Below the pieces are notes generated by a model. The model was not told where the DNA came from. It did not search any database and saw only the letters and a list, made by a program, of their open reading frames with translations. A DNA stretch of 45,541 nt, from contig JAIFNC010000168.1 in NCBI GenBank assembly GCA_020047935.1, forward strand, positions 1-45,541, written 5' to 3'. Positions 1-45,541 of the stretch are shown piece after piece. The position numbers and the translations under genes are program-made. Position 1 is the first letter of the stretch, and every line of letters begins with the position of its first letter. The stretch is from Bacteroidota bacterium. GTDB lineage: Bacteria > Bacteroidota > Bacteroidia > Bacteroidales > JAIFNC01.

Positions 1-66
1 CCAAAAAGTGAAAATTAACCAATTATTGACAATATAGAGGTTATATAAGTTTATTTAAAATAAAAA

Positions 67-100
67 CACCCGTGTTATTTTGCATAAATAAGTACGGGTG
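67..100 (-). terminator. Putative rho-independent terminator downstream of the 126..782 gene
   Basis: Inverted repeat CACCCGT (67-73) / ACGGGTG (94-100), extended by TTATTT (75-80) / AAATAA (86-91) around a 5-nt loop. On the minus strand the stem is followed by TTTTTA (66-61). Confidence 0.5.
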
Positions 101-125
101 CTTATAGGATTTGGTTTAGTGCGAA

Positions 126-782
126 TTAAAATGCACCAAACTTAAAAGTTATACCGTAGGACAATCCGTTAAGAAAAGTTTTTGTAGCCACCTGCGTGCC
201 ATCGCTATAAGTCAAATTAATGTCGGTAGTATATCTATAATATGCTCCGGCGCTAATGCGCATAAATTTTATTACATTAAACTCAATTTCGGCTCCGGGC
301 GATACTACGAAAAATGAATTATTACGCATCATCATTCGGTCTTGAAAGTTGTTCATGTATTGGTCTTCCTGCAACGAAACGCCGCCTGCTCCAATAATAA
401 TAGGTATTGAAATATGTACCGGAAATTTGGGCAGAATAATTGGTTCTATCAGCAAACCACCAAATCCGCCGGTCATAAAATAACTATCGGTTGTACCGGG
501 TTGGGTAAAAGACTCGCCAACAAAACCGTAACCTGCGCCACCCAAAGTTATTGCATGGTTTATTATCCAGCCGCCTTGTCCGCCGTTCCATACGGTATTA
601 GCGCCGTTTAACTGACCAACGCGCAAGCCAAACCCGCCGTATCCGCCATGCGAATTTACAGCACCAAATAAGGTTTGAACCTCATCTTTTTTGTCTTTTT
701 TAATTTCATTATCGATTATTTCTTGAGCAAAAATTGCAGTAGAAAATGCGAAAACTGTTAAAACGAATACTAAATTTTTCAT
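126..782 (-). CDS. Secreted Gly-rich protein, probable outer-membrane beta-barrel (function unknown)
   Basis: 218-aa ORF. Signal peptide MKNLVFVLTVFAFSTAIFAQ. Gly/aromatic-rich alternating pattern. C-terminus ...ITFKFGAF ends in Phe, as in many OMPs. Last gene of the ECF-sigma operon. Confidence 0.6.
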   Translation of the reverse strand: MKNLVFVLTVFAFSTAIFAQEIIDNEIKKDKKDEVQTLFGAVNSHGGYGGFGLRVGQLNGANTVWNGGQGGWIINHAITLGGAGYGFVGESFTQPGTTDSYFMTGGFGGLLIEPIILPKFPVHISIPIIIGAGGVSLQEDQYMNNFQDRMMMRNNSFFVVSPGAEIEFNVIKFMRISAGAYYRYTTDINLTYSDGTQVATKTFLNGLSYGITFKFGAF

Positions 783-835
783 AGATTTAATTATTTGATG
801 TTAGAATTTACAGATTATTGATTGCAAATGCAATT

Positions 836-1927
836 TTACTGATGATGAATGTTTAAACTTGAACTTTCGCAGGTAATTTTAACCCTCGAATTGGTTTCTC
901 CTTTACCTATTTTACCGGTTAAAATAAATTGTTTAATATCGGCTTCATTAGTGGTTTGGCTTACTTCTGCCAAATCTTTAGGGTAATTAAGTGCCATGTT
1001 TTTGTGTGCTAAGTCGAATTTATAAGCGCTTAGTTTTGGAAAGTATAAATTAATATCTGTAAATGAAGTATTGAGCTGGATTAGCGAAAAATGTTTTGCT
1101 ATACCTTCTATATTCATTTTTCCGTATTTCATGTTAAAAGTAAGCTCGCTGTCAAAATTCGATATCCAAACGTCGGAAAAATAGGTGTCGGCATAAAAAT
1201 AGTTGATATTCGAAATGTAATATTTATCGCGTCGCGACATGGCTTTCAGTATATTTACCTCCGAAATGGTAATTTTTGAAGATTTGGTATCCAAATTTAA
1301 TCTATCGGATTTGGCAATGCTAATATCCGAATAAGACGATAAAATGGTGCCGTTGTTCATTGATTTAATAGAACCGTTATTCGAAAATTTAATATCCAAA
1401 TTGCCGGTACCGCCAATGGTTTCAATTTTAAAATCGCCGTTCGAAAGCTTTAAATCTAAGTTTCCGGTAAGCTCACCTACAAACACATCGCCGTACTTGT
1501 TATTAATTTTAACGTTTAAGTATTTAGGAACTTTTACCATAAAATCGCACTTAATATTGCTTTGCGAAAACATCAGTTCATCGGTTATTTTTTTCAACTC
1601 AGTAATAATAGTATTACTTTGGTTATCGAAAACCGTTTTTGCGGTAATAAAAAAGGTAGAAGCATCAAAATCGACCGTAACGGTTTTAAGCAATGCCGCC
1701 ATTTTTTGCTTATCGGGTGCCGTAATATTAAGCACCGCTTCAATGCTTACCGAATCGGCATCGGTGGTTGAAACATGTACTTTACCGTATTTATTGGTAA
1801 TTTCGAGCACCGTAACCGGCGAAACGGCATAGTTTTTACTAAATTTTTTAACTTCGGTTATGCTTTGCGAAAAAGCCTGTATGCCGCAAGATAAAACTAT
1901 GGTTAACATTAACAGTTTATATTTCAT
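836..1927 (-). CDS. Secreted beta-strand-repeat protein (DUF4097 / putative-adhesin-like)
   Basis: 363-aa ORF. Signal peptide MKYKLLMLTIVLSCGIQAFSQ. Repeated motifs such as YGDVFVGELTGNLDLKLSNGDFKIE and GNLDIKFSNNGSIK resemble DUF4097 repeats. This protein type commonly follows ECF sigma / anti-sigma pairs. Confidence 0.55.
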   Translation of the reverse strand: MKYKLLMLTIVLSCGIQAFSQSITEVKKFSKNYAVSPVTVLEITNKYGKVHVSTTDADSVSIEAVLNITAPDKQKMAALLKTVTVDFDASTFFITAKTVFDNQSNTIITELKKITDELMFSQSNIKCDFMVKVPKYLNVKINNKYGDVFVGELTGNLDLKLSNGDFKIETIGGTGNLDIKFSNNGSIKSMNNGTILSSYSDISIAKSDRLNLDTKSSKITISEVNILKAMSRRDKYYISNINYFYADTYFSDVWISNFDSELTFNMKYGKMNIEGIAKHFSLIQLNTSFTDINLYFPKLSAYKFDLAHKNMALNYPKDLAEVSQTTNEADIKQFILTGKIGKGETNSRVKITCESSSLNIHHQ

Positions 1928-1971
1928 TTTTTGTGCTGTTTTAATCGTAATTACTTTTGTAAGTGTTTAAG

Positions 1972-2532
1972 CTATAAATTGGTGCCTTGCTTATTGTTGG
2001 CTTGTCCGGTTTTTCGACGCTGCAACTCGCTTAGCAAATCTTCCAGAATTTTAAGTTTTATGCGGTAGTTATGCACCATAGCATCTACTACTTCTTCATT
2101 CGAAGCATTGTCTTTCAAATCGGTTTTAAGTTCAATTAAAATACTGTCCAGCTCGGCAAAATCGGTCATTAATTCTTGCTCAAGTTCAGGTTTCGCAGCG
2201 GCAAAAACCCTTACTTCTTCCAATTTTTCATTTACCAACGTATTATAATAGTTTTCGGTTTCCGAAAGCTCAGGAATTTGTGTTTCAATAGCCATATCGG
2301 TATTTTCGTTGGTCAAATTCGGGCTTTGGTTAAAAACTGTATAATTCAATACAGCCACCGACATTAAAAGCACAATAACAACTGCTGCTATTTTAACCCA
2401 ATGTTGCTGCAAATTGCCGATTATATGCCTTTTTTGTTGGCTTTCAATAGCTTTCCAAACCTTGTCCGAAGGTTCATGCGTGTCGAATTCGTTGCGGTGG
2501 TCTTTTATATAATCTTCTATATCGTATTTCAT
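1972..2532 (-). CDS. Putative anti-sigma factor (single-pass membrane protein)
   Basis: 186 aa. Starts 4 bp downstream of the sigma-factor gene stop. Short cytoplasmic N-terminus, one TM helix (WVKIAAVVIVLLMSVAVLNYTVF), helical periplasmic part. Confidence 0.6.
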   Translation of the reverse strand: MKYDIEDYIKDHRNEFDTHEPSDKVWKAIESQQKRHIIGNLQQHWVKIAAVVIVLLMSVAVLNYTVFNQSPNLTNENTDMAIETQIPELSETENYYNTLVNEKLEEVRVFAAAKPELEQELMTDFAELDSILIELKTDLKDNASNEEVVDAMVHNYRIKLKILEDLLSELQRRKTGQANNKQGTNL

Positions 2533-2536
2533 TGTT

Positions 2537-3085
2537 TTAATTATTAGCAGTTTGTAAAATTTCCCTAAGTTTATTTTTTGCCCTCAGGTATTGCGATTTC
2601 GATGTCGATTCGGTAATATCCAAAATTTGAGCAATTTCAGCATGGTCGTAACCTTCAAACGAATACAAGTTAAAAATAACTTTATATCCTTCGGGCAACA
2701 GCGATACCGCCGCCTTAATTTTTTCAACCGAAAATAGCGGCTCGTTTTCGGCAGGTGTTTCGGCTCGGTCGGCAGTACTTAAATCGTCGGTAAAGCTTAG
2801 TAAACCTTTGTTTCGCTTCATAAAGTTTATACATCGGTTTATGGTTATTCGCTTTATCCAAGCACCAAACGACGATTCGTATCTGAAACCGGGCAAGTGC
2901 GCAAATACATCTATAAAAACTTCTTGCAATACATCTTCGGCATCGGCCGTAGAATTTAGCATCCGAATGCTAATGTTAAACATCGCTTTCGAATAAAGTT
3001 TGTACAGTTCGAATTGTGCTTTAGCATTGCCTTGCTTGCACTTTTCTATTACATCTTTGTGTATGTCGGCGTAAATCGGATCCAA
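2537..3085 (-). CDS. ECF-type RNA polymerase sigma-70 family factor
   Basis: 182 aa. Region-2-like DAEDVLQEVFIDVFAHLPGF...AWIKRITINRCINFMKR. Region-4 HTH YSFEGYDHAEIAQILDITESTSKSQYLRAKNKLREIL. Confidence 0.9.
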   Translation of the reverse strand: MDPIYADIHKDVIEKCKQGNAKAQFELYKLYSKAMFNISIRMLNSTADAEDVLQEVFIDVFAHLPGFRYESSFGAWIKRITINRCINFMKRNKGLLSFTDDLSTADRAETPAENEPLFSVEKIKAAVSLLPEGYKVIFNLYSFEGYDHAEIAQILDITESTSKSQYLRAKNKLREILQTANN

Positions 3086-3458
3086 TTTTTTATCGCTTTT
3101 CTGTTATTAATGACAATGTAATTTTTTAAAAGTTGCATCGACCGGTATTTTTTTTTAGTAAAACTGTTAGACCGTTATTTAAATGTTGTAAGAAGTTGAA
3201 AAATAGAGTTATAATGGTAATTAATTCTTCATGATTTCTTGAAATCTTAATTAACTATTAAGATTACAAAACAATTTAGCCGCCAAAATGCAGAAAGTTT
3301 GAAAAGTAAATTCCAAAATTCAATTAATGAATTTAAACTTCGAGTAAAAATAAAAAAGATAAAATGCAATCAGTAAGCACATTAGAAAAAAGTTAAAAAT
3401 AATAGAAAAACGTTCAAAAAAATTTGGTTTTAAAGAATAATAATAGTAAACTTGCAAT

Positions 3459-3517
3459 AATTATTTATTCTATAAGTTCTTGATTTATACCAAACCAAAA
3501 CTTATAGAAAAATAATT
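3459..3517. repeat. Imperfect 19-20 bp AT-rich inverted repeat in the long non-coding spacer
   Basis: AATTATTTATTCTATAAGTT (3459-3478) pairs with AACTTATAGAAAAATAATT (3499-3517) with a single indel. The loop is 20 nt. Confidence 0.4.
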
Positions 3518-3901
3518 TAAAATCACAAATCTAAAAACACTGAAATTCAGACTGTTAGATATAATATCCGGGACTGAAGTAAGCAATGCTTGTGTGCATA
3601 CCATAAATTAAAGTGTACATCAAAAATTCACAAATAAAATACTTGTATGTCTTTTATTTTCATGAAAAGAATTTTTTAGAAGCTCATGGTACGCTATCAA
3701 TCGACTAAATAAATCAGATGCACTATAACTACCCCAAATTTTAGTCGTAACCGGAATAACGATCTTTTAATTTTAAGTGCCGCTGTGCATAATTAATATA
3801 GTGTAACCTAACTATACCGGACTATGCACAAATTCTATGTTGGACAATCTTATATTAAATACTATTCATTCAGTATTAATTATCGAAATAACATTTAGCG
3901 T

Positions 3902-4456
3902 ATGAAAGGTATTCTACTAATTTTAGTCGGTTCACTCTTTTTTTCGTCGTGTAAAGTAATGTTTACCCAAGAAATGCGCGAGGAATTAGAAGAACAAAAT
4001 ATAAAGCTTAGCGCAATACAGTTTTATGTTTCGAAAAAAATTGTTTTGCAACGAATTGAAACAACAACCACCGTATCCAACGATTCAGCAGTGGTTGACC
4101 AAACCCGCGAAACGGTTATTGAACAAATTATTATAAAGAAAAAAGCCCCGGGAATTTGTGTAAATACTTTTGCCAAAGAATTAGAAATTAAGTTTGAAGA
4201 GCGCGACAGTTGTTCGCTTAAATTTGTACAAACCGAATACGGCGATAAAATTATTTACCGCATAGGTGCGCAAAAATGGGTAAACGATGTGGGGAGTGTT
4301 CCTTACGATGGCAAAGAGTTTCATATTCGACCAAAATCGTTTTTTTGGCAACCGGAAAGCAACAAAGCCACCCTTAAAATTAAACGTAAGTATTATAATA
4401 AGTTCAAAATTAGCCGCCGAAAGGTTAAAGGACTTAAAGTTCAAAACGCAAAATAA
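3902..4456 (+). CDS. Lipoprotein, function unknown (first gene of the long co-directional array)
   Basis: 184 aa. Lipobox-like MKGILLILVGSLFFSSC. The next gene starts 9 bp after its stop. Confidence 0.7.
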   Translation: MKGILLILVGSLFFSSCKVMFTQEMREELEEQNIKLSAIQFYVSKKIVLQRIETTTTVSNDSAVVDQTRETVIEQIIIKKKAPGICVNTFAKELEIKFEERDSCSLKFVQTEYGDKIIYRIGAQKWVNDVGSVPYDGKEFHIRPKSFFWQPESNKATLKIKRKYYNKFKISRRKVKGLKVQNAK

Positions 4457-4465
4457 TACCGACCA

Positions 4466-6280
4466 ATGAAAAAGCCGGCTATCCGATATATTATTACCGT
4501 ACTGTTTGTTTTGCTTTCAGCATCCGGTTATGCGCAGCAAGATACCACGCGCGGCACATTTGTTCCTTACGGAAAAGGAATGGATGCCGCCAGAAACGAT
4601 ACCATAGTTAAAGTGAAAAGAATGCTAAAACCACCCGGAACTTTTTTGGGTGATATTTTGCATTATCTGTCGCCGGTTAAATATGTTTTGGTCGATTCGG
4701 TTTACCCGATGTACACCAAGGACGATCCGTTTTTCTTACATGAAAAAAACCATATTAACCATCAAGATTTTAATCAAACCGGAAAAGTTTCGGGCGAGCA
4801 ATCGTGGAATCAGATTAATAATATTGATGGCGAATTGCAAACGTATCCGAAAGATACTACGCGCTTTTTAGCTCGGCAGGTAATTGGATACCACCCGTAT
4901 TGGATGGGAACTGCTTATAAAAACTACAATTTCAATCTGTTAACTCGAATTGTTTATTTTTCGTACGAGTTAAACCCAACCGACGGCGATTTTAAAACCG
5001 TGCACCACTGGAACGAAACCGGGCTTATTAGTTTAGCACATAAATACGGTTGCGCGGTTGATTTAAGCGTTACTAATTTTGGCTCGGAGAATAATAGAAA
5101 GTTTATTGAAAATTTAGATGCACAAAATAAGCTAATCGAAAACTTAATAATGTTGCTCCGAAAACGCAAAGGCGACGGGGTAAATATTAATTTTGAAGAA
5201 GTGCCGAAATCGCATAAAGTACAATTTTCCGAATTTATTATCCGATTGCGAAAAGAATTATTGGCTGAAAATTCGAACTATAAAATTACCCTTACTATTC
5301 CGGCGATAGACTGGCGGAATGCCTACGATGTGGCGGTATTGAAAGACCATGTAGACTTTTTCTTTTTGATGGGTTACGATTTTTACGGAAAATACAGCGA
5401 AGCAGCCGGCCCAAATGCCTTGTTGTTTAGCGGAGCAAACTGGACCGGTAATAATATTAATACCACCATTGATACCTATATAAAATTTGGTGCACCGGCA
5501 AGCTCATTAGTACTTGGTTTGCCCTACTATGGGCACGAGTGGATTACTTCCGACTCAAAAGTTCCGGCAAAAGCTATTAAATACAACGGACCTCGTTCGT
5601 ATAAATATATTGCCAATAATTACACCGATAACTATGTAGCTCGGTACGATTCTACTTCGCATTCAATGTATTATGTTTTTCGCGATAGCGTAAATTGGGT
5701 TCAATGCTGGTTCGATAACGAAAAAACCTTGGCACTGAAATACGACTATATAAACGAAAAACGACTTGGCGGTTTAGGCATCTGGGCATTGGGTTACGAT
5801 AATACCTACCCCGAACTTTGGAATTTAATTGGTCAAAAATTCACTTCATCGGTTGACACCTTGCCCGATTTGCATACCATTTTATCGAATTCGCTTGAAT
5901 ATAGTGTTACTGAAAAGTCGGTAATGGAGGTAAACGAATCGGCGCCCGACTATACACAGCGTTTTTCGGATAGGCTAAGTTTGGCTTGGAAAGTTTTTGT
6001 TTTGTTTTTTGCCATCGTACTTCTGTTTTCGTTGGTTGGCTATATTATTGCCATTGCCGATTTCGATGTCCGTTTTATATTGTTTACCGTTGAAGTTCGA
6101 GTATACCTGTTTTTTATTTTACTTGCAATAATATTGCTTATGATTTTAAGAATTTTAGGCATGTTGGCTAATTTCGATTTATTGCTTATTTTGTCTATAA
6201 CAATTGGCATTTTTGCAGCACTTATAGTGCTAAATATTGGCAAAATGAAAAAAGAGAACAGTCGTAAAGAAACGCCTTAA
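4466..6280 (+). CDS. Glycoside hydrolase family 18-like protein with C-terminal multi-TM anchor; catalytic motif degenerate
   Basis: 604 aa. Signal peptide (..SASGYAQQ). GH18 TIM-barrel landmarks VIGYHPYW, GDGVNINFEE (at the DxxDxDxE position), FLMGYDFYG, GLPYYGHEW, LGGLGIWALGYD. Three or four hydrophobic helices in the last ~110 aa. Confidence 0.75.
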   Translation: MKKPAIRYIITVLFVLLSASGYAQQDTTRGTFVPYGKGMDAARNDTIVKVKRMLKPPGTFLGDILHYLSPVKYVLVDSVYPMYTKDDPFFLHEKNHINHQDFNQTGKVSGEQSWNQINNIDGELQTYPKDTTRFLARQVIGYHPYWMGTAYKNYNFNLLTRIVYFSYELNPTDGDFKTVHHWNETGLISLAHKYGCAVDLSVTNFGSENNRKFIENLDAQNKLIENLIMLLRKRKGDGVNINFEEVPKSHKVQFSEFIIRLRKELLAENSNYKITLTIPAIDWRNAYDVAVLKDHVDFFFLMGYDFYGKYSEAAGPNALLFSGANWTGNNINTTIDTYIKFGAPASSLVLGLPYYGHEWITSDSKVPAKAIKYNGPRSYKYIANNYTDNYVARYDSTSHSMYYVFRDSVNWVQCWFDNEKTLALKYDYINEKRLGGLGIWALGYDNTYPELWNLIGQKFTSSVDTLPDLHTILSNSLEYSVTEKSVMEVNESAPDYTQRFSDRLSLAWKVFVLFFAIVLLFSLVGYIIAIADFDVRFILFTVEVRVYLFFILLAIILLMILRILGMLANFDLLLILSITIGIFAALIVLNIGKMKKENSRKETP

Positions 6281-6312
6281 AATTAATTTGTACCTTATTA
6301 AACCAACATAAA

Positions 6313-7200
6313 ATGGGTTACGCAAAGCAATACCTTAACTACGAATGTATCGACATTTACGGTGCGCAGGAAGCTGTTAAAGCTATTCGGAGCGACAAAT
6401 GGGTGTTCAGTAACACGCAGAGCCTTTGGAATAAAGAAACTGCAAATGGTTTTTTGGTTGTGTCGGCCGAAATTGAAAGCCGCGAAAACTATAACCGACA
6501 TGCCATTGTTATTGTGCTGGAAAGTATTCGCAATTTTTTCGAAAAATCGAAAATTAACAATCCGAGTGATGCTTTAAAAGAAGCTATTTTGCAAGCAAAC
6601 CGACAATTGTTTTTTGCTGCCGAACATAATTTTAGTCTTAAAGGCATAACCTTAAGCGTATTGGTTGCTCTTATTCGCGACAAGCAAGTATATTATGCCT
6701 ATGTAGGAAACAACAATTTGTTTTATGCATCGGGGCAAAAAATAAAACGACTAACCCCCGGAATTTCGCAAGTTGAAGGCGATGAACACGAAGAAATACC
6801 ATTGGTTAATTCGTCCATTATTGATTCAAGTTTAAAAATCAATGCTTCAATTGACCCTATAACACCGGAAAATGGTGATTATTTTATTATTTGCCCAAAA
6901 ACTTATGTGTATACGTCCGACGATTTTGTGGTAAATTTACTTAAAGATGGTGGGAACTTAGATACCATGGCAGGTAAAATGCTTAAAGAAGCATTAGAGC
7001 ATCCGGAAACCGAAGCTAAAACCTTTGCAATTATTAAAATGAATTTATTGGGCGGAAAAGGTTCGGCGGAAGACTACTTAACGCATCTTTACGGAGGTAT
7101 TATTTCGCTTATTATCCGATTTATTACTTCGCCTATCGCTTTAGCCATTATGGCAATTTTAGCTATTATATTAATGCTTGTAATTTACGGATTACTGTGA
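6313..7200 (+). CDS. PP2C-fold protein lacking metal-binding Asp residues (pseudo-phosphatase), C-terminal TM anchor
   Basis: 295 aa. Colinear with bacterial PP2C: LKEAILQANRQLF...GITLSVLVALIRDKQVYYAYVGNNNLFYASGQKIKRLTPG matches the pattern GTT..a....l..a.vGDSR.Y....g...qlT.D. Conserved DGMGGH, GDSR, DG and DN are replaced by AEIESR, GNNN, PK and EAK. TM segment IISLIIRFITSPIALAIMAILAIILMLVIYGLL. Confidence 0.55.
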   Translation: MGYAKQYLNYECIDIYGAQEAVKAIRSDKWVFSNTQSLWNKETANGFLVVSAEIESRENYNRHAIVIVLESIRNFFEKSKINNPSDALKEAILQANRQLFFAAEHNFSLKGITLSVLVALIRDKQVYYAYVGNNNLFYASGQKIKRLTPGISQVEGDEHEEIPLVNSSIIDSSLKINASIDPITPENGDYFIICPKTYVYTSDDFVVNLLKDGGNLDTMAGKMLKEALEHPETEAKTFAIIKMNLLGGKGSAEDYLTHLYGGIISLIIRFITSPIALAIMAILAIILMLVIYGLL

Positions 7201-8243
7201 AAAATTGGCTATTAATGCTTTCTGTATCGGCAGTATTCGCAGCTTGCGGCTCACCCGATTATTTCAACGATGCCAACCAAAAGGTGCGCGAGGGTAAATA
7301 CATGGAAGCTATTGACTTGTACACCCTTGCTATTGCCGAAAAAGACAGCGACACGCAAGCATTTGTAAACCGCGGAGGCATTAAAGAATTGTTGAGCGAT
7401 ACCGTTGGTGCATTGGACGATTACACAAGCGCGCTTAAAAAGAAATCGAACGACCCAATCATAATGGCACTGATTGCCAATATAAAGTTCAAACAGAAAA
7501 AATATAAAGAAAGCATTGAAATTTATTCGAAAGTTTGCGAATTGCAACCCGAAAATGCCAACGCTTTTTTCAATATGGCTGTTTCGAAACAATATATGGG
7601 AAAGGATATTGCCGCTTTATTTGATTACGGAAAAGCCATTGCACTTAAACCGGATTATGCTCAAGCCTACTATAATAGAGGAACTTTACGACAGAAATTG
7701 GGCGATTTTAGCAATGCGATTGAAGATTATAACAAAACTATTTTTTATAATCCGCAATTTGGCGGAGCGTATTTTAACCGTGCGCTGTTGCATGTTAAAT
7801 TTTCCGAATTCGAAAAGGCGTTTAAAGATTTTGAAATAGCAATAAGCATTGCCCCGCAAAACGATGATATTTATGTAAATAGAGGTAATCTTTTTTTCAG
7901 GTCGAAAGATTTTGAATCGGCACTTAAAGATTTCAATTTAGCAATTGAACTTGATGCAGCTAATTCGCTTGCTCTTTTAGGTCGAGGAGTTACCAAATAT
8001 TACCTCGAAGATTTTCAAGGGGCATTAATTGATTTTGATTTGGCCATGGAATTAGGGTTGGCAAATGCTCCGCTCTATTTCAACCGTGCATCTGTAAAGC
8101 GATTAATCGGCGATATTCCGGGGGCCATCGAAGACTTTAGAGTGGCAGGTGAGTTGGGGTTTATGAATGCTTTCGATTCAATAAAAAAATACAACCTCGA
8201 ACCGCTGGATATTACAACAAAAGACAAATCGAAAAAAAAATAA
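7197..8243 (+). CDS. TPR-repeat lipoprotein
   Basis: 348 aa. GTG start overlaps the upstream stop (GTGA). Lipobox LSVSAVFAACGS. About 8 tandem 34-aa TPR units (for example AQAYYNRGTLRQKLGDFSNAIEDYNKTIFYNPQF). Confidence 0.85.
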   Translation: MKNWLLMLSVSAVFAACGSPDYFNDANQKVREGKYMEAIDLYTLAIAEKDSDTQAFVNRGGIKELLSDTVGALDDYTSALKKKSNDPIIMALIANIKFKQKKYKESIEIYSKVCELQPENANAFFNMAVSKQYMGKDIAALFDYGKAIALKPDYAQAYYNRGTLRQKLGDFSNAIEDYNKTIFYNPQFGGAYFNRALLHVKFSEFEKAFKDFEIAISIAPQNDDIYVNRGNLFFRSKDFESALKDFNLAIELDAANSLALLGRGVTKYYLEDFQGALIDFDLAMELGLANAPLYFNRASVKRLIGDIPGAIEDFRVAGELGFMNAFDSIKKYNLEPLDITTKDKSKKK

Positions 8244-8244
8244 T

Positions 8245-8589
8245 ATGGGACTAGGCAGTATGGCGGCCAACCAAGGGTTTGGTCAAACAAAAGGGCTTAC
8301 AGGCGGTGCCGACAAAAAAATTTTTTCGGCACTTAAAGGTGCAAAACTTGGAAAAAAAGTAATTGCCAAAGAAGTTTTATGGTTCTTTGGTGCTTGTTTA
8401 ATATCGTCAATCACCGGGTTTTTGGTATTTTACCTTATTGGCGAATTTCTAACGGAAATTTTTGTCGATTTTATTAATCAATTAGGTTCACTAACCAAAT
8501 TTTACTTGCGCATATTCCTGTTTAATTTAATTGGCGTTTATGTTGCTCGTTTAATTGTTTGGGCGGTAAGAACCGTAGCTTTCAACTAA
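8245..8589 (+). CDS. Small two-TM membrane protein (function unknown; holin-like size and topology)
   Basis: 114 aa. Basic N-terminus followed by two hydrophobic helices (VLWFFGACLISSITGFLVFYLIG, FYLRIFLFNLIGVYVARLIVWAV). Starts 1 bp after the TPR gene and ends 13 bp before the eCIS cap gene. Confidence 0.55.
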   Translation: MGLGSMAANQGFGQTKGLTGGADKKIFSALKGAKLGKKVIAKEVLWFFGACLISSITGFLVFYLIGEFLTEIFVDFINQLGSLTKFYLRIFLFNLIGVYVARLIVWAVRTVAFN

Positions 8590-8602
8590 TATTCAATGTA
8601 CA

Positions 8603-9115
8603 ATGATATACGAAGTACTTAGCGAAATAAAAGACCGACTAAACCAGCATTTCCGACTGCGATTTGGCCTGCCTGAAGACAAACTGTTTTTGTCGGGTTT
8701 GGTTGATGCCGGCGGTGCAGCAGCCATTGACAACGATTTGGTGGTTATGATGCCTATAAACATTCAAGAAGAAAAGCATGTGTATAATCGTCGAAATACA
8801 AACGAACCACCCTTTATTTCGCTTAATGTATTAGTACTAATTACCACCACTTTTAGCGGTAAAAATGCCGCCGAAGGATTGAAGTTTTTAACCGAAACGG
8901 TTAGCTTTTTCATGCAAAACAATGCCATGGACATTGAAGGAAACCGCATAGCTATTGAATACTATAACCTCGACTTGCAACTTCAAAATAACCTTTGGGC
9001 AAGCCTCGGAGCCAAATATGCTCCTTCGGTTATTTATCGTATAAGCTTAATTCGCATTGAAGAAGGCATGGCATCACTCGATATTAATCTTGCAAGCAAT
9101 TTCCCAACCACATAG
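8603..9115 (+). CDS. DUF4255 (Pvc16_N) protein: eCIS tail terminator/cap (Afp16-like)
   Basis: 170 aa. N-terminus MIYEVLSEIKDRLNQHF...DKLFLSGLVD...DLVVMMPINIQEEKHVYNRRN follows the DUF4255 pattern (..V.l.LvniqEe...rN). Confidence 0.75.
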   Translation: MIYEVLSEIKDRLNQHFRLRFGLPEDKLFLSGLVDAGGAAAIDNDLVVMMPINIQEEKHVYNRRNTNEPPFISLNVLVLITTTFSGKNAAEGLKFLTETVSFFMQNNAMDIEGNRIAIEYYNLDLQLQNNLWASLGAKYAPSVIYRISLIRIEEGMASLDINLASNFPTT

Positions 9116-9123
9116 CCTGAATT

Positions 9124-10149
9124 ATGAGAACCTATAGAAAATTGGCTGAAATAAATTTTTTTCACAAGTATTATGAATCAGGAATACTTGAAAGCACTGA
9201 TTTGGGTTTTTATAAAACCCCGGAAACCGAAAAATTGCTTGCCAACTATAGGTTAATGCTTAAAATTAAACCCGGAGTTATAGAACTTATTCAAGAATGC
9301 GAAGAAGAAGAAGAAGGACTTGAAGCATTTATTGAAATAGATAAAGAATTGAAATTCAGTATAGTAATTGAACAAAAAAACAAACAATTCTTTTCTTTTT
9401 CCGAATTGCCTTTTATTGATATGGGCAAAGAGGTTTTTTATTTCAGCAATAAAATAGTTAAAGAAAATAAGAAAAGTGCAGGTTTAGTTAAAGGTAAAGA
9501 AATTGGCGTTTCAGATTTGCATTGGTTACTGCCAAAATCGGTAGCCAAGATTGAAAATTTGGATTGGAAAGCACCAAAAACGCTTTCGTCTATAACAAAA
9601 GATAAAAATATAGTGTGTACAAGTTTGGATGATTTTGCTCAAATTGTACCAACCTTAGCCGATGGCTATTACGAACTTATTTCGGGCAAAAATACCGAAG
9701 CAAGTTTTGTGCTGTTTAAAGCTAAATACAGCGCTGCCGATATAGGATTGATTGAATTTTTTGTTGATACCGTTATGGCAAAAGCCATACATTCGGAGCC
9801 GGTGCAATTCGGTATTACCTTCGAAGCGCGCAAGTTGCCCTGGCAATATCAGGTTTTTGAGCGCTTCAACAGCATAAAGAATATTTTAATTGTCGACGAC
9901 AAAGAAGAAGTGGAATTTAAAGAATTAGCTGTCATTGAACAAGATGGCATAAAATCGAGAGTGTTTATTTCGAAAAAGCCGATTGCAATTACCGAAATAA
10001 CCAAAAAAGCATTTCGTATAATTTCGCCGGCAAATGGCAGAGCCGGAAAGGTTTGGGTTGAAAAGTTGCCCATCCCGAAGTTCAGCAATATTACCATGTC
10101 GGCAGAACCTGACAAAACAATGTTTTTCAAAGAATATGTGTATTTGTAA
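9124..10149 (+). CDS. Hypothetical protein between the eCIS cap and sheath genes
   Basis: 341-aa ORF with coding-like composition, packed between neighbours (gaps of 8 and 28 bp). Contains a CEEEEEGLEAF acidic patch. No motif recognised. Confidence 0.6.
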   Translation: MRTYRKLAEINFFHKYYESGILESTDLGFYKTPETEKLLANYRLMLKIKPGVIELIQECEEEEEGLEAFIEIDKELKFSIVIEQKNKQFFSFSELPFIDMGKEVFYFSNKIVKENKKSAGLVKGKEIGVSDLHWLLPKSVAKIENLDWKAPKTLSSITKDKNIVCTSLDDFAQIVPTLADGYYELISGKNTEASFVLFKAKYSAADIGLIEFFVDTVMAKAIHSEPVQFGITFEARKLPWQYQVFERFNSIKNILIVDDKEEVEFKELAVIEQDGIKSRVFISKKPIAITEITKKAFRIISPANGRAGKVWVEKLPIPKFSNITMSAEPDKTMFFKEYVYL

Positions 10150-10177
10150 ATTCGTTTAATAACTAAATATTAACGCT

Positions 10178-12067
10178 ATGGCAGATTATAAAACACCCGG
10201 AGTGTATGTGGAGGAAATCTCCAAATCTACCCCTTCAGCAGCACAGGTTGCAACGGCTATTCCAATTTTTATTGGCTATACCGAACGTGCGAGCAAATCG
10301 GGTACGGATATTAAGAACATGCCCACTTACATTAGTTCGTTGCTTGAGTTCAACGAATATTTTGGACAGGGCTACAAACCCGCAACTATCGAGGTTGTTC
10401 TGAATGAGAACAAAAACGTAGATTCGGTAAAATTCGACAAACAATACTATCTGTATGATAGTGTAAGAATGTTCTATGCCAATGGCGGTGGGCAGTGCTG
10501 CATTTTGTCGGTTGGAAACTATTCTGAAAAAATTTCTTTTGAAAAAATTTCTTCCGGTATTAAAATCAGCAAAAAAGAAAACTTGCCTACCCTAATTCTT
10601 TTGCCCGATGCCATGTTGTTGGAATCGAAAGATGAAGCGTATTCGTTGCAACAAGAGGCTTTATTGCTTTGTTTAAAACTGAAAGACCGCTTTACGGTGC
10701 TTGACGTATATCAAGGCTACAAAAACCTCGACGATATGGTTGACGTTATTGAACAATTCCGCTCGGGTATTGGTATTAATGCGCTGCAATTTGGTGCTGC
10801 CTACTATCCTTGGATTCAGACGCTTTACAAAGCTGAAGTATCTTACAAGAATGTGGTATTTACCGACCCTAAAGGCAAAAAAATTAACTTGGAAGACATT
10901 GTTCCGAATCCACAACCGGTGCTTAATTTCAACTCTGCAATAGCCGATTTTAAAGCGGTTAAACAATTTGTTGAAGCACAAGCCGGCTTAGAAACAAAGC
11001 TTAACCAATTCGATAAAAAACAAGCCAATACAAAAGCTGAAGTTGCTCATAAAATAGGCATTCTGAAAGCTGCCGGAATGGAATTGTACCAATTGCGCGA
11101 CAACACACTTACCAACCCGGTAGTAAAAAGCGAATTGCAACAAAAAACCAATTCGAACTCGGTATTTGCTGCATTAGTTCGCGGATTGTATGCACTCGAT
11201 TTAGCGGTTAAAGGCGGTGCCATTAATCCGAAATCGGAATTTTCGGACTTAAATTTGGCTGCAACGCAAGCCGAAGCTGAGGTTGCCGAAATAAAAGAAG
11301 AACCGGCTCAGGTTGAAGCTGCTCGCAAAGTACTGGATACCCTTATACAGAACTTCAAAAAATTTATGAGTTCGTTGGTATTGGATGCCGCCGAAATTGA
11401 AGACCAATTGGATAAAGCGGTTTATGAAAATGTGGCTTTATATAAAGTTGCTGTAAGTAAAATTTATCAAGAAGCCTCTAAACTTCCTCCAAGCGGCGCT
11501 ATTGCAGGCATTTACTCGCAAGTTGACGATAATCGAGGTGTTTGGAAAGCTCCGGCAAACGTAAGCCTTTCAAATACAGTTAAACCTTGGGTTGAAATTG
11601 ATAACGACCAACAAGAAAACTTAAATGTTGATCCGGTGGGCGGAAAATCAATCAATGCAATTCGTGCATTTCCGGGTCAGGGCAACTTGGTTTGGGGTGG
11701 CAGAACGTTGGCAGGCAACGACAGCGAATGGCGTTATGTTTCGGTTCGCAGGTTCTTTAATATGGCAGAAAAAACCCTAAAGCAGGCATCGGGTTGGGCA
11801 GTATTCGAACCCAACACCGAGATGACGTGGATTCGAATTCGTGCAATGATGAACAACTTCCTGATTAACCTCTGGAAAGCCGGTGCTATGATGGGTTCAA
11901 CCCCCGACGAAGCATTCTTTGTAAACGTTGGTTTAGGAACCACCATGACCCAAGAAGACATACTTGAAGGTAGATTGATTATTGAAGTTGGTATGGCTGT
12001 TGTACGACCAGCCGAATTCGTAATCATTAAATTTAGCCACAAATCTATTTCAGGAAGTAACGAATAG
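10178..12067 (+). CDS. Contractile tail sheath protein (Afp2-4 / Pvc2-like)
   Basis: 629 aa. Canonical sheath N-terminus MADYKTPGVYVEEI. C-terminal sheath domain GIYSQVDDNRGVWKAPANVSL...NAIRAFPGQGNLVWGGRTL...WRYVSVRRFFNMAEKTLKQASGWAVFEPN. Confidence 0.95.
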   Translation: MADYKTPGVYVEEISKSTPSAAQVATAIPIFIGYTERASKSGTDIKNMPTYISSLLEFNEYFGQGYKPATIEVVLNENKNVDSVKFDKQYYLYDSVRMFYANGGGQCCILSVGNYSEKISFEKISSGIKISKKENLPTLILLPDAMLLESKDEAYSLQQEALLLCLKLKDRFTVLDVYQGYKNLDDMVDVIEQFRSGIGINALQFGAAYYPWIQTLYKAEVSYKNVVFTDPKGKKINLEDIVPNPQPVLNFNSAIADFKAVKQFVEAQAGLETKLNQFDKKQANTKAEVAHKIGILKAAGMELYQLRDNTLTNPVVKSELQQKTNSNSVFAALVRGLYALDLAVKGGAINPKSEFSDLNLAATQAEAEVAEIKEEPAQVEAARKVLDTLIQNFKKFMSSLVLDAAEIEDQLDKAVYENVALYKVAVSKIYQEASKLPPSGAIAGIYSQVDDNRGVWKAPANVSLSNTVKPWVEIDNDQQENLNVDPVGGKSINAIRAFPGQGNLVWGGRTLAGNDSEWRYVSVRRFFNMAEKTLKQASGWAVFEPNTEMTWIRIRAMMNNFLINLWKAGAMMGSTPDEAFFVNVGLGTTMTQEDILEGRLIIEVGMAVVRPAEFVIIKFSHKSISGSNE

Positions 12068-12113
12068 TTTGCGGTAAAATATAATATTAATTAAACAAAA
12101 AATACAGTAAAAT

Positions 12114-12560
12114 ATGGCTGAAGCATATCCAATTCCGAAATTTCATTTCGAAGTAAGCTGGGCAAATGCAGCTAACGGCTCTATTGTTTGCTCTGAGGCA
12201 AGCGGACTAAACTCTTCCATCGCTTCAATTGAATACCGCGACGGTAAAAGCCCTCAATTTTATAACATCAAAAGCCCGGGTTTGCAAACTTTTAGTGATG
12301 TAGTACTTTCTAAAGCAATTTTCCAAGACGATGCCGACTTTCAGGCTTGGCACGATTTGGTGGCTACCGACCGCGATGCATTCCGCGACGTGGTAACCAT
12401 TGTGCTGAAAAATGAATTGGGCGAACCGGTACTTTCATGGGAATTGCAAGACGCTTGGGTTTCGAACTGGGAAATGCCCGACATGAACTCAACGGCAAAC
12501 GAAGTAGCGATTGAAAAAATTACCATTGTGTCGGAAAACATTATGGTTACTGCCGGTTAA
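12114..12560 (+). CDS. Inner tube protein (T4 gp19 / Afp1-like)
   Basis: 148 aa. N-terminus AYPIPKFHFEVSW and CSEASGL...IEYRDG are typical of the phage-tail-tube gp19 family. Confidence 0.9.
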   Translation: MAEAYPIPKFHFEVSWANAANGSIVCSEASGLNSSIASIEYRDGKSPQFYNIKSPGLQTFSDVVLSKAIFQDDADFQAWHDLVATDRDAFRDVVTIVLKNELGEPVLSWELQDAWVSNWEMPDMNSTANEVAIEKITIVSENIMVTAG

Positions 12561-12593
12561 TAAATTCAAACCGAACCTATTAACCTAAATTGA

Positions 12594-12625
12594 AACTCCG
12601 GACTGCGCAATATAAGTCCGGAGTT
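12594..12625 (+). promoter_or_regulatory. Strong intercistronic stem-loop between the two tube genes (no U-tract)
   Basis: AACTCCGGACT (12594-12604) pairs perfectly with AGTCCGGAGTT (12615-12625) around a 10-nt loop. Flanking TTGAAAC / GTTTCAA can extend the stem. There is no T-run downstream. Confidence 0.6.
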
Positions 12626-12663
12626 CAGTTTCAACATAAAACCCTTAAACTAAACATAAAGCA

Positions 12664-13197
12664 ATGCCACCTGAAGTAGACAAATACCCCTTACCCGGCT
12701 TTAGTTTTCGTGTCGATTTTTTGTTTAGTCAAACCAACGAATCGAAATATTTAGGTCCTGAAGAAGCTGCATTTATGGAAGTTAGCGGACTTAAAGCTTC
12801 GCTCGACCTGGAAGAGTACCCGGAAATGGGCTTTTTTGGTCAGCCAAGGTCGTTTATTACCGGTTTAAGGTTCGAAAAATTAATTCTAAAACGCGGTTTT
12901 ACGAGCAGTTCAAAAATTGCAGCATGGTTTAAAGACTGTATGTATAACCAAAAAACCAACCACATTTCGTTATTGGTTTCGCTTATTGGCACCGGCGCAT
13001 CGAACAAAGGGCGTCCTCTTGCCGTATGGCAGTTCTATGAAGCATTTCCGGTAAGTATCGAGTACAGCGGTTTTAATGCCATGGAATCGGGTTTTACTAT
13101 TGAAACACTCGAAATTAGGTACAGTTATTTTACTGCACTCGAAAAGAAAAAGAAAACAGCTCCGCCGCCAGCTAAAAAACCGGCGCCAAAAAAATAG
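12664..13197 (+). CDS. Second tube-family protein (Afp5-like) with basic Pro/Lys C-terminal tail
   Basis: 177 aa. YPLPGFSFRVDF...FMEVSGL parallels the N-terminus of the first tube protein. Ends EKKKKTAPPPAKKPAPKK. Confidence 0.85.
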   Translation: MPPEVDKYPLPGFSFRVDFLFSQTNESKYLGPEEAAFMEVSGLKASLDLEEYPEMGFFGQPRSFITGLRFEKLILKRGFTSSSKIAAWFKDCMYNQKTNHISLLVSLIGTGASNKGRPLAVWQFYEAFPVSIEYSGFNAMESGFTIETLEIRYSYFTALEKKKKTAPPPAKKPAPKK

Positions 13198-13251
13198 GGT
13201 ATATTTTAATCGCAAATTCGAATTAAGTTTTACAACATAAAAAGCAAAGGT

Positions 13252-13434
13252 ATGCCGGTAGAAATAAGAGAACTTGTAATTAAAACAACCATTGACAATT
13301 CGGGAGGCGATTCAAGCGGATTGCCGGTGAACGATAAACAATTGAAAAAGCTTCTGAAAAACTTGAAAGAAGAAGTTTTAAAAGAATGCTTACTGGAAAT
13401 TGATAAACAATTTGAGCGTAAAAACCAACGCTAA
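13252..13434 (+). CDS. Small conserved eCIS protein (DUF5908-like)
   Basis: 60 aa. N-terminus MPVEIRELVIKTTI matches the characteristic start of this eCIS-associated family. Its stop overlaps the next start (TAATG). Confidence 0.65.
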   Translation: MPVEIRELVIKTTIDNSGGDSSGLPVNDKQLKKLLKNLKEEVLKECLLEIDKQFERKNQR

Positions 13435-14114
13435 TGGCAACAAAAAGCAGCAGCGATAAGCTGAAAATTATAGCTTACAAAAAAAACACCTTTTCGGAAG
13501 GCGATAAAGTGGGCGAATATACCGTTCGGTACAATCCTACCAATATTCAGCATTCCTACGACATCAATTTCGATGAAGAGCAAGCTGTTGGTTCGTCGGG
13601 TACCGAAAATAAATACCAATTTTCGCGGCCGGAACGACTAACTTTCGAAATAATTTTCGATGCAACGGTTATGGCAGAAGGTTCGACCGAAAAATATGAG
13701 GTTGATACCGATATAAAAGATTTTAAAAAATTAGTGGTCGATTTTAACGGCGATATTCATCGACCAAATTATATTCGATTAGCTTGGGGTGCCTTTTCGT
13801 TTAAAGGACAAATAGCCGAAATATCGTTTGCCTATTCGTCGTTTTCGCCACAAGGCAAAGCCATGAAGGCAAAAGCCGATGTTACTTTTGTTGAAGTGGT
13901 GGACGTAGGTACACGTTTGGCCGCCGAAAATAAAAGCTCGCCCGACTTAACCCACATTATTACAGTAAAAGAAGGCGATAGTTTACCTATGCTTTGCCAT
14001 AATATTTACAACGACCCGTTGTATTATTTGCAAGTGGCACGCATTAATAACTTAGAAAATTTTAGAAAATTAAAAGCCGGCGAAACAATTATGTTTCCTC
14101 CGCTTGATAAATAA
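13434..14114 (+). CDS. Tube-initiator-like protein with C-terminal LysM domain (Afp7 / P2 gpX-like)
   Basis: 226 aa. C-terminal LysM: HIITVKEGDSLPMLCHNIYNDPLYYLQVARINNLENFRKLKAGETIMFP. The N-terminal half is of tube-fold size. Confidence 0.8.
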   Translation: MATKSSSDKLKIIAYKKNTFSEGDKVGEYTVRYNPTNIQHSYDINFDEEQAVGSSGTENKYQFSRPERLTFEIIFDATVMAEGSTEKYEVDTDIKDFKKLVVDFNGDIHRPNYIRLAWGAFSFKGQIAEISFAYSSFSPQGKAMKAKADVTFVEVVDVGTRLAAENKSSPDLTHIITVKEGDSLPMLCHNIYNDPLYYLQVARINNLENFRKLKAGETIMFPPLDK

Positions 14115-14120
14115 AAATAT

Positions 14121-15914
14121 ATGCCCGGTCCAAAACCATCAGGATTAGTTAATGTTAAGGTGCTTGCAGGAGGTTCCGAATTACCCGGAACGTTCCAAGT
14201 AAATCGTATTCAAATTACCAAAACACTTAACAAAGTTTCGTCGGCTACTATTCATTTTCTCGATGGAAACCCGTCGATTCAGAAATTTGAAATTAGCGAT
14301 AAAGCCGATTTGGAGCCCGGTGCCGAAATTGAAATTAAGGCAGGATACGACTCCGATTCAGAATCGTTATTTAAAGGAATAATTATTAAACACGGCATAA
14401 AAGTGCAAAGCGGAAGCACTTTTACCATTATTGAATGTAAGGACAAAGCCGTGCTTATGACCATTGAAAACCGAAGCGATATTTTTGAAAAGAAAAAAGA
14501 TTCGGAAATAATGCAAACCCTTATTTCGCGACACAGCGGAGTAAGTGCAAAAGTGGACGCAACCGACTACCAGCACCCGCAAATATTGCAATACAATGCT
14601 ACCGATTGGGACTTTGTAATGGCTCGCGCCGAGGCAAACAGCAAAGTGGTGTATACCTTGGATAATAAGGTTGGTGTAGTAACACCAAAAGTTGCTTCGC
14701 CTAAAATGACCTTGGAATTTGGAACTAATATAATTGATTTTGAAGCCAATATAAATGCCGATACTCAACTTTCGAAAGTGAAAGCAATTTCGTGGAATAT
14801 AAAATCGCAAGAAGTTGCGCAAAAAGAAGTGTCGTCGGCCGATTTTGAAGAAACCGGAAGTTTAAAATCGGCAGGACTTGCCGGAAAAGTTAAAACCGAC
14901 GGACAATTACTTTCGCACCCCGGAGCTTTGGATGTAGGCGAATTGGGCGATTGGGGAAAAGCCGTAATGCTCCGAAGTAAAATGGGCAAACTTACCGGAA
15001 CGGTTAAAGCCAATGGTTTTGCCGGTATTAACCCAAACGATACGCTGGAGTTAAAAGGCTTTGGCAAAAAATTCAACGGAAAAGTTTATGTTGCTTCTGT
15101 AGAACACAGCATTGATGCCGGCAAATGGTTTACTTCAATTAAGTTCGGTTTAAACCCCGAATTGCATGTGCGTAAATTCGACATTGGTTCGCAGCAAGCC
15201 TCGGGTTTGCTGCCTGCAGTACACGGATTGCAAATTGGAATTGTAAAGAAAATACACGAAGACCCCGACAACCAACACCGTGTGCAAGTTTCGCTGGTTT
15301 CGTTCGGCAGTTCAACCAACGTGTGGGCAAGGCGAGTGTTCCCCGATGCCGGCAAAGAGCGTGGTGTATATTGGATGCCCGAAATTGGCGACGAAGTAGT
15401 AATCGGTTTTATGAACGATGATGCTCGCTATCCGATAATTATTGGGAATTTGCACAGTTCAAAAAATAAACCGCCCTACGTAACCGACGCAAAAAATAAA
15501 GAAAAGGGTATTGTTACTCGTGAAAAATTAAAGTTGACTTTTAACGACGAAGATAAAATTACAACTTGGGAAACGCCTGCCAAACAGTCGATTGAAATTA
15601 ACGACAAGGAAGAGTCGATTGTAATTAAAGACAAGCAAGGTAATACTATTACCCTTAAAAAAGACTTGATTGAATTAAAGGGAATGGGCGAAATTAAAAT
15701 AACTGCTATGAAGGATGTTACCATTTCGGGGCAGAATATTAAAATAGATGCTAAATTGAATGCCGATATAGGTGCCACCAACATTAAAAACACGGCTAAA
15801 GCGCAATTTAAAGCAGCAGGAAATGCCGGAGCCGAAATTTCGTCGGGAGCACAAACGGTGGTAAAAGGTGGTGCCATGGTACAAATTCAAGGTGCATTGG
15901 TAAAAATAAATTAA
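14121..15914 (+). CDS. Spike/hub protein (gpD + gp5-OB / VgrG-like, Afp8-like)
   Basis: 597 aa. gp5-OB / Phage_base_V-like segment GIVKKIHEDPDNQHRVQVSL...VWARRVFPDAGKERGVYWMPEIGDEVVIGFMNDDARYPIIIGNLHS, followed by a beta-helix-like repeat tail. Confidence 0.9.
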   Translation: MPGPKPSGLVNVKVLAGGSELPGTFQVNRIQITKTLNKVSSATIHFLDGNPSIQKFEISDKADLEPGAEIEIKAGYDSDSESLFKGIIIKHGIKVQSGSTFTIIECKDKAVLMTIENRSDIFEKKKDSEIMQTLISRHSGVSAKVDATDYQHPQILQYNATDWDFVMARAEANSKVVYTLDNKVGVVTPKVASPKMTLEFGTNIIDFEANINADTQLSKVKAISWNIKSQEVAQKEVSSADFEETGSLKSAGLAGKVKTDGQLLSHPGALDVGELGDWGKAVMLRSKMGKLTGTVKANGFAGINPNDTLELKGFGKKFNGKVYVASVEHSIDAGKWFTSIKFGLNPELHVRKFDIGSQQASGLLPAVHGLQIGIVKKIHEDPDNQHRVQVSLVSFGSSTNVWARRVFPDAGKERGVYWMPEIGDEVVIGFMNDDARYPIIIGNLHSSKNKPPYVTDAKNKEKGIVTREKLKLTFNDEDKITTWETPAKQSIEINDKEESIVIKDKQGNTITLKKDLIELKGMGEIKITAMKDVTISGQNIKIDAKLNADIGATNIKNTAKAQFKAAGNAGAEISSGAQTVVKGGAMVQIQGALVKIN

Positions 15915-15925
15915 TAAAAAAAACA

Positions 15926-16225
15926 ATGCCTCCAGCCGCTCGATTAACCGATATGCATGTTTGCCCTATGGTAACTCCGGGTGTTCCGCCGGTTCCGCAT
16001 GTAGGCGGGCCGGTAGTAGGGCCCGGAATACCAACCGTACTTATAGGCGGAATGCCGGCTGCCGTACTGGGCGACAATGCCGTTTGCACCGGACCGCCCG
16101 ATACGATAATTAAAGGTTCGGCTACCGTATTAATTGGTGGTAAACCGGCAGCTCGAATGGGCGATTCTACAGCACACGGCGGATCGGTTGTGGCAGGTTT
16201 TCCGACAGTAATGATTGGAGGTTAG
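15926..16225 (+). CDS. PAAR-domain spike tip protein (Afp10-like)
   Basis: 99 aa. PAARLTDMHVCP...IGGMPAAVLGD...IGGKPAARMGDSTAHGG: three PAAR-type repeats. Confidence 0.9.
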   Translation: MPPAARLTDMHVCPMVTPGVPPVPHVGGPVVGPGIPTVLIGGMPAAVLGDNAVCTGPPDTIIKGSATVLIGGKPAARMGDSTAHGGSVVAGFPTVMIGG

Positions 16226-16238
16226 AAAAAATAAAGCT

Positions 16239-16646
16239 ATGAGCGCAGATATACCATTTATTGGCAAGGGGTGGAGTTTTCCTCCCGAATTTACAAAGGG
16301 AAGTACCGGAATTAAAATTGTTACCGGGCAAGAAGATATTGAGCAAAGCCTTTATATATTGCTTTCTACGCGCATTGGCGAACGTTTTATGTTGCCAAAT
16401 TTTGGCTGCGATTTAAGCATTTTGCTTTTCGAATCGATGGACGAAGGATTGCAAAAACGCCTCGAAGATATGATTCGCGGAGCTATTTTATTGTACGAAA
16501 CACGCATTAATGTCGAAAAAATAGTTTTCGATTATAGGGTTGACGACGGATTGGTAAATATTGATATTCAATATATCATACGAACTACAAATACACGTAC
16601 CAACATCGTTTACCCTTACTATTTAAACGAAGGTACCAATTTATAA
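16239..16646 (+). CDS. Baseplate wedge protein gp25/GPW-like (Afp9-like)
   Basis: The ORF is open from a TTG at 16215; the first ATG is at 16239. IGKGWSFPPEF...VTGQEDIEQSLYILLSTRIGERFMLPNFGCDL is the GPW_gp25 signature. Confidence 0.9.
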   Translation: MSADIPFIGKGWSFPPEFTKGSTGIKIVTGQEDIEQSLYILLSTRIGERFMLPNFGCDLSILLFESMDEGLQKRLEDMIRGAILLYETRINVEKIVFDYRVDDGLVNIDIQYIIRTTNTRTNIVYPYYLNEGTNL

Positions 16647-16670
16647 AACCTTTCAAAGAGAATAAAACTT

Positions 16671-19600
16671 ATGAACAACGGCATAACACATAACGACAGG
16701 TATTTAAAGGAGTTAGATGCCCAATTTTTTAAGGTCGACGAGCGCTCTTTGGACGATTTTATGGATTTTATTACCAAGTTTTCGAAGCTGATTGCATTTT
16801 ATGATGCAAACAACAACCTCGACGGCGATGCTTCGCAAATACTTGAAAACGATATTACCGTATTGCTTTTGCAAATAAGCTCGCTCGATATTGAACATAT
16901 TGACGGCAAGTTCGAACTGCTTTTGCAAGATTTCAAAGAAAAACATATCGACGTTAAAAAAGATGTTTTCGCTTCGGCTCGTATTTGGCTTAAAGCAATG
17001 AAAGCCAAACAACAATCGGAAGAAAAATTGATTGGCTTTTTATTAGAATTGCACCAACAAATCGAAAATTGGAACCTTAAAACAGTAACCGATGTCGATT
17101 TCAATTATGAAATACGTAAGCTGATTGAAACCAAATTCAGCAAAACCCTTGCACGACTTATAGCATTTGATAAACTGCTTATTGCGAAAGGCTTAATAGA
17201 ACCGCGGAAAAGAATTATTAATTACTTGCGCAAGCCCGAATGGCAAGCTGAAGAATATAGCTACCCTGTCGATTTTTTTTCCGAAGAAAAAGAAAAATAC
17301 TTCGATTCAATTACTTCGGAAGAATTGCACGATTTGTTTCATAACATACAATATTCGCTTAGCCCGATTATTAAAAGCGCCAACAGATATTCGCAAAAAT
17401 ACCTGTCCGACGGAAATACACGTCCGCATGTAGCCTTATTTATTACATTTATTGAAATGTATAAACATGCCCAATACGATATTAATCAATTTACGCAAAG
17501 GCATTTAGATTATTTTTACAACGAAATATTAAAATTTAATAGGCAACCCGAAAACGCCGACAACGTGTTTTTAACTTTTACTGTTCAGGATAGTGTTGAG
17601 GTGTGCAAAATTCCGGAAAATGCGCGTTTGCTTGCCGGACAAGACAGCGAAGGCAATGACTTGATTTACCACCTCGATAACGAACTGATTGTAAGCAAAG
17701 CAAGCATTGATTATAGGCGTGCTATTGTAAACGAAATTAAAGCTGTTTCGGCAGCCGAAAACAATTTTGAGTACGTTAACCTGAATAACAACGTAAATAA
17801 AACAGATTACGCTGAAAACAAAGAGGTTAGCGATTTTTTTATGGGTATTTCGTTGGTTAGTTCTTTCTTAAAGCTCTCGGAGGGCGATAGAACCGTTAAA
17901 ATAGCGTTGGAATTGCAGCGCTATTCATTCGATAAATTTTTAACACTTTTCGAAACCGAAGTAAAGAACAACATCGACCTCAATGTGCCAACAATTGATG
18001 AATTTGCTGCACAACTATTCTCTTTTTCATACAGTACTACCGAAGACGGCGAGCAAAGCTGGTACACCGTACCGGAAAATAAAATTACTACTAAGTTTCA
18101 AAAAAATTCCGACGGAAATCCTATAAATCGATTGACTATTATCGTTGAAATAAGTACACTGGCACCGCCTATCGACAGTTGTATTTCCGACCGATTTCCC
18201 GAAGCTAAAGCTAAAAATTTACCGGTTTGCCATTTACTCATTAATAATCGTAAACTGATTTTTTACAATTATTTTAAAGTATTGGTTATTGAAAAAATAC
18301 ACTTAGCAACCGGAGTAAACGGAATTCGCGACTTAATTATTCAGAACGATTACGGGTTAGTGGATGCAAGTTCGCCATTCGAACCATTTACAGCTACACC
18401 CGCCATTGGTTCAACACTTTATATTGGGCACGAAACTATTTTCAGTCAGCACCTTGATAAGTTGGAATTAGTGTTCGATTGGCATGATATTCCAATAGAT
18501 GCCAATGGGTTTCCGGAATATTACGAAGGCTACAGCTCGGTTGAAAGCAACGAAGTATTTAAAGCTTCGCTTAGCTTTCTGAAAAACAGAAAATGGTACC
18601 CCGAAAATAATAAGCAACTGATAAGTTTATTTCAAGACGGCGAAGTAGACCCCGACAACGGAACAGTTGCTGTTTCGAGCACAACAGTCGTTGATACCAT
18701 TGATTTAAAGGACATTAATTTTCATTTTTCGGGCCCGCCGGTGCTTAACCTCGAAGATTCGTATTCGCGAATTTGTAAAAACGGGTTTTTAAAATTAGAA
18801 TTTGCGTTTCCGCAACCGGCTTTTGGGCATAAAGAATATTTGAATATAATAAAACGCGAAGCCGGGTCTATAAAAAAAGGTGGGCAAATGCAAATACCAA
18901 ATGCACCATGGACACCTACGTTGCGCGGACTTTCGATAAACTATACTTCGTCAATAATTATTGATATTCAGAACCAAGACCCGCTAAATAAAGCCTATAT
19001 ATATCACGTACATCCGTTTGGCGAAAAAATAATATCGGAACCTATTGGCCGCGAAATAAATTTGTTGCCTCAATATCCGCTCGGAACAGAGTTAATTTTA
19101 GGAATTCGCAATTTTAATATTCACGAATTACTTTCAATTTTCTTTCAAATAAACGAATTTTCGTCAGACATAGAAGAAGAAAAGCCCGAAGTACATTGGA
19201 CTTATTTGAATCAAGATGAATGGCTGCCTATAAAATATGAGCAATTGGTTGGCGACAGCACCAATGATTTGTCGAATTCCGGAATTATAGTGTTCGATTT
19301 TGCGAGTTTCGATAAAGATTATTTTAATGCGAAATCGTTATTCGAAAACCGTTCGTATACGCCTAATATTTTTTGGCTTAAATGCAAAAGTTTACATGGC
19401 GAAGAATTTGTGCACAACATACGCTTAATTGAACTGCATGCAGCATCGGCAACCTATAAAAACAATGGAAACGCCAAAGACCATTTGGAAAAACCTATGC
19501 CTGCCAATTCAATTAAACGATTTATTGACGATATAGCCGATATTAAAGCAATCTCGCAGCCTTTCGAGTCGGTAAACGGCAAACCGGAAGAGTCGCAACT

Positions 19601-20453
19601 TGCGTTTCAAACCAGAGTAAGCGAGCGGTTGAATCATAAAAACCGTGCAATAACTCTTTGGGACTACGAACATATTATATTGCAGCATTTTCCTATGTTG
19701 CATAAAGCTATTTGCTTAAACCACTTAAACAGCGAACTTAAGCCGGAGCCCGGTAGCGTGCTTATAGTAGTTTTGCCAAAAATAACAGCACAAGACCGGT
19801 TGGCAAAAGTTATGGAACCCAGAACTACTGCCAGCCAATTGCAATTGGTAAAAGAAACTTTGATTGAAAAATGCTCGCCTTTTGCAAAAATTGAAGTGGT
19901 AAACCCACGTTACGAGCAAGTTCAAGTACGTTGCGATGTTAAATTTGCTGAAGGGTTGAACGAACGATTCTACTTGCAGAAGATGAACGAAGACCTCAAG
20001 GCATTTCTTAACCCTTGGGACAGTGTTGAAGACTCGAGCGTTGAGTTTAATAATAAAATTTTTGCCATGCATGTGGTTTATTTCCTCGACACCCGACCTT
20101 ATGTTGATTATGTTACAAATTTAGCACTGTTTCATATTGTAAATCAGGGTATTTACAACATCGAAACAGCCAGCGAAAACAATACGGTGTTAGAACCCAC
20201 CACAGATATTTCAATTTTTGTTTCGGCCGAGGAGCATATAATTAAAGTGGTAGGCGCACAAGTTGAAATTAAAGCAATTGGCGCCATGATGATTGGTAAA
20301 GACTTTAGTGCCGAGCATTTTGTTGAAAAACGAACCTTTAAAGGAATTGAAAGCGACCAAATAGAAATTAGCCATCAGGTAGACCCTGATAACGAAATTA
20401 TACAGAACGATACAAAATTTGTATTTTCATTTAAGAATTTTTTCAGTGAGTAA
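16671..20453 (+). CDS. Large baseplate protein, Baseplate_J / gp6-like (Afp11-like)
   Basis: 1260 aa. C-terminal Baseplate_J-type motif NRAITLWDYEHIILQHFPMLHKAICLNH. Lies directly after the gp25 gene, as in other eCIS loci. Confidence 0.8.
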   Translation: MNNGITHNDRYLKELDAQFFKVDERSLDDFMDFITKFSKLIAFYDANNNLDGDASQILENDITVLLLQISSLDIEHIDGKFELLLQDFKEKHIDVKKDVFASARIWLKAMKAKQQSEEKLIGFLLELHQQIENWNLKTVTDVDFNYEIRKLIETKFSKTLARLIAFDKLLIAKGLIEPRKRIINYLRKPEWQAEEYSYPVDFFSEEKEKYFDSITSEELHDLFHNIQYSLSPIIKSANRYSQKYLSDGNTRPHVALFITFIEMYKHAQYDINQFTQRHLDYFYNEILKFNRQPENADNVFLTFTVQDSVEVCKIPENARLLAGQDSEGNDLIYHLDNELIVSKASIDYRRAIVNEIKAVSAAENNFEYVNLNNNVNKTDYAENKEVSDFFMGISLVSSFLKLSEGDRTVKIALELQRYSFDKFLTLFETEVKNNIDLNVPTIDEFAAQLFSFSYSTTEDGEQSWYTVPENKITTKFQKNSDGNPINRLTIIVEISTLAPPIDSCISDRFPEAKAKNLPVCHLLINNRKLIFYNYFKVLVIEKIHLATGVNGIRDLIIQNDYGLVDASSPFEPFTATPAIGSTLYIGHETIFSQHLDKLELVFDWHDIPIDANGFPEYYEGYSSVESNEVFKASLSFLKNRKWYPENNKQLISLFQDGEVDPDNGTVAVSSTTVVDTIDLKDINFHFSGPPVLNLEDSYSRICKNGFLKLEFAFPQPAFGHKEYLNIIKREAGSIKKGGQMQIPNAPWTPTLRGLSINYTSSIIIDIQNQDPLNKAYIYHVHPFGEKIISEPIGREINLLPQYPLGTELILGIRNFNIHELLSIFFQINEFSSDIEEEKPEVHWTYLNQDEWLPIKYEQLVGDSTNDLSNSGIIVFDFASFDKDYFNAKSLFENRSYTPNIFWLKCKSLHGEEFVHNIRLIELHAASATYKNNGNAKDHLEKPMPANSIKRFIDDIADIKAISQPFESVNGKPEESQLAFQTRVSERLNHKNRAITLWDYEHIILQHFPMLHKAICLNHLNSELKPEPGSVLIVVLPKITAQDRLAKVMEPRTTASQLQLVKETLIEKCSPFAKIEVVNPRYEQVQVRCDVKFAEGLNERFYLQKMNEDLKAFLNPWDSVEDSSVEFNNKIFAMHVVYFLDTRPYVDYVTNLALFHIVNQGIYNIETASENNTVLEPTTDISIFVSAEEHIIKVVGAQVEIKAIGAMMIGKDFSAEHFVEKRTFKGIESDQIEISHQVDPDNEIIQNDTKFVFSFKNFFSE

Positions 20454-20469
20454 TCGATAAATAAAAGTT

Positions 20470-21165
20470 ATGGCAACGAAAAACCGTGCAATACTTAAAA
20501 ACTACTTCTTAAAGGGCAATGTTCCCAAAGAAAACCATTTTCAGGATTTTATTGATTCCTGCATTAACCAAGAAGACGACGGACTTTGGAAAAAACAAGA
20601 TGAAGCCTTACGCATTAAAGCCGAAGGTACCCAGAGTGAAATTCTTCAGTTTTACCGCAATATAGAAGATATGCGCCCAACTTGGACCATTAGTTTGCGT
20701 GCCAAAGACGGCAACGAAGGTTTCAATATTTCGGAAGAAGAAAGCCGTTTATTTATTGAAACCGGCGGAAATGTTGGTATAGGAACCACGCAACCGCGAA
20801 CAAAGCTGCAAGTTGAAGGTTTTGTGGGAATGCAAGGCAGAATAGGATTCTTTGCGCAGGGCGAAGTGCCTGCCGATGGGCAATGGCACGATGTAATAAC
20901 CGGCTTAAACCACTACAATGCATTCGAAATAATGGCGGTAACCGGAAAACGAGGGTCGCATGCCATTACCCACGCAATTGCTGTTAGTGCATACGGAAAT
21001 TCGAATCCTGCTATTTCAAAAACCCAAGGTTTTTATGGCTGGATGCGAAATAAAATTGACGTTCGGTGGGAGGGTACTTATTTCGACTATAGCTTGCAAG
21101 TGCGCACCCGACGAAACATTGGCGAAGGAGTTTTTATTACCTACAATATTGCCAAATTGTTCTAA
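20470..21165 (+). CDS. Short tail-fibre-like / baseplate-peripheral protein
   Basis: 231 aa. N-terminus AILKNYFLKGNVPKENHFQDFIDSCIN and the internal GGNVGIGTTQPRTKLQVEG resemble motifs I associate with fibre-like proteins of Bacteroidota and cyanobacterial tail-like loci. This rests on recollection only. Confidence 0.45.
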   Translation: MATKNRAILKNYFLKGNVPKENHFQDFIDSCINQEDDGLWKKQDEALRIKAEGTQSEILQFYRNIEDMRPTWTISLRAKDGNEGFNISEEESRLFIETGGNVGIGTTQPRTKLQVEGFVGMQGRIGFFAQGEVPADGQWHDVITGLNHYNAFEIMAVTGKRGSHAITHAIAVSAYGNSNPAISKTQGFYGWMRNKIDVRWEGTYFDYSLQVRTRRNIGEGVFITYNIAKLF

Positions 21166-21185
21166 TTAAATTAAAAAAGTGCAAA

Positions 21186-21365
21186 ATGGACGAACCTATT
21201 CATATTGAACTGGACAGAGAAGAACTCAATACCATTATTGATGCATTGTCGAAAGAACCTTTCAGAAAGGTGTATAAACTGATAGAAAAAATACACTTGC
21301 AAGCCAACGAACAGTTAAGTTCCGAGAGAAATACCAACATCAATAATAAGACGTTAAACGAATAA
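21186..21365 (+). CDS. Small ORF (59 aa) absent from the supplied ORF track
   Basis: ATG at 21186, TAA at 21363-21365. Translation: MDEPIHIELDREELNTIIDALSKEPFRKVYKLIEKIHLQANEQLSSERNTNINNKTLNE. It exactly fills the gap between 21165 and 21396 on the operon strand. Confidence 0.45.
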   Translation: MDEPIHIELDREELNTIIDALSKEPFRKVYKLIEKIHLQANEQLSSERNTNINNKTLNE

Positions 21366-21395
21366 TTTACCTACGGGGAGAAATTTACCTACCTT

Positions 21396-24104
21396 ATGGC
21401 AGAAAATATACCAACCATTAAAGCGATTGAGCCTACGCAGGACATTCTGGATTTCAAGTATTTGAAAGAGCTTGGACTTGCTGAATTGCAAAAGCTTACC
21501 GGAAATATTTGGACCGATTATAACCACCACGACCCAGGTATTACGGTGCTCGAAATTTTGGCGTATGCACTTACCGAATTGGGATTCCGGTCGCAATATC
21601 CGGTTGAAGATATTTTGAGCAACAAGGAACAAATGCAAAATACGCTATACAGAACTGAGGAAATTCTGCCTTCAAATGCTGTTACAATTAAGGACTACCA
21701 TAAGATTATTCTTGATATTGAAGGAGTTAAAGATGCCATAATATACCCTTCGCGCAAATTTCCGGAGTTTAAAGGATTATTTGCCATAAATATTGAACTG
21801 TATCCGGAGTTTGACACCGAAATTAAGCAAACTAAAATTGTTAATACCATATTCGAAAAACTGCACAAGAACCGAAATTTATGCGAAACATTTTATAAAA
21901 TTTCGTTTATTGAACATGTTCCGGTTATTTTCGATATTGATATAGAAGTAAATGCACAGCAAAACTTAGCCGATGTTTATTTGGAAATGTACCGCCGACT
22001 CACTGAATACTTGGCGCCTACCATAAATTTTTACGGAATTGACGAATTGCTTGAGCAAGGCTTTGAAACCGACCAAATTTTTACCGGACCATTGCTCGAA
22101 AATGGTTTTGTGCTCGAATCGGAGTTTAAGCGTATCGATTTACGAAATAAAATTTTTGCATCCGACCTTATCCATTTCATCATGGAAATTCCGGGTGTAG
22201 TAATGATAAAAAAACTTCAAATAAGAAACGAAAATAACGAGTATCTCAGTTGGTTTTACAGTGTTGAACAAGGAAAAGCCTTTAAAATTAACCTCGAAGA
22301 GTCGTCATTGCGATTTTTTAAAGTAGGTAAAGAAGTTAAACTTGAGCAAGATATGACGCAGGAGCTTAAAAACATTGATTTAAAAGGCGATTCGAAACTG
22401 CTCTACAAACGACTTACTTTTGAACCGGTAACCGGCACAAACCGAAGCTTAAGTTCTTATTATTCAATACAAAACGATTTTCCGGATGTTTACGGTATTG
22501 GCGAGCTGGGTTTGCTTTCGAGCGAAACGCTAAAACGCAAAGGACAAACCAAGCAGTTTAAAGGCTATTTAATGTTTTTTGAGCAAATTCTAGCCAACTT
22601 CTTTGCACAACTCGAAAATTTGGCTTCACTGTTTTCAATCGAAGAAATTGCCAATACCTATAACAGTCAGCCGCTTAACGGTGTACCGGGTGCCGAATTT
22701 GTTTATCGCGAATTTGTGGCGCAATGCATGAAGAAAAATATGGATGTTTCCGACCAAAAACTCATGCGCCGAGAATGGAAAAATCAGCTCGACAAATTTA
22801 GCGTTAAATTAAATGCACAATTGCATGATATAGTGGAAGACAGAGCCACTTTTTACGACCGACGAAACCGAATTTTAGACCATTTACTGGCTCGTATGGC
22901 TTTTAAATACAGCGATTATAGGTTCGATTTCGATTCGGAAGGTCTGTTGCAAGAAGCGCTTATTAAGCATAAAACTATTATAGCAACAGAGTTTATTCAA
23001 CTTAGCAAAGGCAGGGCCGCTGCACAAAGCATGTTGCCCGAGGATTTACTGATTCCCGGCAATATTTCAGGCTTGGAATATAGAATTAAAACCTTGCTTA
23101 AACTTGAAGGTACATCTACCGAATTTCCGTTCGACTATTTTAAAAACGGACTTTTTTTGGGCGACATAAATAGTTGGGAAGAAAACCTAAACGACCTGAG
23201 TTTTTCATTCGCCAATTTGTTTGGCGATGTTGCTATGGATGCACTATTCTTATACGGTTCAGCAAAGCAAAATTACCAAATACTCGAAAACGAAAGTAAA
23301 TACAGCATTCAATTATTTAATTCGGAAGGTACATTAATAGCCGATGTATTGAAGGAATTTTTGGAAAAAGATGCTGCTGCCAAATTGGTTGACGATATTT
23401 GTAATCGCTTGATTGCCATTTCAAAACTTTCGGAAAGCATTCAGGTTATCGAACGAATTTTGTATCGTCCGCATCTTGAAATGAAATATTTTACCTTCTC
23501 AATTTGGCTAAACAAAGAAACTATAGCCTTCATAAACGACGGATATTTAACCTTCAACGAGCGAAACCTAAAAGTTCAAACTATACTGTTAAGCGCAACA
23601 AACCCCAATAATTACAGCTTTATTGAGTTGGGCAACCAATATAAAATTCTGCTTAAAAACAACGACGGCGAAGTTTTACTTACCAGTCACCGATTTTTTA
23701 ATTCGTTGCCTGAAGTAGCAAAAGAAATTGAAGAATTAGTGGATGTTTTTGTTCGAATTGAAAAAGGTACCCTTGAACGCGATACGCATTTTAGGTTTTA
23801 CACCAAGCATTACGATACGTTCAATTTGGTCGATAATCCGTATTCGTTTATAACTACCATTTTAATTCCGTCGTGGCCTGTAAAATTCCAAAATCAGGCG
23901 TATAAAACTTTGCTCGAAAATAAAATTCGCGAGGAAACCCCGGCGCATATTTACCCCGACATAAAGTGGGTAGGAATTAATAATATGGTTAATATAGTTG
24001 AACTTACACGCGAATACAACCAATTATTGATTCAAACACCGATTGATTTTGAAAAGTTGGAACAAATTTCGGAAGACTTATTCCGGTACTTTGTTCGTTT
24101 ATAA
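21396..24104 (+). CDS. Second large baseplate wedge protein (Afp12 / P2 gpI-like)
   Basis: 902 aa. N-terminal motif WTDYNHHDPGITVLEILAYALTELGFR is typical of eCIS baseplate proteins. Synteny: it follows the Baseplate_J gene. Confidence 0.7.
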   Translation: MAENIPTIKAIEPTQDILDFKYLKELGLAELQKLTGNIWTDYNHHDPGITVLEILAYALTELGFRSQYPVEDILSNKEQMQNTLYRTEEILPSNAVTIKDYHKIILDIEGVKDAIIYPSRKFPEFKGLFAINIELYPEFDTEIKQTKIVNTIFEKLHKNRNLCETFYKISFIEHVPVIFDIDIEVNAQQNLADVYLEMYRRLTEYLAPTINFYGIDELLEQGFETDQIFTGPLLENGFVLESEFKRIDLRNKIFASDLIHFIMEIPGVVMIKKLQIRNENNEYLSWFYSVEQGKAFKINLEESSLRFFKVGKEVKLEQDMTQELKNIDLKGDSKLLYKRLTFEPVTGTNRSLSSYYSIQNDFPDVYGIGELGLLSSETLKRKGQTKQFKGYLMFFEQILANFFAQLENLASLFSIEEIANTYNSQPLNGVPGAEFVYREFVAQCMKKNMDVSDQKLMRREWKNQLDKFSVKLNAQLHDIVEDRATFYDRRNRILDHLLARMAFKYSDYRFDFDSEGLLQEALIKHKTIIATEFIQLSKGRAAAQSMLPEDLLIPGNISGLEYRIKTLLKLEGTSTEFPFDYFKNGLFLGDINSWEENLNDLSFSFANLFGDVAMDALFLYGSAKQNYQILENESKYSIQLFNSEGTLIADVLKEFLEKDAAAKLVDDICNRLIAISKLSESIQVIERILYRPHLEMKYFTFSIWLNKETIAFINDGYLTFNERNLKVQTILLSATNPNNYSFIELGNQYKILLKNNDGEVLLTSHRFFNSLPEVAKEIEELVDVFVRIEKGTLERDTHFRFYTKHYDTFNLVDNPYSFITTILIPSWPVKFQNQAYKTLLENKIREETPAHIYPDIKWVGINNMVNIVELTREYNQLLIQTPIDFEKLEQISEDLFRYFVRL

Positions 24105-24137
24105 AAGCTAAAACACATTAAAATTAGAAAGCAACTG

Positions 24138-24761
24138 ATGAAAAAACTAATTCCCTTATTGTTTTTTGTGCTTTCGTTGCCGGGTTTTTCGCAAATACAA
24201 GTAGGAAAAGTGCTGTTGGACGAAGCCGAACTTAAATCGGTTCCAACGCTAACTTTCGATTTTGGGTTGCCTATAAACATAACCGGCCCTTATGCTTTTA
24301 TGAAAAGCGAAGAAATGTTTATTGAAAGCGGTTTGTATTTAACAACCGACCGTTATGTGTTCGATTTAAACGGCAATCGGTTTTCGCACCGAAGCATAGG
24401 CTTTAATATTCCGCTTAGGGTGGGCAAAATAATAAAAAATAAGTATTATATTGGCGGCGGAAATAATTTCAACTTCCCTATACATTACCGCCAATTCAAA
24501 TACGATGCGTTCAGTTTCAACAACAAGCAGAAGGTAGTTTCAGAGTTTTTTTCAGACCAAATTGTGAAATTTTACCCAAGTTTAGAACTGAATGCCGGAT
24601 TTAGTACACACGGAATTGGTCGGTTTTCAATTCGTGTTCAAATGCACTTTTTAGATTTTTTCAACCTTGGTTATACGGAAAACGGAGTATTACCCTACGA
24701 AAAAATTACTTGGACAAACCGCTATAAGCTTATTATCTTGTCCTATAATCCCGGCTTATAA
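24138..24761 (+). CDS. Signal-peptide protein, possible small outer-membrane beta-barrel, embedded in the eCIS operon
   Basis: 207 aa. Signal peptide MKKLIPLLFFVLSLPGFSQ. Alternating hydrophobic/aromatic beta-strand pattern throughout. No recognised eCIS motif. Confidence 0.5.
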   Translation: MKKLIPLLFFVLSLPGFSQIQVGKVLLDEAELKSVPTLTFDFGLPINITGPYAFMKSEEMFIESGLYLTTDRYVFDLNGNRFSHRSIGFNIPLRVGKIIKNKYYIGGGNNFNFPIHYRQFKYDAFSFNNKQKVVSEFFSDQIVKFYPSLELNAGFSTHGIGRFSIRVQMHFLDFFNLGYTENGVLPYEKITWTNRYKLIILSYNPGL

Positions 24762-24779
24762 AAGCGAATTTGGACGCAA

Positions 24780-25607
24780 ATGATTAATCGTTTAAAACTA
24801 AATCTTAAATTTTTAGCCGAAAAATCGGCAATTGATATTCAAAATAACATTGCCGAAAGCGTAAAGCACAAACTACCCGAAACTGCGCAGCAAATAATCG
24901 AGGATATTGGTATTCCAAACCATGCAACGCTTATAATTGACAAGCTGGAATTCGATTTGGGCGTTTTACCTGCCCAACACACTGCCGAAATATTTATGGA
25001 ACGCCTCACAGACAGTTTGCGTAAAGCATTGAAAAACATAGCCGAAAAGCAAATTCATGAAGGGGTAACAATTAGTAATACAGAAGCTTCGGAACATGAT
25101 GCTTATTTTTTTTATTTAGCAGAAGGGTATTTTCCGTGGTGGTATAAACTCGAAGCCGGTTTGGCTGCCTTGGCAAGTAAAATACAGAAACAGTTTGAAG
25201 TGAAATTGTTTGAAAAACTAAGTTCGAAAAGCCAAATAAACTTAATAAAACGACATTATTTTGCTATCGCACCTGAATTGCGGAAACCCTTTATTTTAAG
25301 TTTGGTGAGTGCATTTAAAGCTAAAAATTCAAACTCGGAAAACAGTAATACCCTAAACGAGTTTCAACGTTTTTATAATTATATTGAAGAAGAAAATACG
25401 GCAACCGGATTAACCGAATTGCTTAAAGCTATAGAAACCGGTTCCTTTTCGGTTGCCGGCAGAACCCAAAACAATGAGCTTGGAGAAGAATTAAAACCAA
25501 GAATTGACTTAAGAGCCGATTTTCAGACATATTGGGAGCAAATAACAAAACTAAATTCGAATAGAAGTAATGATGCAATAAAACTTAGCAATTTTCCGCC
25601 CGATTAA
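24780..25607 (+). CDS. Tape-measure-like protein, N-terminal fragment (gene interrupted by frame breaks)
   Basis: 275-aa ORF, helical composition, syntenic position of Afp14 (after the baseplate genes, before the ATPase). Coding continues in frame 2 (25589-25789, no start codon) and then in the original frame (from 25785). Confidence 0.5.
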   Translation: MINRLKLNLKFLAEKSAIDIQNNIAESVKHKLPETAQQIIEDIGIPNHATLIIDKLEFDLGVLPAQHTAEIFMERLTDSLRKALKNIAEKQIHEGVTISNTEASEHDAYFFYLAEGYFPWWYKLEAGLAALASKIQKQFEVKLFEKLSSKSQINLIKRHYFAIAPELRKPFILSLVSAFKAKNSNSENSNTLNEFQRFYNYIEEENTATGLTELLKAIETGSFSVAGRTQNNELGEELKPRIDLRADFQTYWEQITKLNSNRSNDAIKLSNFPPD

Positions 25608-25847
25608 AACAACAACACAGGTTCAAAAACGACAACGAACTGTTCAATTTCATTAACAATTTTCTGAATAATAACCACGCGAGCGCACTGGGAATTTTCT
25701 TAAAAAAACATATTAAAAGCGAACTTAAAAGCGATTTTACGCTTCGTGAACTGAATTTGTTGAGCAATTTCCAAGAAAAAATAAAGTAAGCCGGAGGTAT
25801 TACAAGGTTTTCTTGAAAAAACAGACCTTGATTTTCTAAAAAACGAA

Positions 25848-27530
25848 TTGCTAAATTCCAAATTACAAAATATACCGCATTTTTTTATAGAATTATTGGC
25901 GGAACGTTTTTTTGGCAAAGCATTGAAAACAGTATTCGACAGTAAAATTTCACCAAAAATAAGTTTAACAACCTATAATATTCTTTTTGCTGAAGTTTTT
26001 TTGGAAAGTGTTGCAAATAATAAGCTTGGTTATAATTGGGAAATTTTACCGATACAATTTTTAAAACCAACTACTTGGCAAGCCGGAATCAGCTCATTTG
26101 TTTCGAGCATGTTCGGAAATTTGGCACTTAAAAAAGCCGAATTTAATTTACAAGAAAAAGCTAAAAAAGACCGAAAACAATGGCTTACCGAAAATTTGTC
26201 GGTATATTTTTCGAACTTAAGCTATTTTCTTGAAAACGGTGCACTTCCTTGGAACAGTCCGTTCGAAAGCGTTGCCGAACTCGAAACATTTTATTGGAAC
26301 GAAAAACAACGAACCATACCGGCAACTGCCAGTTTTTTAAGCAATAGTTTTAGTAGTTATCACAGAATTAAGACGTTATATTTGGCTTTTTCCGAAGCAT
26401 TTGCTGATACTATATACAAACAAGTTTTCGAACAGGAAAAAGCTGATATTTCGGATATTATCGAAAAATCGGTTCGTAAAGAAAAAAGCTTGGATTTGCC
26501 TGCCGATTTTGGCGACTTTTTGCACCGAAGTGTATTTATGAAGCACCACGTTGAATTATTGGGTGCTATTGCAGGAATTATTGCAGAAAATTTAAACCTA
26601 AGCGCCAATAAATTAGCCGATAAAATTTACACTACACTTTTCGAAAACTATAAAAACGATATACTTACCATTTTAAGCGAAGCAATTCAAAAAGAAGAAG
26701 CCTTAAAATTGGATAAGGAAGCGTTGGAAAGCCTTTATAATCAGTCGTTTTTAAAAACAAAACCGGAAATAATTCAGTTATTGGTTGCCGAACTGAATAA
26801 AATACCGAAGGAAACAGCGTTGCGCGACCGAGTCGAAATATTGTATAAAGCAGTATTTGAAGGGAGAAAACCAAAATTCGATCAACTGATAGCACAAAGC
26901 AGCAAGGAAAACATGGTGCAAATAAGACAAAAGCTGCAAGTAGAAGAAATTGAAGATGTATACCAAAAAATAATTGAAGAAAAATTCGATTGGCAAAGCG
27001 GAAAAAAAAGTGGCGAACCAATTCATATAACCAATTCGGGCTTAGCTATTTTGCATTCGTTTTTGCCGCATTTGTTCAAACGGTTGGGGTATTTGCGCGC
27101 CGAAAAAGGAAAGAATTATTTTATTGATATTGCAGCACACGAACGAGCGGTTTTGGTTAGTCAATATTTGGTTTTTGGAGCACAACCGGTGGAAGAAAAT
27201 CAACTGGTTTTTAACAAACTGATGTGCGGATATTCGGTTGGGTTACCTATAAACACCGATTTGCAACTTACCGAAACCGAAATTGACGAATGCGAAACCT
27301 TGCTGAAATCGATTATAAAACACTGGGCAATTTTGGGTGAAGTATCAGTTGCAGCCTTGCGCGAATCATTTTTACAACGCAACGGAATGATAGTTTACGA
27401 CAAAGAAAACGTGAACTTGAAAGTTGAACAAAAAGGGATAGATATTTTAGTATCGAAGTTGCCCTGGACATTTGGCACAATACGCTTTTCGTGGAACGAA
27501 TACCTGATTTTTGTTGAATGGTACGCCTGA
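25848..27530 (+). CDS. Tape-measure-like protein, C-terminal fragment
   Basis: 560 aa from a TTG at 25848; the frame is open from 25785. Highly helical. The C-terminal block LPWTFGTIRFSWNEYLIFVEW resembles the conserved C-terminus of eCIS tape-measure proteins (recollection, not searched). Confidence 0.5.
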   Translation: MLNSKLQNIPHFFIELLAERFFGKALKTVFDSKISPKISLTTYNILFAEVFLESVANNKLGYNWEILPIQFLKPTTWQAGISSFVSSMFGNLALKKAEFNLQEKAKKDRKQWLTENLSVYFSNLSYFLENGALPWNSPFESVAELETFYWNEKQRTIPATASFLSNSFSSYHRIKTLYLAFSEAFADTIYKQVFEQEKADISDIIEKSVRKEKSLDLPADFGDFLHRSVFMKHHVELLGAIAGIIAENLNLSANKLADKIYTTLFENYKNDILTILSEAIQKEEALKLDKEALESLYNQSFLKTKPEIIQLLVAELNKIPKETALRDRVEILYKAVFEGRKPKFDQLIAQSSKENMVQIRQKLQVEEIEDVYQKIIEEKFDWQSGKKSGEPIHITNSGLAILHSFLPHLFKRLGYLRAEKGKNYFIDIAAHERAVLVSQYLVFGAQPVEENQLVFNKLMCGYSVGLPINTDLQLTETEIDECETLLKSIIKHWAILGEVSVAALRESFLQRNGMIVYDKENVNLKVEQKGIDILVSKLPWTFGTIRFSWNEYLIFVEWYA

Positions 27531-27566
27531 AAAGCTTAAAAATACTTACTTAAGAAACGAACGAAC

Positions 27567-29057
27567 ATGAGTGGGAAAAATCAACAAAACGACAACCAAG
27601 CAGCGAGTCAAAGTCGCGCTGCTGCTCACTTGTTTAACCAACTGAATAAAGAAAAAACTGCGGACGAAACCGAAGTTTCGAACCTGCATGCCGAACCCGA
27701 AGTAGCGCAGGATGCAAGCAGCGGAAAAGGCTTACCTGCCAATTTGCAAACCAAAATGGAAGGCGCTTTCGGTACCTCGTTTAATGAATTGGAGGTTAAA
27801 ACAAATTCGGTTCAGGCGCAAGAAATTGGTGCGCATGCTTTTGCGCAAGATAATGAAATACATTTTGCCCCCGGAAAATACGACCCCGAAACCACGGGCG
27901 GACAAAGGCTTATTGGGCACGAGTTGGCACATATTGTTCAACAAAAACAAGGTAAAGTTGAACCTAACTTTGAAGGCAACAACTTATTGGGAAATTACGA
28001 ACCCGGCTTGGAAAACGAAGCCGACCGTTTGGGACAAATGGCAGCCAAAGGGCAAGATACCGGCGTAAGTTTAGGCACCGAATCGGCTACCGTTAATGCA
28101 CCGGCGCAATTCTTTTTTGGCGATTTAATGAAATTAGCCGAATCGGGAATGAGTGCTATTGAATCGCTTACCGGCGGCGATGAAGGGGAGAAAGAAGCAG
28201 AGGAAGAAGAATCGACTTTCGATTTCATAAAAAATAGCCTTGAGGCAGTAACCGGTATGGCCGATGAAGGAAAAGAAGAAGAAGCTGCAGCCGGTGGCGA
28301 TGCCGAAGCTGCGGAAGGTGAAGAAGAAGGAGGAGGTTCGCTTTTCGACATGGCTCGCAGCGGGGTAGGCGCTATTGATTCGTTTTTCGGTGGCAAAGGC
28401 GAAGACGGCGAAGCGTCGTCGGCGGCAGATACTGCTACCGGATTAATTGATATGGGCGAAAGTGCTTTCAATATGTTTTCCGGCGGCAATGAGGATGCAG
28501 ATGCAAGCGAAGAGCAAAAAGAGGAAACACCTGCCAACGAGGAGGCCGCAACCAACGAAGAAGCTCCTGCCAATGAGGCTGCCGAAAATGAAGCAAATGA
28601 AGGTGCCGATACCATAGCCGAAAATGAAGCAGGCGAGGAGGAAGAAGCGCCGGCAGAAGAAATGAGTTTCTTGGACATGGTACGCGAAGATTTTGAGTTT
28701 GAAGAGGAGGGAACTGAGGAAGAAATTATAGAAGAAGAAATTTTGATGGAGGAGGAAACCGTTATTGAAGGTGGTCCCGGAACCGGAATTAAGAATAATG
28801 AAAACGACGGAAATTATGTTCCGCTTGAATATGATGAAAGCCAACCGTTGTTTGATGATGAACGTGAAAATGAAGGAACTACCGTTCCACTCGAAAACGA
28901 CCCGAATATGCCACTTTTCGACGATGAATTGCCCGGAATGGAAACTGAAGACGAAATGTTTTACATGGACGTAGAACTCGATTTGGCTATTGACGAGGCT
29001 ATGGGGGCAGTAGAATGGGTTGATATTTTGGCGGAAAATATAGAATGGGTTGATTAA
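27567..29057 (+). CDS. DUF4157 (HExxH metallopeptidase-like) protein with hyper-acidic repeat-containing C-terminal region
   Basis: 496 aa. DUF4157 core LPANLQTKMEGAFGTSFNELEVKTNS..AQEIGAHAFAQDNEIHFAPGKYDP...GQRLIGHELAHIVQQ, with HELAH at 27918-27932. The last ~300 aa are strongly Glu/Asp-rich with internal repeats. Confidence 0.85.
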   Translation: MSGKNQQNDNQAASQSRAAAHLFNQLNKEKTADETEVSNLHAEPEVAQDASSGKGLPANLQTKMEGAFGTSFNELEVKTNSVQAQEIGAHAFAQDNEIHFAPGKYDPETTGGQRLIGHELAHIVQQKQGKVEPNFEGNNLLGNYEPGLENEADRLGQMAAKGQDTGVSLGTESATVNAPAQFFFGDLMKLAESGMSAIESLTGGDEGEKEAEEEESTFDFIKNSLEAVTGMADEGKEEEAAAGGDAEAAEGEEEGGGSLFDMARSGVGAIDSFFGGKGEDGEASSAADTATGLIDMGESAFNMFSGGNEDADASEEQKEETPANEEAATNEEAPANEAAENEANEGADTIAENEAGEEEEAPAEEMSFLDMVREDFEFEEEGTEEEIIEEEILMEEETVIEGGPGTGIKNNENDGNYVPLEYDESQPLFDDERENEGTTVPLENDPNMPLFDDELPGMETEDEMFYMDVELDLAIDEAMGAVEWVDILAENIEWVD

Positions 29058-29072
29058 TAAAGCATTTATTGA

Positions 29073-30407
29073 ATGAAAAAGAACGCTTTAAGTATTGAAC
29101 GCGAACTAAAATGGCTTGAATTGTTGCTTGCATTTCGGTTCGAATGTTACAAGCAAAATAGGCGTTCGATGGAGGTTATTAAACAATTGCCTCCTAATTT
29201 AACCAAAGACGATTCGGTTTTTGCTAATTTTGTTAAACAGCACCAACTAAATGTAATTGAACGACTTGCACTTATAATGACCTTGGCGCCGCATGTTCGA
29301 CCTCAGATTTACGAACTGTTTCTTAAAAATCAGTCGAAGGAATCGGCAGGAAATTCGGAATTTGGCGGCTGGATTGGCAAAGCGCACGGCGGATTTTTGC
29401 CTACCATTGAAACGCTGGCTTTTGTAGCTGGCGGAGCTAATTTGGCAATTCGGTTTTCGCTGGTAGATTTGTTTACTCCCGACCATAAATTTATAAAAAA
29501 CGATATAATTTCGATAATTCATGCCGAAGACCATGAGCCTTTTTTTAGCGGATTTATGTCGCTTTCGCCTAGTTTAATTGAGCTTTTTACTGCCGGAAAA
29601 GAATCGAAACCGGTTTTTAGTACCAAATTTCCGGCAAAACTAATTAAAACCGATTTAAGTTGGGACGATTTAGTGATTGACGAAAACGTAGAAAACGAAG
29701 TGCTTCACATAACCAACTGGATAAAAAATAAAGACCAAATATACCAGCAATGGGGGCAGCAAGGCGTAATAAAACCGGGCTATAAGGCGTTGTTTCACGG
29801 GCCGCCCGGTACAGGCAAAAGCTTTACCGCCGGTTTAATTGGCAAAGCAACCGGCAAGGATGTATACCGAGTCGATTTGTCGATGGTTGTTTCCAAATGG
29901 GTAGGCGAAACCGAAAAAAACTTAGCACGTATTTTCGATTCGGCTGAAAATAAAGACTGGATTTTGTTTTTTGATGAAGCCGACTCGCTTTTCGGTAAAC
30001 GAACCAATACACAAAGCTCGCAGGAGCGGTATGCAAACCAAGAAGTTTCGTACCTTTTGCAACGGGTTGAAGATATTAACAGTACCGTTATTTTAGCTTC
30101 GAACTTAAAAGGAAATATGGACGAAGCTTTTTTGCGAAGGTTTCATTCAATTATCTATTTTCCGCTGCCTAAAGCAAAGCAACGGTTGCAAATGTGGGAA
30201 AATTATTTGGGCAAACGTTTCAATATGGATGCTGAAATTGATTTAGCTGCCATTTCGGAAGAATACGAAGTTACCGGAGCAAGCATAGTGAATATTTTGA
30301 AATACTGCGCAATAAAATCGGTTGAAAGACCGGACAAAAAAATTATGAAAGACGATTTAGTATTTGGTATTCGACGCGAAATAATGAAAGAAGGCAAGTT
30401 TTCCTAA
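29073..30407 (+). CDS. eCIS AAA+ ATPase (Afp15-like)
   Basis: 444 aa. Walker A GPPGTGKS, Walker B ILFFDEADSLF, second region of homology ILASNLKGNMDEAFLRRF. Preceded by an N-terminal domain of ~220 aa. Confidence 0.9.
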   Translation: MKKNALSIERELKWLELLLAFRFECYKQNRRSMEVIKQLPPNLTKDDSVFANFVKQHQLNVIERLALIMTLAPHVRPQIYELFLKNQSKESAGNSEFGGWIGKAHGGFLPTIETLAFVAGGANLAIRFSLVDLFTPDHKFIKNDIISIIHAEDHEPFFSGFMSLSPSLIELFTAGKESKPVFSTKFPAKLIKTDLSWDDLVIDENVENEVLHITNWIKNKDQIYQQWGQQGVIKPGYKALFHGPPGTGKSFTAGLIGKATGKDVYRVDLSMVVSKWVGETEKNLARIFDSAENKDWILFFDEADSLFGKRTNTQSSQERYANQEVSYLLQRVEDINSTVILASNLKGNMDEAFLRRFHSIIYFPLPKAKQRLQMWENYLGKRFNMDAEIDLAAISEEYEVTGASIVNILKYCAIKSVERPDKKIMKDDLVFGIRREIMKEGKFS

Positions 30408-30454
30408 ATAATGCCTTTTTGTTTTTGATTAATTGACCGAACAAAAATTTAACC

Positions 30455-33400
30455 ATGATAAACTTTTTACTTTGGATTCCGCCTTTTACAGCAATTATTG
30501 CTTTTGGAATGGCGTATTACTTTTTTACCTACGTAAAAAATAGTCCTCACTATGGCGAACATGGACAGTATGCTGAATTAATTAAACAAGGAACCATTCG
30601 GTTTTTAAAACCGCAAATCGTATTCAATGCAAAGGTTTTTATTGTTGTGCTGGTGCTTATGGCAATAGCGGCAATACTTAATTTAATGCAACCGGTTATT
30701 TTGCTGTTTTTTATTTTGGGCGGCATATTTTCGGTACTTGCGGCGTTGGCAGGCTTGTTTATTGCGCCGCTCACCGGTACACGAATTTTGTATGCCAACC
30801 AAAATTTTGATTTGGCAAGAGTGCTCAAAATAAGCTATCGCGGTGGCTTGTCGCAAGGGTTAATCGTGGTAGGTTTGGGGCTTTTGTTTGTATGGCTGGC
30901 ATATTTTCTATCGGTACATAGTTGGGAACTGCCGGCACGCGAAAAAGGCTCGCAAATTGCCTTGGTTTTGCTCAGTTTTGGTTTTGGTGCATCGTTAAAT
31001 ACTTTACTTACACGAATTTCGACCGGCATATTTGCTAAAACTGCCGATATAACCGCCGATACCATAAGCAACACCACTACCGGAATGCACGAAGACGATT
31101 TGAGCAACCCGGCAACTTTGGCCGATGCTGTGGGCGATAATTTGACCGATGCCGTAGCGATGGGTGTTGATTATTTTGAAACCTACGTAATTTCAATGAT
31201 TGCCGCCGTAGTGCTTGGTGCAATTGCGTTTTCGGGTTCGGTTGATGTACAAATGCACGCCATTTTATTACCCATGATATTTGGCAGTATAGCAGCATTG
31301 ATTTCGGTTTTTACCGGTTCGTACAGCCGAACAAAACGTTGGGCAACCCAAAAGAATATGCTTAATTCGCTTATTTATAGCCAGTACATGTACTCGGTAT
31401 TTATTATAATTGTTTCATTTGTGGTACTGTATTTCTTCGATTTTCCCAACCCTTGGGGGCTTTGGGGCGCTTTAAGCATTGGTACCTTACTAAGTCTTGT
31501 GCTTATAAAAATTACCGAACGAAGTACTTCGGAAGATTACGGACACACACAATTTGTTACCTACCAAGCTTTTACAAGCGTAGCTCATACTATTATTGGC
31601 GGGTTAGGTTCCGGAATGATTTCAACTTTTGTTTTAATACTTGCGCTAACCGGTGGAATAATTGCTTCGTATGCAACTGCTACTCTAACGCACTTGTATT
31701 TGTTTCCGTTGGGCATGTACGGAATTGCGCTTACCGGCTTGGCTATGTTGGCACCTATTTCGCTAACCATTGCAGCAAACTTAATGAGCCCGGTGGCCGA
31801 CCAAGCCTTGGCGGCCGGCAATTTAACCGAACTTTCCGAAGAAGAGCAAAACCGATTGCAAGCATTCGATTCGCTTGGCAATACAACCGCTGCAGTTGGC
31901 AAAAATATAACCTTGGTTGCTTCTGTAATTAGCGGAATTGCAATTATTTCGGCTTATGTTTCCGGAATGAAAGCAGTGGCTGTACATAATTTCAACCTCA
32001 ATGGTTTCTTTATTTTTCCGAATGGAGTAAAAACCAAAACCGTTGAAGAATTATATGCACTTACCGACGGACAGTTACTGCTTAACTTCAATGTATTTCT
32101 TTCAAATCCGTTCTTTATTTTGGGCGCACTGTTAGGGGCACTTACCATTATGTTTTTAAGCGGAAAAAGCATTGTTTCGGTGGCTAAACTATCGTCGCAA
32201 CTCATTGAAGAAATGCGCTTTAAAATGCAAAGTCTGAATTCTGAAAGTTCCGATCCCGGGCTTTGGATGCATAATCTGCAAAAACTATCGCGCAAGGAAA
32301 CGGTGTTACCCGTAATTTTTGCTTTGGCAATGCCCGTTGTTGTAACGCTTTTGTTTGGGGTAGCCGGAGTATTGGGACTTATGGTGGGCACGTTGGTTAT
32401 GGGTTTTATGTTTTTGGTGTTTCTGGCAAGTGCCGGTGCTATTTTCGACAATGCTAAAAAACTTTCGTTGAATGGCGTAATTGGTAAAGATTATTCCGAA
32501 ATAAAAAACCAAGTACTTATTGCCGACTCGGTTGGCGACCCGCTAAAGGATACCGCTGCACCTATGCTTAATGCGCTTATTAAGTTAGTTTTAACCATTA
32601 GTGTAGTTATGACCGGTGTAACGGTTTATATGGATTCTAAGCAACCTCCAAAACCGCTCGACCACCACTTGTTCCGTGTGCAAATAAACCAACTCGATAC
32701 CGATAAACCGGTTAATAATGTTGAACTGAATTTGCTAAATTTGGTTAGCGGCAAAGTTTCAACCGAACAAACCGACGAATTGGGTTTTATGGAAATTAAA
32801 CTCAAAAAAGGCGACCGTTTTGTACTTACCCTGCAACTTGAAAATTACGAAACAATGGTTGATACCATTGATACCAAAACGCTGCAAAAAGATACCATTG
32901 ATTACCAAAAAGCAATGGCATTTTTGCCGTATTTTATTACCGGAACCTGCGAAATGCGAGGCAGCGAAACGCGTGTAGTGGGCTTAAAAGTAGTACTTCA
33001 GGACGAAACCAATAACCACATTGCCGAAACTACCACCGACAAATTTGGCGATTTTACCTTCCGATTGCGAGCCAAACATGCCTACAAAGTACGAATGCAA
33101 ACCGATTCGTTGTTGGTTCGAAATGGCTATTTTGTTACCGACAGTTTAACCGATAACGAACCGGAATTGCGACAAACCTTTAAAATGGACAGTAAAACGG
33201 TAGGTTCAAAAATTGAATTGAACATTAATTTTGCTTCCGGAAAATCGGACCTCGATTCGCTTACCATGCTTTTTATCGACCGCGAAGTGGTGCAGTTAAT
33301 GAAAGATAATGCCGATGTGATTTTTGAATTTGGTGCGCATACCGATTCGCGAGGCGATGCCCGAGCCAACGAAATACTGTCGCAAAAGCGTGCCGATTCG

Positions 33401-33571
33401 GCAGTTAAATACGTACTTAGCAAAGGTATACCGGCAAACCAAATAAAACCGGTTGGCTATGGCGAATCGGAAATTAAGAACGATTGCATGGATGGAGTTG
33501 ATTGCTCGGACGAAGAACATGCAGTAAACCGAAGGGTAGAAATTAAAGTATTGCAATTGCTTGGCAAGTAA
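30455..33571 (+). CDS. Membrane pyrophosphatase (H+/Na+-PPase) homolog fused to beta-sandwich domains and a C-terminal OmpA-like peptidoglycan-binding domain
   Basis: 1038 aa. M-PPase motifs in order: GIFAKTADITAD; EDDLSNPATLADAVGDNLTDAVAMGVDYFETY; SPVADQA; FDSLGNTTAAVGK; AGAIFDNAKK; IADSVGDPLKDTAAPMLNALIKLV. These are followed by two CarboxypepD_reg-like segments and the OmpA_C region NINFASGKSDLD...HTDSRGD...NEILSQKRADSAVKYVLSKGI...GYGES...NRRVEIKV. Confidence 0.85.
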   Translation: MINFLLWIPPFTAIIAFGMAYYFFTYVKNSPHYGEHGQYAELIKQGTIRFLKPQIVFNAKVFIVVLVLMAIAAILNLMQPVILLFFILGGIFSVLAALAGLFIAPLTGTRILYANQNFDLARVLKISYRGGLSQGLIVVGLGLLFVWLAYFLSVHSWELPAREKGSQIALVLLSFGFGASLNTLLTRISTGIFAKTADITADTISNTTTGMHEDDLSNPATLADAVGDNLTDAVAMGVDYFETYVISMIAAVVLGAIAFSGSVDVQMHAILLPMIFGSIAALISVFTGSYSRTKRWATQKNMLNSLIYSQYMYSVFIIIVSFVVLYFFDFPNPWGLWGALSIGTLLSLVLIKITERSTSEDYGHTQFVTYQAFTSVAHTIIGGLGSGMISTFVLILALTGGIIASYATATLTHLYLFPLGMYGIALTGLAMLAPISLTIAANLMSPVADQALAAGNLTELSEEEQNRLQAFDSLGNTTAAVGKNITLVASVISGIAIISAYVSGMKAVAVHNFNLNGFFIFPNGVKTKTVEELYALTDGQLLLNFNVFLSNPFFILGALLGALTIMFLSGKSIVSVAKLSSQLIEEMRFKMQSLNSESSDPGLWMHNLQKLSRKETVLPVIFALAMPVVVTLLFGVAGVLGLMVGTLVMGFMFLVFLASAGAIFDNAKKLSLNGVIGKDYSEIKNQVLIADSVGDPLKDTAAPMLNALIKLVLTISVVMTGVTVYMDSKQPPKPLDHHLFRVQINQLDTDKPVNNVELNLLNLVSGKVSTEQTDELGFMEIKLKKGDRFVLTLQLENYETMVDTIDTKTLQKDTIDYQKAMAFLPYFITGTCEMRGSETRVVGLKVVLQDETNNHIAETTTDKFGDFTFRLRAKHAYKVRMQTDSLLVRNGYFVTDSLTDNEPELRQTFKMDSKTVGSKIELNINFASGKSDLDSLTMLFIDREVVQLMKDNADVIFEFGAHTDSRGDARANEILSQKRADSAVKYVLSKGIPANQIKPVGYGESEIKNDCMDGVDCSDEEHAVNRRVEIKVLQLLGK

Positions 33572-33586
33572 GCTAAACCTTTCAGT

Positions 33587-33629
33587 AAAAAAAAGCTGCT
33601 AATCGTATCCGGTTAGCAGCTTTTTTTTT
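33587..33629. terminator. Bidirectional rho-independent terminator between convergent genes
   Basis: A-run, then AGCTGCTAA (33594-33602), 10-nt loop, TTAGCAGCT (33613-33621), then a T-run to 33629. Confidence 0.9.
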
Positions 33630-33645
33630 GAAAATAAACGTTCAA

Positions 33646-34035
33646 CTAAATATTATAAGTTATAACCAAATCCGAAATTTCGGTCATAAGCAGCGAAAGC
33701 GAATTTAAACTACCCTCCAGTTCGTTTAAATCGAGATTTTCAATTTGCAAAGTTTCGCGGAAAAGCACCTGACTGCCATCGGCGGTAAGTGCAAAAGCAC
33801 CATGAATAATATCGCGGTTTTTTATAAGAAGTTTCATATAAATAGCATTGTCCGATGCATTTACATTGAATAATAACTGTTCCAACACCAGCAGCGGTTC
33901 GGCAATAACCAGCACCAAATTTGAAATTCCGGCTTCCGGGTTATTAATTACGAATAGTTGCTCGGCTTCATTTTTACGAACTATCGAGTATTCCAACTCC
34001 AATAAATAGTTTTCAACTTTCTGAAAATTAGTCAT
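33646..34035 (-). CDS. YbjN / type-III-secretion-chaperone-like small acidic protein
   Basis: 129 aa. The pattern VENYLLELEYS..., LFVINNPEAGISNLVLVIAEPLLVLE, LLIKNRDIIHGAFAL..DGSQVLFRETLQIENLDLNELEGSLNSLSLLM resembles the YbjN/CesT-like fold family. Confidence 0.55.
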   Translation of the reverse strand: MTNFQKVENYLLELEYSIVRKNEAEQLFVINNPEAGISNLVLVIAEPLLVLEQLLFNVNASDNAIYMKLLIKNRDIIHGAFALTADGSQVLFRETLQIENLDLNELEGSLNSLSLLMTEISDLVITYNI

Positions 34036-34167
34036 AGCTATAGGTTTTATATGTTCTTTTTGAAACGAATTTTACGGTTCTAAAGTATAATTTTTTTTCA
34101 AACCAAACAAGTTTTTGTAAACTGAAATGTTACTGATATTTCGTAGTAGAATCGTTTTATAACACCT

Positions 34168-34200
34168 TCGCGGTTGTTTGTCTCAAATAAACAACTGCGA
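34168..34200. promoter_or_regulatory. 12-bp inverted repeat in the divergent promoter region
   Basis: TCGCGGTTGTTT (34168-34179) / AAACAACTGCGA (34189-34200), one mismatch, 9-nt loop. A TAnnTTTG -7 element (TATTTTTG) lies at 34242-34249 on the plus strand. Confidence 0.35.
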
Positions 34201-34355
34201 AACTTACGTAAATTTTAAATTAACTTTGTAATTTATTGTGTTATTTTTGTAGATAATTGCCATTTTATTCAGTTTTAGGTTGAAAACTGAAGAGGAAATA
34301 TAGCATTTAAGAATGAATAATTGTTTTGGCTTATTAAAACAAAAAAGGTAAACCA

Positions 34356-34883
34356 ATGAAAATAGAAATACTGACTAATAAAAGCAGTACATTAACGATT
34401 GAAAATCAATCGAAAGAGATTAAGGAACTATTGCTCAAAATTCAACAAAAATATCCTGATTGGGAAGAATTTGTTTTATCAAATCATAAAACTGAACAAA
34501 TAAGAGTGCTAAAATTGATGGATAAAGTAGTCTTTTTAAATAGAATTCCTGAAATTGGTAAAGTAATTGAATTTTTAGATAAACACCACTTTAACTGGGA
34601 ACGTATAGTAATAAGTAAAAAAAACTTCCCGGTGATAGAGAATTTAATTTTTCACGAAGGAATGTTAGTACGAGAATATGGTAGTAATACGAACGCTTAT
34701 CAATTGGTTAAAGAAGTTAACGGAGATACGCTTAAACTTATTCAAGAAGGTAAGGAATGGAATTATAATATTGAAAGACAGAGTAATGCCGGGTTTAAAC
34801 TAAGACTTCTTTGTGAAAATCTAATCAATGTTGACGAATTTAATGCACATGGTTGGCCCGCAACAAAGACACGGAATAAATAA
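34356..34883 (+). CDS. Hypothetical protein (first gene of the AT-rich islet)
   Basis: 175-aa ORF with no recognisable motif. Much more AT-rich than the eCIS genes (hand count ~27% G+C over the first ~90 nt). Confidence 0.55.
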   Translation: MKIEILTNKSSTLTIENQSKEIKELLLKIQQKYPDWEEFVLSNHKTEQIRVLKLMDKVVFLNRIPEIGKVIEFLDKHHFNWERIVISKKNFPVIENLIFHEGMLVREYGSNTNAYQLVKEVNGDTLKLIQEGKEWNYNIERQSNAGFKLRLLCENLINVDEFNAHGWPATKTRNK

Positions 34884-34922
34884 TTGTATTCAATTATAAA
34901 ATGAAAAAATATAAAGGAAATT

Positions 34923-36140
34923 ATGAAAAGTAATCCGATAATAATTGACAACGGAAAATCCAATCAATTAACTAAATTACAATATACTGAAAAGAACTTT
35001 GATGAAAATTGGATACAAGAAATTATTTATCAAAACCCAAATTTACTGCCGACAAGTGAAATTGAACCGGTTTTTGGCAACCAAATTTCTATAGGTAGAG
35101 AAATTTCGACCAATGCAGGATTTATAGATAATTTATTCATCAATTCAGACGGTTACATTACTTTAGTGGAAACAAAACTTTGGAGGAATCCGGAAGCAAG
35201 AAGGGAAGTGGTTGCCCAAATTATTGATTATGCAAAAGAACTTAACAAATGGGATTTCCAAAAATTAGATAATAGTGTTCGAGTTTCCAGTCAAAAATAT
35301 AATCAGACAAATGAAGGAATTATAGAAATATTAAGCAAATACGACACAATTGACGAAAAAGAATTAATAGATAATGCTGAAAAGAATTTAAGAAAAGGAC
35401 GGTTTTTATTATTGATTGTCGGTGATGGAATACGTGAAAATGTGCAAGATATGGTTGAATATTTAAGTCAAATGCCTCAACTCTATTTTACACTTGCACT
35501 TGTTGAATTACAAATTTTTAAAACTGAAATTGAGAATAGAGAAATCCGTTTGATTATTCCCAATATTATTACCCGAACAAAAGAAATTACAAGAGCAATA
35601 ATTAGAATCGAAGGCGTAAATCCGGAACAAATAAAAGTTGAAGTGCCTGAAAATAACCTACAAGAAAAAACATTAAGAACGTCAAATGCAAAACGAAATA
35701 CAATAACAGAACAAGATTTTTTTGAAAATTTAAGCGCTAAAGTTGATAAAATGAGTGTTGATTTTACTAGGAAAATTTTGCATGATTGTCAAATAAAAGG
35801 ACTATTCATAGAATGGGGGCAAGGAAGCTTCATTGTTAAATATTACAAACCGGAATTGAGTAGTTTAAAATTCTCATTATTCGTTGTTACTACGAATGGA
35901 CAAATTTATTCCGGTTGGATTGGTGGAACGTTAATTAAAGCAAATATCGATAATAGTTTCAGCATTCAAATTGTGCATGAAACAGCAAAATTATTTGATA
36001 ACATTGCAATTGATAGTAAACTTAATTGGAGTAGAAACGCAAAAGTGTCTGAACTACAAGGTGTTTATGATAAATTTATTGAATTGGTTGACAAGCATAC
36101 GAATTATATTGAGGCAGAATTAATGAAGAAATATTATTAA
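34923..36140 (+). CDS. PD-(D/E)xK nuclease-fold protein (NucS/DUF91-like N-terminal domain) with uncharacterised C-terminal domain
   Basis: 405 aa. Motif GFIDNLFINSDGYITLVETKLWRNPEARREVVAQIIDYA equals D...(D/E)xK plus QxxxY, as in RecB/NucS-type nucleases. The C-terminal ~200 aa were not recognised. Confidence 0.6.
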   Translation: MKSNPIIIDNGKSNQLTKLQYTEKNFDENWIQEIIYQNPNLLPTSEIEPVFGNQISIGREISTNAGFIDNLFINSDGYITLVETKLWRNPEARREVVAQIIDYAKELNKWDFQKLDNSVRVSSQKYNQTNEGIIEILSKYDTIDEKELIDNAEKNLRKGRFLLLIVGDGIRENVQDMVEYLSQMPQLYFTLALVELQIFKTEIENREIRLIIPNIITRTKEITRAIIRIEGVNPEQIKVEVPENNLQEKTLRTSNAKRNTITEQDFFENLSAKVDKMSVDFTRKILHDCQIKGLFIEWGQGSFIVKYYKPELSSLKFSLFVVTTNGQIYSGWIGGTLIKANIDNSFSIQIVHETAKLFDNIAIDSKLNWSRNAKVSELQGVYDKFIELVDKHTNYIEAELMKKYY

Positions 36141-36388
36141 GAACTGATTGAATCAATGTTGTAAAGTGTTTTTGATAGCTTATTGTTCTTTTTATGTGGC
36201 AGTAATGCATTAAACAAATCCTTCCCCGAAAGAAAAAAATAGCCCTACTCGACAGCCTAAAAACCTAAAAACCAAACTTTAAGACTGATAGTGCATATGT
36301 GTTGTATTATTTCGAATAAAATAAAATCGTTGCGTATAATTAACTTGGTCTTTGAATAGTTATATCTTTGTTATTAAAATTGAAAGGT

Positions 36389-38218
36389 ATGAATGCAGGT
36401 AAAAAAATATTTTTTGTATTTACAAGCTTTTTAATGGTTGGTTTTACAAGTTTAGCCCAACTTAAAGTATTGCAAAAGCCAAGTTTTAGCTCAACTCCCG
36501 AAATGTTTGCCAATGCGGTGGTTGCCATGCCCGAATTGAACCTCGAAACCGTAAAAAAATCGGCAACCAACGAACTGAACGGCAAATTAACGTTTGCTAA
36601 AGCTTTCGATGTAAATTTTACACCGCAAAACTCCGGTGTTTACACCGTAATGCCCAACGGCAACAAAATTTGGTTGCTTAAAATAAGTTCACAAATTGCA
36701 TTTTCGCTAAATATTATTTTCGAGAAATTCCATTTGCCTCCCGGCGCCGAATTATGGCTTTATAATGCCGACAAAACCTATGCATTGGGCGCATACACCG
36801 CACTTAATAACTCGAAAAGCGGCAAACTTGCCATAGAGCCGGTTCCGGGAAGCGAGTTGCTGTTGGAATATTTTGAACCTGCCGGCGTACCTTTTGCCGG
36901 CGAATTACTAATTTCTAAAGTTAATCACGATTTTTTAGATGTGTTTAAGGCATTGCGAGGTTTTGGCGATTCGGATGTATGTAATGTGGATATTAATTGC
37001 GATGCCGGCAACGAATGGCAAATGCAAAAACGCGCCGTACTTAAAACCATGATAAATGGTAAGGACTTGTGTTCCGGAGCGTTAATTAACAACAGTTTAC
37101 AAAACGGTACACCGTACTTTTACACCGCTTCGCATTGTGGCGATACGCAAACCGATGCCGAAAACTGGATTTTTTATTTCCAATACGAACGCCCTTTCTG
37201 TAACAGCGGTACGCCGCCCATAAAAACGCTTTCAGGTTCCGATTTGGTGGCTACTTCGGGCAATTTGGATTTTACCCTCGTTAAGTTGAAGGACATACCG
37301 CCGCCCGATTTTAATCCGTTTTATGCCGGTTGGGATGCCACCGGAAATACACCTAATTATTCGGTTACTATTCATCATCCGAGTGGGGATGTTAAAAAAA
37401 TTTCGCGCGACAATGACCCGCCGCAAACTACCACCTACCCCGACAACAGCTATGACAGCAACGTACATTGGCATATTGCTAAATGGGATGTAGGTACTAC
37501 CGAAGGCGGCTCGTCGGGCGCACCGCTATTCGACCAAAATAAACGAATTATTGGCGATTTAACGGGCGGCGAGGCAAGTTGCACAAAAAGTGTGAACGAT
37601 TATTTTCAGAAATTTGCTGTGGCTTGGAAAATAAGCGAAATACCCGATCGACAATTGAAACACTGGCTCGACCCAAACAATTCGGGCGCCTTGGTGCTCG
37701 ACGGTTTCGATCCGTACGCAGTAAACAGACAGTTCGATGCAAATTTATTTCGAATTATTGTGCCTTCAGATACCATTGAACCCGGCAATTATATACCTGA
37801 AATTATGGTGTATAACAACGGCAGCACAACCATTACTTCGCTTAAAATTGCGTATAAATTGAATGCTGAACCTGCAAAAATACTCGATTGGACCGGCGAA
37901 TTACTAAAGCACAATTCGACCGTTATAAAACTGCCCGAAGTAATTTTAACCGCCGGAAATTTTACCTTCGAAATAACTTTAACCGAAGTAAATGCGCAAT
38001 CCGATGAATTTACCGACAATAATTTGGGTGTTATAAACGGATACGCACGTAAAGATTACGACATTAAAATTTATTCAACCGATATGCCAAAAACATTGTG
38101 CGCGTCAAACTTATTTCCGTCGGTAAATTTTGTAAACATTGGCAAGAATGACTTAAGCTCAGTTTCCATACGCATGTCGGTAAATAATACGAACGAAATT
38201 TCGTCCCGATACCACTAA
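36389..38218 (+). CDS. S1 serine peptidase, lysyl-endopeptidase-like (fragment 1 of a frame-broken gene)
   Basis: ATG at 36389 gives the signal peptide MNAGKKIFFVFTSFLMVGFTSLAQ (the ORF opens at 36368). Propeptide-like N-domain. Catalytic His in YTASHCG, Asp in LDFTLVKL, Ser in GGSSGAPLF. Confidence 0.8.
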   Translation: MNAGKKIFFVFTSFLMVGFTSLAQLKVLQKPSFSSTPEMFANAVVAMPELNLETVKKSATNELNGKLTFAKAFDVNFTPQNSGVYTVMPNGNKIWLLKISSQIAFSLNIIFEKFHLPPGAELWLYNADKTYALGAYTALNNSKSGKLAIEPVPGSELLLEYFEPAGVPFAGELLISKVNHDFLDVFKALRGFGDSDVCNVDINCDAGNEWQMQKRAVLKTMINGKDLCSGALINNSLQNGTPYFYTASHCGDTQTDAENWIFYFQYERPFCNSGTPPIKTLSGSDLVATSGNLDFTLVKLKDIPPPDFNPFYAGWDATGNTPNYSVTIHHPSGDVKKISRDNDPPQTTTYPDNSYDSNVHWHIAKWDVGTTEGGSSGAPLFDQNKRIIGDLTGGEASCTKSVNDYFQKFAVAWKISEIPDRQLKHWLDPNNSGALVLDGFDPYAVNRQFDANLFRIIVPSDTIEPGNYIPEIMVYNNGSTTITSLKIAYKLNAEPAKILDWTGELLKHNSTVIKLPEVILTAGNFTFEITLTEVNAQSDEFTDNNLGVINGYARKDYDIKIYSTDMPKTLCASNLFPSVNFVNIGKNDLSSVSIRMSVNNTNEISSRYH

Positions 38219-38219
38219 G

Positions 38220-38441
38220 TTGACTTTTTGGGCAGAACGAATTAACGGTATAGATATTCCGGCAACCGACTATATATATTTTAATTACCAAGTTGTTAAG
38301 GCGGTAAATAGGTTAAAATACTTTATGAAAACCGACAATTGGCCGAACGAAATTTCGTGGAAATTTGTAAGCAAAAGCAACGGAACTATTGCCCAAAGCC
38401 AAACCTACAGTTCCGGCAGTGCCGTAACGGTAAACGTGTGA
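38220..38441 (+). CDS. Middle fragment of the same peptidase gene (frame 0)
   Basis: No ATG. Contains KTDNWPNEISWKFVSKSNGTIAQSQTYSSGSAVTV, the first half of a domain that is repeated intact at LSIKTDFRTNENSWQLADDAGN... in the next fragment. Confidence 0.55.
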   Translation: MTFWAERINGIDIPATDYIYFNYQVVKAVNRLKYFMKTDNWPNEISWKFVSKSNGTIAQSQTYSSGSAVTVNV

Positions 38442-38457
38442 GCACGGTGCAGGCTAT

Positions 38458-39426
38458 TTGTATATCGAAAACTCTGCAACCGGCGATGTGCTGTTTACCG
38501 GCGGAGAATTTACCAACAACCGGCAAGCTACGTTAATTTTCCCGAAACACGAAGTCGAAATTTCAACTGTTATTTTGCCCGGCGTGGGTACCGAACCCGG
38601 CATTTTCGAACCCACTATTCGAGTACGAAATTTGGGAACCGAACCAATTAAAGAACTTAACGCCAAAGCAAGCTATAACAACACGACCTTGAATGCAACG
38701 TTTTCGGGCAATTTGAATCGTTACGACAGTACCGATATCTCGTTTGCACCAATTAACTTTCAGCAAGGAAAACATACCCTCGATTTTTGGGTTGAAACAC
38801 CGAATGCCAAGGATTTCGAACTAAAAAACAATGCATTAAATTATTCGGTTTACGCCAATTCGGGGTCGAACTTGGAACTGAGCATTAAAACCGATTTTAG
38901 AACCAACGAAAACAGTTGGCAACTTGCAGATGATGCGGGAAATATATTGGCAGAAGCCGACAGCTTGCGAGCAAATAAGCTGTATGTGCATAATTTTTGG
39001 CTTCCGTACGGTTGCTATAAGCTGGCTTTTACCGATACTGCCGCAAATAGTTTATGCTGCGATTTTGGCAACGGATTTTTGAAATTGCTGAATAAAGAAA
39101 ACAACGAGCTTATTGTTGATCATACATTTTTTACCGCGAAAACCGGAACAAAAACCTTCTGCTTAACAAATGCCATAGAAACTGACAAAATAAGCAAGTG
39201 GCAAGTGTTTCCTAACCCGGCGAGCAAACAATTGTTTATAGAAAATTTGGAAGTAAATGAAATGCACATTAAAATATTTGACCTTACCGGTAAGTTATTG
39301 TATTCGGAGGTTATAAACCAAAGTAAAACCGAAATTGATATTTCGAGTTTTAGTTCGGGTATGTATCGAATGCAAATTGTTTCGGATAAATTCGTTGAAT
39401 ACAACAAACTTATTATTAAAGAATAA
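38458..39426 (+). CDS. C-terminal fragment of the same peptidase gene, with T9SS sorting domain
   Basis: The frame is open from 38434. Ends with the T9SS type-A CTD WQVFPNPASKQLFIENLEVNEMHIKIFDLTGKLLYSE...GMYRMQIVSD. Confidence 0.75.
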   Translation: MYIENSATGDVLFTGGEFTNNRQATLIFPKHEVEISTVILPGVGTEPGIFEPTIRVRNLGTEPIKELNAKASYNNTTLNATFSGNLNRYDSTDISFAPINFQQGKHTLDFWVETPNAKDFELKNNALNYSVYANSGSNLELSIKTDFRTNENSWQLADDAGNILAEADSLRANKLYVHNFWLPYGCYKLAFTDTAANSLCCDFGNGFLKLLNKENNELIVDHTFFTAKTGTKTFCLTNAIETDKISKWQVFPNPASKQLFIENLEVNEMHIKIFDLTGKLLYSEVINQSKTEIDISSFSSGMYRMQIVSDKFVEYNKLIIKE

Positions 39427-39477
39427 GCTTGAATTAAGTTGAATTGAATTTATTCAAGAAATCAAAAACCTTTAGCT

Positions 39478-40221
39478 ATGAAAGAACGTTTTAACATTAT
39501 ACTAATTGTAACGCTTGTTTTTTGTTCGAATCTCGAGCCAATATTTGCGCAACTAAGCAATGGCGGAAAACCGTATTTGTTCGGTTATAAGAAAGAAATA
39601 TCGGCAAATTATCCGTTCAAAATTTCCATTGACGATACGTTGGAATTAGACGATTTGCAAGTAGCCAAAAATGTGGAAACTTCAATACGAATAACCGATA
39701 ATAAGCACGAAGCAAAAATACTGAACGGCAGAAAAATATGGACTTTAAAAGTTGAAATACCCGAAGCGTTGTTCATAAATTTACTTTTCGCTAACTTTAA
39801 GTTGGCTGCAAACCAAGAACTGTATATTTATTCACCCAACAATAATCAAGTTCTGGGAGCTTTTACTGCCCAAAACAATAAGCCCGACGGCAGTTTTGCC
39901 GTGTCGCCCTTGGAAGGAAATTGCGCAATAATCGAGTATTCGCAAGCTGTTGAAGATATAAGTGTACAATTGTTAAAACTATCGGCAGTTGGCAAAGGAT
40001 TTAAACCGCTTACCTCACAAAACCTGCTCGAAACCTGCCATTTGGATATCAACTGCCCCGAAGCTGCAGACTATTCGGAGCTCAAACGCTCGGTAGTGCA
40101 TTTACTTATTTCGGACAAATATAAAAGCTCCATTTGTACCGGAACGCTTATAAATACCACCGATAATTCGGGCAAACCGTATGTTACGAAAATTCGGGTT
40201 GCAATACATCAGACCCAGTAA
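39478..40221 (+). CDS. Paralogous S1 peptidase gene, N-terminal fragment (pseudogene-like)
   Basis: 247 aa. Signal peptide. Propeptide colinear with that of 36389..38218. The reading frame breaks right after GKPYV, where the paralog has the His motif. Confidence 0.7.
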   Translation: MKERFNIILIVTLVFCSNLEPIFAQLSNGGKPYLFGYKKEISANYPFKISIDDTLELDDLQVAKNVETSIRITDNKHEAKILNGRKIWTLKVEIPEALFINLLFANFKLAANQELYIYSPNNNQVLGAFTAQNNKPDGSFAVSPLEGNCAIIEYSQAVEDISVQLLKLSAVGKGFKPLTSQNLLETCHLDINCPEAADYSELKRSVVHLLISDKYKSSICTGTLINTTDNSGKPYVTKIRVAIHQTQ

Positions 40222-40247
40222 AAAACAACAGTTTATCGGGTGCACGA

Positions 40248-41612
40248 TTGCTGGCAGCGCCAAAAAACCATGAACTCGATTACACCTTGGTTGAAATTAT
40301 GGAACCAATACCGTCCGCCTATAAGCCCTATTTTGCCGGCTGGGATAGAAGTTTGGATACTCCCAAATCTATAGCCGCCATACATCATCCGTCGGGTGCG
40401 GCTAAAAAACTATCCATCGAAAACGACCCGGTGGTTTCGGCAAGTATTGGTTCGAATATGGGGTATCTGGACGATTCGCATTGGAAAGTACTTATGTGGG
40501 ACAGCGGCGCTACCGAAGGAGGTTCGTCGGGCGCACCGGCGTTTAACGATAAAATGAAGCTTGTTGGTATGCTAACAGGCGGCGCAGCAACCTGTGCAAA
40601 CCCTTACAACGATTACTTTTCGAAGTTAAATGCTGCATGGAATTATTCCGCCGAACCTGAGCGAAATTTAAAAACGTGGCTCGACCCTTCCGATACCCAA
40701 ACACAAACTTGCAATCCGTACGACCCTACTACCAAATATTTAAACAACGTGGCAATTAAAGAAATTTTATCGCCGCAAAATTGTGCTTCATTCGACGATA
40801 ATTTTGTAATTGAAATTGAAAATACAGGCAATAATCAGCTTACTTCGTTGCACGTAACCATAGTTTTTAACCAAAACGAAAGAGTCGATTTTACTTGGAC
40901 CGGCAACTTGGCATTTGGTGCCAGAACGCAAATTGCCGCGCCTGAAACTTTTTATACCGAAGGTGCCAACAGTGCCGAAGTGTACTTAACAATGCCAAAT
41001 AACCTGCCGGACGATGCGCAGGAGGATAATTATAAGCAGCAAGTTTTTTCGGTTGCCAACGACAATGTGAATAAAATAAAAATGCTTTTTGTAAGCAGAA
41101 ACGGATTAAGCAATGTAAGCTGGCTTTTACTGAATGAAAATACAAATGCGAAAATAGAAGCAAGCTTACCGAATTCAAATTCGGCATCTACCATATTATG
41201 TTTAACTACCGGTTGCTACCGATTCGAACTTATACACCCAAACATAGCGTTGCAATTTACCATTGAAAACGAAAGTTTGTACAAAACAATTTATAACAAG
41301 CAATATGCAAATGCCGGCAACGAAGTTTTTAAGTTTTGCATATTTCCCTACAACGAATCGAGGGTATATGTAAGCGACCAAACCAAGGTATTTCCCAACC
41401 CGTTTACGGAGGTTGTTTTTATTAAACCTGCCGAAAATTTTGCTGAAGTATACAGCGCCGAAATATTTAACATGCTTGGCAAACGACTATTTGGCCGACA
41501 GAATAATCTGAGCGATATTTATATCGATACGTCAGATTATCCGCCCGGAGTGTATTGGTTGTTCTTGAATGCTAAAACACGAAAAGAAAAAATTTTACTG
41601 GTGAAAATATAA
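40248..41612 (+). CDS. Paralogous S1 peptidase gene, C-terminal fragment with T9SS sorting domain
   Basis: Asp motif LDYTLVEI, Ser motif GGSSGAPAF, T9SS CTD VFPNPFTEVVFIKP...GVYWLFLNAK. No plausible native start. The frame differs from 39478..40221. Confidence 0.7.
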   Translation: MLAAPKNHELDYTLVEIMEPIPSAYKPYFAGWDRSLDTPKSIAAIHHPSGAAKKLSIENDPVVSASIGSNMGYLDDSHWKVLMWDSGATEGGSSGAPAFNDKMKLVGMLTGGAATCANPYNDYFSKLNAAWNYSAEPERNLKTWLDPSDTQTQTCNPYDPTTKYLNNVAIKEILSPQNCASFDDNFVIEIENTGNNQLTSLHVTIVFNQNERVDFTWTGNLAFGARTQIAAPETFYTEGANSAEVYLTMPNNLPDDAQEDNYKQQVFSVANDNVNKIKMLFVSRNGLSNVSWLLLNENTNAKIEASLPNSNSASTILCLTTGCYRFELIHPNIALQFTIENESLYKTIYNKQYANAGNEVFKFCIFPYNESRVYVSDQTKVFPNPFTEVVFIKPAENFAEVYSAEIFNMLGKRLFGRQNNLSDIYIDTSDYPPGVYWLFLNAKTRKEKILLVKI

Positions 41613-41628
41613 ATAATGCATACCTATT

Positions 41629-42027
41629 ATGAAAATAAACTATTCCGCCGAATTGCAGCAATTCGAAATTACCGACAATGCGCAAGCTAAAGCTTTTATT
41701 AATGGAGTTTTGCTCATTATCTTTTCGCTGATGGTTTCGTTGGCAGTTTTAACAGTTGCCGGTTTCAAAATAACCAATAAAAGTACTTTAAAATTTACCG
41801 AAATTGAGTCCTTCAATCAAACGGTATTATTGAATGGCAAGATTTTTTATTTTAAGTTGAAAAACAAGCGAATTAGAAGTCTTGACGAACTGAAAGGCTC
41901 CGACAACGTGAATAACACCATAGAATTAATGAAATTGCATGGCATTGCGTTCAATAAAGTAGCAAGCCCATTGCGGTTTTTGAAATATCGAAAAGTTGTA
42001 AAAAATATAATAAGCAACGAAAACTAA
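41629..42027 (+). CDS. Small membrane protein, function unknown
   Basis: 132 aa with one clear TM helix (FINGVLLIIFSLMVSLAVLTVAGF). Confidence 0.5.
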   Translation: MKINYSAELQQFEITDNAQAKAFINGVLLIIFSLMVSLAVLTVAGFKITNKSTLKFTEIESFNQTVLLNGKIFYFKLKNKRIRSLDELKGSDNVNNTIELMKLHGIAFNKVASPLRFLKYRKVVKNIISNEN

Positions 42028-42151
42028 AGAAAATTTGAAAGACGAATTTTGAATCTTGAAGGTTGAATTTTGAATCGATGCCAATAATAGGAGTATTCTT
42101 CAATTCTTAATTACCTTCGGTGAGGGCTTCGCCGTTTCGTCAATTGGTTTA

Positions 42152-42244
42152 AAAGCAAAGGCAAACATCTGCTGTAAAACATGCCGGGTTAAGATGCAAG
42201 TTTTTTGCGTTTATTAAAACAGTTGTTATTTTTACATGCGGAAT
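42152..42244 (+). repeat. Copy A of a ~92-bp repeated intergenic element containing a Bacteroidota-type promoter
   Basis: Roughly 85% identical by eye to 44073-44164. TTTG (42204-42207), a 19-nt spacer, then TATTTTTA (42227-42234). Lies upstream of the histidine kinase gene. Confidence 0.7.
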
Positions 42245-42349
42245 AAAAATTCTTTCTGCAACAAGGCAGCAATGTTTATACCGGAAAATAACTAATGGAG
42301 GAGAGGTTGGATCCCGGAAGCGTTATAAGCTATAAATAAAAACCATCAG

Positions 42350-44056
42350 ATGACAGTCGAACCAACATATGAAGAACTAAAAAAGAGAATTCAGGAATTA
42401 GAAAATGAATTATTTCTATACAAAACGATTGTCGATTTTGTTCCAATTGCTATTTTTGCAAAAGATGTTCAAAATGAATACAACTATATTATTTGGAATA
42501 AAGAATTAGAAAAAACATTTGGAACAAAATCAGAACAAATAATAGGAATTAACGATTATCAATTATTTGATAAAAAAGAAGAAGCGGATTATTTTCGACA
42601 ATCTGATATTTCGGTAATGAGTGGTAAAGAAATTGTCGATATTTCAATTGAAGATTTAAGAACAAATGATGGAGTAAAAATTGTACATACTCGAAAAATT
42701 CCAATTTACGATAAAAACAACCAACCGCTAATTTTACTTGGTTGTCTGGAAGATATTACTCAAAAAGTTAAAACTGAGAAAGCATTACACGAAAGTGAAA
42801 CTTCATTAAGCAGGCAAAATGCACTATTTAATACCTTGCTTGAAAATCTTCAGATAGGTGTTTTTATGGTAGATGCCGAAACAGGTAAACCCTTGTTGGC
42901 AAATGAAACAGCAAAAAAATTGCTTGGACGAGGTATTTTACCCGACGCAACAAAACAAAATTTATCGGAGGTATATGAAGCCTATAAAATTGGAACAAAT
43001 TTACCTTATCCGCCCGATGAAATGCCAATTCTATTGGGTATGTGCGGTAAATCAGTTCATATTGACGATATGCTAGTTAAACGACCTGACGGTACAGAAA
43101 CACAACTTGAAATATTCGGTTCTCCAATTATTGACAAACAAGGTGTGAATTGGGCAAGTTTGGTAAGCTTTATTGATATTACAGAACGGAAATTAACTGA
43201 AAAATTATTGAGAGAACAAACGGAAGAAATCCAATCGCAAAATGAAGAATTATTGGCAGGAAATGAAGAATACGAGCAATTAAACGAAGAACTCCGTCAA
43301 ACAAATGAACAGTTAATTTCCACAAAATTATTAATAGAAGAAAGCAACGAAAAATTACTTCAACTCAATGCAGACAAGGATAAATTTATTTCAATTCTTG
43401 GACATGATTTAAAAAGCCCATTTAACTCGATACTTGGCTTTTTAGAACTGTTATCAAAAAACATCAGATTTTACGACATCGGTAAAATTGAACGTCAAAT
43501 AAATATCATTCACGAATCGGCAATTCACACCTATGATTTATTAAACGATTTATTATTATGGTCAAAATCTCAATCAGGACAATTGACATTTGAACCTAAA
43601 AGGATAATTTTTGAAGATATTTGCCTTGAGATTATTGAAAATTTAAAATACAGTGCCGTTACAAAAGAAATTTCCATTCAGTGTTTTGACAAAGAAAAAA
43701 CTATTTTATTGGCTGATTTAAATATGGTTAAAACTATTTTACGTAATTTGATTTCAAATGCAATAAAATTTACAAATAGAACCGGAAAAATAATTATTTA
43801 TACAGAAAAAAATATTGAAGATGTAACAATTACTGTATCCGACAACGGAGTAGGAATTGAAAAAGAAACGATATTAAAACTTTGGGATTTCACCAAACCG
43901 ATTACCTCAACCGGAACATCCGGTGAAAAGGGAACCGGTTTTGGTTTATTGCTTTGTAAAGAATTTGTAGAAAAACACAGCGGACAAATTTGGGTTGAAA
44001 GTGAATTAGGAAAAGGCAGCGATTTTAAATTTACCATACCTTTGTGCAATGCTTGA
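42350..44056 (+). CDS. Cytoplasmic PAS-PAS sensor histidine kinase
   Basis: 568 aa with no TM segment. Two PAS-like regions, then a coiled coil. H-box DKFISILGHDLKSPFNSILGF, N-box LISNAIKFT, G1 DNGVGI, G2 GTGFGL. Confidence 0.9.
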   Translation: MTVEPTYEELKKRIQELENELFLYKTIVDFVPIAIFAKDVQNEYNYIIWNKELEKTFGTKSEQIIGINDYQLFDKKEEADYFRQSDISVMSGKEIVDISIEDLRTNDGVKIVHTRKIPIYDKNNQPLILLGCLEDITQKVKTEKALHESETSLSRQNALFNTLLENLQIGVFMVDAETGKPLLANETAKKLLGRGILPDATKQNLSEVYEAYKIGTNLPYPPDEMPILLGMCGKSVHIDDMLVKRPDGTETQLEIFGSPIIDKQGVNWASLVSFIDITERKLTEKLLREQTEEIQSQNEELLAGNEEYEQLNEELRQTNEQLISTKLLIEESNEKLLQLNADKDKFISILGHDLKSPFNSILGFLELLSKNIRFYDIGKIERQINIIHESAIHTYDLLNDLLLWSKSQSGQLTFEPKRIIFEDICLEIIENLKYSAVTKEISIQCFDKEKTILLADLNMVKTILRNLISNAIKFTNRTGKIIIYTEKNIEDVTITVSDNGVGIEKETILKLWDFTKPITSTGTSGEKGTGFGLLLCKEFVEKHSGQIWVESELGKGSDFKFTIPLCNA

Positions 44057-44072
44057 TCGATTTAATATTTTG

Positions 44073-44164
44073 AAAGCATAGGCAAACATCTGCTGTGAAA
44101 CATGCCGGTTTAAAGTCCGGTTTTTTGCGTTTATAAAATCATTTGTTATTTTTGCATGCGGAAT
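44073..44164 (+). repeat. Copy B of the ~92-bp element, with a consensus promoter
   Basis: TTTG (44124-44127), a 19-nt spacer, then TATTTTTG (44147-44154), which matches TAnnTTTG exactly. About 70 nt upstream of the 44224 start. Confidence 0.7.
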
Positions 44165-44223
44165 TAATTTGATGGGGTAACAAAAATTTAGCTCACTATA
44201 AACATATTAATATATAACAGACA

Positions 44224-44946
44224 ATGAATAGATTACAAGGACTATTTATTTTTATAGGGCTGATTTTTTTCAGCTCATGTAACCCGAAAATCTCGACAAG
44301 CATTATTAGAACTTATTCGCCATTAGATTATAAACAAGAAGTTGTTGTTATTAGCTTGGACCAAATGGAACCTGAAAACGTAGAGGTTTTAGGTGAAGTT
44401 AAAATTGGCGACACCGGATTTAGTACAAAATGCAGTTACGATATTGTTATAGACCAAGCTAAACTTGAAGCAAAGAAAGCAGGCGGAAATGCTATTAAGA
44501 TCATAGAACATAAACAGCCAACTGCAATGGGAAGTTCGTGCCACAGAATAACAGCAAAAATATTAAGGGTTGAAAATATTGCAACCTATACACCAAAAGT
44601 AGAAGAGGAGGTGTTGTTAGATGTTGATTATGCTATCTTAAATATTTATCGTTATAGTGGTGCCGGAGCATTAGTTGGTTATGATTTGTATCTTGGCGAT
44701 TCTGTTATTTGTAGAGTGAAAAATAATTATAAAACTACACTTCGTATTAAAAAAGATGGAATTAATACCTTGTGGGCTAGAACTGAAGCAAAATCAGAAG
44801 CGCCGATTGATATTAAAATGGGAAAAATATACTATGTACGTTGTGGAATTACTATGGGAGCATTTGTTGGACGTCCTAAAATTGAATTAGTTAATAGTAA
44901 AACGGGAAAAGCTGAATTTGAATCATTTAAAGCTAAAAATCAATGA
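44224..44946 (+). CDS. Lipoprotein with DUF2846-like C-terminal domain
   Basis: 240 aa. Lipobox FIGLIFFSSC. The C-terminal half (AILNIYRYSG...LYLGDSVICRVKNNYKTTLRIKKDG...GKIYYVRCGI...) resembles DUF2846. Confidence 0.6.
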   Translation: MNRLQGLFIFIGLIFFSSCNPKISTSIIRTYSPLDYKQEVVVISLDQMEPENVEVLGEVKIGDTGFSTKCSYDIVIDQAKLEAKKAGGNAIKIIEHKQPTAMGSSCHRITAKILRVENIATYTPKVEEEVLLDVDYAILNIYRYSGAGALVGYDLYLGDSVICRVKNNYKTTLRIKKDGINTLWARTEAKSEAPIDIKMGKIYYVRCGITMGAFVGRPKIELVNSKTGKAEFESFKAKNQ

Positions 44947-45128
44947 AAAAAATATTCATTTTTGCACTTTTAGCAGTCATTGCTAATTCAATAGTTGCTC
45001 AGGATTTAATTATTACAAGCGAAGGCGACTCTATTAATTGTAAAATAACCAAAGTGAAAAATGATTTTGTGTATTTCACTTTTAAGCATAATGACAGACC
45101 GGTGAAGTACCAAAGGAAAAAGTTATAG
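44943..45128 (+). CDS. N-terminal fragment (signal peptide) of a frame-broken outer-membrane-type gene
   Basis: 61 aa. Signal peptide MKKIFIFALLAVIANSIVAQ. Its start overlaps the upstream stop (ATGA). Confidence 0.5.
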   Translation: MKKIFIFALLAVIANSIVAQDLIITSEGDSINCKITKVKNDFVYFTFKHNDRPVKYQRKKL

Positions 45129-45541
45129 GCTTTGAGAACTATAAACATTTTAGGTTTGCAGTAAATGGTGGTTATAGTTACTTAACAGCAAAAGTTGCCG
45201 AGAGCGTACCCGCGGATTTTAAAAATTATGTAAATGATTTGAAATCCGGATATAATTTTGGCAGCGATTTAACGTATTACTTTACTGAACCATTAGGAGT
45301 TGGAGTAAAGTATTATGTTTTGAAATCATCAAATAGTTTGGATGATATCTATCTTCAATATAATAATGGAAATGTAGCATATGGCAAAATGAGCGATGAT
45401 TTAACAATTTCGTTTATCGGACCAATGTTTTCAACAAGACTCTTAAATAAAAATAAAAGCAATGCTTTTATCATGAACTTGTCATTGGGATATATCGACT
45501 ATTCAAATAATAAAACGTTAATAGATAAGTATAAAATGTCA
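45095..45541 (+). CDS. Continuation of the same gene in frame 2, beta-barrel-like, 3' end outside the window
   Basis: Open for 149 codons to the window edge with no start codon. FRFAVNGGYSYLTAKV...GYNFGSDLTYYF...GVGVKYYVLKSS has an OMP-like alternating pattern. Confidence 0.5.

What the first reader, a model, noticed from the sequence alone, without database searches (positions are those of the whole stretch)
8603..30407. Complete contractile injection system (eCIS / T6SS-iv-like) locus without any phage head genes
Seen in the translations, in one uninterrupted co-directional block:
- DUF4255 cap.
- Sheath (MADYKTPGVYVEEI...).
- Two gp19-type tube paralogs.
- A MPVEIRELVIK small protein.
- A LysM tube initiator.
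- A gpD/gp5-OB spike.
- PAAR.
- gp25.
- A 1260-aa Baseplate_J protein.
- A 902-aa second wedge protein.
- A fibre-like protein.
- A tape-measure candidate.
- A DUF4157 HExxH protein.
- An AAA+ ATPase.

The DUF4255, DUF4157 and AAA+ ATPase genes are the established markers that separate eCIS (Afp/PVC/MAC/AlgoCIS/T6SS-iv) from prophage tails and R-type tailocins. No capsid, portal, terminase or integrase is present in the window. The gene order (cap first, PAAR before gp25) and the accessory content differ from the Afp/PVC archetype. This looks like an uncharacterised Bacteroidota member.
Basis: partly seen in the sequence, partly recalled or inferred. Interest (0 to 1): 0.8.

Follow-up and report, generated by a model that had tools for sequence, protein, structure and literature searches.

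The report
AlgoCIS-type contractile injection system locus
This uncultured Bacteroidales contig encodes a full phage-tail-like injection machine of the already described AlgoCIS/MAC/T6SS-iv group, so it is an ordinary new member, apart from unusual cell-envelope genes travelling with it, including a unique pyrophosphatase-OmpA fusion.

Summary
The gene set is real. Profile and solved-structure searches recover cap, cap adaptor, sheath, two tube proteins, plug, LysM tube initiator, spike, PAAR, gp25, Cis11, a short Cis13-like fibre, Cis12, tape measure, a DUF4157 protein and an AAA ATPase. No head, packaging or integration genes were found. The closest solved system is AlgoCIS, then the Anabaena tCIS. 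The gene order is the normal one for this group and for Bacteroidales injection systems.

Corrections:
- The fibre-like gene lies before the 902-aa Cis12, not after it. The 207-aa gene after Cis12 has a signal peptide and may be an outer-membrane barrel.
- The tape-measure gene is broken here by 76- and 74-nt deletions. Three other assemblies of the same organism lack them, and one shows the whole 966-aa gene.
- The co-directional block spans 3902-33571.

Unexpected: a diverged membrane pyrophosphatase fused to an OmpA peptidoglycan-binding domain. It exists only in this lineage and its closest relative, where it sits between the tape-measure and DUF4157 genes. Whether the machine is released or membrane-anchored cannot be decided from sequence.

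Verdict: new member of a known kind, moderate interest.

The parts
3902..4456 (+). 184-aa predicted lipoprotein, first gene of the conserved upstream envelope block
   Evidence: The N-terminus MKGILLILVGSLFFSSC has a lipobox. It has no Pfam or PHROG family. The same position is occupied upstream of the GH18 gene in L090 (184 aa) and L091 (189 aa). That rests on position only; sequence similarity was not tested.
4466..6280 (+). GH18-domain protein with a signal peptide and C-terminal transmembrane helices
   Evidence: Pfam Glyco_hydro_18 5e-43. TM-like segments lie at 510-528 and 546-564. The DGVNINFE motif is identical in the L090 and L091 orthologues. Homologues lie within 10 kb of Cis11 in 6 of the 81 related loci from other organisms, and inside the cluster in L034.
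6313..7200 (+). Degenerate PP2C-like protein with a C-terminal transmembrane anchor
   Evidence: It has no direct Pfam hit. Its remote homologues (E 1e-8 to 1e-14) carry Pfam PP2C/PP2C_2. By eye, SAEIES and VGNNNLF sit where PP2C has DGMGG and GDSR, and orthologues show the same losses. This is not an alignment result. A TM segment lies at 277-295. It is syntenic in L003, L090 and L091.
7197..8243 (+). TPR-repeat predicted lipoprotein
   Evidence: Pfam TPR_1 9e-43. The N-terminus ends ...VFAAC. The L003 orthologue is 43% identical and sits at the same position. L090 has a 349-aa gene there.
8245..8589 (+). 114-aa protein with two predicted transmembrane helices, directly upstream of the cap gene
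   Evidence: TM-like segments lie at 44-62 and 90-108. The L003 orthologue at the same position is 73% identical. 115-aa genes sit at the same place in L002 and L090.
8603..9115 (+). Cap / tail terminator (Cis16A, Afp16 N-domain type)
   Evidence: Pfam Pvc16_N 1.1e-16. At 170 aa it is short, like the 197-aa Alg16A (PMC8894135).
9124..10149 (+). Cap adaptor (Cis16B)
   Evidence: A profile of six orthologues hits tCIS All3326 at 5.6e-22, SalCis16b cap at 7e-14 and the AlgoCIS cap adaptor 7adz_1A at 9e-10.
10178..12067 (+). Single contractile sheath protein (Cis2)
   Evidence: Pfam Phage_sheath_1C 5e-13. PDB hits: AlgoCIS 7adz 1.6e-125, tCIS 7b5h 1.5e-113, PVC/Afp 1e-53 to 1e-63, T4 gp18 about 2e-6.
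12114..12560 (+). Inner tube protein (Cis1)
   Evidence: Pfam Phage_T4_gp19 3.3e-30.
12664..13197 (+). Second tube-fold protein (Cis5-like) with a Lys/Pro-rich tail
   Evidence: Pfam Phage_T4_gp19 1.3e-22. Sequence.
13252..13434 (+). Plug (Cis6, Afp6/Alg6 type)
   Evidence: Pfam DUF5908 3.1e-14. Calling the DUF5908 gene the Alg6 plug rests on its size, its position before the LysM tube initiator as in AlgoCIS, and my reading that DUF5908 is the Afp6 family. No search here hit Alg6 directly. The plug's function is described in PMC8894135.
13434..14114 (+). Tube initiator with a C-terminal LysM-like domain (Cis7)
   Evidence: Pfam CIS_tube 1.2e-41. It aligns over its full length with Alg7 'LysM domain-containing protein' 7aeb_M at 7e-54.
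14121..15914 (+). Spike (Cis8, gp27/gp5 VgrG-like)
   Evidence: Pfam Phage_base_V 5.5e-21 and Phage_GPD 3.7e-7.
15926..16225 (+). PAAR spike tip (Cis10)
   Evidence: Pfam PAAR_motif 7.2e-26.
16215..16646 (+). gp25-like sheath initiator (Cis9); the real start is probably the ATG at 16239
   Evidence: Pfam GPW_gp25 1.5e-22. The orthologues in L002 and L003 are 135 aa.
16671..20453 (+). Baseplate wedge Cis11 (gp6-like) with a long N-terminal extension
   Evidence: PDB hits: All3317 4.5e-96, Alg11 1.6e-95, Afp11 3.6e-26. At 1260 aa it is about twice the length of the 607-aa Afp11. At least 567 relatives were found among GTDB species genomes.
20470..21165 (+). Short Cis13-like fibre protein
   Evidence: A profile hits the Bdellovibrio fibre bd2133 at 4.8e-10. 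Its N-terminal 40 residues hit tCIS Cis13 (All3316) at 3e-5. It lies directly after Cis11 in 37 of the 81 related loci from other organisms, including Cardinium hertigii. No TM helix was predicted.
21186..21365 (+). Conserved 59-aa protein of unknown role
   Evidence: tblastn finds it at the same position in nine related organisms (ten locus hits, L002 and L007 being the same contig), including L010, L014, L015 and L046. It has no family hit.
21396..24104 (+). Baseplate wedge Cis12 (gp7-like)
   Evidence: PDB hits: Alg12 2.9e-83, All3315 1.2e-67, Pvc12 1.5e-23, Afp12 5.7e-16.
24138..24761 (+). Exported 207-aa protein, possibly a small outer-membrane beta-barrel; found only in this sub-clade
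   Evidence: It has a signal-peptide-like N-terminus. Only 4 clusters exist among 5.8 billion. L003 has an orthologue. The AF2 model is all-beta but low confidence (pLDDT 60.5). All top Foldseek matches are small OM barrels, but they are weak (E>=0.02, TM<=0.5).
24780..27530 (+). Tape-measure protein (Cis14), broken in this contig by 76-nt and 74-nt deletions after 25603 and 25784
   Evidence: Pfam CIS_TMP matches 24780-25607 at 3e-22 and 25848-27530 at 1e-74. The deletions are defined against L004, L005 and L088. The intact gene in L088 is 966 aa.
27567..29057 (+). DUF4157 (HExxH) protein with a very acidic C-terminal region; candidate tube-lumen cargo
   Evidence: Pfam eCIS_core 9.5e-23 at residues 56-129. 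Overall composition is 26% Asp+Glu. The domain layout matches AlgoCIS Cgo1/Cgo2 (PMC8894135). Outside the DUF4157 domain it differs from the L007 proteins.
29073..30407 (+). AAA+ ATPase (Cis15)
   Evidence: Pfam AAA 5e-27 at residues 240-365. The orthologues that follow the tape-measure gene in L003, L071 and L065 are 57%, 45% and 50% identical.
30455..33571 (+). Diverged membrane-pyrophosphatase domain (14 TM-like segments predicted) fused to CarboxypepD_reg-like and OmpA peptidoglycan-binding domains
   Evidence: Pfam H_PPase 2e-125 plus OmpA 1.6e-11. Only two such fusions exist in 5.8 billion clusters. In L007 it lies between the tape-measure and DUF4157 genes. It scores below every NCBIfam equivalog cut-off. 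Several PPi/Mg-site residues are replaced.

Best explanation
The locus encodes a phage-tail-derived contractile injection system of the AlgoCIS type. That is clade Ib of the Afp/PVC-like systems, the group that also holds MACs and T6SS-iv.

Inferred mechanism, by homology with the solved AlgoCIS and tCIS structures:
- A baseplate is built from the spike (Cis8 with a PAAR tip), the plug (Cis6), the LysM tube initiator (Cis7), gp25 (Cis9) and Cis11/Cis12 wedges, with short Cis13-like fibres attached.
- It nucleates a tube of Cis1/Cis5 whose length is set by the 966-aa tape-measure protein.
- A single-species sheath polymerises around the tube.
- The distal end is closed by the cap plus cap adaptor.
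- The AAA+ ATPase assists assembly and/or loading.
- The DUF4157 protein, with its N-terminal leader and acidic tail, is the likely cargo carried in the tube lumen.
- Sheath contraction drives the tube and spike into a target.

Shown here: the gene identities, their order, and their conservation in relatives.

Inferred only: assembly, cargo loading, and the mode of deployment. Release as a free extracellular particle is the most likely mode, as shown for AlgoCIS, but I rate it at only about 60%. The conserved envelope genes on both flanks could serve release or anchoring.
For: - All core families were recovered by Pfam.
- End-to-end or long matches to AlgoCIS chains: sheath 1.6e-125, Alg11 1.6e-95, Alg12 2.9e-83, Alg7 7e-54, and the cap adaptor by profile at 9e-10, with tCIS All3326 at 5.6e-22.
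- The plug family DUF5908 is present.
- The DUF4157 protein has the layout described for the AlgoCIS cargo proteins Cgo1/Cgo2, which fill the tube lumen (PMC8894135).
- The gene order is colinear with related loci from many Bacteroidota. At least 567 Cis11 relatives exist among GTDB species genomes.
- An intact 966-aa tape-measure gene is present in an independent assembly of the same organism.
- There are no head or packaging genes, no tRNA, and only partial weak phage sheath matches.
- None of the cytoplasmic structural proteins has a predicted TM helix. The fibre lacks the TM helix that anchors tCIS (PMC8894136).
Against: - Nothing shows that particles are made.
- The tape-measure gene is broken in the window itself.
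- The closest relative (L002/L007) has no AAA ATPase gene within the 33 kb read.
- Mode of action cannot be read from sequence. In clade Ib, released and membrane-anchored systems are close relatives.
- Seven genes for exported or membrane proteins travel with this cluster. AlgoCIS is not described as having them.
- I built no sheath or Afp8/Afp11 tree, so the clade assignment rests on the nearest solved structures.
Confidence: 0.8

Rival explanations
1. The system is a membrane-anchored, T6SS-iv-like CIS. The sub-clade-specific envelope proteins would tether or guide the baseplate at the cell envelope, so the system fires from inside the cell on contact. These proteins are the pyrophosphatase-derived inner-membrane protein with a periplasmic peptidoglycan-binding OmpA domain, the exported 207-aa barrel-like protein, the TPR lipoprotein, and the small TM proteins.
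For: - The PPase-OmpA fusion exists only in the two lineages that carry this CIS sub-type. It stays within the cluster although its position differs: after the ATPase here, and between the tape-measure and DUF4157 genes in L007.
- Its enzyme domain has lost about half of the otherwise invariant positions, including PPi/Mg-site residues. The periplasmic part is the best-conserved region.
- An exported protein is encoded between Cis12 and the tape-measure gene in the window, L002, L003 and L089.
- The five upstream envelope genes are syntenic in relatives.
- From general knowledge: peptidoglycan-binding OmpA-type domains anchor canonical T6SS membrane complexes (TagL and extended TssL).
- T6SS-iv belongs to the same clade.
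Against: - Only two lineages carry the fusion, and they are fairly close (Cis11 71% identical). Conserved neighbourhood could therefore be inherited synteny.
- No contact between any of these proteins and the baseplate is shown.
- The closest structurally solved relative is a released eCIS.
- The Cis13-like fibre has no TM helix.
- Envelope genes could equally serve lysis or release.
- The barrel assignment of the 207-aa protein rests on a low-confidence model.
Confidence: 0.17
2. The locus is a decaying, non-functional remnant. The split tape-measure gene in the window would be real, and the system could no longer set tube length or assemble.
For: In the window the tape-measure reading frame is interrupted by two deletions. 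The nearby protease genes are also split.
Against: - Three other assemblies of the same organism are identical around the site and lack both deletions. They are L004 (NCBI GCA_003456315.1), L005 (JGI 3300033508) and L088 (JGI 3300001765). L088 carries the whole 966-aa gene; in L004 and L005 the gene runs off the contig end.
- The window has at least five deletions of 63-76 nt in 21 kb relative to L088, at 99.95-100% identity elsewhere. That pattern points to an assembly artefact in this contig.
- All other genes are full length and conserved with relatives.
Confidence: 0.04
3. The locus is the tail module of a prophage, or an R-type tailocin.
For: Sheath, tube, gp25, Baseplate_J and spike families are shared with contractile phage tails.
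Against: - No capsid, portal, terminase, integrase or tRNA is present in 45.5 kb, and both flanks hold ordinary chromosomal genes.
- None appears in the roughly 36 kb read around the locus on the relative's 2.49-Mb contig.
- The CIS-specific families Pvc16_N, CIS_tube, CIS_TMP, DUF5908 and eCIS_core are present, as is the AAA ATPase.
- Phage sheaths match only the C-terminal third, at 124 bits or less, against 423 bits for AlgoCIS.
Confidence: 0.02

Closest known systems
AlgoCIS of Algoriphagus machipongonensis (clade Ib eCIS; PDB 7ADZ/7AEB; PMC8894135)
   Same: - It gives the best solved-structure match for the sheath, Cis12 and the LysM tube initiator, and is level with the tCIS for Cis11.
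- It has the same distinctive parts: a short cap plus a separate cap adaptor, a plug gene, a single long sheath, extended Cis11/Cis12, DUF4157 proteins and an AAA ATPase.
   Different: - Here the fibre is a 231-aa Cis13-like protein placed between Cis11 and Cis12. No match to an AlgoCIS fibre chain was found.
- Here an exported 207-aa protein lies between Cis12 and the tape-measure gene.
- There is one DUF4157 gene instead of two.
- A PPase-OmpA gene and a five-gene envelope block travel with the cluster.
Anabaena thylakoid-anchored CIS (tCIS; PDB 7B5H/7B5I; PMC8894136)
   Same: - It is the second-best structural match overall, and the best for Cis11 (4.5e-96) and the cap adaptor (5.6e-22).
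- A Cis13 gene lies between Cis11 and Cis12, and the N-terminal baseplate-binding segment is shared.
   Different: - tCIS Cis13 carries the C-terminal TM helix that anchors the particle. The protein here has none.
- No Cis19 crown homologue was seen.
- Cis12 is 902 aa here against 1335 aa in the tCIS.
T6SS-iv of Amoebophilus asiaticus and Cardinium, and MACs of Pseudoalteromonas luteoviolacea
   Same: - They belong to the same clade as AlgoCIS according to PMC8894135.
- The Cardinium hertigii locus L063 has Cis11 (27% identical) followed by the same 231-aa fibre-like gene (41% identical).
   Different: - Their inner-membrane anchoring and ordered arrays are ultrastructural traits that cannot be read from this sequence.
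- No closer sequence relationship to Cardinium than to many free-living Bacteroidota was seen.
Bacteroidales injection systems (BIS; PMC7394362) and dbeCIS/eCIStem loci
   Same: They come from the same order of bacteria. The clusters are delimited in the same way, from DUF4255 to the FtsH-like ATPase, with DUF4157 next to it.
   Different: I made no direct sequence comparison with BIS. The closest GTDB species genome has only 40% Cis11 identity (L008), so this lineage is not one of the characterised gut BIS.
Membrane-bound pyrophosphatases (Na+/H+-PPase, Pfam PF03030)
   Same: - The first 720 residues of 30455-33571 align over the whole M-PPase fold.
- They keep DNAKK, GDPxKD, GNTT, EDD and DxxGDNxxD.
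   Different: - Identity to any ordinary M-PPase is at most 36%.
- The score of 410 bits is far below the 894-bit NCBIfam cut-off.
- Only 109 of 230 invariant columns are kept.
- The Lys of the ADLVGK motif is replaced by Asn/His, the Asp of DAYGP by Asn/Ser, and DNAGG has become DQALA/DHAIA.
- A roughly 310-residue C-terminal extension ends in an OmpA domain, which no other M-PPase among the listed hits has.

Membership tests
Afp/PVC-like contractile injection systems (eCIS operon definition of Geller et al. 2021, PMC8213781) | At least ten core genes in close proximity | tested here: met
   Homologues of Afp1/5, 2, 6, 7, 8, 9, 10, 11, 12, 13-like, 14, 15 and 16 lie in one co-directional block. 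The criterion is quoted.
Afp/PVC-like contractile injection systems (eCIS operon definition of Geller et al. 2021, PMC8213781) | [quoted passage not shown] | tested here: met
   Pvc16_N 1e-16, CIS_TMP 1e-74, Afp12/Pvc12/Alg12 homology.
Afp/PVC-like contractile injection systems (eCIS operon definition of Geller et al. 2021, PMC8213781) | Not a bacteriophage: no head, packaging or integration genes | tested here: met
   No such Pfam or PHROG family was hit in the ORFs scanned across the window. There is no tRNA. None appears in the roughly 36 kb read around the relative's locus. Sequence beyond the contig ends could not be examined.
AlgoCIS-type / clade Ib CIS (PMC8894135) | Short single-domain cap plus a separate cap adaptor (Cis16A + Cis16B) | tested here: met
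   A 170-aa Pvc16_N protein is followed by a 341-aa protein whose profile hits All3326, SalCis16b and the AlgoCIS cap adaptor.
AlgoCIS-type / clade Ib CIS (PMC8894135) | Plug protein (Alg6/Afp6 homologue) | tested here: met
   The 60-aa protein matches DUF5908 at 3e-14 and sits before the LysM tube initiator. Equating DUF5908 with Alg6 rests on size, position and my reading of the family. No search here hit Alg6 directly.
AlgoCIS-type / clade Ib CIS (PMC8894135) | Cis11 extension that forms a cage around the spike | tested here: inconclusive
   Cis11 is 1260 aa (Afp11 is 607) and is homologous to Alg11 and All3317. Its N-terminal extension is conserved in relatives. Whether a cage forms cannot be seen from sequence.
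AlgoCIS-type / clade Ib CIS (PMC8894135) | Placement of the sheath in clade Ib of the dbeCIS phylogeny | not tested
   I built no tree because the reference set (MAC, Amoebophilus, dbeCIS) was not available. Only the ranking of solved structures is known: AlgoCIS > tCIS > SalCIS > PVC/Afp.
AlgoCIS-type / clade Ib CIS (PMC8894135) | Release of free particles (eCIS mode of action) | not testable with these tools
   This needs EM or cryo-ET of the organism.
T6SS-iv (Amoebophilus type) | Baseplate attached to the inner membrane; ordered intracellular arrays | not testable with these tools
   These are ultrastructural traits. The molecular anchor is not named in the two clade papers read here.
Thylakoid/membrane-anchored tCIS (PMC8894136) | Cis13 with a C-terminal transmembrane helix, and a Cis12 membrane-contact extension | tested here: not met
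   The 231-aa Cis13-like protein has no hydrophobic segment. Cis12 is 902 aa against 1335 aa for All3315.
Canonical T6SS (subtypes i-iii) | TssB/TssC sheath pair, TssJLM or TssNOPQR membrane complex, TssK, ClpV | tested here: not met
   None of these families was hit. The locus instead has a single phage-type sheath, a LysM tube initiator, a tape-measure protein and a DUF4255 cap.
Membrane pyrophosphatase (functional Na+/H+-PPase), for gene 30455-33571 | Score above the NCBIfam equivalog cut-off and a complete PPi/Mg-binding residue set | tested here: not met
   The best model scores 410 bits against a cut-off of 894. The motif Lys is Asn/His, the Asp of DAYGP is Asn/Ser, and DNAGG is degenerate. 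The two orthologues differ from each other at these sites.

The most novel reading that the evidence does not exclude
This Bacteroidales sub-clade may have recruited its own envelope module for its CIS. The centrepiece would be a duplicated membrane pyrophosphatase that has lost catalytic residues and gained a periplasmic peptidoglycan-binding OmpA domain. The other parts would be an exported barrel-like protein encoded inside the structural operon and a conserved block of GH18, pseudo-PP2C, TPR lipoprotein and small TM protein. Together they would form a trans-envelope anchor or exit site for the machine. That would be a new, independently evolved membrane complex for a phage-tail-like injector, built from an ion pump scaffold.
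Probability: 0.15. Interest if true: 0.8.

Novelty: new member of a known kind. Interest (0 to 1): 0.4.

Why it matters
The core finding adds one more uncultured Bacteroidales lineage to a group that already has hundreds of catalogued loci and several atomic structures. It does not change what is known.

Two things make it worth a note.
- In clade Ib, released and membrane-anchored machines are close relatives, and what decides the mode is an open question. A sub-clade that carries a peptidoglycan-binding inner-membrane protein and an exported protein inside the cluster is a concrete place to look for such determinants.
- A membrane pyrophosphatase turned into what looks like a non-catalytic, OmpA-tipped scaffold is unusual. 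I found only two in 5.8 billion protein clusters. It would interest people working on M-PPase evolution even if it has nothing to do with the CIS.

A practical point also follows. The public contig carries short deletions that break the tape-measure gene and a protease gene, so annotation-based surveys would score this locus as defective.

Tried and rejected
- **Sigma-70 promoter and intrinsic terminator scans** over 2500-14000 and 24000-36500 gave counts at shuffle level. They say nothing about operon limits, and Bacteroidota promoters differ from the scanned consensus.
- **First genome-contig scan** with the single Cis11 protein found nothing. An 18-sequence alignment was too divergent to give patterns. 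A 9-sequence alignment worked.
- **Exact-protein look-ups** of the 275-aa tape-measure fragment and of the 132-aa ORF 41629-42027 found nothing. For the fragment this fits other assemblies having the unbroken gene.
- **Pfam LysM** was not detected in Cis7 even at E<=5. The LysM call rests on homology to Alg7 and on weak LysM PDB hits.
- **PDB search of the 207-aa protein** gave nothing. Its AF2 model is low confidence (pLDDT 60.5), and the fold matches are only suggestive.
- **Programmed frameshift or readthrough** as an explanation for the split tape-measure gene was rejected. The breaks are 76- and 74-nt deletions that are absent from three other assemblies.
- **CesT-like chaperone gene (33646-34035, minus strand) and the genes at 34356-36140** as part of the system were rejected. 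They are not conserved next to any related locus. The 405-aa protein matches a candidate defence family.
- **Rfam and tRNA scans** found nothing.

Full report
**Source.** The window is the complete 45,541-bp contig of an NCBI 'MAG TPA: Bacteroidales bacterium'. Cis11 carries locus tag DCQ31_04155. Other assemblies hold the same organism:
- NCBI GCA_003456315.1;
- JGI metagenomes 3300001765, 3300033507 and 3300033508;
- Logan SRR6486366.

**Checking the observation.** All ORFs of the + strand block were scanned against Pfam.
- Baseplate_J is only a weak hit for the 1260-aa protein. However, that protein matches the solved Cis11 chains of the Anabaena tCIS (4.5e-96) and AlgoCIS (1.6e-95).
- The 902-aa protein has no Pfam family but matches Alg12 at 2.9e-83.
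- Pfam LysM is not detected in the tube initiator. The protein nevertheless aligns end to end with the AlgoCIS 'LysM domain-containing protein' Alg7 (7e-54).
- No head, portal, terminase or integrase family is hit anywhere, including by PHROGs on the unassigned ORFs.
- There is no tRNA and no Rfam family.

1. The 341-aa gene between cap and sheath (9124-10149) is the cap adaptor. A profile of six orthologues hits tCIS All3326 (5.6e-22), SalCis16b (7e-14) and the AlgoCIS cap adaptor (9e-10).
2. The fibre-like gene is the 231-aa ORF at 20470-21165, between Cis11 and Cis12.
   - Its profile hits Bdellovibrio fibre repeats (bd2133, 4.8e-10).
   - Its first 40 residues hit tCIS Cis13/All3316 (3e-5).
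   - It follows Cis11 in 37 of the 81 related loci from other organisms, including Cardinium hertigii.
3. The ORF after Cis12 (24138-24761) is not a fibre.
   - It has a signal-peptide-like N-terminus.
   - Only four clusters exist in 5.8 billion.
   - Its AF2 model is all-beta but low confidence. The best fold matches are all small outer-membrane barrels, though weak.
4. A conserved 59-aa gene lies at 21186-21365.

**The tape-measure gene.**
- In the window it reads as a 275-aa ORF, a frame-shifted middle piece and a 560-aa ORF.
- Alignment with two other assemblies that are otherwise identical shows that the window lacks 76 nt after 25603 and 74 nt after 25784.
- A third assembly, JGI contig MIS_1001121 (L088), carries an uninterrupted 966-aa CIS_TMP gene.
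- Against that contig the window has at least five deletions of 63-76 nt in 21 kb, at 99.95-100% identity elsewhere. Two of them split a 1057-aa T9SS-sorted protease.
- I read these as assembly artefacts of this contig, or at most a minor variant. The organism's locus is complete, but the sequence as given is not.

**Extent of the locus.**
- Genes from 3902 to 33571 are all on the + strand, with gaps of at most 103 nt.
- The five genes upstream of the cap all encode predicted exported or membrane proteins:
  - a 184-aa lipoprotein;
  - a GH18 protein with C-terminal TM helices;
  - a 295-aa TM-anchored protein;
  - a TPR lipoprotein;
  - a 114-aa two-TM protein.
- The block is syntenic in L090, whose PP2C-like protein is 61% identical.
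- Part of it is syntenic in L003, directly upstream of the cap; there the 114-aa protein is 73% identical.
- The triad of lipoprotein-sized ORF, GH18 and 295-aa protein recurs in L091, whose PP2C-like protein is 28% identical.
- The 295-aa protein is a diverged PP2C. Its remote homologues carry Pfam PP2C. By eye, it and its orthologues lack the metal-binding Asp motifs.
- GH18 homologues occur near Cis11 in six of the 81 loci from other organisms, and inside the cluster in L034.

**The unexpected gene.** ORF 30455-33571 starts 47 nt after the ATPase gene. It fuses a full-length membrane-pyrophosphatase domain to CarboxypepD_reg-like and OmpA domains.
- Among 5.8 billion protein clusters only it and its orthologue in the closest relative have this architecture. 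Every other hit is an ordinary ~730-aa M-PPase at 36% identity or less.
- In that relative (Cis11 71% identical, 2.49-Mb contig) the order is tape measure, PPase-OmpA, then two DUF4157 genes. The fusion therefore sits inside the CIS cluster even though its position differs from that in the window.
- The enzyme domain keeps DNAKK, GDPxKD, GNTT and the DxxGDNxxD block.
- It has lost about half of the otherwise invariant columns. The losses include the motif Lys (Asn/His), the Asp of DAYGP (Asn/Ser) and DNAGG. The two orthologues differ from each other at those sites.
- It scores 410 bits against an 894-bit NCBIfam cut-off.
- The OmpA end is the best-conserved part.
- From general knowledge, both termini of M-PPases face the periplasm or lumen. 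A periplasmic peptidoglycan-binding C-terminus is therefore topologically sensible.
- I found no paper that links pyrophosphatases to CIS.

**Relatives and classification.**
- The solved-structure ranking for the sheath is AlgoCIS (423 bits), then tCIS (384), SalCIS (367) and PVC/Afp (138-216). T4 and pyocin sheaths score about 30 bits.
- Phage genomes match only the C-terminal third of the sheath.
- A scan of GTDB species genomes with a Cis11 alignment found at least 567 relatives. Most of the 80 listed are Bacteroidota, with Pseudomonadota, Ignavibacteriota and others. The closest is only 40% identical.
- These loci share the order cap, adaptor, sheath, tube, tube, plug, Cis7, spike, PAAR, gp25, Cis11, (Cis13), Cis12, tape measure, ATPase, DUF4157.
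- AlgoCIS was assigned to clade Ib together with MACs and T6SS-iv. Its cap adaptor, plug and cage were reported as conserved in that group, and its DUF4157 proteins Cgo1/Cgo2 fill the tube lumen (PMC8894135).
- BIS clusters of gut Bacteroidales are delimited from DUF4255 to the ATPase (PMC7394362).
- The operon criteria of Geller et al. are met (PMC8213781).

**Mechanism.**
- By homology, the locus should build a baseplate-nucleated particle whose length is set by the tape-measure protein, with a cap and a single-sheath tube.
- The 496-aa DUF4157 protein has an N-terminal low-complexity leader, an HELAH domain and a tail that is up to 48% Asp+Glu per 50 residues. It is the likely lumen cargo. 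Only its DUF4157 domain is shared with the two L007 proteins, as expected for variable effectors.
- The fibre lacks the TM helix that anchors tCIS.
- Deployment as a released particle is the default reading.
- Seven envelope genes co-travel with the locus, so an anchored or envelope-assisted mode remains possible. I put that at about one in six.

**Verdict.** The locus is a new, uncharacterised member of a well-described kind. The interest lies in the accessory envelope genes, not in the core.

Noticed in passing
window 30455-33571 (orthologue at L007:10001-13336): A diverged membrane pyrophosphatase is fused to CarboxypepD_reg-like and OmpA peptidoglycan-binding domains. Only two such proteins exist in 5.8 billion clusters, and both lie in or next to this CIS cluster. 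Several PPi/Mg-site residues are replaced.
   Followed up: yes
window 25603/25604, 25784/25785, 38205/38206, 38436/38437, ~39469: The contig lacks segments of 76, 74, 68, 68 and about 63 nt that are present in an otherwise 99.95-100% identical JGI contig (L088). The first two break the tape-measure gene. The next two split a 1057-aa protease into 36368-38218 and 38458-39426. These are probably assembly artefacts.
   Followed up: yes
window 3902-8589: A five-gene block of predicted envelope proteins lies upstream of the cap. It comprises a lipoprotein, a GH18 with an invariant DGVNINFE motif and C-terminal TM helices, a degenerate TM-anchored PP2C-like protein, a TPR lipoprotein and a two-TM 114-aa protein. 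It is conserved in synteny with the CIS in relatives, and its role is unknown.
   Followed up: partly
window 39478-40221 and 40248-41612: A second trypsin-like, T9SS-sorted protease paralogue is also split into two ORFs near where its paralogue carries the catalytic His region. This may be another deletion, but the comparison contig ends at window 40183, so it could not be checked.
   Followed up: no
window 34356-36140: Two genes (175 and 405 aa) lie in a low-GC stretch (0.30). The 405-aa protein matches the PADLOC candidate defence family PDC-S11 (2e-10). They are not conserved next to related CIS loci.
   Followed up: partly
window 33646-34035 (minus strand): A CesT_Tir_1 type III-secretion-chaperone-like gene (3.9e-45) is convergent with the PPase-OmpA gene. 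It is present in the same organism's other assembly but absent from all related loci. A chaperone role for a CIS effector is possible but unsupported.
   Followed up: partly
L002/L007 (ENA ERZ25074695, 2.49-Mb contig, 1517340-1553144): The closest relative has a longer tape-measure protein (1183 aa against 966) and two DUF4157 genes (668 and 759 aa). No AAA ATPase gene lies within the roughly 36 kb read. A 2074-aa Ser/Thr-kinase/GAF/PAS/histidine-kinase gene follows the cargo genes.
   Followed up: partly
window 126-3085 (minus strand): An ECF sigma factor gene (2537-3085) is followed by a single-TM protein (1972-2532). Its position and single TM suggest an anti-sigma factor, but that was not tested. 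Two signal-peptide proteins follow. This cassette is divergent from the CIS block across an 817-nt gap and could be a regulator of the block.
   Followed up: no

What the first reader, a model, noticed from the sequence alone, without database searches (positions are those of the whole stretch)
30455..33571. Membrane pyrophosphatase fused to an OmpA-type peptidoglycan anchor, last gene of the eCIS array
The first ~690 aa carry all signature motifs of ion-pumping M-PPases in the correct order, with most catalytic Asp/Lys residues kept:
- KTADITAD
- DAVGDNLTD
- FDSLGNTTAAVGK
- FDNAKK
- DSVGDPLKDT

The protein is clearly divergent. For example, GKVE is lost and DNAGG becomes DQALAAG.

The protein then continues for ~340 aa. 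This extension has two CarboxypepD_reg-like beta-sandwich segments and a canonical OmpA_C domain (...NRRVEIKV). Established structures of M-PPases have 16 TM helices with both termini on the periplasmic/lumenal face. A C-terminal OmpA domain would therefore sit in the periplasm, where it can bind peptidoglycan.

An ion-translocating or PPi-driven membrane module tethered to the cell wall is architecturally reminiscent of MotB, TolR-Pal and ExbD stator logic. I do not recognise this as a described architecture. The gene sits 47 bp after the eCIS ATPase gene, and the only strong terminator follows it, so co-transcription with the injection system is likely. Possible roles, all inference: envelope anchor, energy coupling, or a release factor for the CIS.
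Basis: partly seen in the sequence, partly recalled or inferred. Interest (0 to 1): 0.85.

Follow-up and report, generated by a model that had tools for sequence, protein, structure and literature searches.

The report
Diverged membrane pyrophosphatase linked to injection systems
A real, intact gene encodes a strongly diverged membrane pyrophosphatase with a cell-wall-binding tail; its rare clade sits beside the same phage-tail-like injection system in three genomes, so an ion pump seems to have been recruited as an envelope part of that machine.

Summary
ORF 30455-33571 (+) encodes 1038 aa: a full-length 16-helix M-PPase domain, two beta-sandwich domains and an OmpA_C peptidoglycan-binding domain. 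It starts 47 bp after the CIS AAA ATPase gene and ends at a strong bidirectional terminator.

It is not an assembly artefact. A collinear 59%-identical orthologue lies inside a homologous CIS cluster in a Bacteroidales MAG.

Exhaustive searches found only four relatives. They form one clade (NJ bootstrap 100%) sharing rare substitutions (T249A, loss of K261 and D11.50, R610 to aromatic, a WATQ motif).
- Three are CIS-linked, at the end, the middle or the start of the cluster. One of these lacks the OmpA tail.
- The fourth has the tail, but its contig is too short to judge.

The window protein has lost about half of the positions that are near-invariant in canonical M-PPases. It nevertheless keeps 16 of 16 hydrolytic-centre residues (p about 1e-5).

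Best reading (inference): a neofunctionalised M-PPase paralogue serves as an inner-membrane, cell-wall-tethered envelope component of an AlgoCIS-like system, as adaptor, anchor or release gate. It probably still binds Mg-PPi, but its ion coupling is altered. No experiment supports any function yet.

The parts
30455..33571 (+). Whole gene: 1038-aa diverged M-PPase with two beta-sandwich domains and an OmpA_C domain
   Evidence: ORF. Pfam. Orthologue P0002 is collinear at 59% identity. AF2 model.
30455..32638 (+). M-PPase domain (aa 1-728), 16 TM helices. The hydrolytic centre is intact. The coupling funnel is altered (D11.50 to N442; K261 to N206; E263 to T208).
   Evidence: H_PPase 420 bits, full profile. 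All NCBIfam PPase equivalogs fall below cutoff. Only 116 of 228 near-invariant columns are kept. 16 of 16 hydrolytic residues are kept. Foldseek TM-score 0.88 to TmPPase.
32663..32917 (+). Periplasmic beta-sandwich 1 (aa 737-821)
   Evidence: AF2 strands 737-821 at pLDDT about 65-86. Sub-threshold bMG3 and CarbopepD_reg_2 hits. 48% identical to P0002.
32930..33187 (+). Periplasmic beta-sandwich 2 (aa 826-911), CarboxypepD_reg-like
   Evidence: CarboxypepD_reg 837-883 at 31.5 bits. Matches to the C-terminal halves of the CHU_0125_OmpA and PorE models. AF2 model. 71% identical to P0002.
33224..33559 (+). OmpA_C-like peptidoglycan-binding domain (aa 924-1035) with conserved D964/R979 and Cys1011/Cys1017
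   Evidence: Pfam OmpA 44.8 bits. Best PDB match is 6top. These residues are invariant in all three tailed proteins. 72% identical to P0002.
33580..33633 (.). Bidirectional intrinsic terminator shared with the convergent CesT-like gene
   Evidence: Sequence. Fold of -27.4 kcal/mol, z=-8.3.
29073..30407 (+). CIS AAA ATPase gene, 47 bp upstream of the PPase gene
   Evidence: Pfam AAA. Coordinates.
8603..29057 (+). AlgoCIS-like structural and cargo genes: Pvc16_N, sheath, three tube proteins, spike, gp25, baseplate proteins, split tape measure, DUF4157 cargo-like
   Evidence: Pfam. The sheath matches AlgoCIS 7adz at E=1.6e-125 and the 902-aa protein matches Alg12 7aeb at E=3e-83.
3902..8243 (+). 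Leading envelope/regulatory genes: lipoprotein (184 aa), signal-peptide GH18 (604 aa), PP2C-like protein (295 aa), TPR lipoprotein (348 aa). In L086 the same set directly follows the PPase homologue.
   Evidence: Pfam. NCBIfam. N-terminal signal and lipobox sequences read directly. Synteny with L086.

Best explanation
**What it is.** The gene encodes a neofunctionalised paralogue of the K+-dependent Na+/H+-pumping membrane pyrophosphatases of Bacteroidota. The family is called the 'WATQ clade' here.

**Shown**
- The protein is intact and has the 16-helix M-PPase fold.
- It has lost about half of the positions that are near-invariant in canonical enzymes, yet it keeps every residue of the Mg-PPi hydrolytic centre.
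- Its C-terminus carries a tail of two beta-sandwiches plus an OmpA_C domain, resembling the C-terminal half of PorE/CHU_0125 proteins.
- Three of the four clade members are encoded in or next to homologous AlgoCIS-like contractile-injection clusters, at three different positions.

**Inferred**
- The protein sits in the inner membrane as a dimer. Its cytoplasmic face is remodelled in loops 5-6, 11-12 and 13-14.
- Its tail lies in the periplasm, pinned non-covalently to peptidoglycan.
- It acts as the inner-membrane element of an envelope module, together with the cluster's lipoproteins and secreted GH18 glycosidase. That module would dock the cytoplasmic CIS particle at the envelope, or gate its exit through it.
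- PPi binding or hydrolysis is probably retained as a conformational or regulatory input. Ion coupling is altered because D11.50 and K261 are lost.
For: **The gene and its architecture are real**
- See for the ORF, the domains, the model and the fold match.
- Orthologue P0002 is collinear at 59% identity with a single gap.

**The clade is rare and monophyletic**
- The word-indexed search of 5.8e9 proteins found only the query and P0002 with this architecture.
- The exhaustive HMMER scan of 1.84e9 cluster representatives added only P0121 and P0123.
- The NJ tree groups the four with 100% bootstrap, nested within Bacteroidota-type PPases.
- They share the rare states T249A, loss of K261, loss of D11.50, R610 to aromatic, and WATQ.

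**CIS linkage**
- In the window the gene follows the ATPase gene.
- P0002 lies between the tape-measure gene and two DUF4157 genes.
- P0123 lies immediately upstream of a cluster syntenic with the window's: lipoprotein, GH18, TPR, Pvc16_N, sheath, tubes.

**Selective retention of the active site**
- P0001 keeps 16 of 16 literature-defined hydrolytic-centre residues but only 116 of 228 near-invariant columns (hypergeometric p=1.2e-5). For P0002 p=7e-5.
- Unrelated long PPase-like proteins have lost these residues.

**The tail is periplasmic**
- There is no hydrophobic segment after TM16.
- TM16 runs from the cytoplasmic hydrolytic centre (16.31-16.39) through the mid-membrane gate (16.50).
- Two Cys residues and the D964/R979 pair are invariant in the OmpA domain.
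- The OmpA domain is the best conserved part, 72% identical to P0002 against 56% for the PPase domain.

**An envelope parts list is present.** The cluster encodes two lipoproteins and a signal-peptide GH18.

**Precedents**
- CisA is a cluster-encoded membrane adaptor required for firing of the Streptomyces CIS.
- TagL is a peptidoglycan-binding protein, MltE a recruited wall hydrolase, and TssN a polytopic scaffold in T6SS membrane complexes.
Against: - There is no experimental or structural evidence that this protein touches the CIS.
- The closest characterised system, AlgoCIS, has no such gene. Its particles were never seen attached to the membrane.
- P0123 lacks the OmpA tail, so wall anchoring is not universal.
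- P0121 has the tail, but no CIS genes lie in the 3 kb upstream of it.
- Only three linked loci are known and all derive from one CIS lineage. The linkage may reflect a single ancestral capture.
- An intact hydrolytic centre fits equally well with a working enzyme whose role has nothing to do with docking.
- Large CIS surveys do not mention such a gene.
- The tape-measure gene is split in this window, so this particular cluster may not be fully functional.
Confidence: 0.45

Rival explanations
1. The protein is still a working PPi-energised Na+/H+ pump, carried in the CIS island as a fitness or energy helper. It might, for example, keep the membrane energised in stationary-phase cells that are producing CIS particles. 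In this reading the OmpA tail only fixes its position, and there is no physical link to the CIS.
For: - All 16 hydrolytic-centre residues are kept, as are R5.50, K12.50, E6.53 and K16.50. The K+-dependent signature A12.46/G12.49 is also kept.
- The profile match is full length and the fold is that of an M-PPase.
- The dimer-interface residues E13.59 and R13.62 are retained. This is read from the alignment, using the numbering tables read.
- The PPase domain of P0121 is 54% identical to canonical pumps.
Against: - Only 116 of 228 near-invariant positions are kept, whereas the distant plant enzyme keeps 195.
- All NCBIfam equivalog scores are less than half of their cutoffs.
- D11.50 is 98% conserved across M-PPases but is lost in all four clade members. 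K261 is also lost in all four, and E263 in the three CIS-linked members. D6.50 is 99.7% conserved but is Ser in the orthologue.
- The branches of the CIS-linked members are several-fold longer than the others.
- Persistent linkage through three rearrangements is hard to explain for a generic pump.
Confidence: 0.25
2. The protein is a release or lysis factor. An uncoupled or leaky PPase derivative depolarises the inner membrane in a holin-like way. It works with the secreted GH18 glycosidase and the lipoproteins to open the envelope, so that cytoplasmically assembled particles escape.
For: - AlgoCIS-type particles are released by cell lysis, and the AlgoCIS paper names no lysis genes.
- Coupling-funnel and gate residues are degraded (D11.50 in all four; D6.50 in P0002). 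Gate-region mutations are known to uncouple M-PPases or allow ion back-flow.
- The cluster encodes a signal-peptide GH18 and two lipoproteins. In L086 the PPase gene directly precedes them.
Against: - GH18 enzymes are mainly chitinases or endo-N-acetylglucosaminidases, and no peptidoglycan hydrolase activity is shown here.
- PHROGs and NCBIfam give no holin, endolysin or spanin signal.
- A constitutively leaky 16-TM protein would be toxic.
- Strict retention of the whole Mg-PPi site is not needed for a leak.
Confidence: 0.15
3. The gene is a decaying passenger, or an artefactual fusion of two genes created by a frame or assembly error.
For: - The PPase domain is very diverged.
- The tape-measure gene of the same cluster is split by in-frame stops.
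Against: - The 3117-nt ORF is uninterrupted, and the identical protein appears in an independent Logan assembly.
- The orthologue in another genome is collinear with one gap.
- A third protein, P0121, has the same domain order.
- The catalytic and peptidoglycan-binding residues are selectively retained.
Confidence: 0.03

Closest known systems
K+-dependent Na+(/H+)-translocating membrane pyrophosphatases (Pfam PF03030; solved examples TmPPase 4AV3/5LZQ and VrPPase 4A01)
   Same: - Full-length 16-TM fold, with Foldseek TM-scores of 0.84-0.90.
- All 16 hydrolytic-centre residues are kept.
- R5.50, K12.50, K16.50, the Na+-type E6.53 and the K+-dependent A12.46/G12.49 signature are kept.
   Different: - Only about 34-36% identity to the nearest canonical Bacteroidota enzymes.
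- About half of the near-invariant positions are lost, including K261, E263, R272, D11.50, R523, D527 and R610.
- It falls below every NCBIfam equivalog cutoff.
- It has a 310-aa periplasmic tail.
- It is encoded in a CIS cluster rather than a housekeeping context.
C-terminal CarboxypepD_reg + OmpA_C module of PorE (T9SS) and CHU_0125-family proteins of Bacteroidota (PDB 6TOP, which I recall, unverified, as the PorE C-terminal domain)
   Same: - Residues 828-1034 match the C-terminal half of NF053607 (E=6e-27), and residues 834-1008 match NF052230 PorE (E=1e-19).
- The best PDB hit is 6top.
- The Asp/Arg pair of the peptidoglycan-binding pocket is conserved.
   Different: - Here the module is attached to a polytopic inner-membrane protein rather than to an outer-membrane lipoprotein.
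- It lacks the TPR and beta-propeller parts of PorE.
- Both family matches are far below the full-length cutoffs.
TagL and OmpA-extended TssL, the peptidoglycan-binding anchors of T6SS membrane complexes
   Same: - An inner-membrane protein encoded with a contractile system, carrying a periplasmic OmpA-type wall-binding domain.
- The T6SS parts list also includes an OM lipoprotein and a recruited wall hydrolase.
- A T6SS peptidoglycan-binding domain, 7bba, is a weak hit to the tail.
   Different: - There is no sequence relation outside the OmpA domain.
- The membrane part is a 16-TM enzyme fold, not a DotU-type single-pass protein.
- No baseplate interaction is shown.
CisA, the membrane adaptor of the Streptomyces coelicolor CIS (PMC12237407)
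   Same: - A lineage-specific membrane protein encoded in the CIS cluster.
- It is not part of the purified particle.
- It is needed to bring the CIS to the membrane and fire it. This makes it a functional precedent.
   Different: - CisA is bitopic, unrelated in sequence and Gram-positive.
- It has no enzyme-derived domain and no OmpA domain.
Paucibacter sp. KCTC 42545 M-PPase (810 aa) with an 'OmpA-like' C-terminal domain (review PMC11210485)
   Same: - An M-PPase with an extra C-terminal domain that HMMER likened to OmpA.
- Its role was stated as unknown.
   Different: - It is a betaproteobacterial, K+-insensitive enzyme.
- The extra domain is about 110 aa with very weak similarity (the authors' TM-score is 0.05).
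- It has no beta-sandwich linkers, and no CIS context is reported.
- An 810-aa representative tested here, P0161 (not verified to be the Paucibacter type), gave no Pfam OmpA hit.
AlgoCIS of Algoriphagus machipongonensis, the closest characterised injection system
   Same: The sheath, Alg12-type baseplate protein, tube proteins, DUF4157 cargo-type protein and AAA ATPase are homologous.
   Different: - The words 'transmembrane' and 'OmpA' do not occur in the paper's main text describing the 18-ORF AlgoCIS cluster.
- Its particles were never seen at the membrane.
- The window's cluster adds lipoproteins, GH18, TPR, a PP2C-like gene and the PPase-OmpA gene.

Membership tests
Membrane pyrophosphatase (H_PPase, PF03030) | Full-length match to the family profile above the gathering score | tested here: met
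   420 bits against a cutoff of 29.7, covering profile positions 1-645 of 645
Membrane pyrophosphatase (H_PPase, PF03030) | 16-TM two-ring fold | tested here: met
   The AF2 model has 16 helices at pLDDT mostly 85-97. Foldseek TM-scores normalised to the target are 0.84-0.90 against Tm, Vr and Pa PPases.
Membrane pyrophosphatase (H_PPase, PF03030) | Hydrolytic-centre residues: K5.58, D5.61, D5.65, E5.76, D5.77, D6.35, D6.39, D6.43, D11.57, N534 (Vr numbering), D15.61, K15.64, D16.31, D16.35, K16.38, D16.39 | tested here: met
   16 of 16 are kept in P0001, P0002 and P0121, and 14 of 16 in P0123. The list comes from PMC6882861.
Membrane pyrophosphatase (H_PPase, PF03030) | Intact coupling funnel and ion gate: R5.50, D6.50, D11.50, K12.50, S6.54, K16.50 | tested here: not met
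   D11.50, which is 98% conserved family-wide, is Asn442 here and is lost in all four clade members. D6.50 is kept here but is Ser in the orthologue. R5.50, K12.50 and K16.50 are kept.
Membrane pyrophosphatase (H_PPase, PF03030) | Meets an NCBIfam equivalog cutoff for Na+- or H+-translocating PPase | tested here: not met
   The best score is 410 bits against a cutoff of 894. All 13 models fall below cutoff.
Membrane pyrophosphatase (H_PPase, PF03030) | PPi hydrolysis coupled to Na+/H+ transport | not testable with these tools
   Needs enzyme and vesicle transport assays
OmpA_C-like peptidoglycan-binding domain (PF00691) | Profile match above the gathering score, and the OmpA_C fold | tested here: met
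   44.8 bits against 27.2. The AF2 beta-alpha-beta fold spans 924-1035. PDB hits include 6top, 5wtp and Pal.
OmpA_C-like peptidoglycan-binding domain (PF00691) | Conserved Asp and Arg of the diaminopimelate-binding pocket (TD...RA motif) | tested here: met
   D964 and R979 align with the corresponding residues of 6top and 5wtp and are invariant in all three tailed proteins. Their role is taken from established knowledge of OmpA-like domains.
OmpA_C-like peptidoglycan-binding domain (PF00691) | Located in the periplasm | tested here: met
   This is a prediction only. There is no hydrophobic segment after TM16 (maximum KD19 of 0.55). TM16 runs from the cytoplasm outward. An invariant Cys pair is compatible with a periplasmic disulfide.
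Accessory component of an AlgoCIS-like contractile injection system | Encoded in or adjacent to homologous CIS clusters in independent genomes | tested here: met
   Window. L001/L003 Bacteroidales MAG. L086. The gene takes three different positions.
Accessory component of an AlgoCIS-like contractile injection system | Homologue present in the characterised reference cluster (AlgoCIS) | tested here: not met
   The words 'transmembrane' and 'OmpA' do not occur in the main text of the AlgoCIS paper. 'Pyrophosphatase' was not among the terms searched within that paper; the paper was not among the library papers holding both 'contractile injection system' and 'pyrophosphatase'.
Accessory component of an AlgoCIS-like contractile injection system | Physical or genetic requirement for CIS assembly, localisation, firing or release | not testable with these tools
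   Needs genetics, cryo-ET and interaction assays
T6SS membrane-complex peptidoglycan anchor (TagL / OmpA-extended TssL) | Homology to TssL/DotU or TagL outside the OmpA domain | tested here: not met
   No such Pfam or NCBIfam hit was found. The membrane part is H_PPase.
CisA-type CIS membrane adaptor | Bitopic protein homologous to Streptomyces CisA | tested here: not met
   The protein is a 16-TM PPase fold and shows no similarity to CisA. The resemblance is functional analogy only.

The most novel reading that the evidence does not exclude
A primary ion pump, a membrane pyrophosphatase, has been recruited as a structural or regulatory envelope subunit of a contractile injection system. Its remodelled cytoplasmic face docks the baseplate or particle, and its PorE-like tail pins the complex to peptidoglycan. 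PPi binding or hydrolysis, or ion flux through the degraded gate, then controls anchoring, firing or release. If so, this AlgoCIS-like lineage would be a cell-envelope-coupled system with a new kind of membrane adaptor. It would also be the first M-PPase family member known to me whose primary role is not ion pumping.
Probability: 0.3. Interest if true: 0.85.

Novelty: new variant of a known kind. Interest (0 to 1): 0.66.

Why it matters
**For M-PPase research.** M-PPases are treated as a functionally uniform family of PPi-driven H+/Na+ pumps, and to my knowledge no member has been assigned another role. This clade evolves fast, keeps only the Mg-PPi site, gains a cell-wall anchor and travels with an injection system. 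That pattern would be a clear case of neofunctionalisation.

**For CIS research.** How cytoplasmically assembled Bacteroidota CIS particles reach, attach to or cross the envelope is largely open. The anchor of T6SSiv and the release route of AlgoCIS-type particles are examples. A cluster-encoded inner-membrane and peptidoglycan-binding protein, sitting next to lipoproteins and a secreted glycosidase, gives a concrete and genetically testable candidate.

**Limit.** The clade is very rare: four cluster representatives among 1.84e9. Any general importance therefore depends on the mechanism it reveals, not on how common it is.

Tried and rejected
- **Genome scan with an alignment.** The search for related loci on genome contigs with the three-protein alignment chose the generic motif A[IA][FW]DNAKK.
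- **Clade-specific DNA pattern.** The pattern WATQ..YF..P.P..LWG matched the window, L001/L003 and L002. It matched nothing in IMG/VR or the JGI metagenomes.
- **Looser DNA pattern.** The pattern G[IV]FAK.AD...D-20-AD.VGD...D gave 13 JGI stretches. All were distant PPases (22-28% identical to P0001) outside the clade. It gave nothing in IMG/VR.
- **Profile search.** The search with alignment A1 did not even recover P0121, so the word index limits that tool. Searching with P0121 alone showed that it is a singleton.
- **Other long diverged PPases.** P0173, P0197 and P0269 were tested as possible CIS-linked relatives. They lie in housekeeping contexts and lack the catalytic residues, so they are unrelated to this finding.
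- **Denominator of related clusters.** I searched IMG/VR with the AAA ATPase to count related clusters that lack the gene. There were no relatives.
- **Literature.** Searches for CIS plus pyrophosphatase found only incidental mentions.
- **Not determined.** The window's organism could not be named (WGS prefix JFJP01, reads SRR931349). Whether the host genomes also carry a canonical hppA could not be checked.

Full report
**1. The observation**

Window 30455-33571 (+) is one uninterrupted ORF of 1038 aa.
- Pfam finds a full-length H_PPase domain over residues 14-719, covering profile positions 1-645 of 645 (E=2e-125).
- It also finds an OmpA domain over 926-1010, above its gathering score.
- A CarboxypepD_reg match (837-883) is marginally sub-threshold, as is a bMG3 match (741-784).
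- An AlphaFold2 model built on a 78-sequence alignment has mean pLDDT 82 and pTM 0.71. It shows 16 transmembrane helices, two beta-sandwich domains (737-821 and 826-911) and an OmpA-type domain (924-1035).
- Foldseek aligns the model to the solved Thermotoga, Vigna and Pyrobaculum M-PPases with target-normalised TM-scores of 0.84-0.90.
- The gene starts 47 bp after the AAA ATPase gene.
- It is followed by a hairpin of -27.4 kcal/mol (z=-8.3), flanked by A- and U-runs. This bidirectional terminator is shared with a convergent CesT-like gene.
- Upstream lies a complete CIS gene set. Its sheath and Alg12-type baseplate protein are closest to AlgoCIS of Algoriphagus (E=1.6e-125 and 3e-83), followed by the Anabaena thylakoid-anchored CIS.

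**2. The fusion is not an artefact**

- The identical protein is called in an independent Logan assembly of SRR931349.
- A 1111-aa orthologue, P0002, aligns over all 1038 residues with a single gap at 59% identity. It comes from a 2.49-Mb contig of a Bacteroidales MAG.
- A third protein, P0121 (1051 aa, 32% identity), has the same domain order: H_PPase, two CarboxypepD_reg domains, then OmpA.

**3. How rare it is, and the clade it belongs to**

- The word-indexed search of 5.8 billion proteins found only the query and P0002 with this architecture. The next hits are ordinary PPases of about 730 aa at about 33% identity.
- The exhaustive HMMER scan of 1.84 billion 50%-identity representatives added P0121 and a 716-aa untailed protein, P0123 (29% identity).
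- A neighbour-joining tree of the PPase domains groups these four with 100% bootstrap (200 replicates). The topology is (P0121,(P0123,(P0001,P0002))), nested within Bacteroidota/Ignavibacteriota-type K+-dependent PPases. The CIS-linked members have much longer branches.
- Long-branch attraction is a caveat, but rare shared states at otherwise invariant positions also support the grouping. These are T249A, loss of K261, loss of D11.50, R610 to an aromatic residue, and a WATQ motif found in no other of 407 collected PPases.
- DNA-pattern scans for clade signatures found nothing more in IMG/VR or in the JGI metagenomes.
- P0121 itself is a singleton. Its PPase domain is 54% identical to canonical Cytophagales-type enzymes.

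**4. Linkage to the injection system**

| Locus | Position of the PPase gene |
|---|---|
| Window | Last gene of the array, after the AAA ATPase gene |
| L001/L003 (P0002) | Inside the cluster, between the tape-measure gene and two DUF4157/eCIS_core genes |
| L086 (P0123) | Immediately upstream of the cluster |
| L002 (P0121) | 6.5-kb contig; glutathione peroxidase and SpoIIE-type phosphatase genes upstream, 216 bp downstream |

- DUF4157 proteins are the cargo type of AlgoCIS.
- The first genes of the L086 cluster match the window's gene for gene. They are a small lipoprotein, GH18, a 295/316-aa protein, a TPR protein, Pvc16_N, a 341/345-aa protein, the sheath and the tube proteins, at 30-69% identity.
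- Three of four clade members are therefore CIS-linked, at three different positions in homologous clusters.
- The status of P0121 is unknown.
- The PPase evolves at the pace of the cluster's faster proteins. It is 59% identical between the window and L003, against 42-90% for the other cluster proteins. It is 29% identical between the window and L086, against 30-69%.
- By parsimony on the tree, the tail was gained at the base of the clade and lost in the P0123 lineage. Rate acceleration coincides with CIS linkage.

**5. State of the enzyme domain**

- I took 228 alignment columns that are at least 95% conserved in 117 canonical PPases. The very distant plant enzyme keeps 195 of them. The window protein keeps 116 and P0002 keeps 129.
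- All NCBIfam PPase equivalog scores are below half of their cutoffs.
- I then used a residue list fixed in advance from the literature (Holmes et al. 2019, PMC6882861). All 16 hydrolytic-centre residues are kept in P0001, P0002 and P0121, and 14 of 16 in P0123.
- Keeping all 16 by chance, given the overall loss, has p=1.2e-5 for P0001 and p=7e-5 for P0002.
- Also kept are R5.50, K12.50, K16.50, the Na+-type Glu at 6.53, and the K+-dependent A12.46/G12.49 signature.
- Lost in both the window protein and P0002: K261, E263 and R272 (loop 5-6), D11.50 (coupling funnel, 98% conserved family-wide), N508, R523, D527, R610 and Q611.
- D6.50 is 99.7% conserved family-wide. It is kept here but is Ser in P0002.
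- As a contrast, three other long PPase-like proteins found in passing (P0173, P0197, P0269) have lost most hydrolytic residues and sit in housekeeping contexts. Retention in the WATQ clade is therefore not automatic.
- I conclude that the Mg-PPi site is under purifying selection, while the lid loops and part of the coupling network have been remodelled. Whether catalysis or pumping persists cannot be decided in silico.

**6. The tail and its location**

- No hydrophobic segment follows TM16 (maximum 19-residue Kyte-Doolittle mean 0.55).
- TM16 carries D16.31-D16.39 in the cytoplasmic hydrolytic centre and K16.50 at the mid-membrane gate.
- The second sandwich plus the OmpA domain match the C-terminal halves of the CHU_0125 and T9SS PorE family models (E=6e-27 and 1e-19). 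The best solved relative is 6top.
- The Asp/Arg pair of the OmpA-type wall-binding pocket (D964, R979) and two Cys residues (1011, 1017) are invariant in all three tailed proteins.
- The OmpA domain is the most conserved part between the two orthologues, at 72% identity. The second sandwich is 71%, the PPase domain 56% and the first sandwich 48%.

**7. Surroundings that bear on function**

- The cluster opens with a lipoprotein (lipobox FSSC), a signal-peptide GH18, a weakly PP2C-like protein and a TPR lipoprotein (lipobox FAAC). Another signal-peptide protein lies at 24138-24761.
- 'Transmembrane' and 'OmpA' do not occur in the AlgoCIS paper's text, and it reports particles only free in the cytoplasm.
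- Together with the PPase-OmpA protein, these genes give the generic parts list of a CIS envelope complex: an outer-membrane lipoprotein, periplasmic domains, a wall-binding element, a wall- or glycan-active enzyme and a polytopic inner-membrane scaffold. That list is described for T6SS membrane complexes, including TagL, MltE and the transporter-like scaffold TssN.
- A cluster-encoded membrane adaptor that is not part of the particle but is required for firing has a precedent in Streptomyces CisA.

**8. Interpretation**

- The best-supported reading is that this is a neofunctionalised M-PPase paralogue. It would serve as the inner-membrane, wall-tethered element of an envelope module of an AlgoCIS-like system, acting as adaptor, anchor or exit gate. 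Its Mg-PPi site would be retained as a conformational or regulatory element.
- Shown: the gene, its domains, its selective residue retention, its clade and its genomic linkage.
- Inferred: membrane topology, wall binding, dimerisation, any contact with the CIS and any activity.
- Rivals are an ordinary pump carried as an energy helper, a depolarising release factor working with GH18, and a decaying passenger or artefact. The last is effectively excluded.
It is weakened by the loss of D11.50 in the coupling funnel and by the untailed CIS-linked relative.

**9. Comparison with what is known, and novelty**

- By fold, profile and active site, the protein is a member of the M-PPase family. It fails the equivalog thresholds and one defining coupling residue.
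- The tail is a bona fide OmpA_C domain.
- An 'OmpA-like' extension on a betaproteobacterial M-PPase was noted once, with its role unknown. That case is weak, unrelated in lineage and not CIS-linked.
- Full-text searches of the paper library found no relevant paper linking pyrophosphatases to contractile injection systems. A survey of 1,129 metagenomic CIS loci does not contain the terms PPase, OmpA, transmembrane or accessory in its main text.
- I therefore class this as a new variant of a known kind: an M-PPase with a new architecture, a new genomic role and an unusual evolutionary mode.
- Interest is moderate to high for both the M-PPase and CIS fields. It is tempered by the very small number of examples and by the absence of functional data.

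Noticed in passing
window 24780-25607 and 25848-27530 (+): The CIS tape-measure protein is split into two same-frame ORFs (275 and 560 aa), separated by about 240 nt that contain five in-frame stops. The orthologous gene in L003 is one 1183-aa ORF with roughly 440 extra central residues. This could be a two-gene arrangement, a deletion or pseudogenisation.
   Followed up: partly
window 3902-8243 (+); L086 12207-16552: A conserved lead module of envelope and regulatory genes opens the CIS cluster: a 184-aa lipoprotein, a signal-peptide GH18 (604 aa), a weakly PP2C-like 295-aa protein and a TPR lipoprotein. In L086 the PPase homologue directly precedes this module.
   Followed up: partly
window 33646-34035 (-): A CesT/Tir-chaperone-like gene (PF22550, E=3.6e-45) is convergent with the PPase gene and shares its terminator. 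A type III-style effector chaperone next to a CIS cluster is unusual.
   Followed up: no
P0173, P0197, P0269 (loci L083, L084, L085): These are M-PPase-like proteins of 1020-1066 aa. They have about 300-aa C-terminal extensions with no Pfam domain, and most hydrolytic-centre residues are replaced. They lie in housekeeping neighbourhoods and appear to be a separate group of M-PPase pseudoenzymes.
   Followed up: partly
window 20470-21165 (+): This 231-aa protein has weak tail-fibre PHROG hits. It is 90% identical between the window and L003 and is by far the most conserved protein of the cluster, whereas the others are 42-72% identical.
   Followed up: no
window 1972-3085 (-): An ECF sigma factor gene (2537-3085) is followed by a 186-aa protein with a hydrophobic segment, a possible anti-sigma factor. 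The pair is transcribed divergently from the CIS cluster.
   Followed up: no
L001 17846-23336; L002 1332-2570: Signalling genes flank the relatives. A 2074-aa Pkinase-AAA_16-GAF-PAS-HisKA-HATPase protein follows the CIS cargo genes in L001. A SpoIIE/PP2C phosphatase gene is transcribed divergently from P0121 in L002. The window's cluster also holds a PP2C-like gene.
   Followed up: no
P0002 residues about 1040-1111: The orthologue carries an extra Lys/Glu/Pro-rich low-complexity tail of about 70 aa after the OmpA domain. The window protein lacks it.
   Followed up: no
window 36368-41612 (+): Several trypsin-like and other proteins carrying T9SS C-terminal sorting domains (Por_Secre_tail) lie downstream of the CIS locus. 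They place the organism in Bacteroidota.
   Followed up: no
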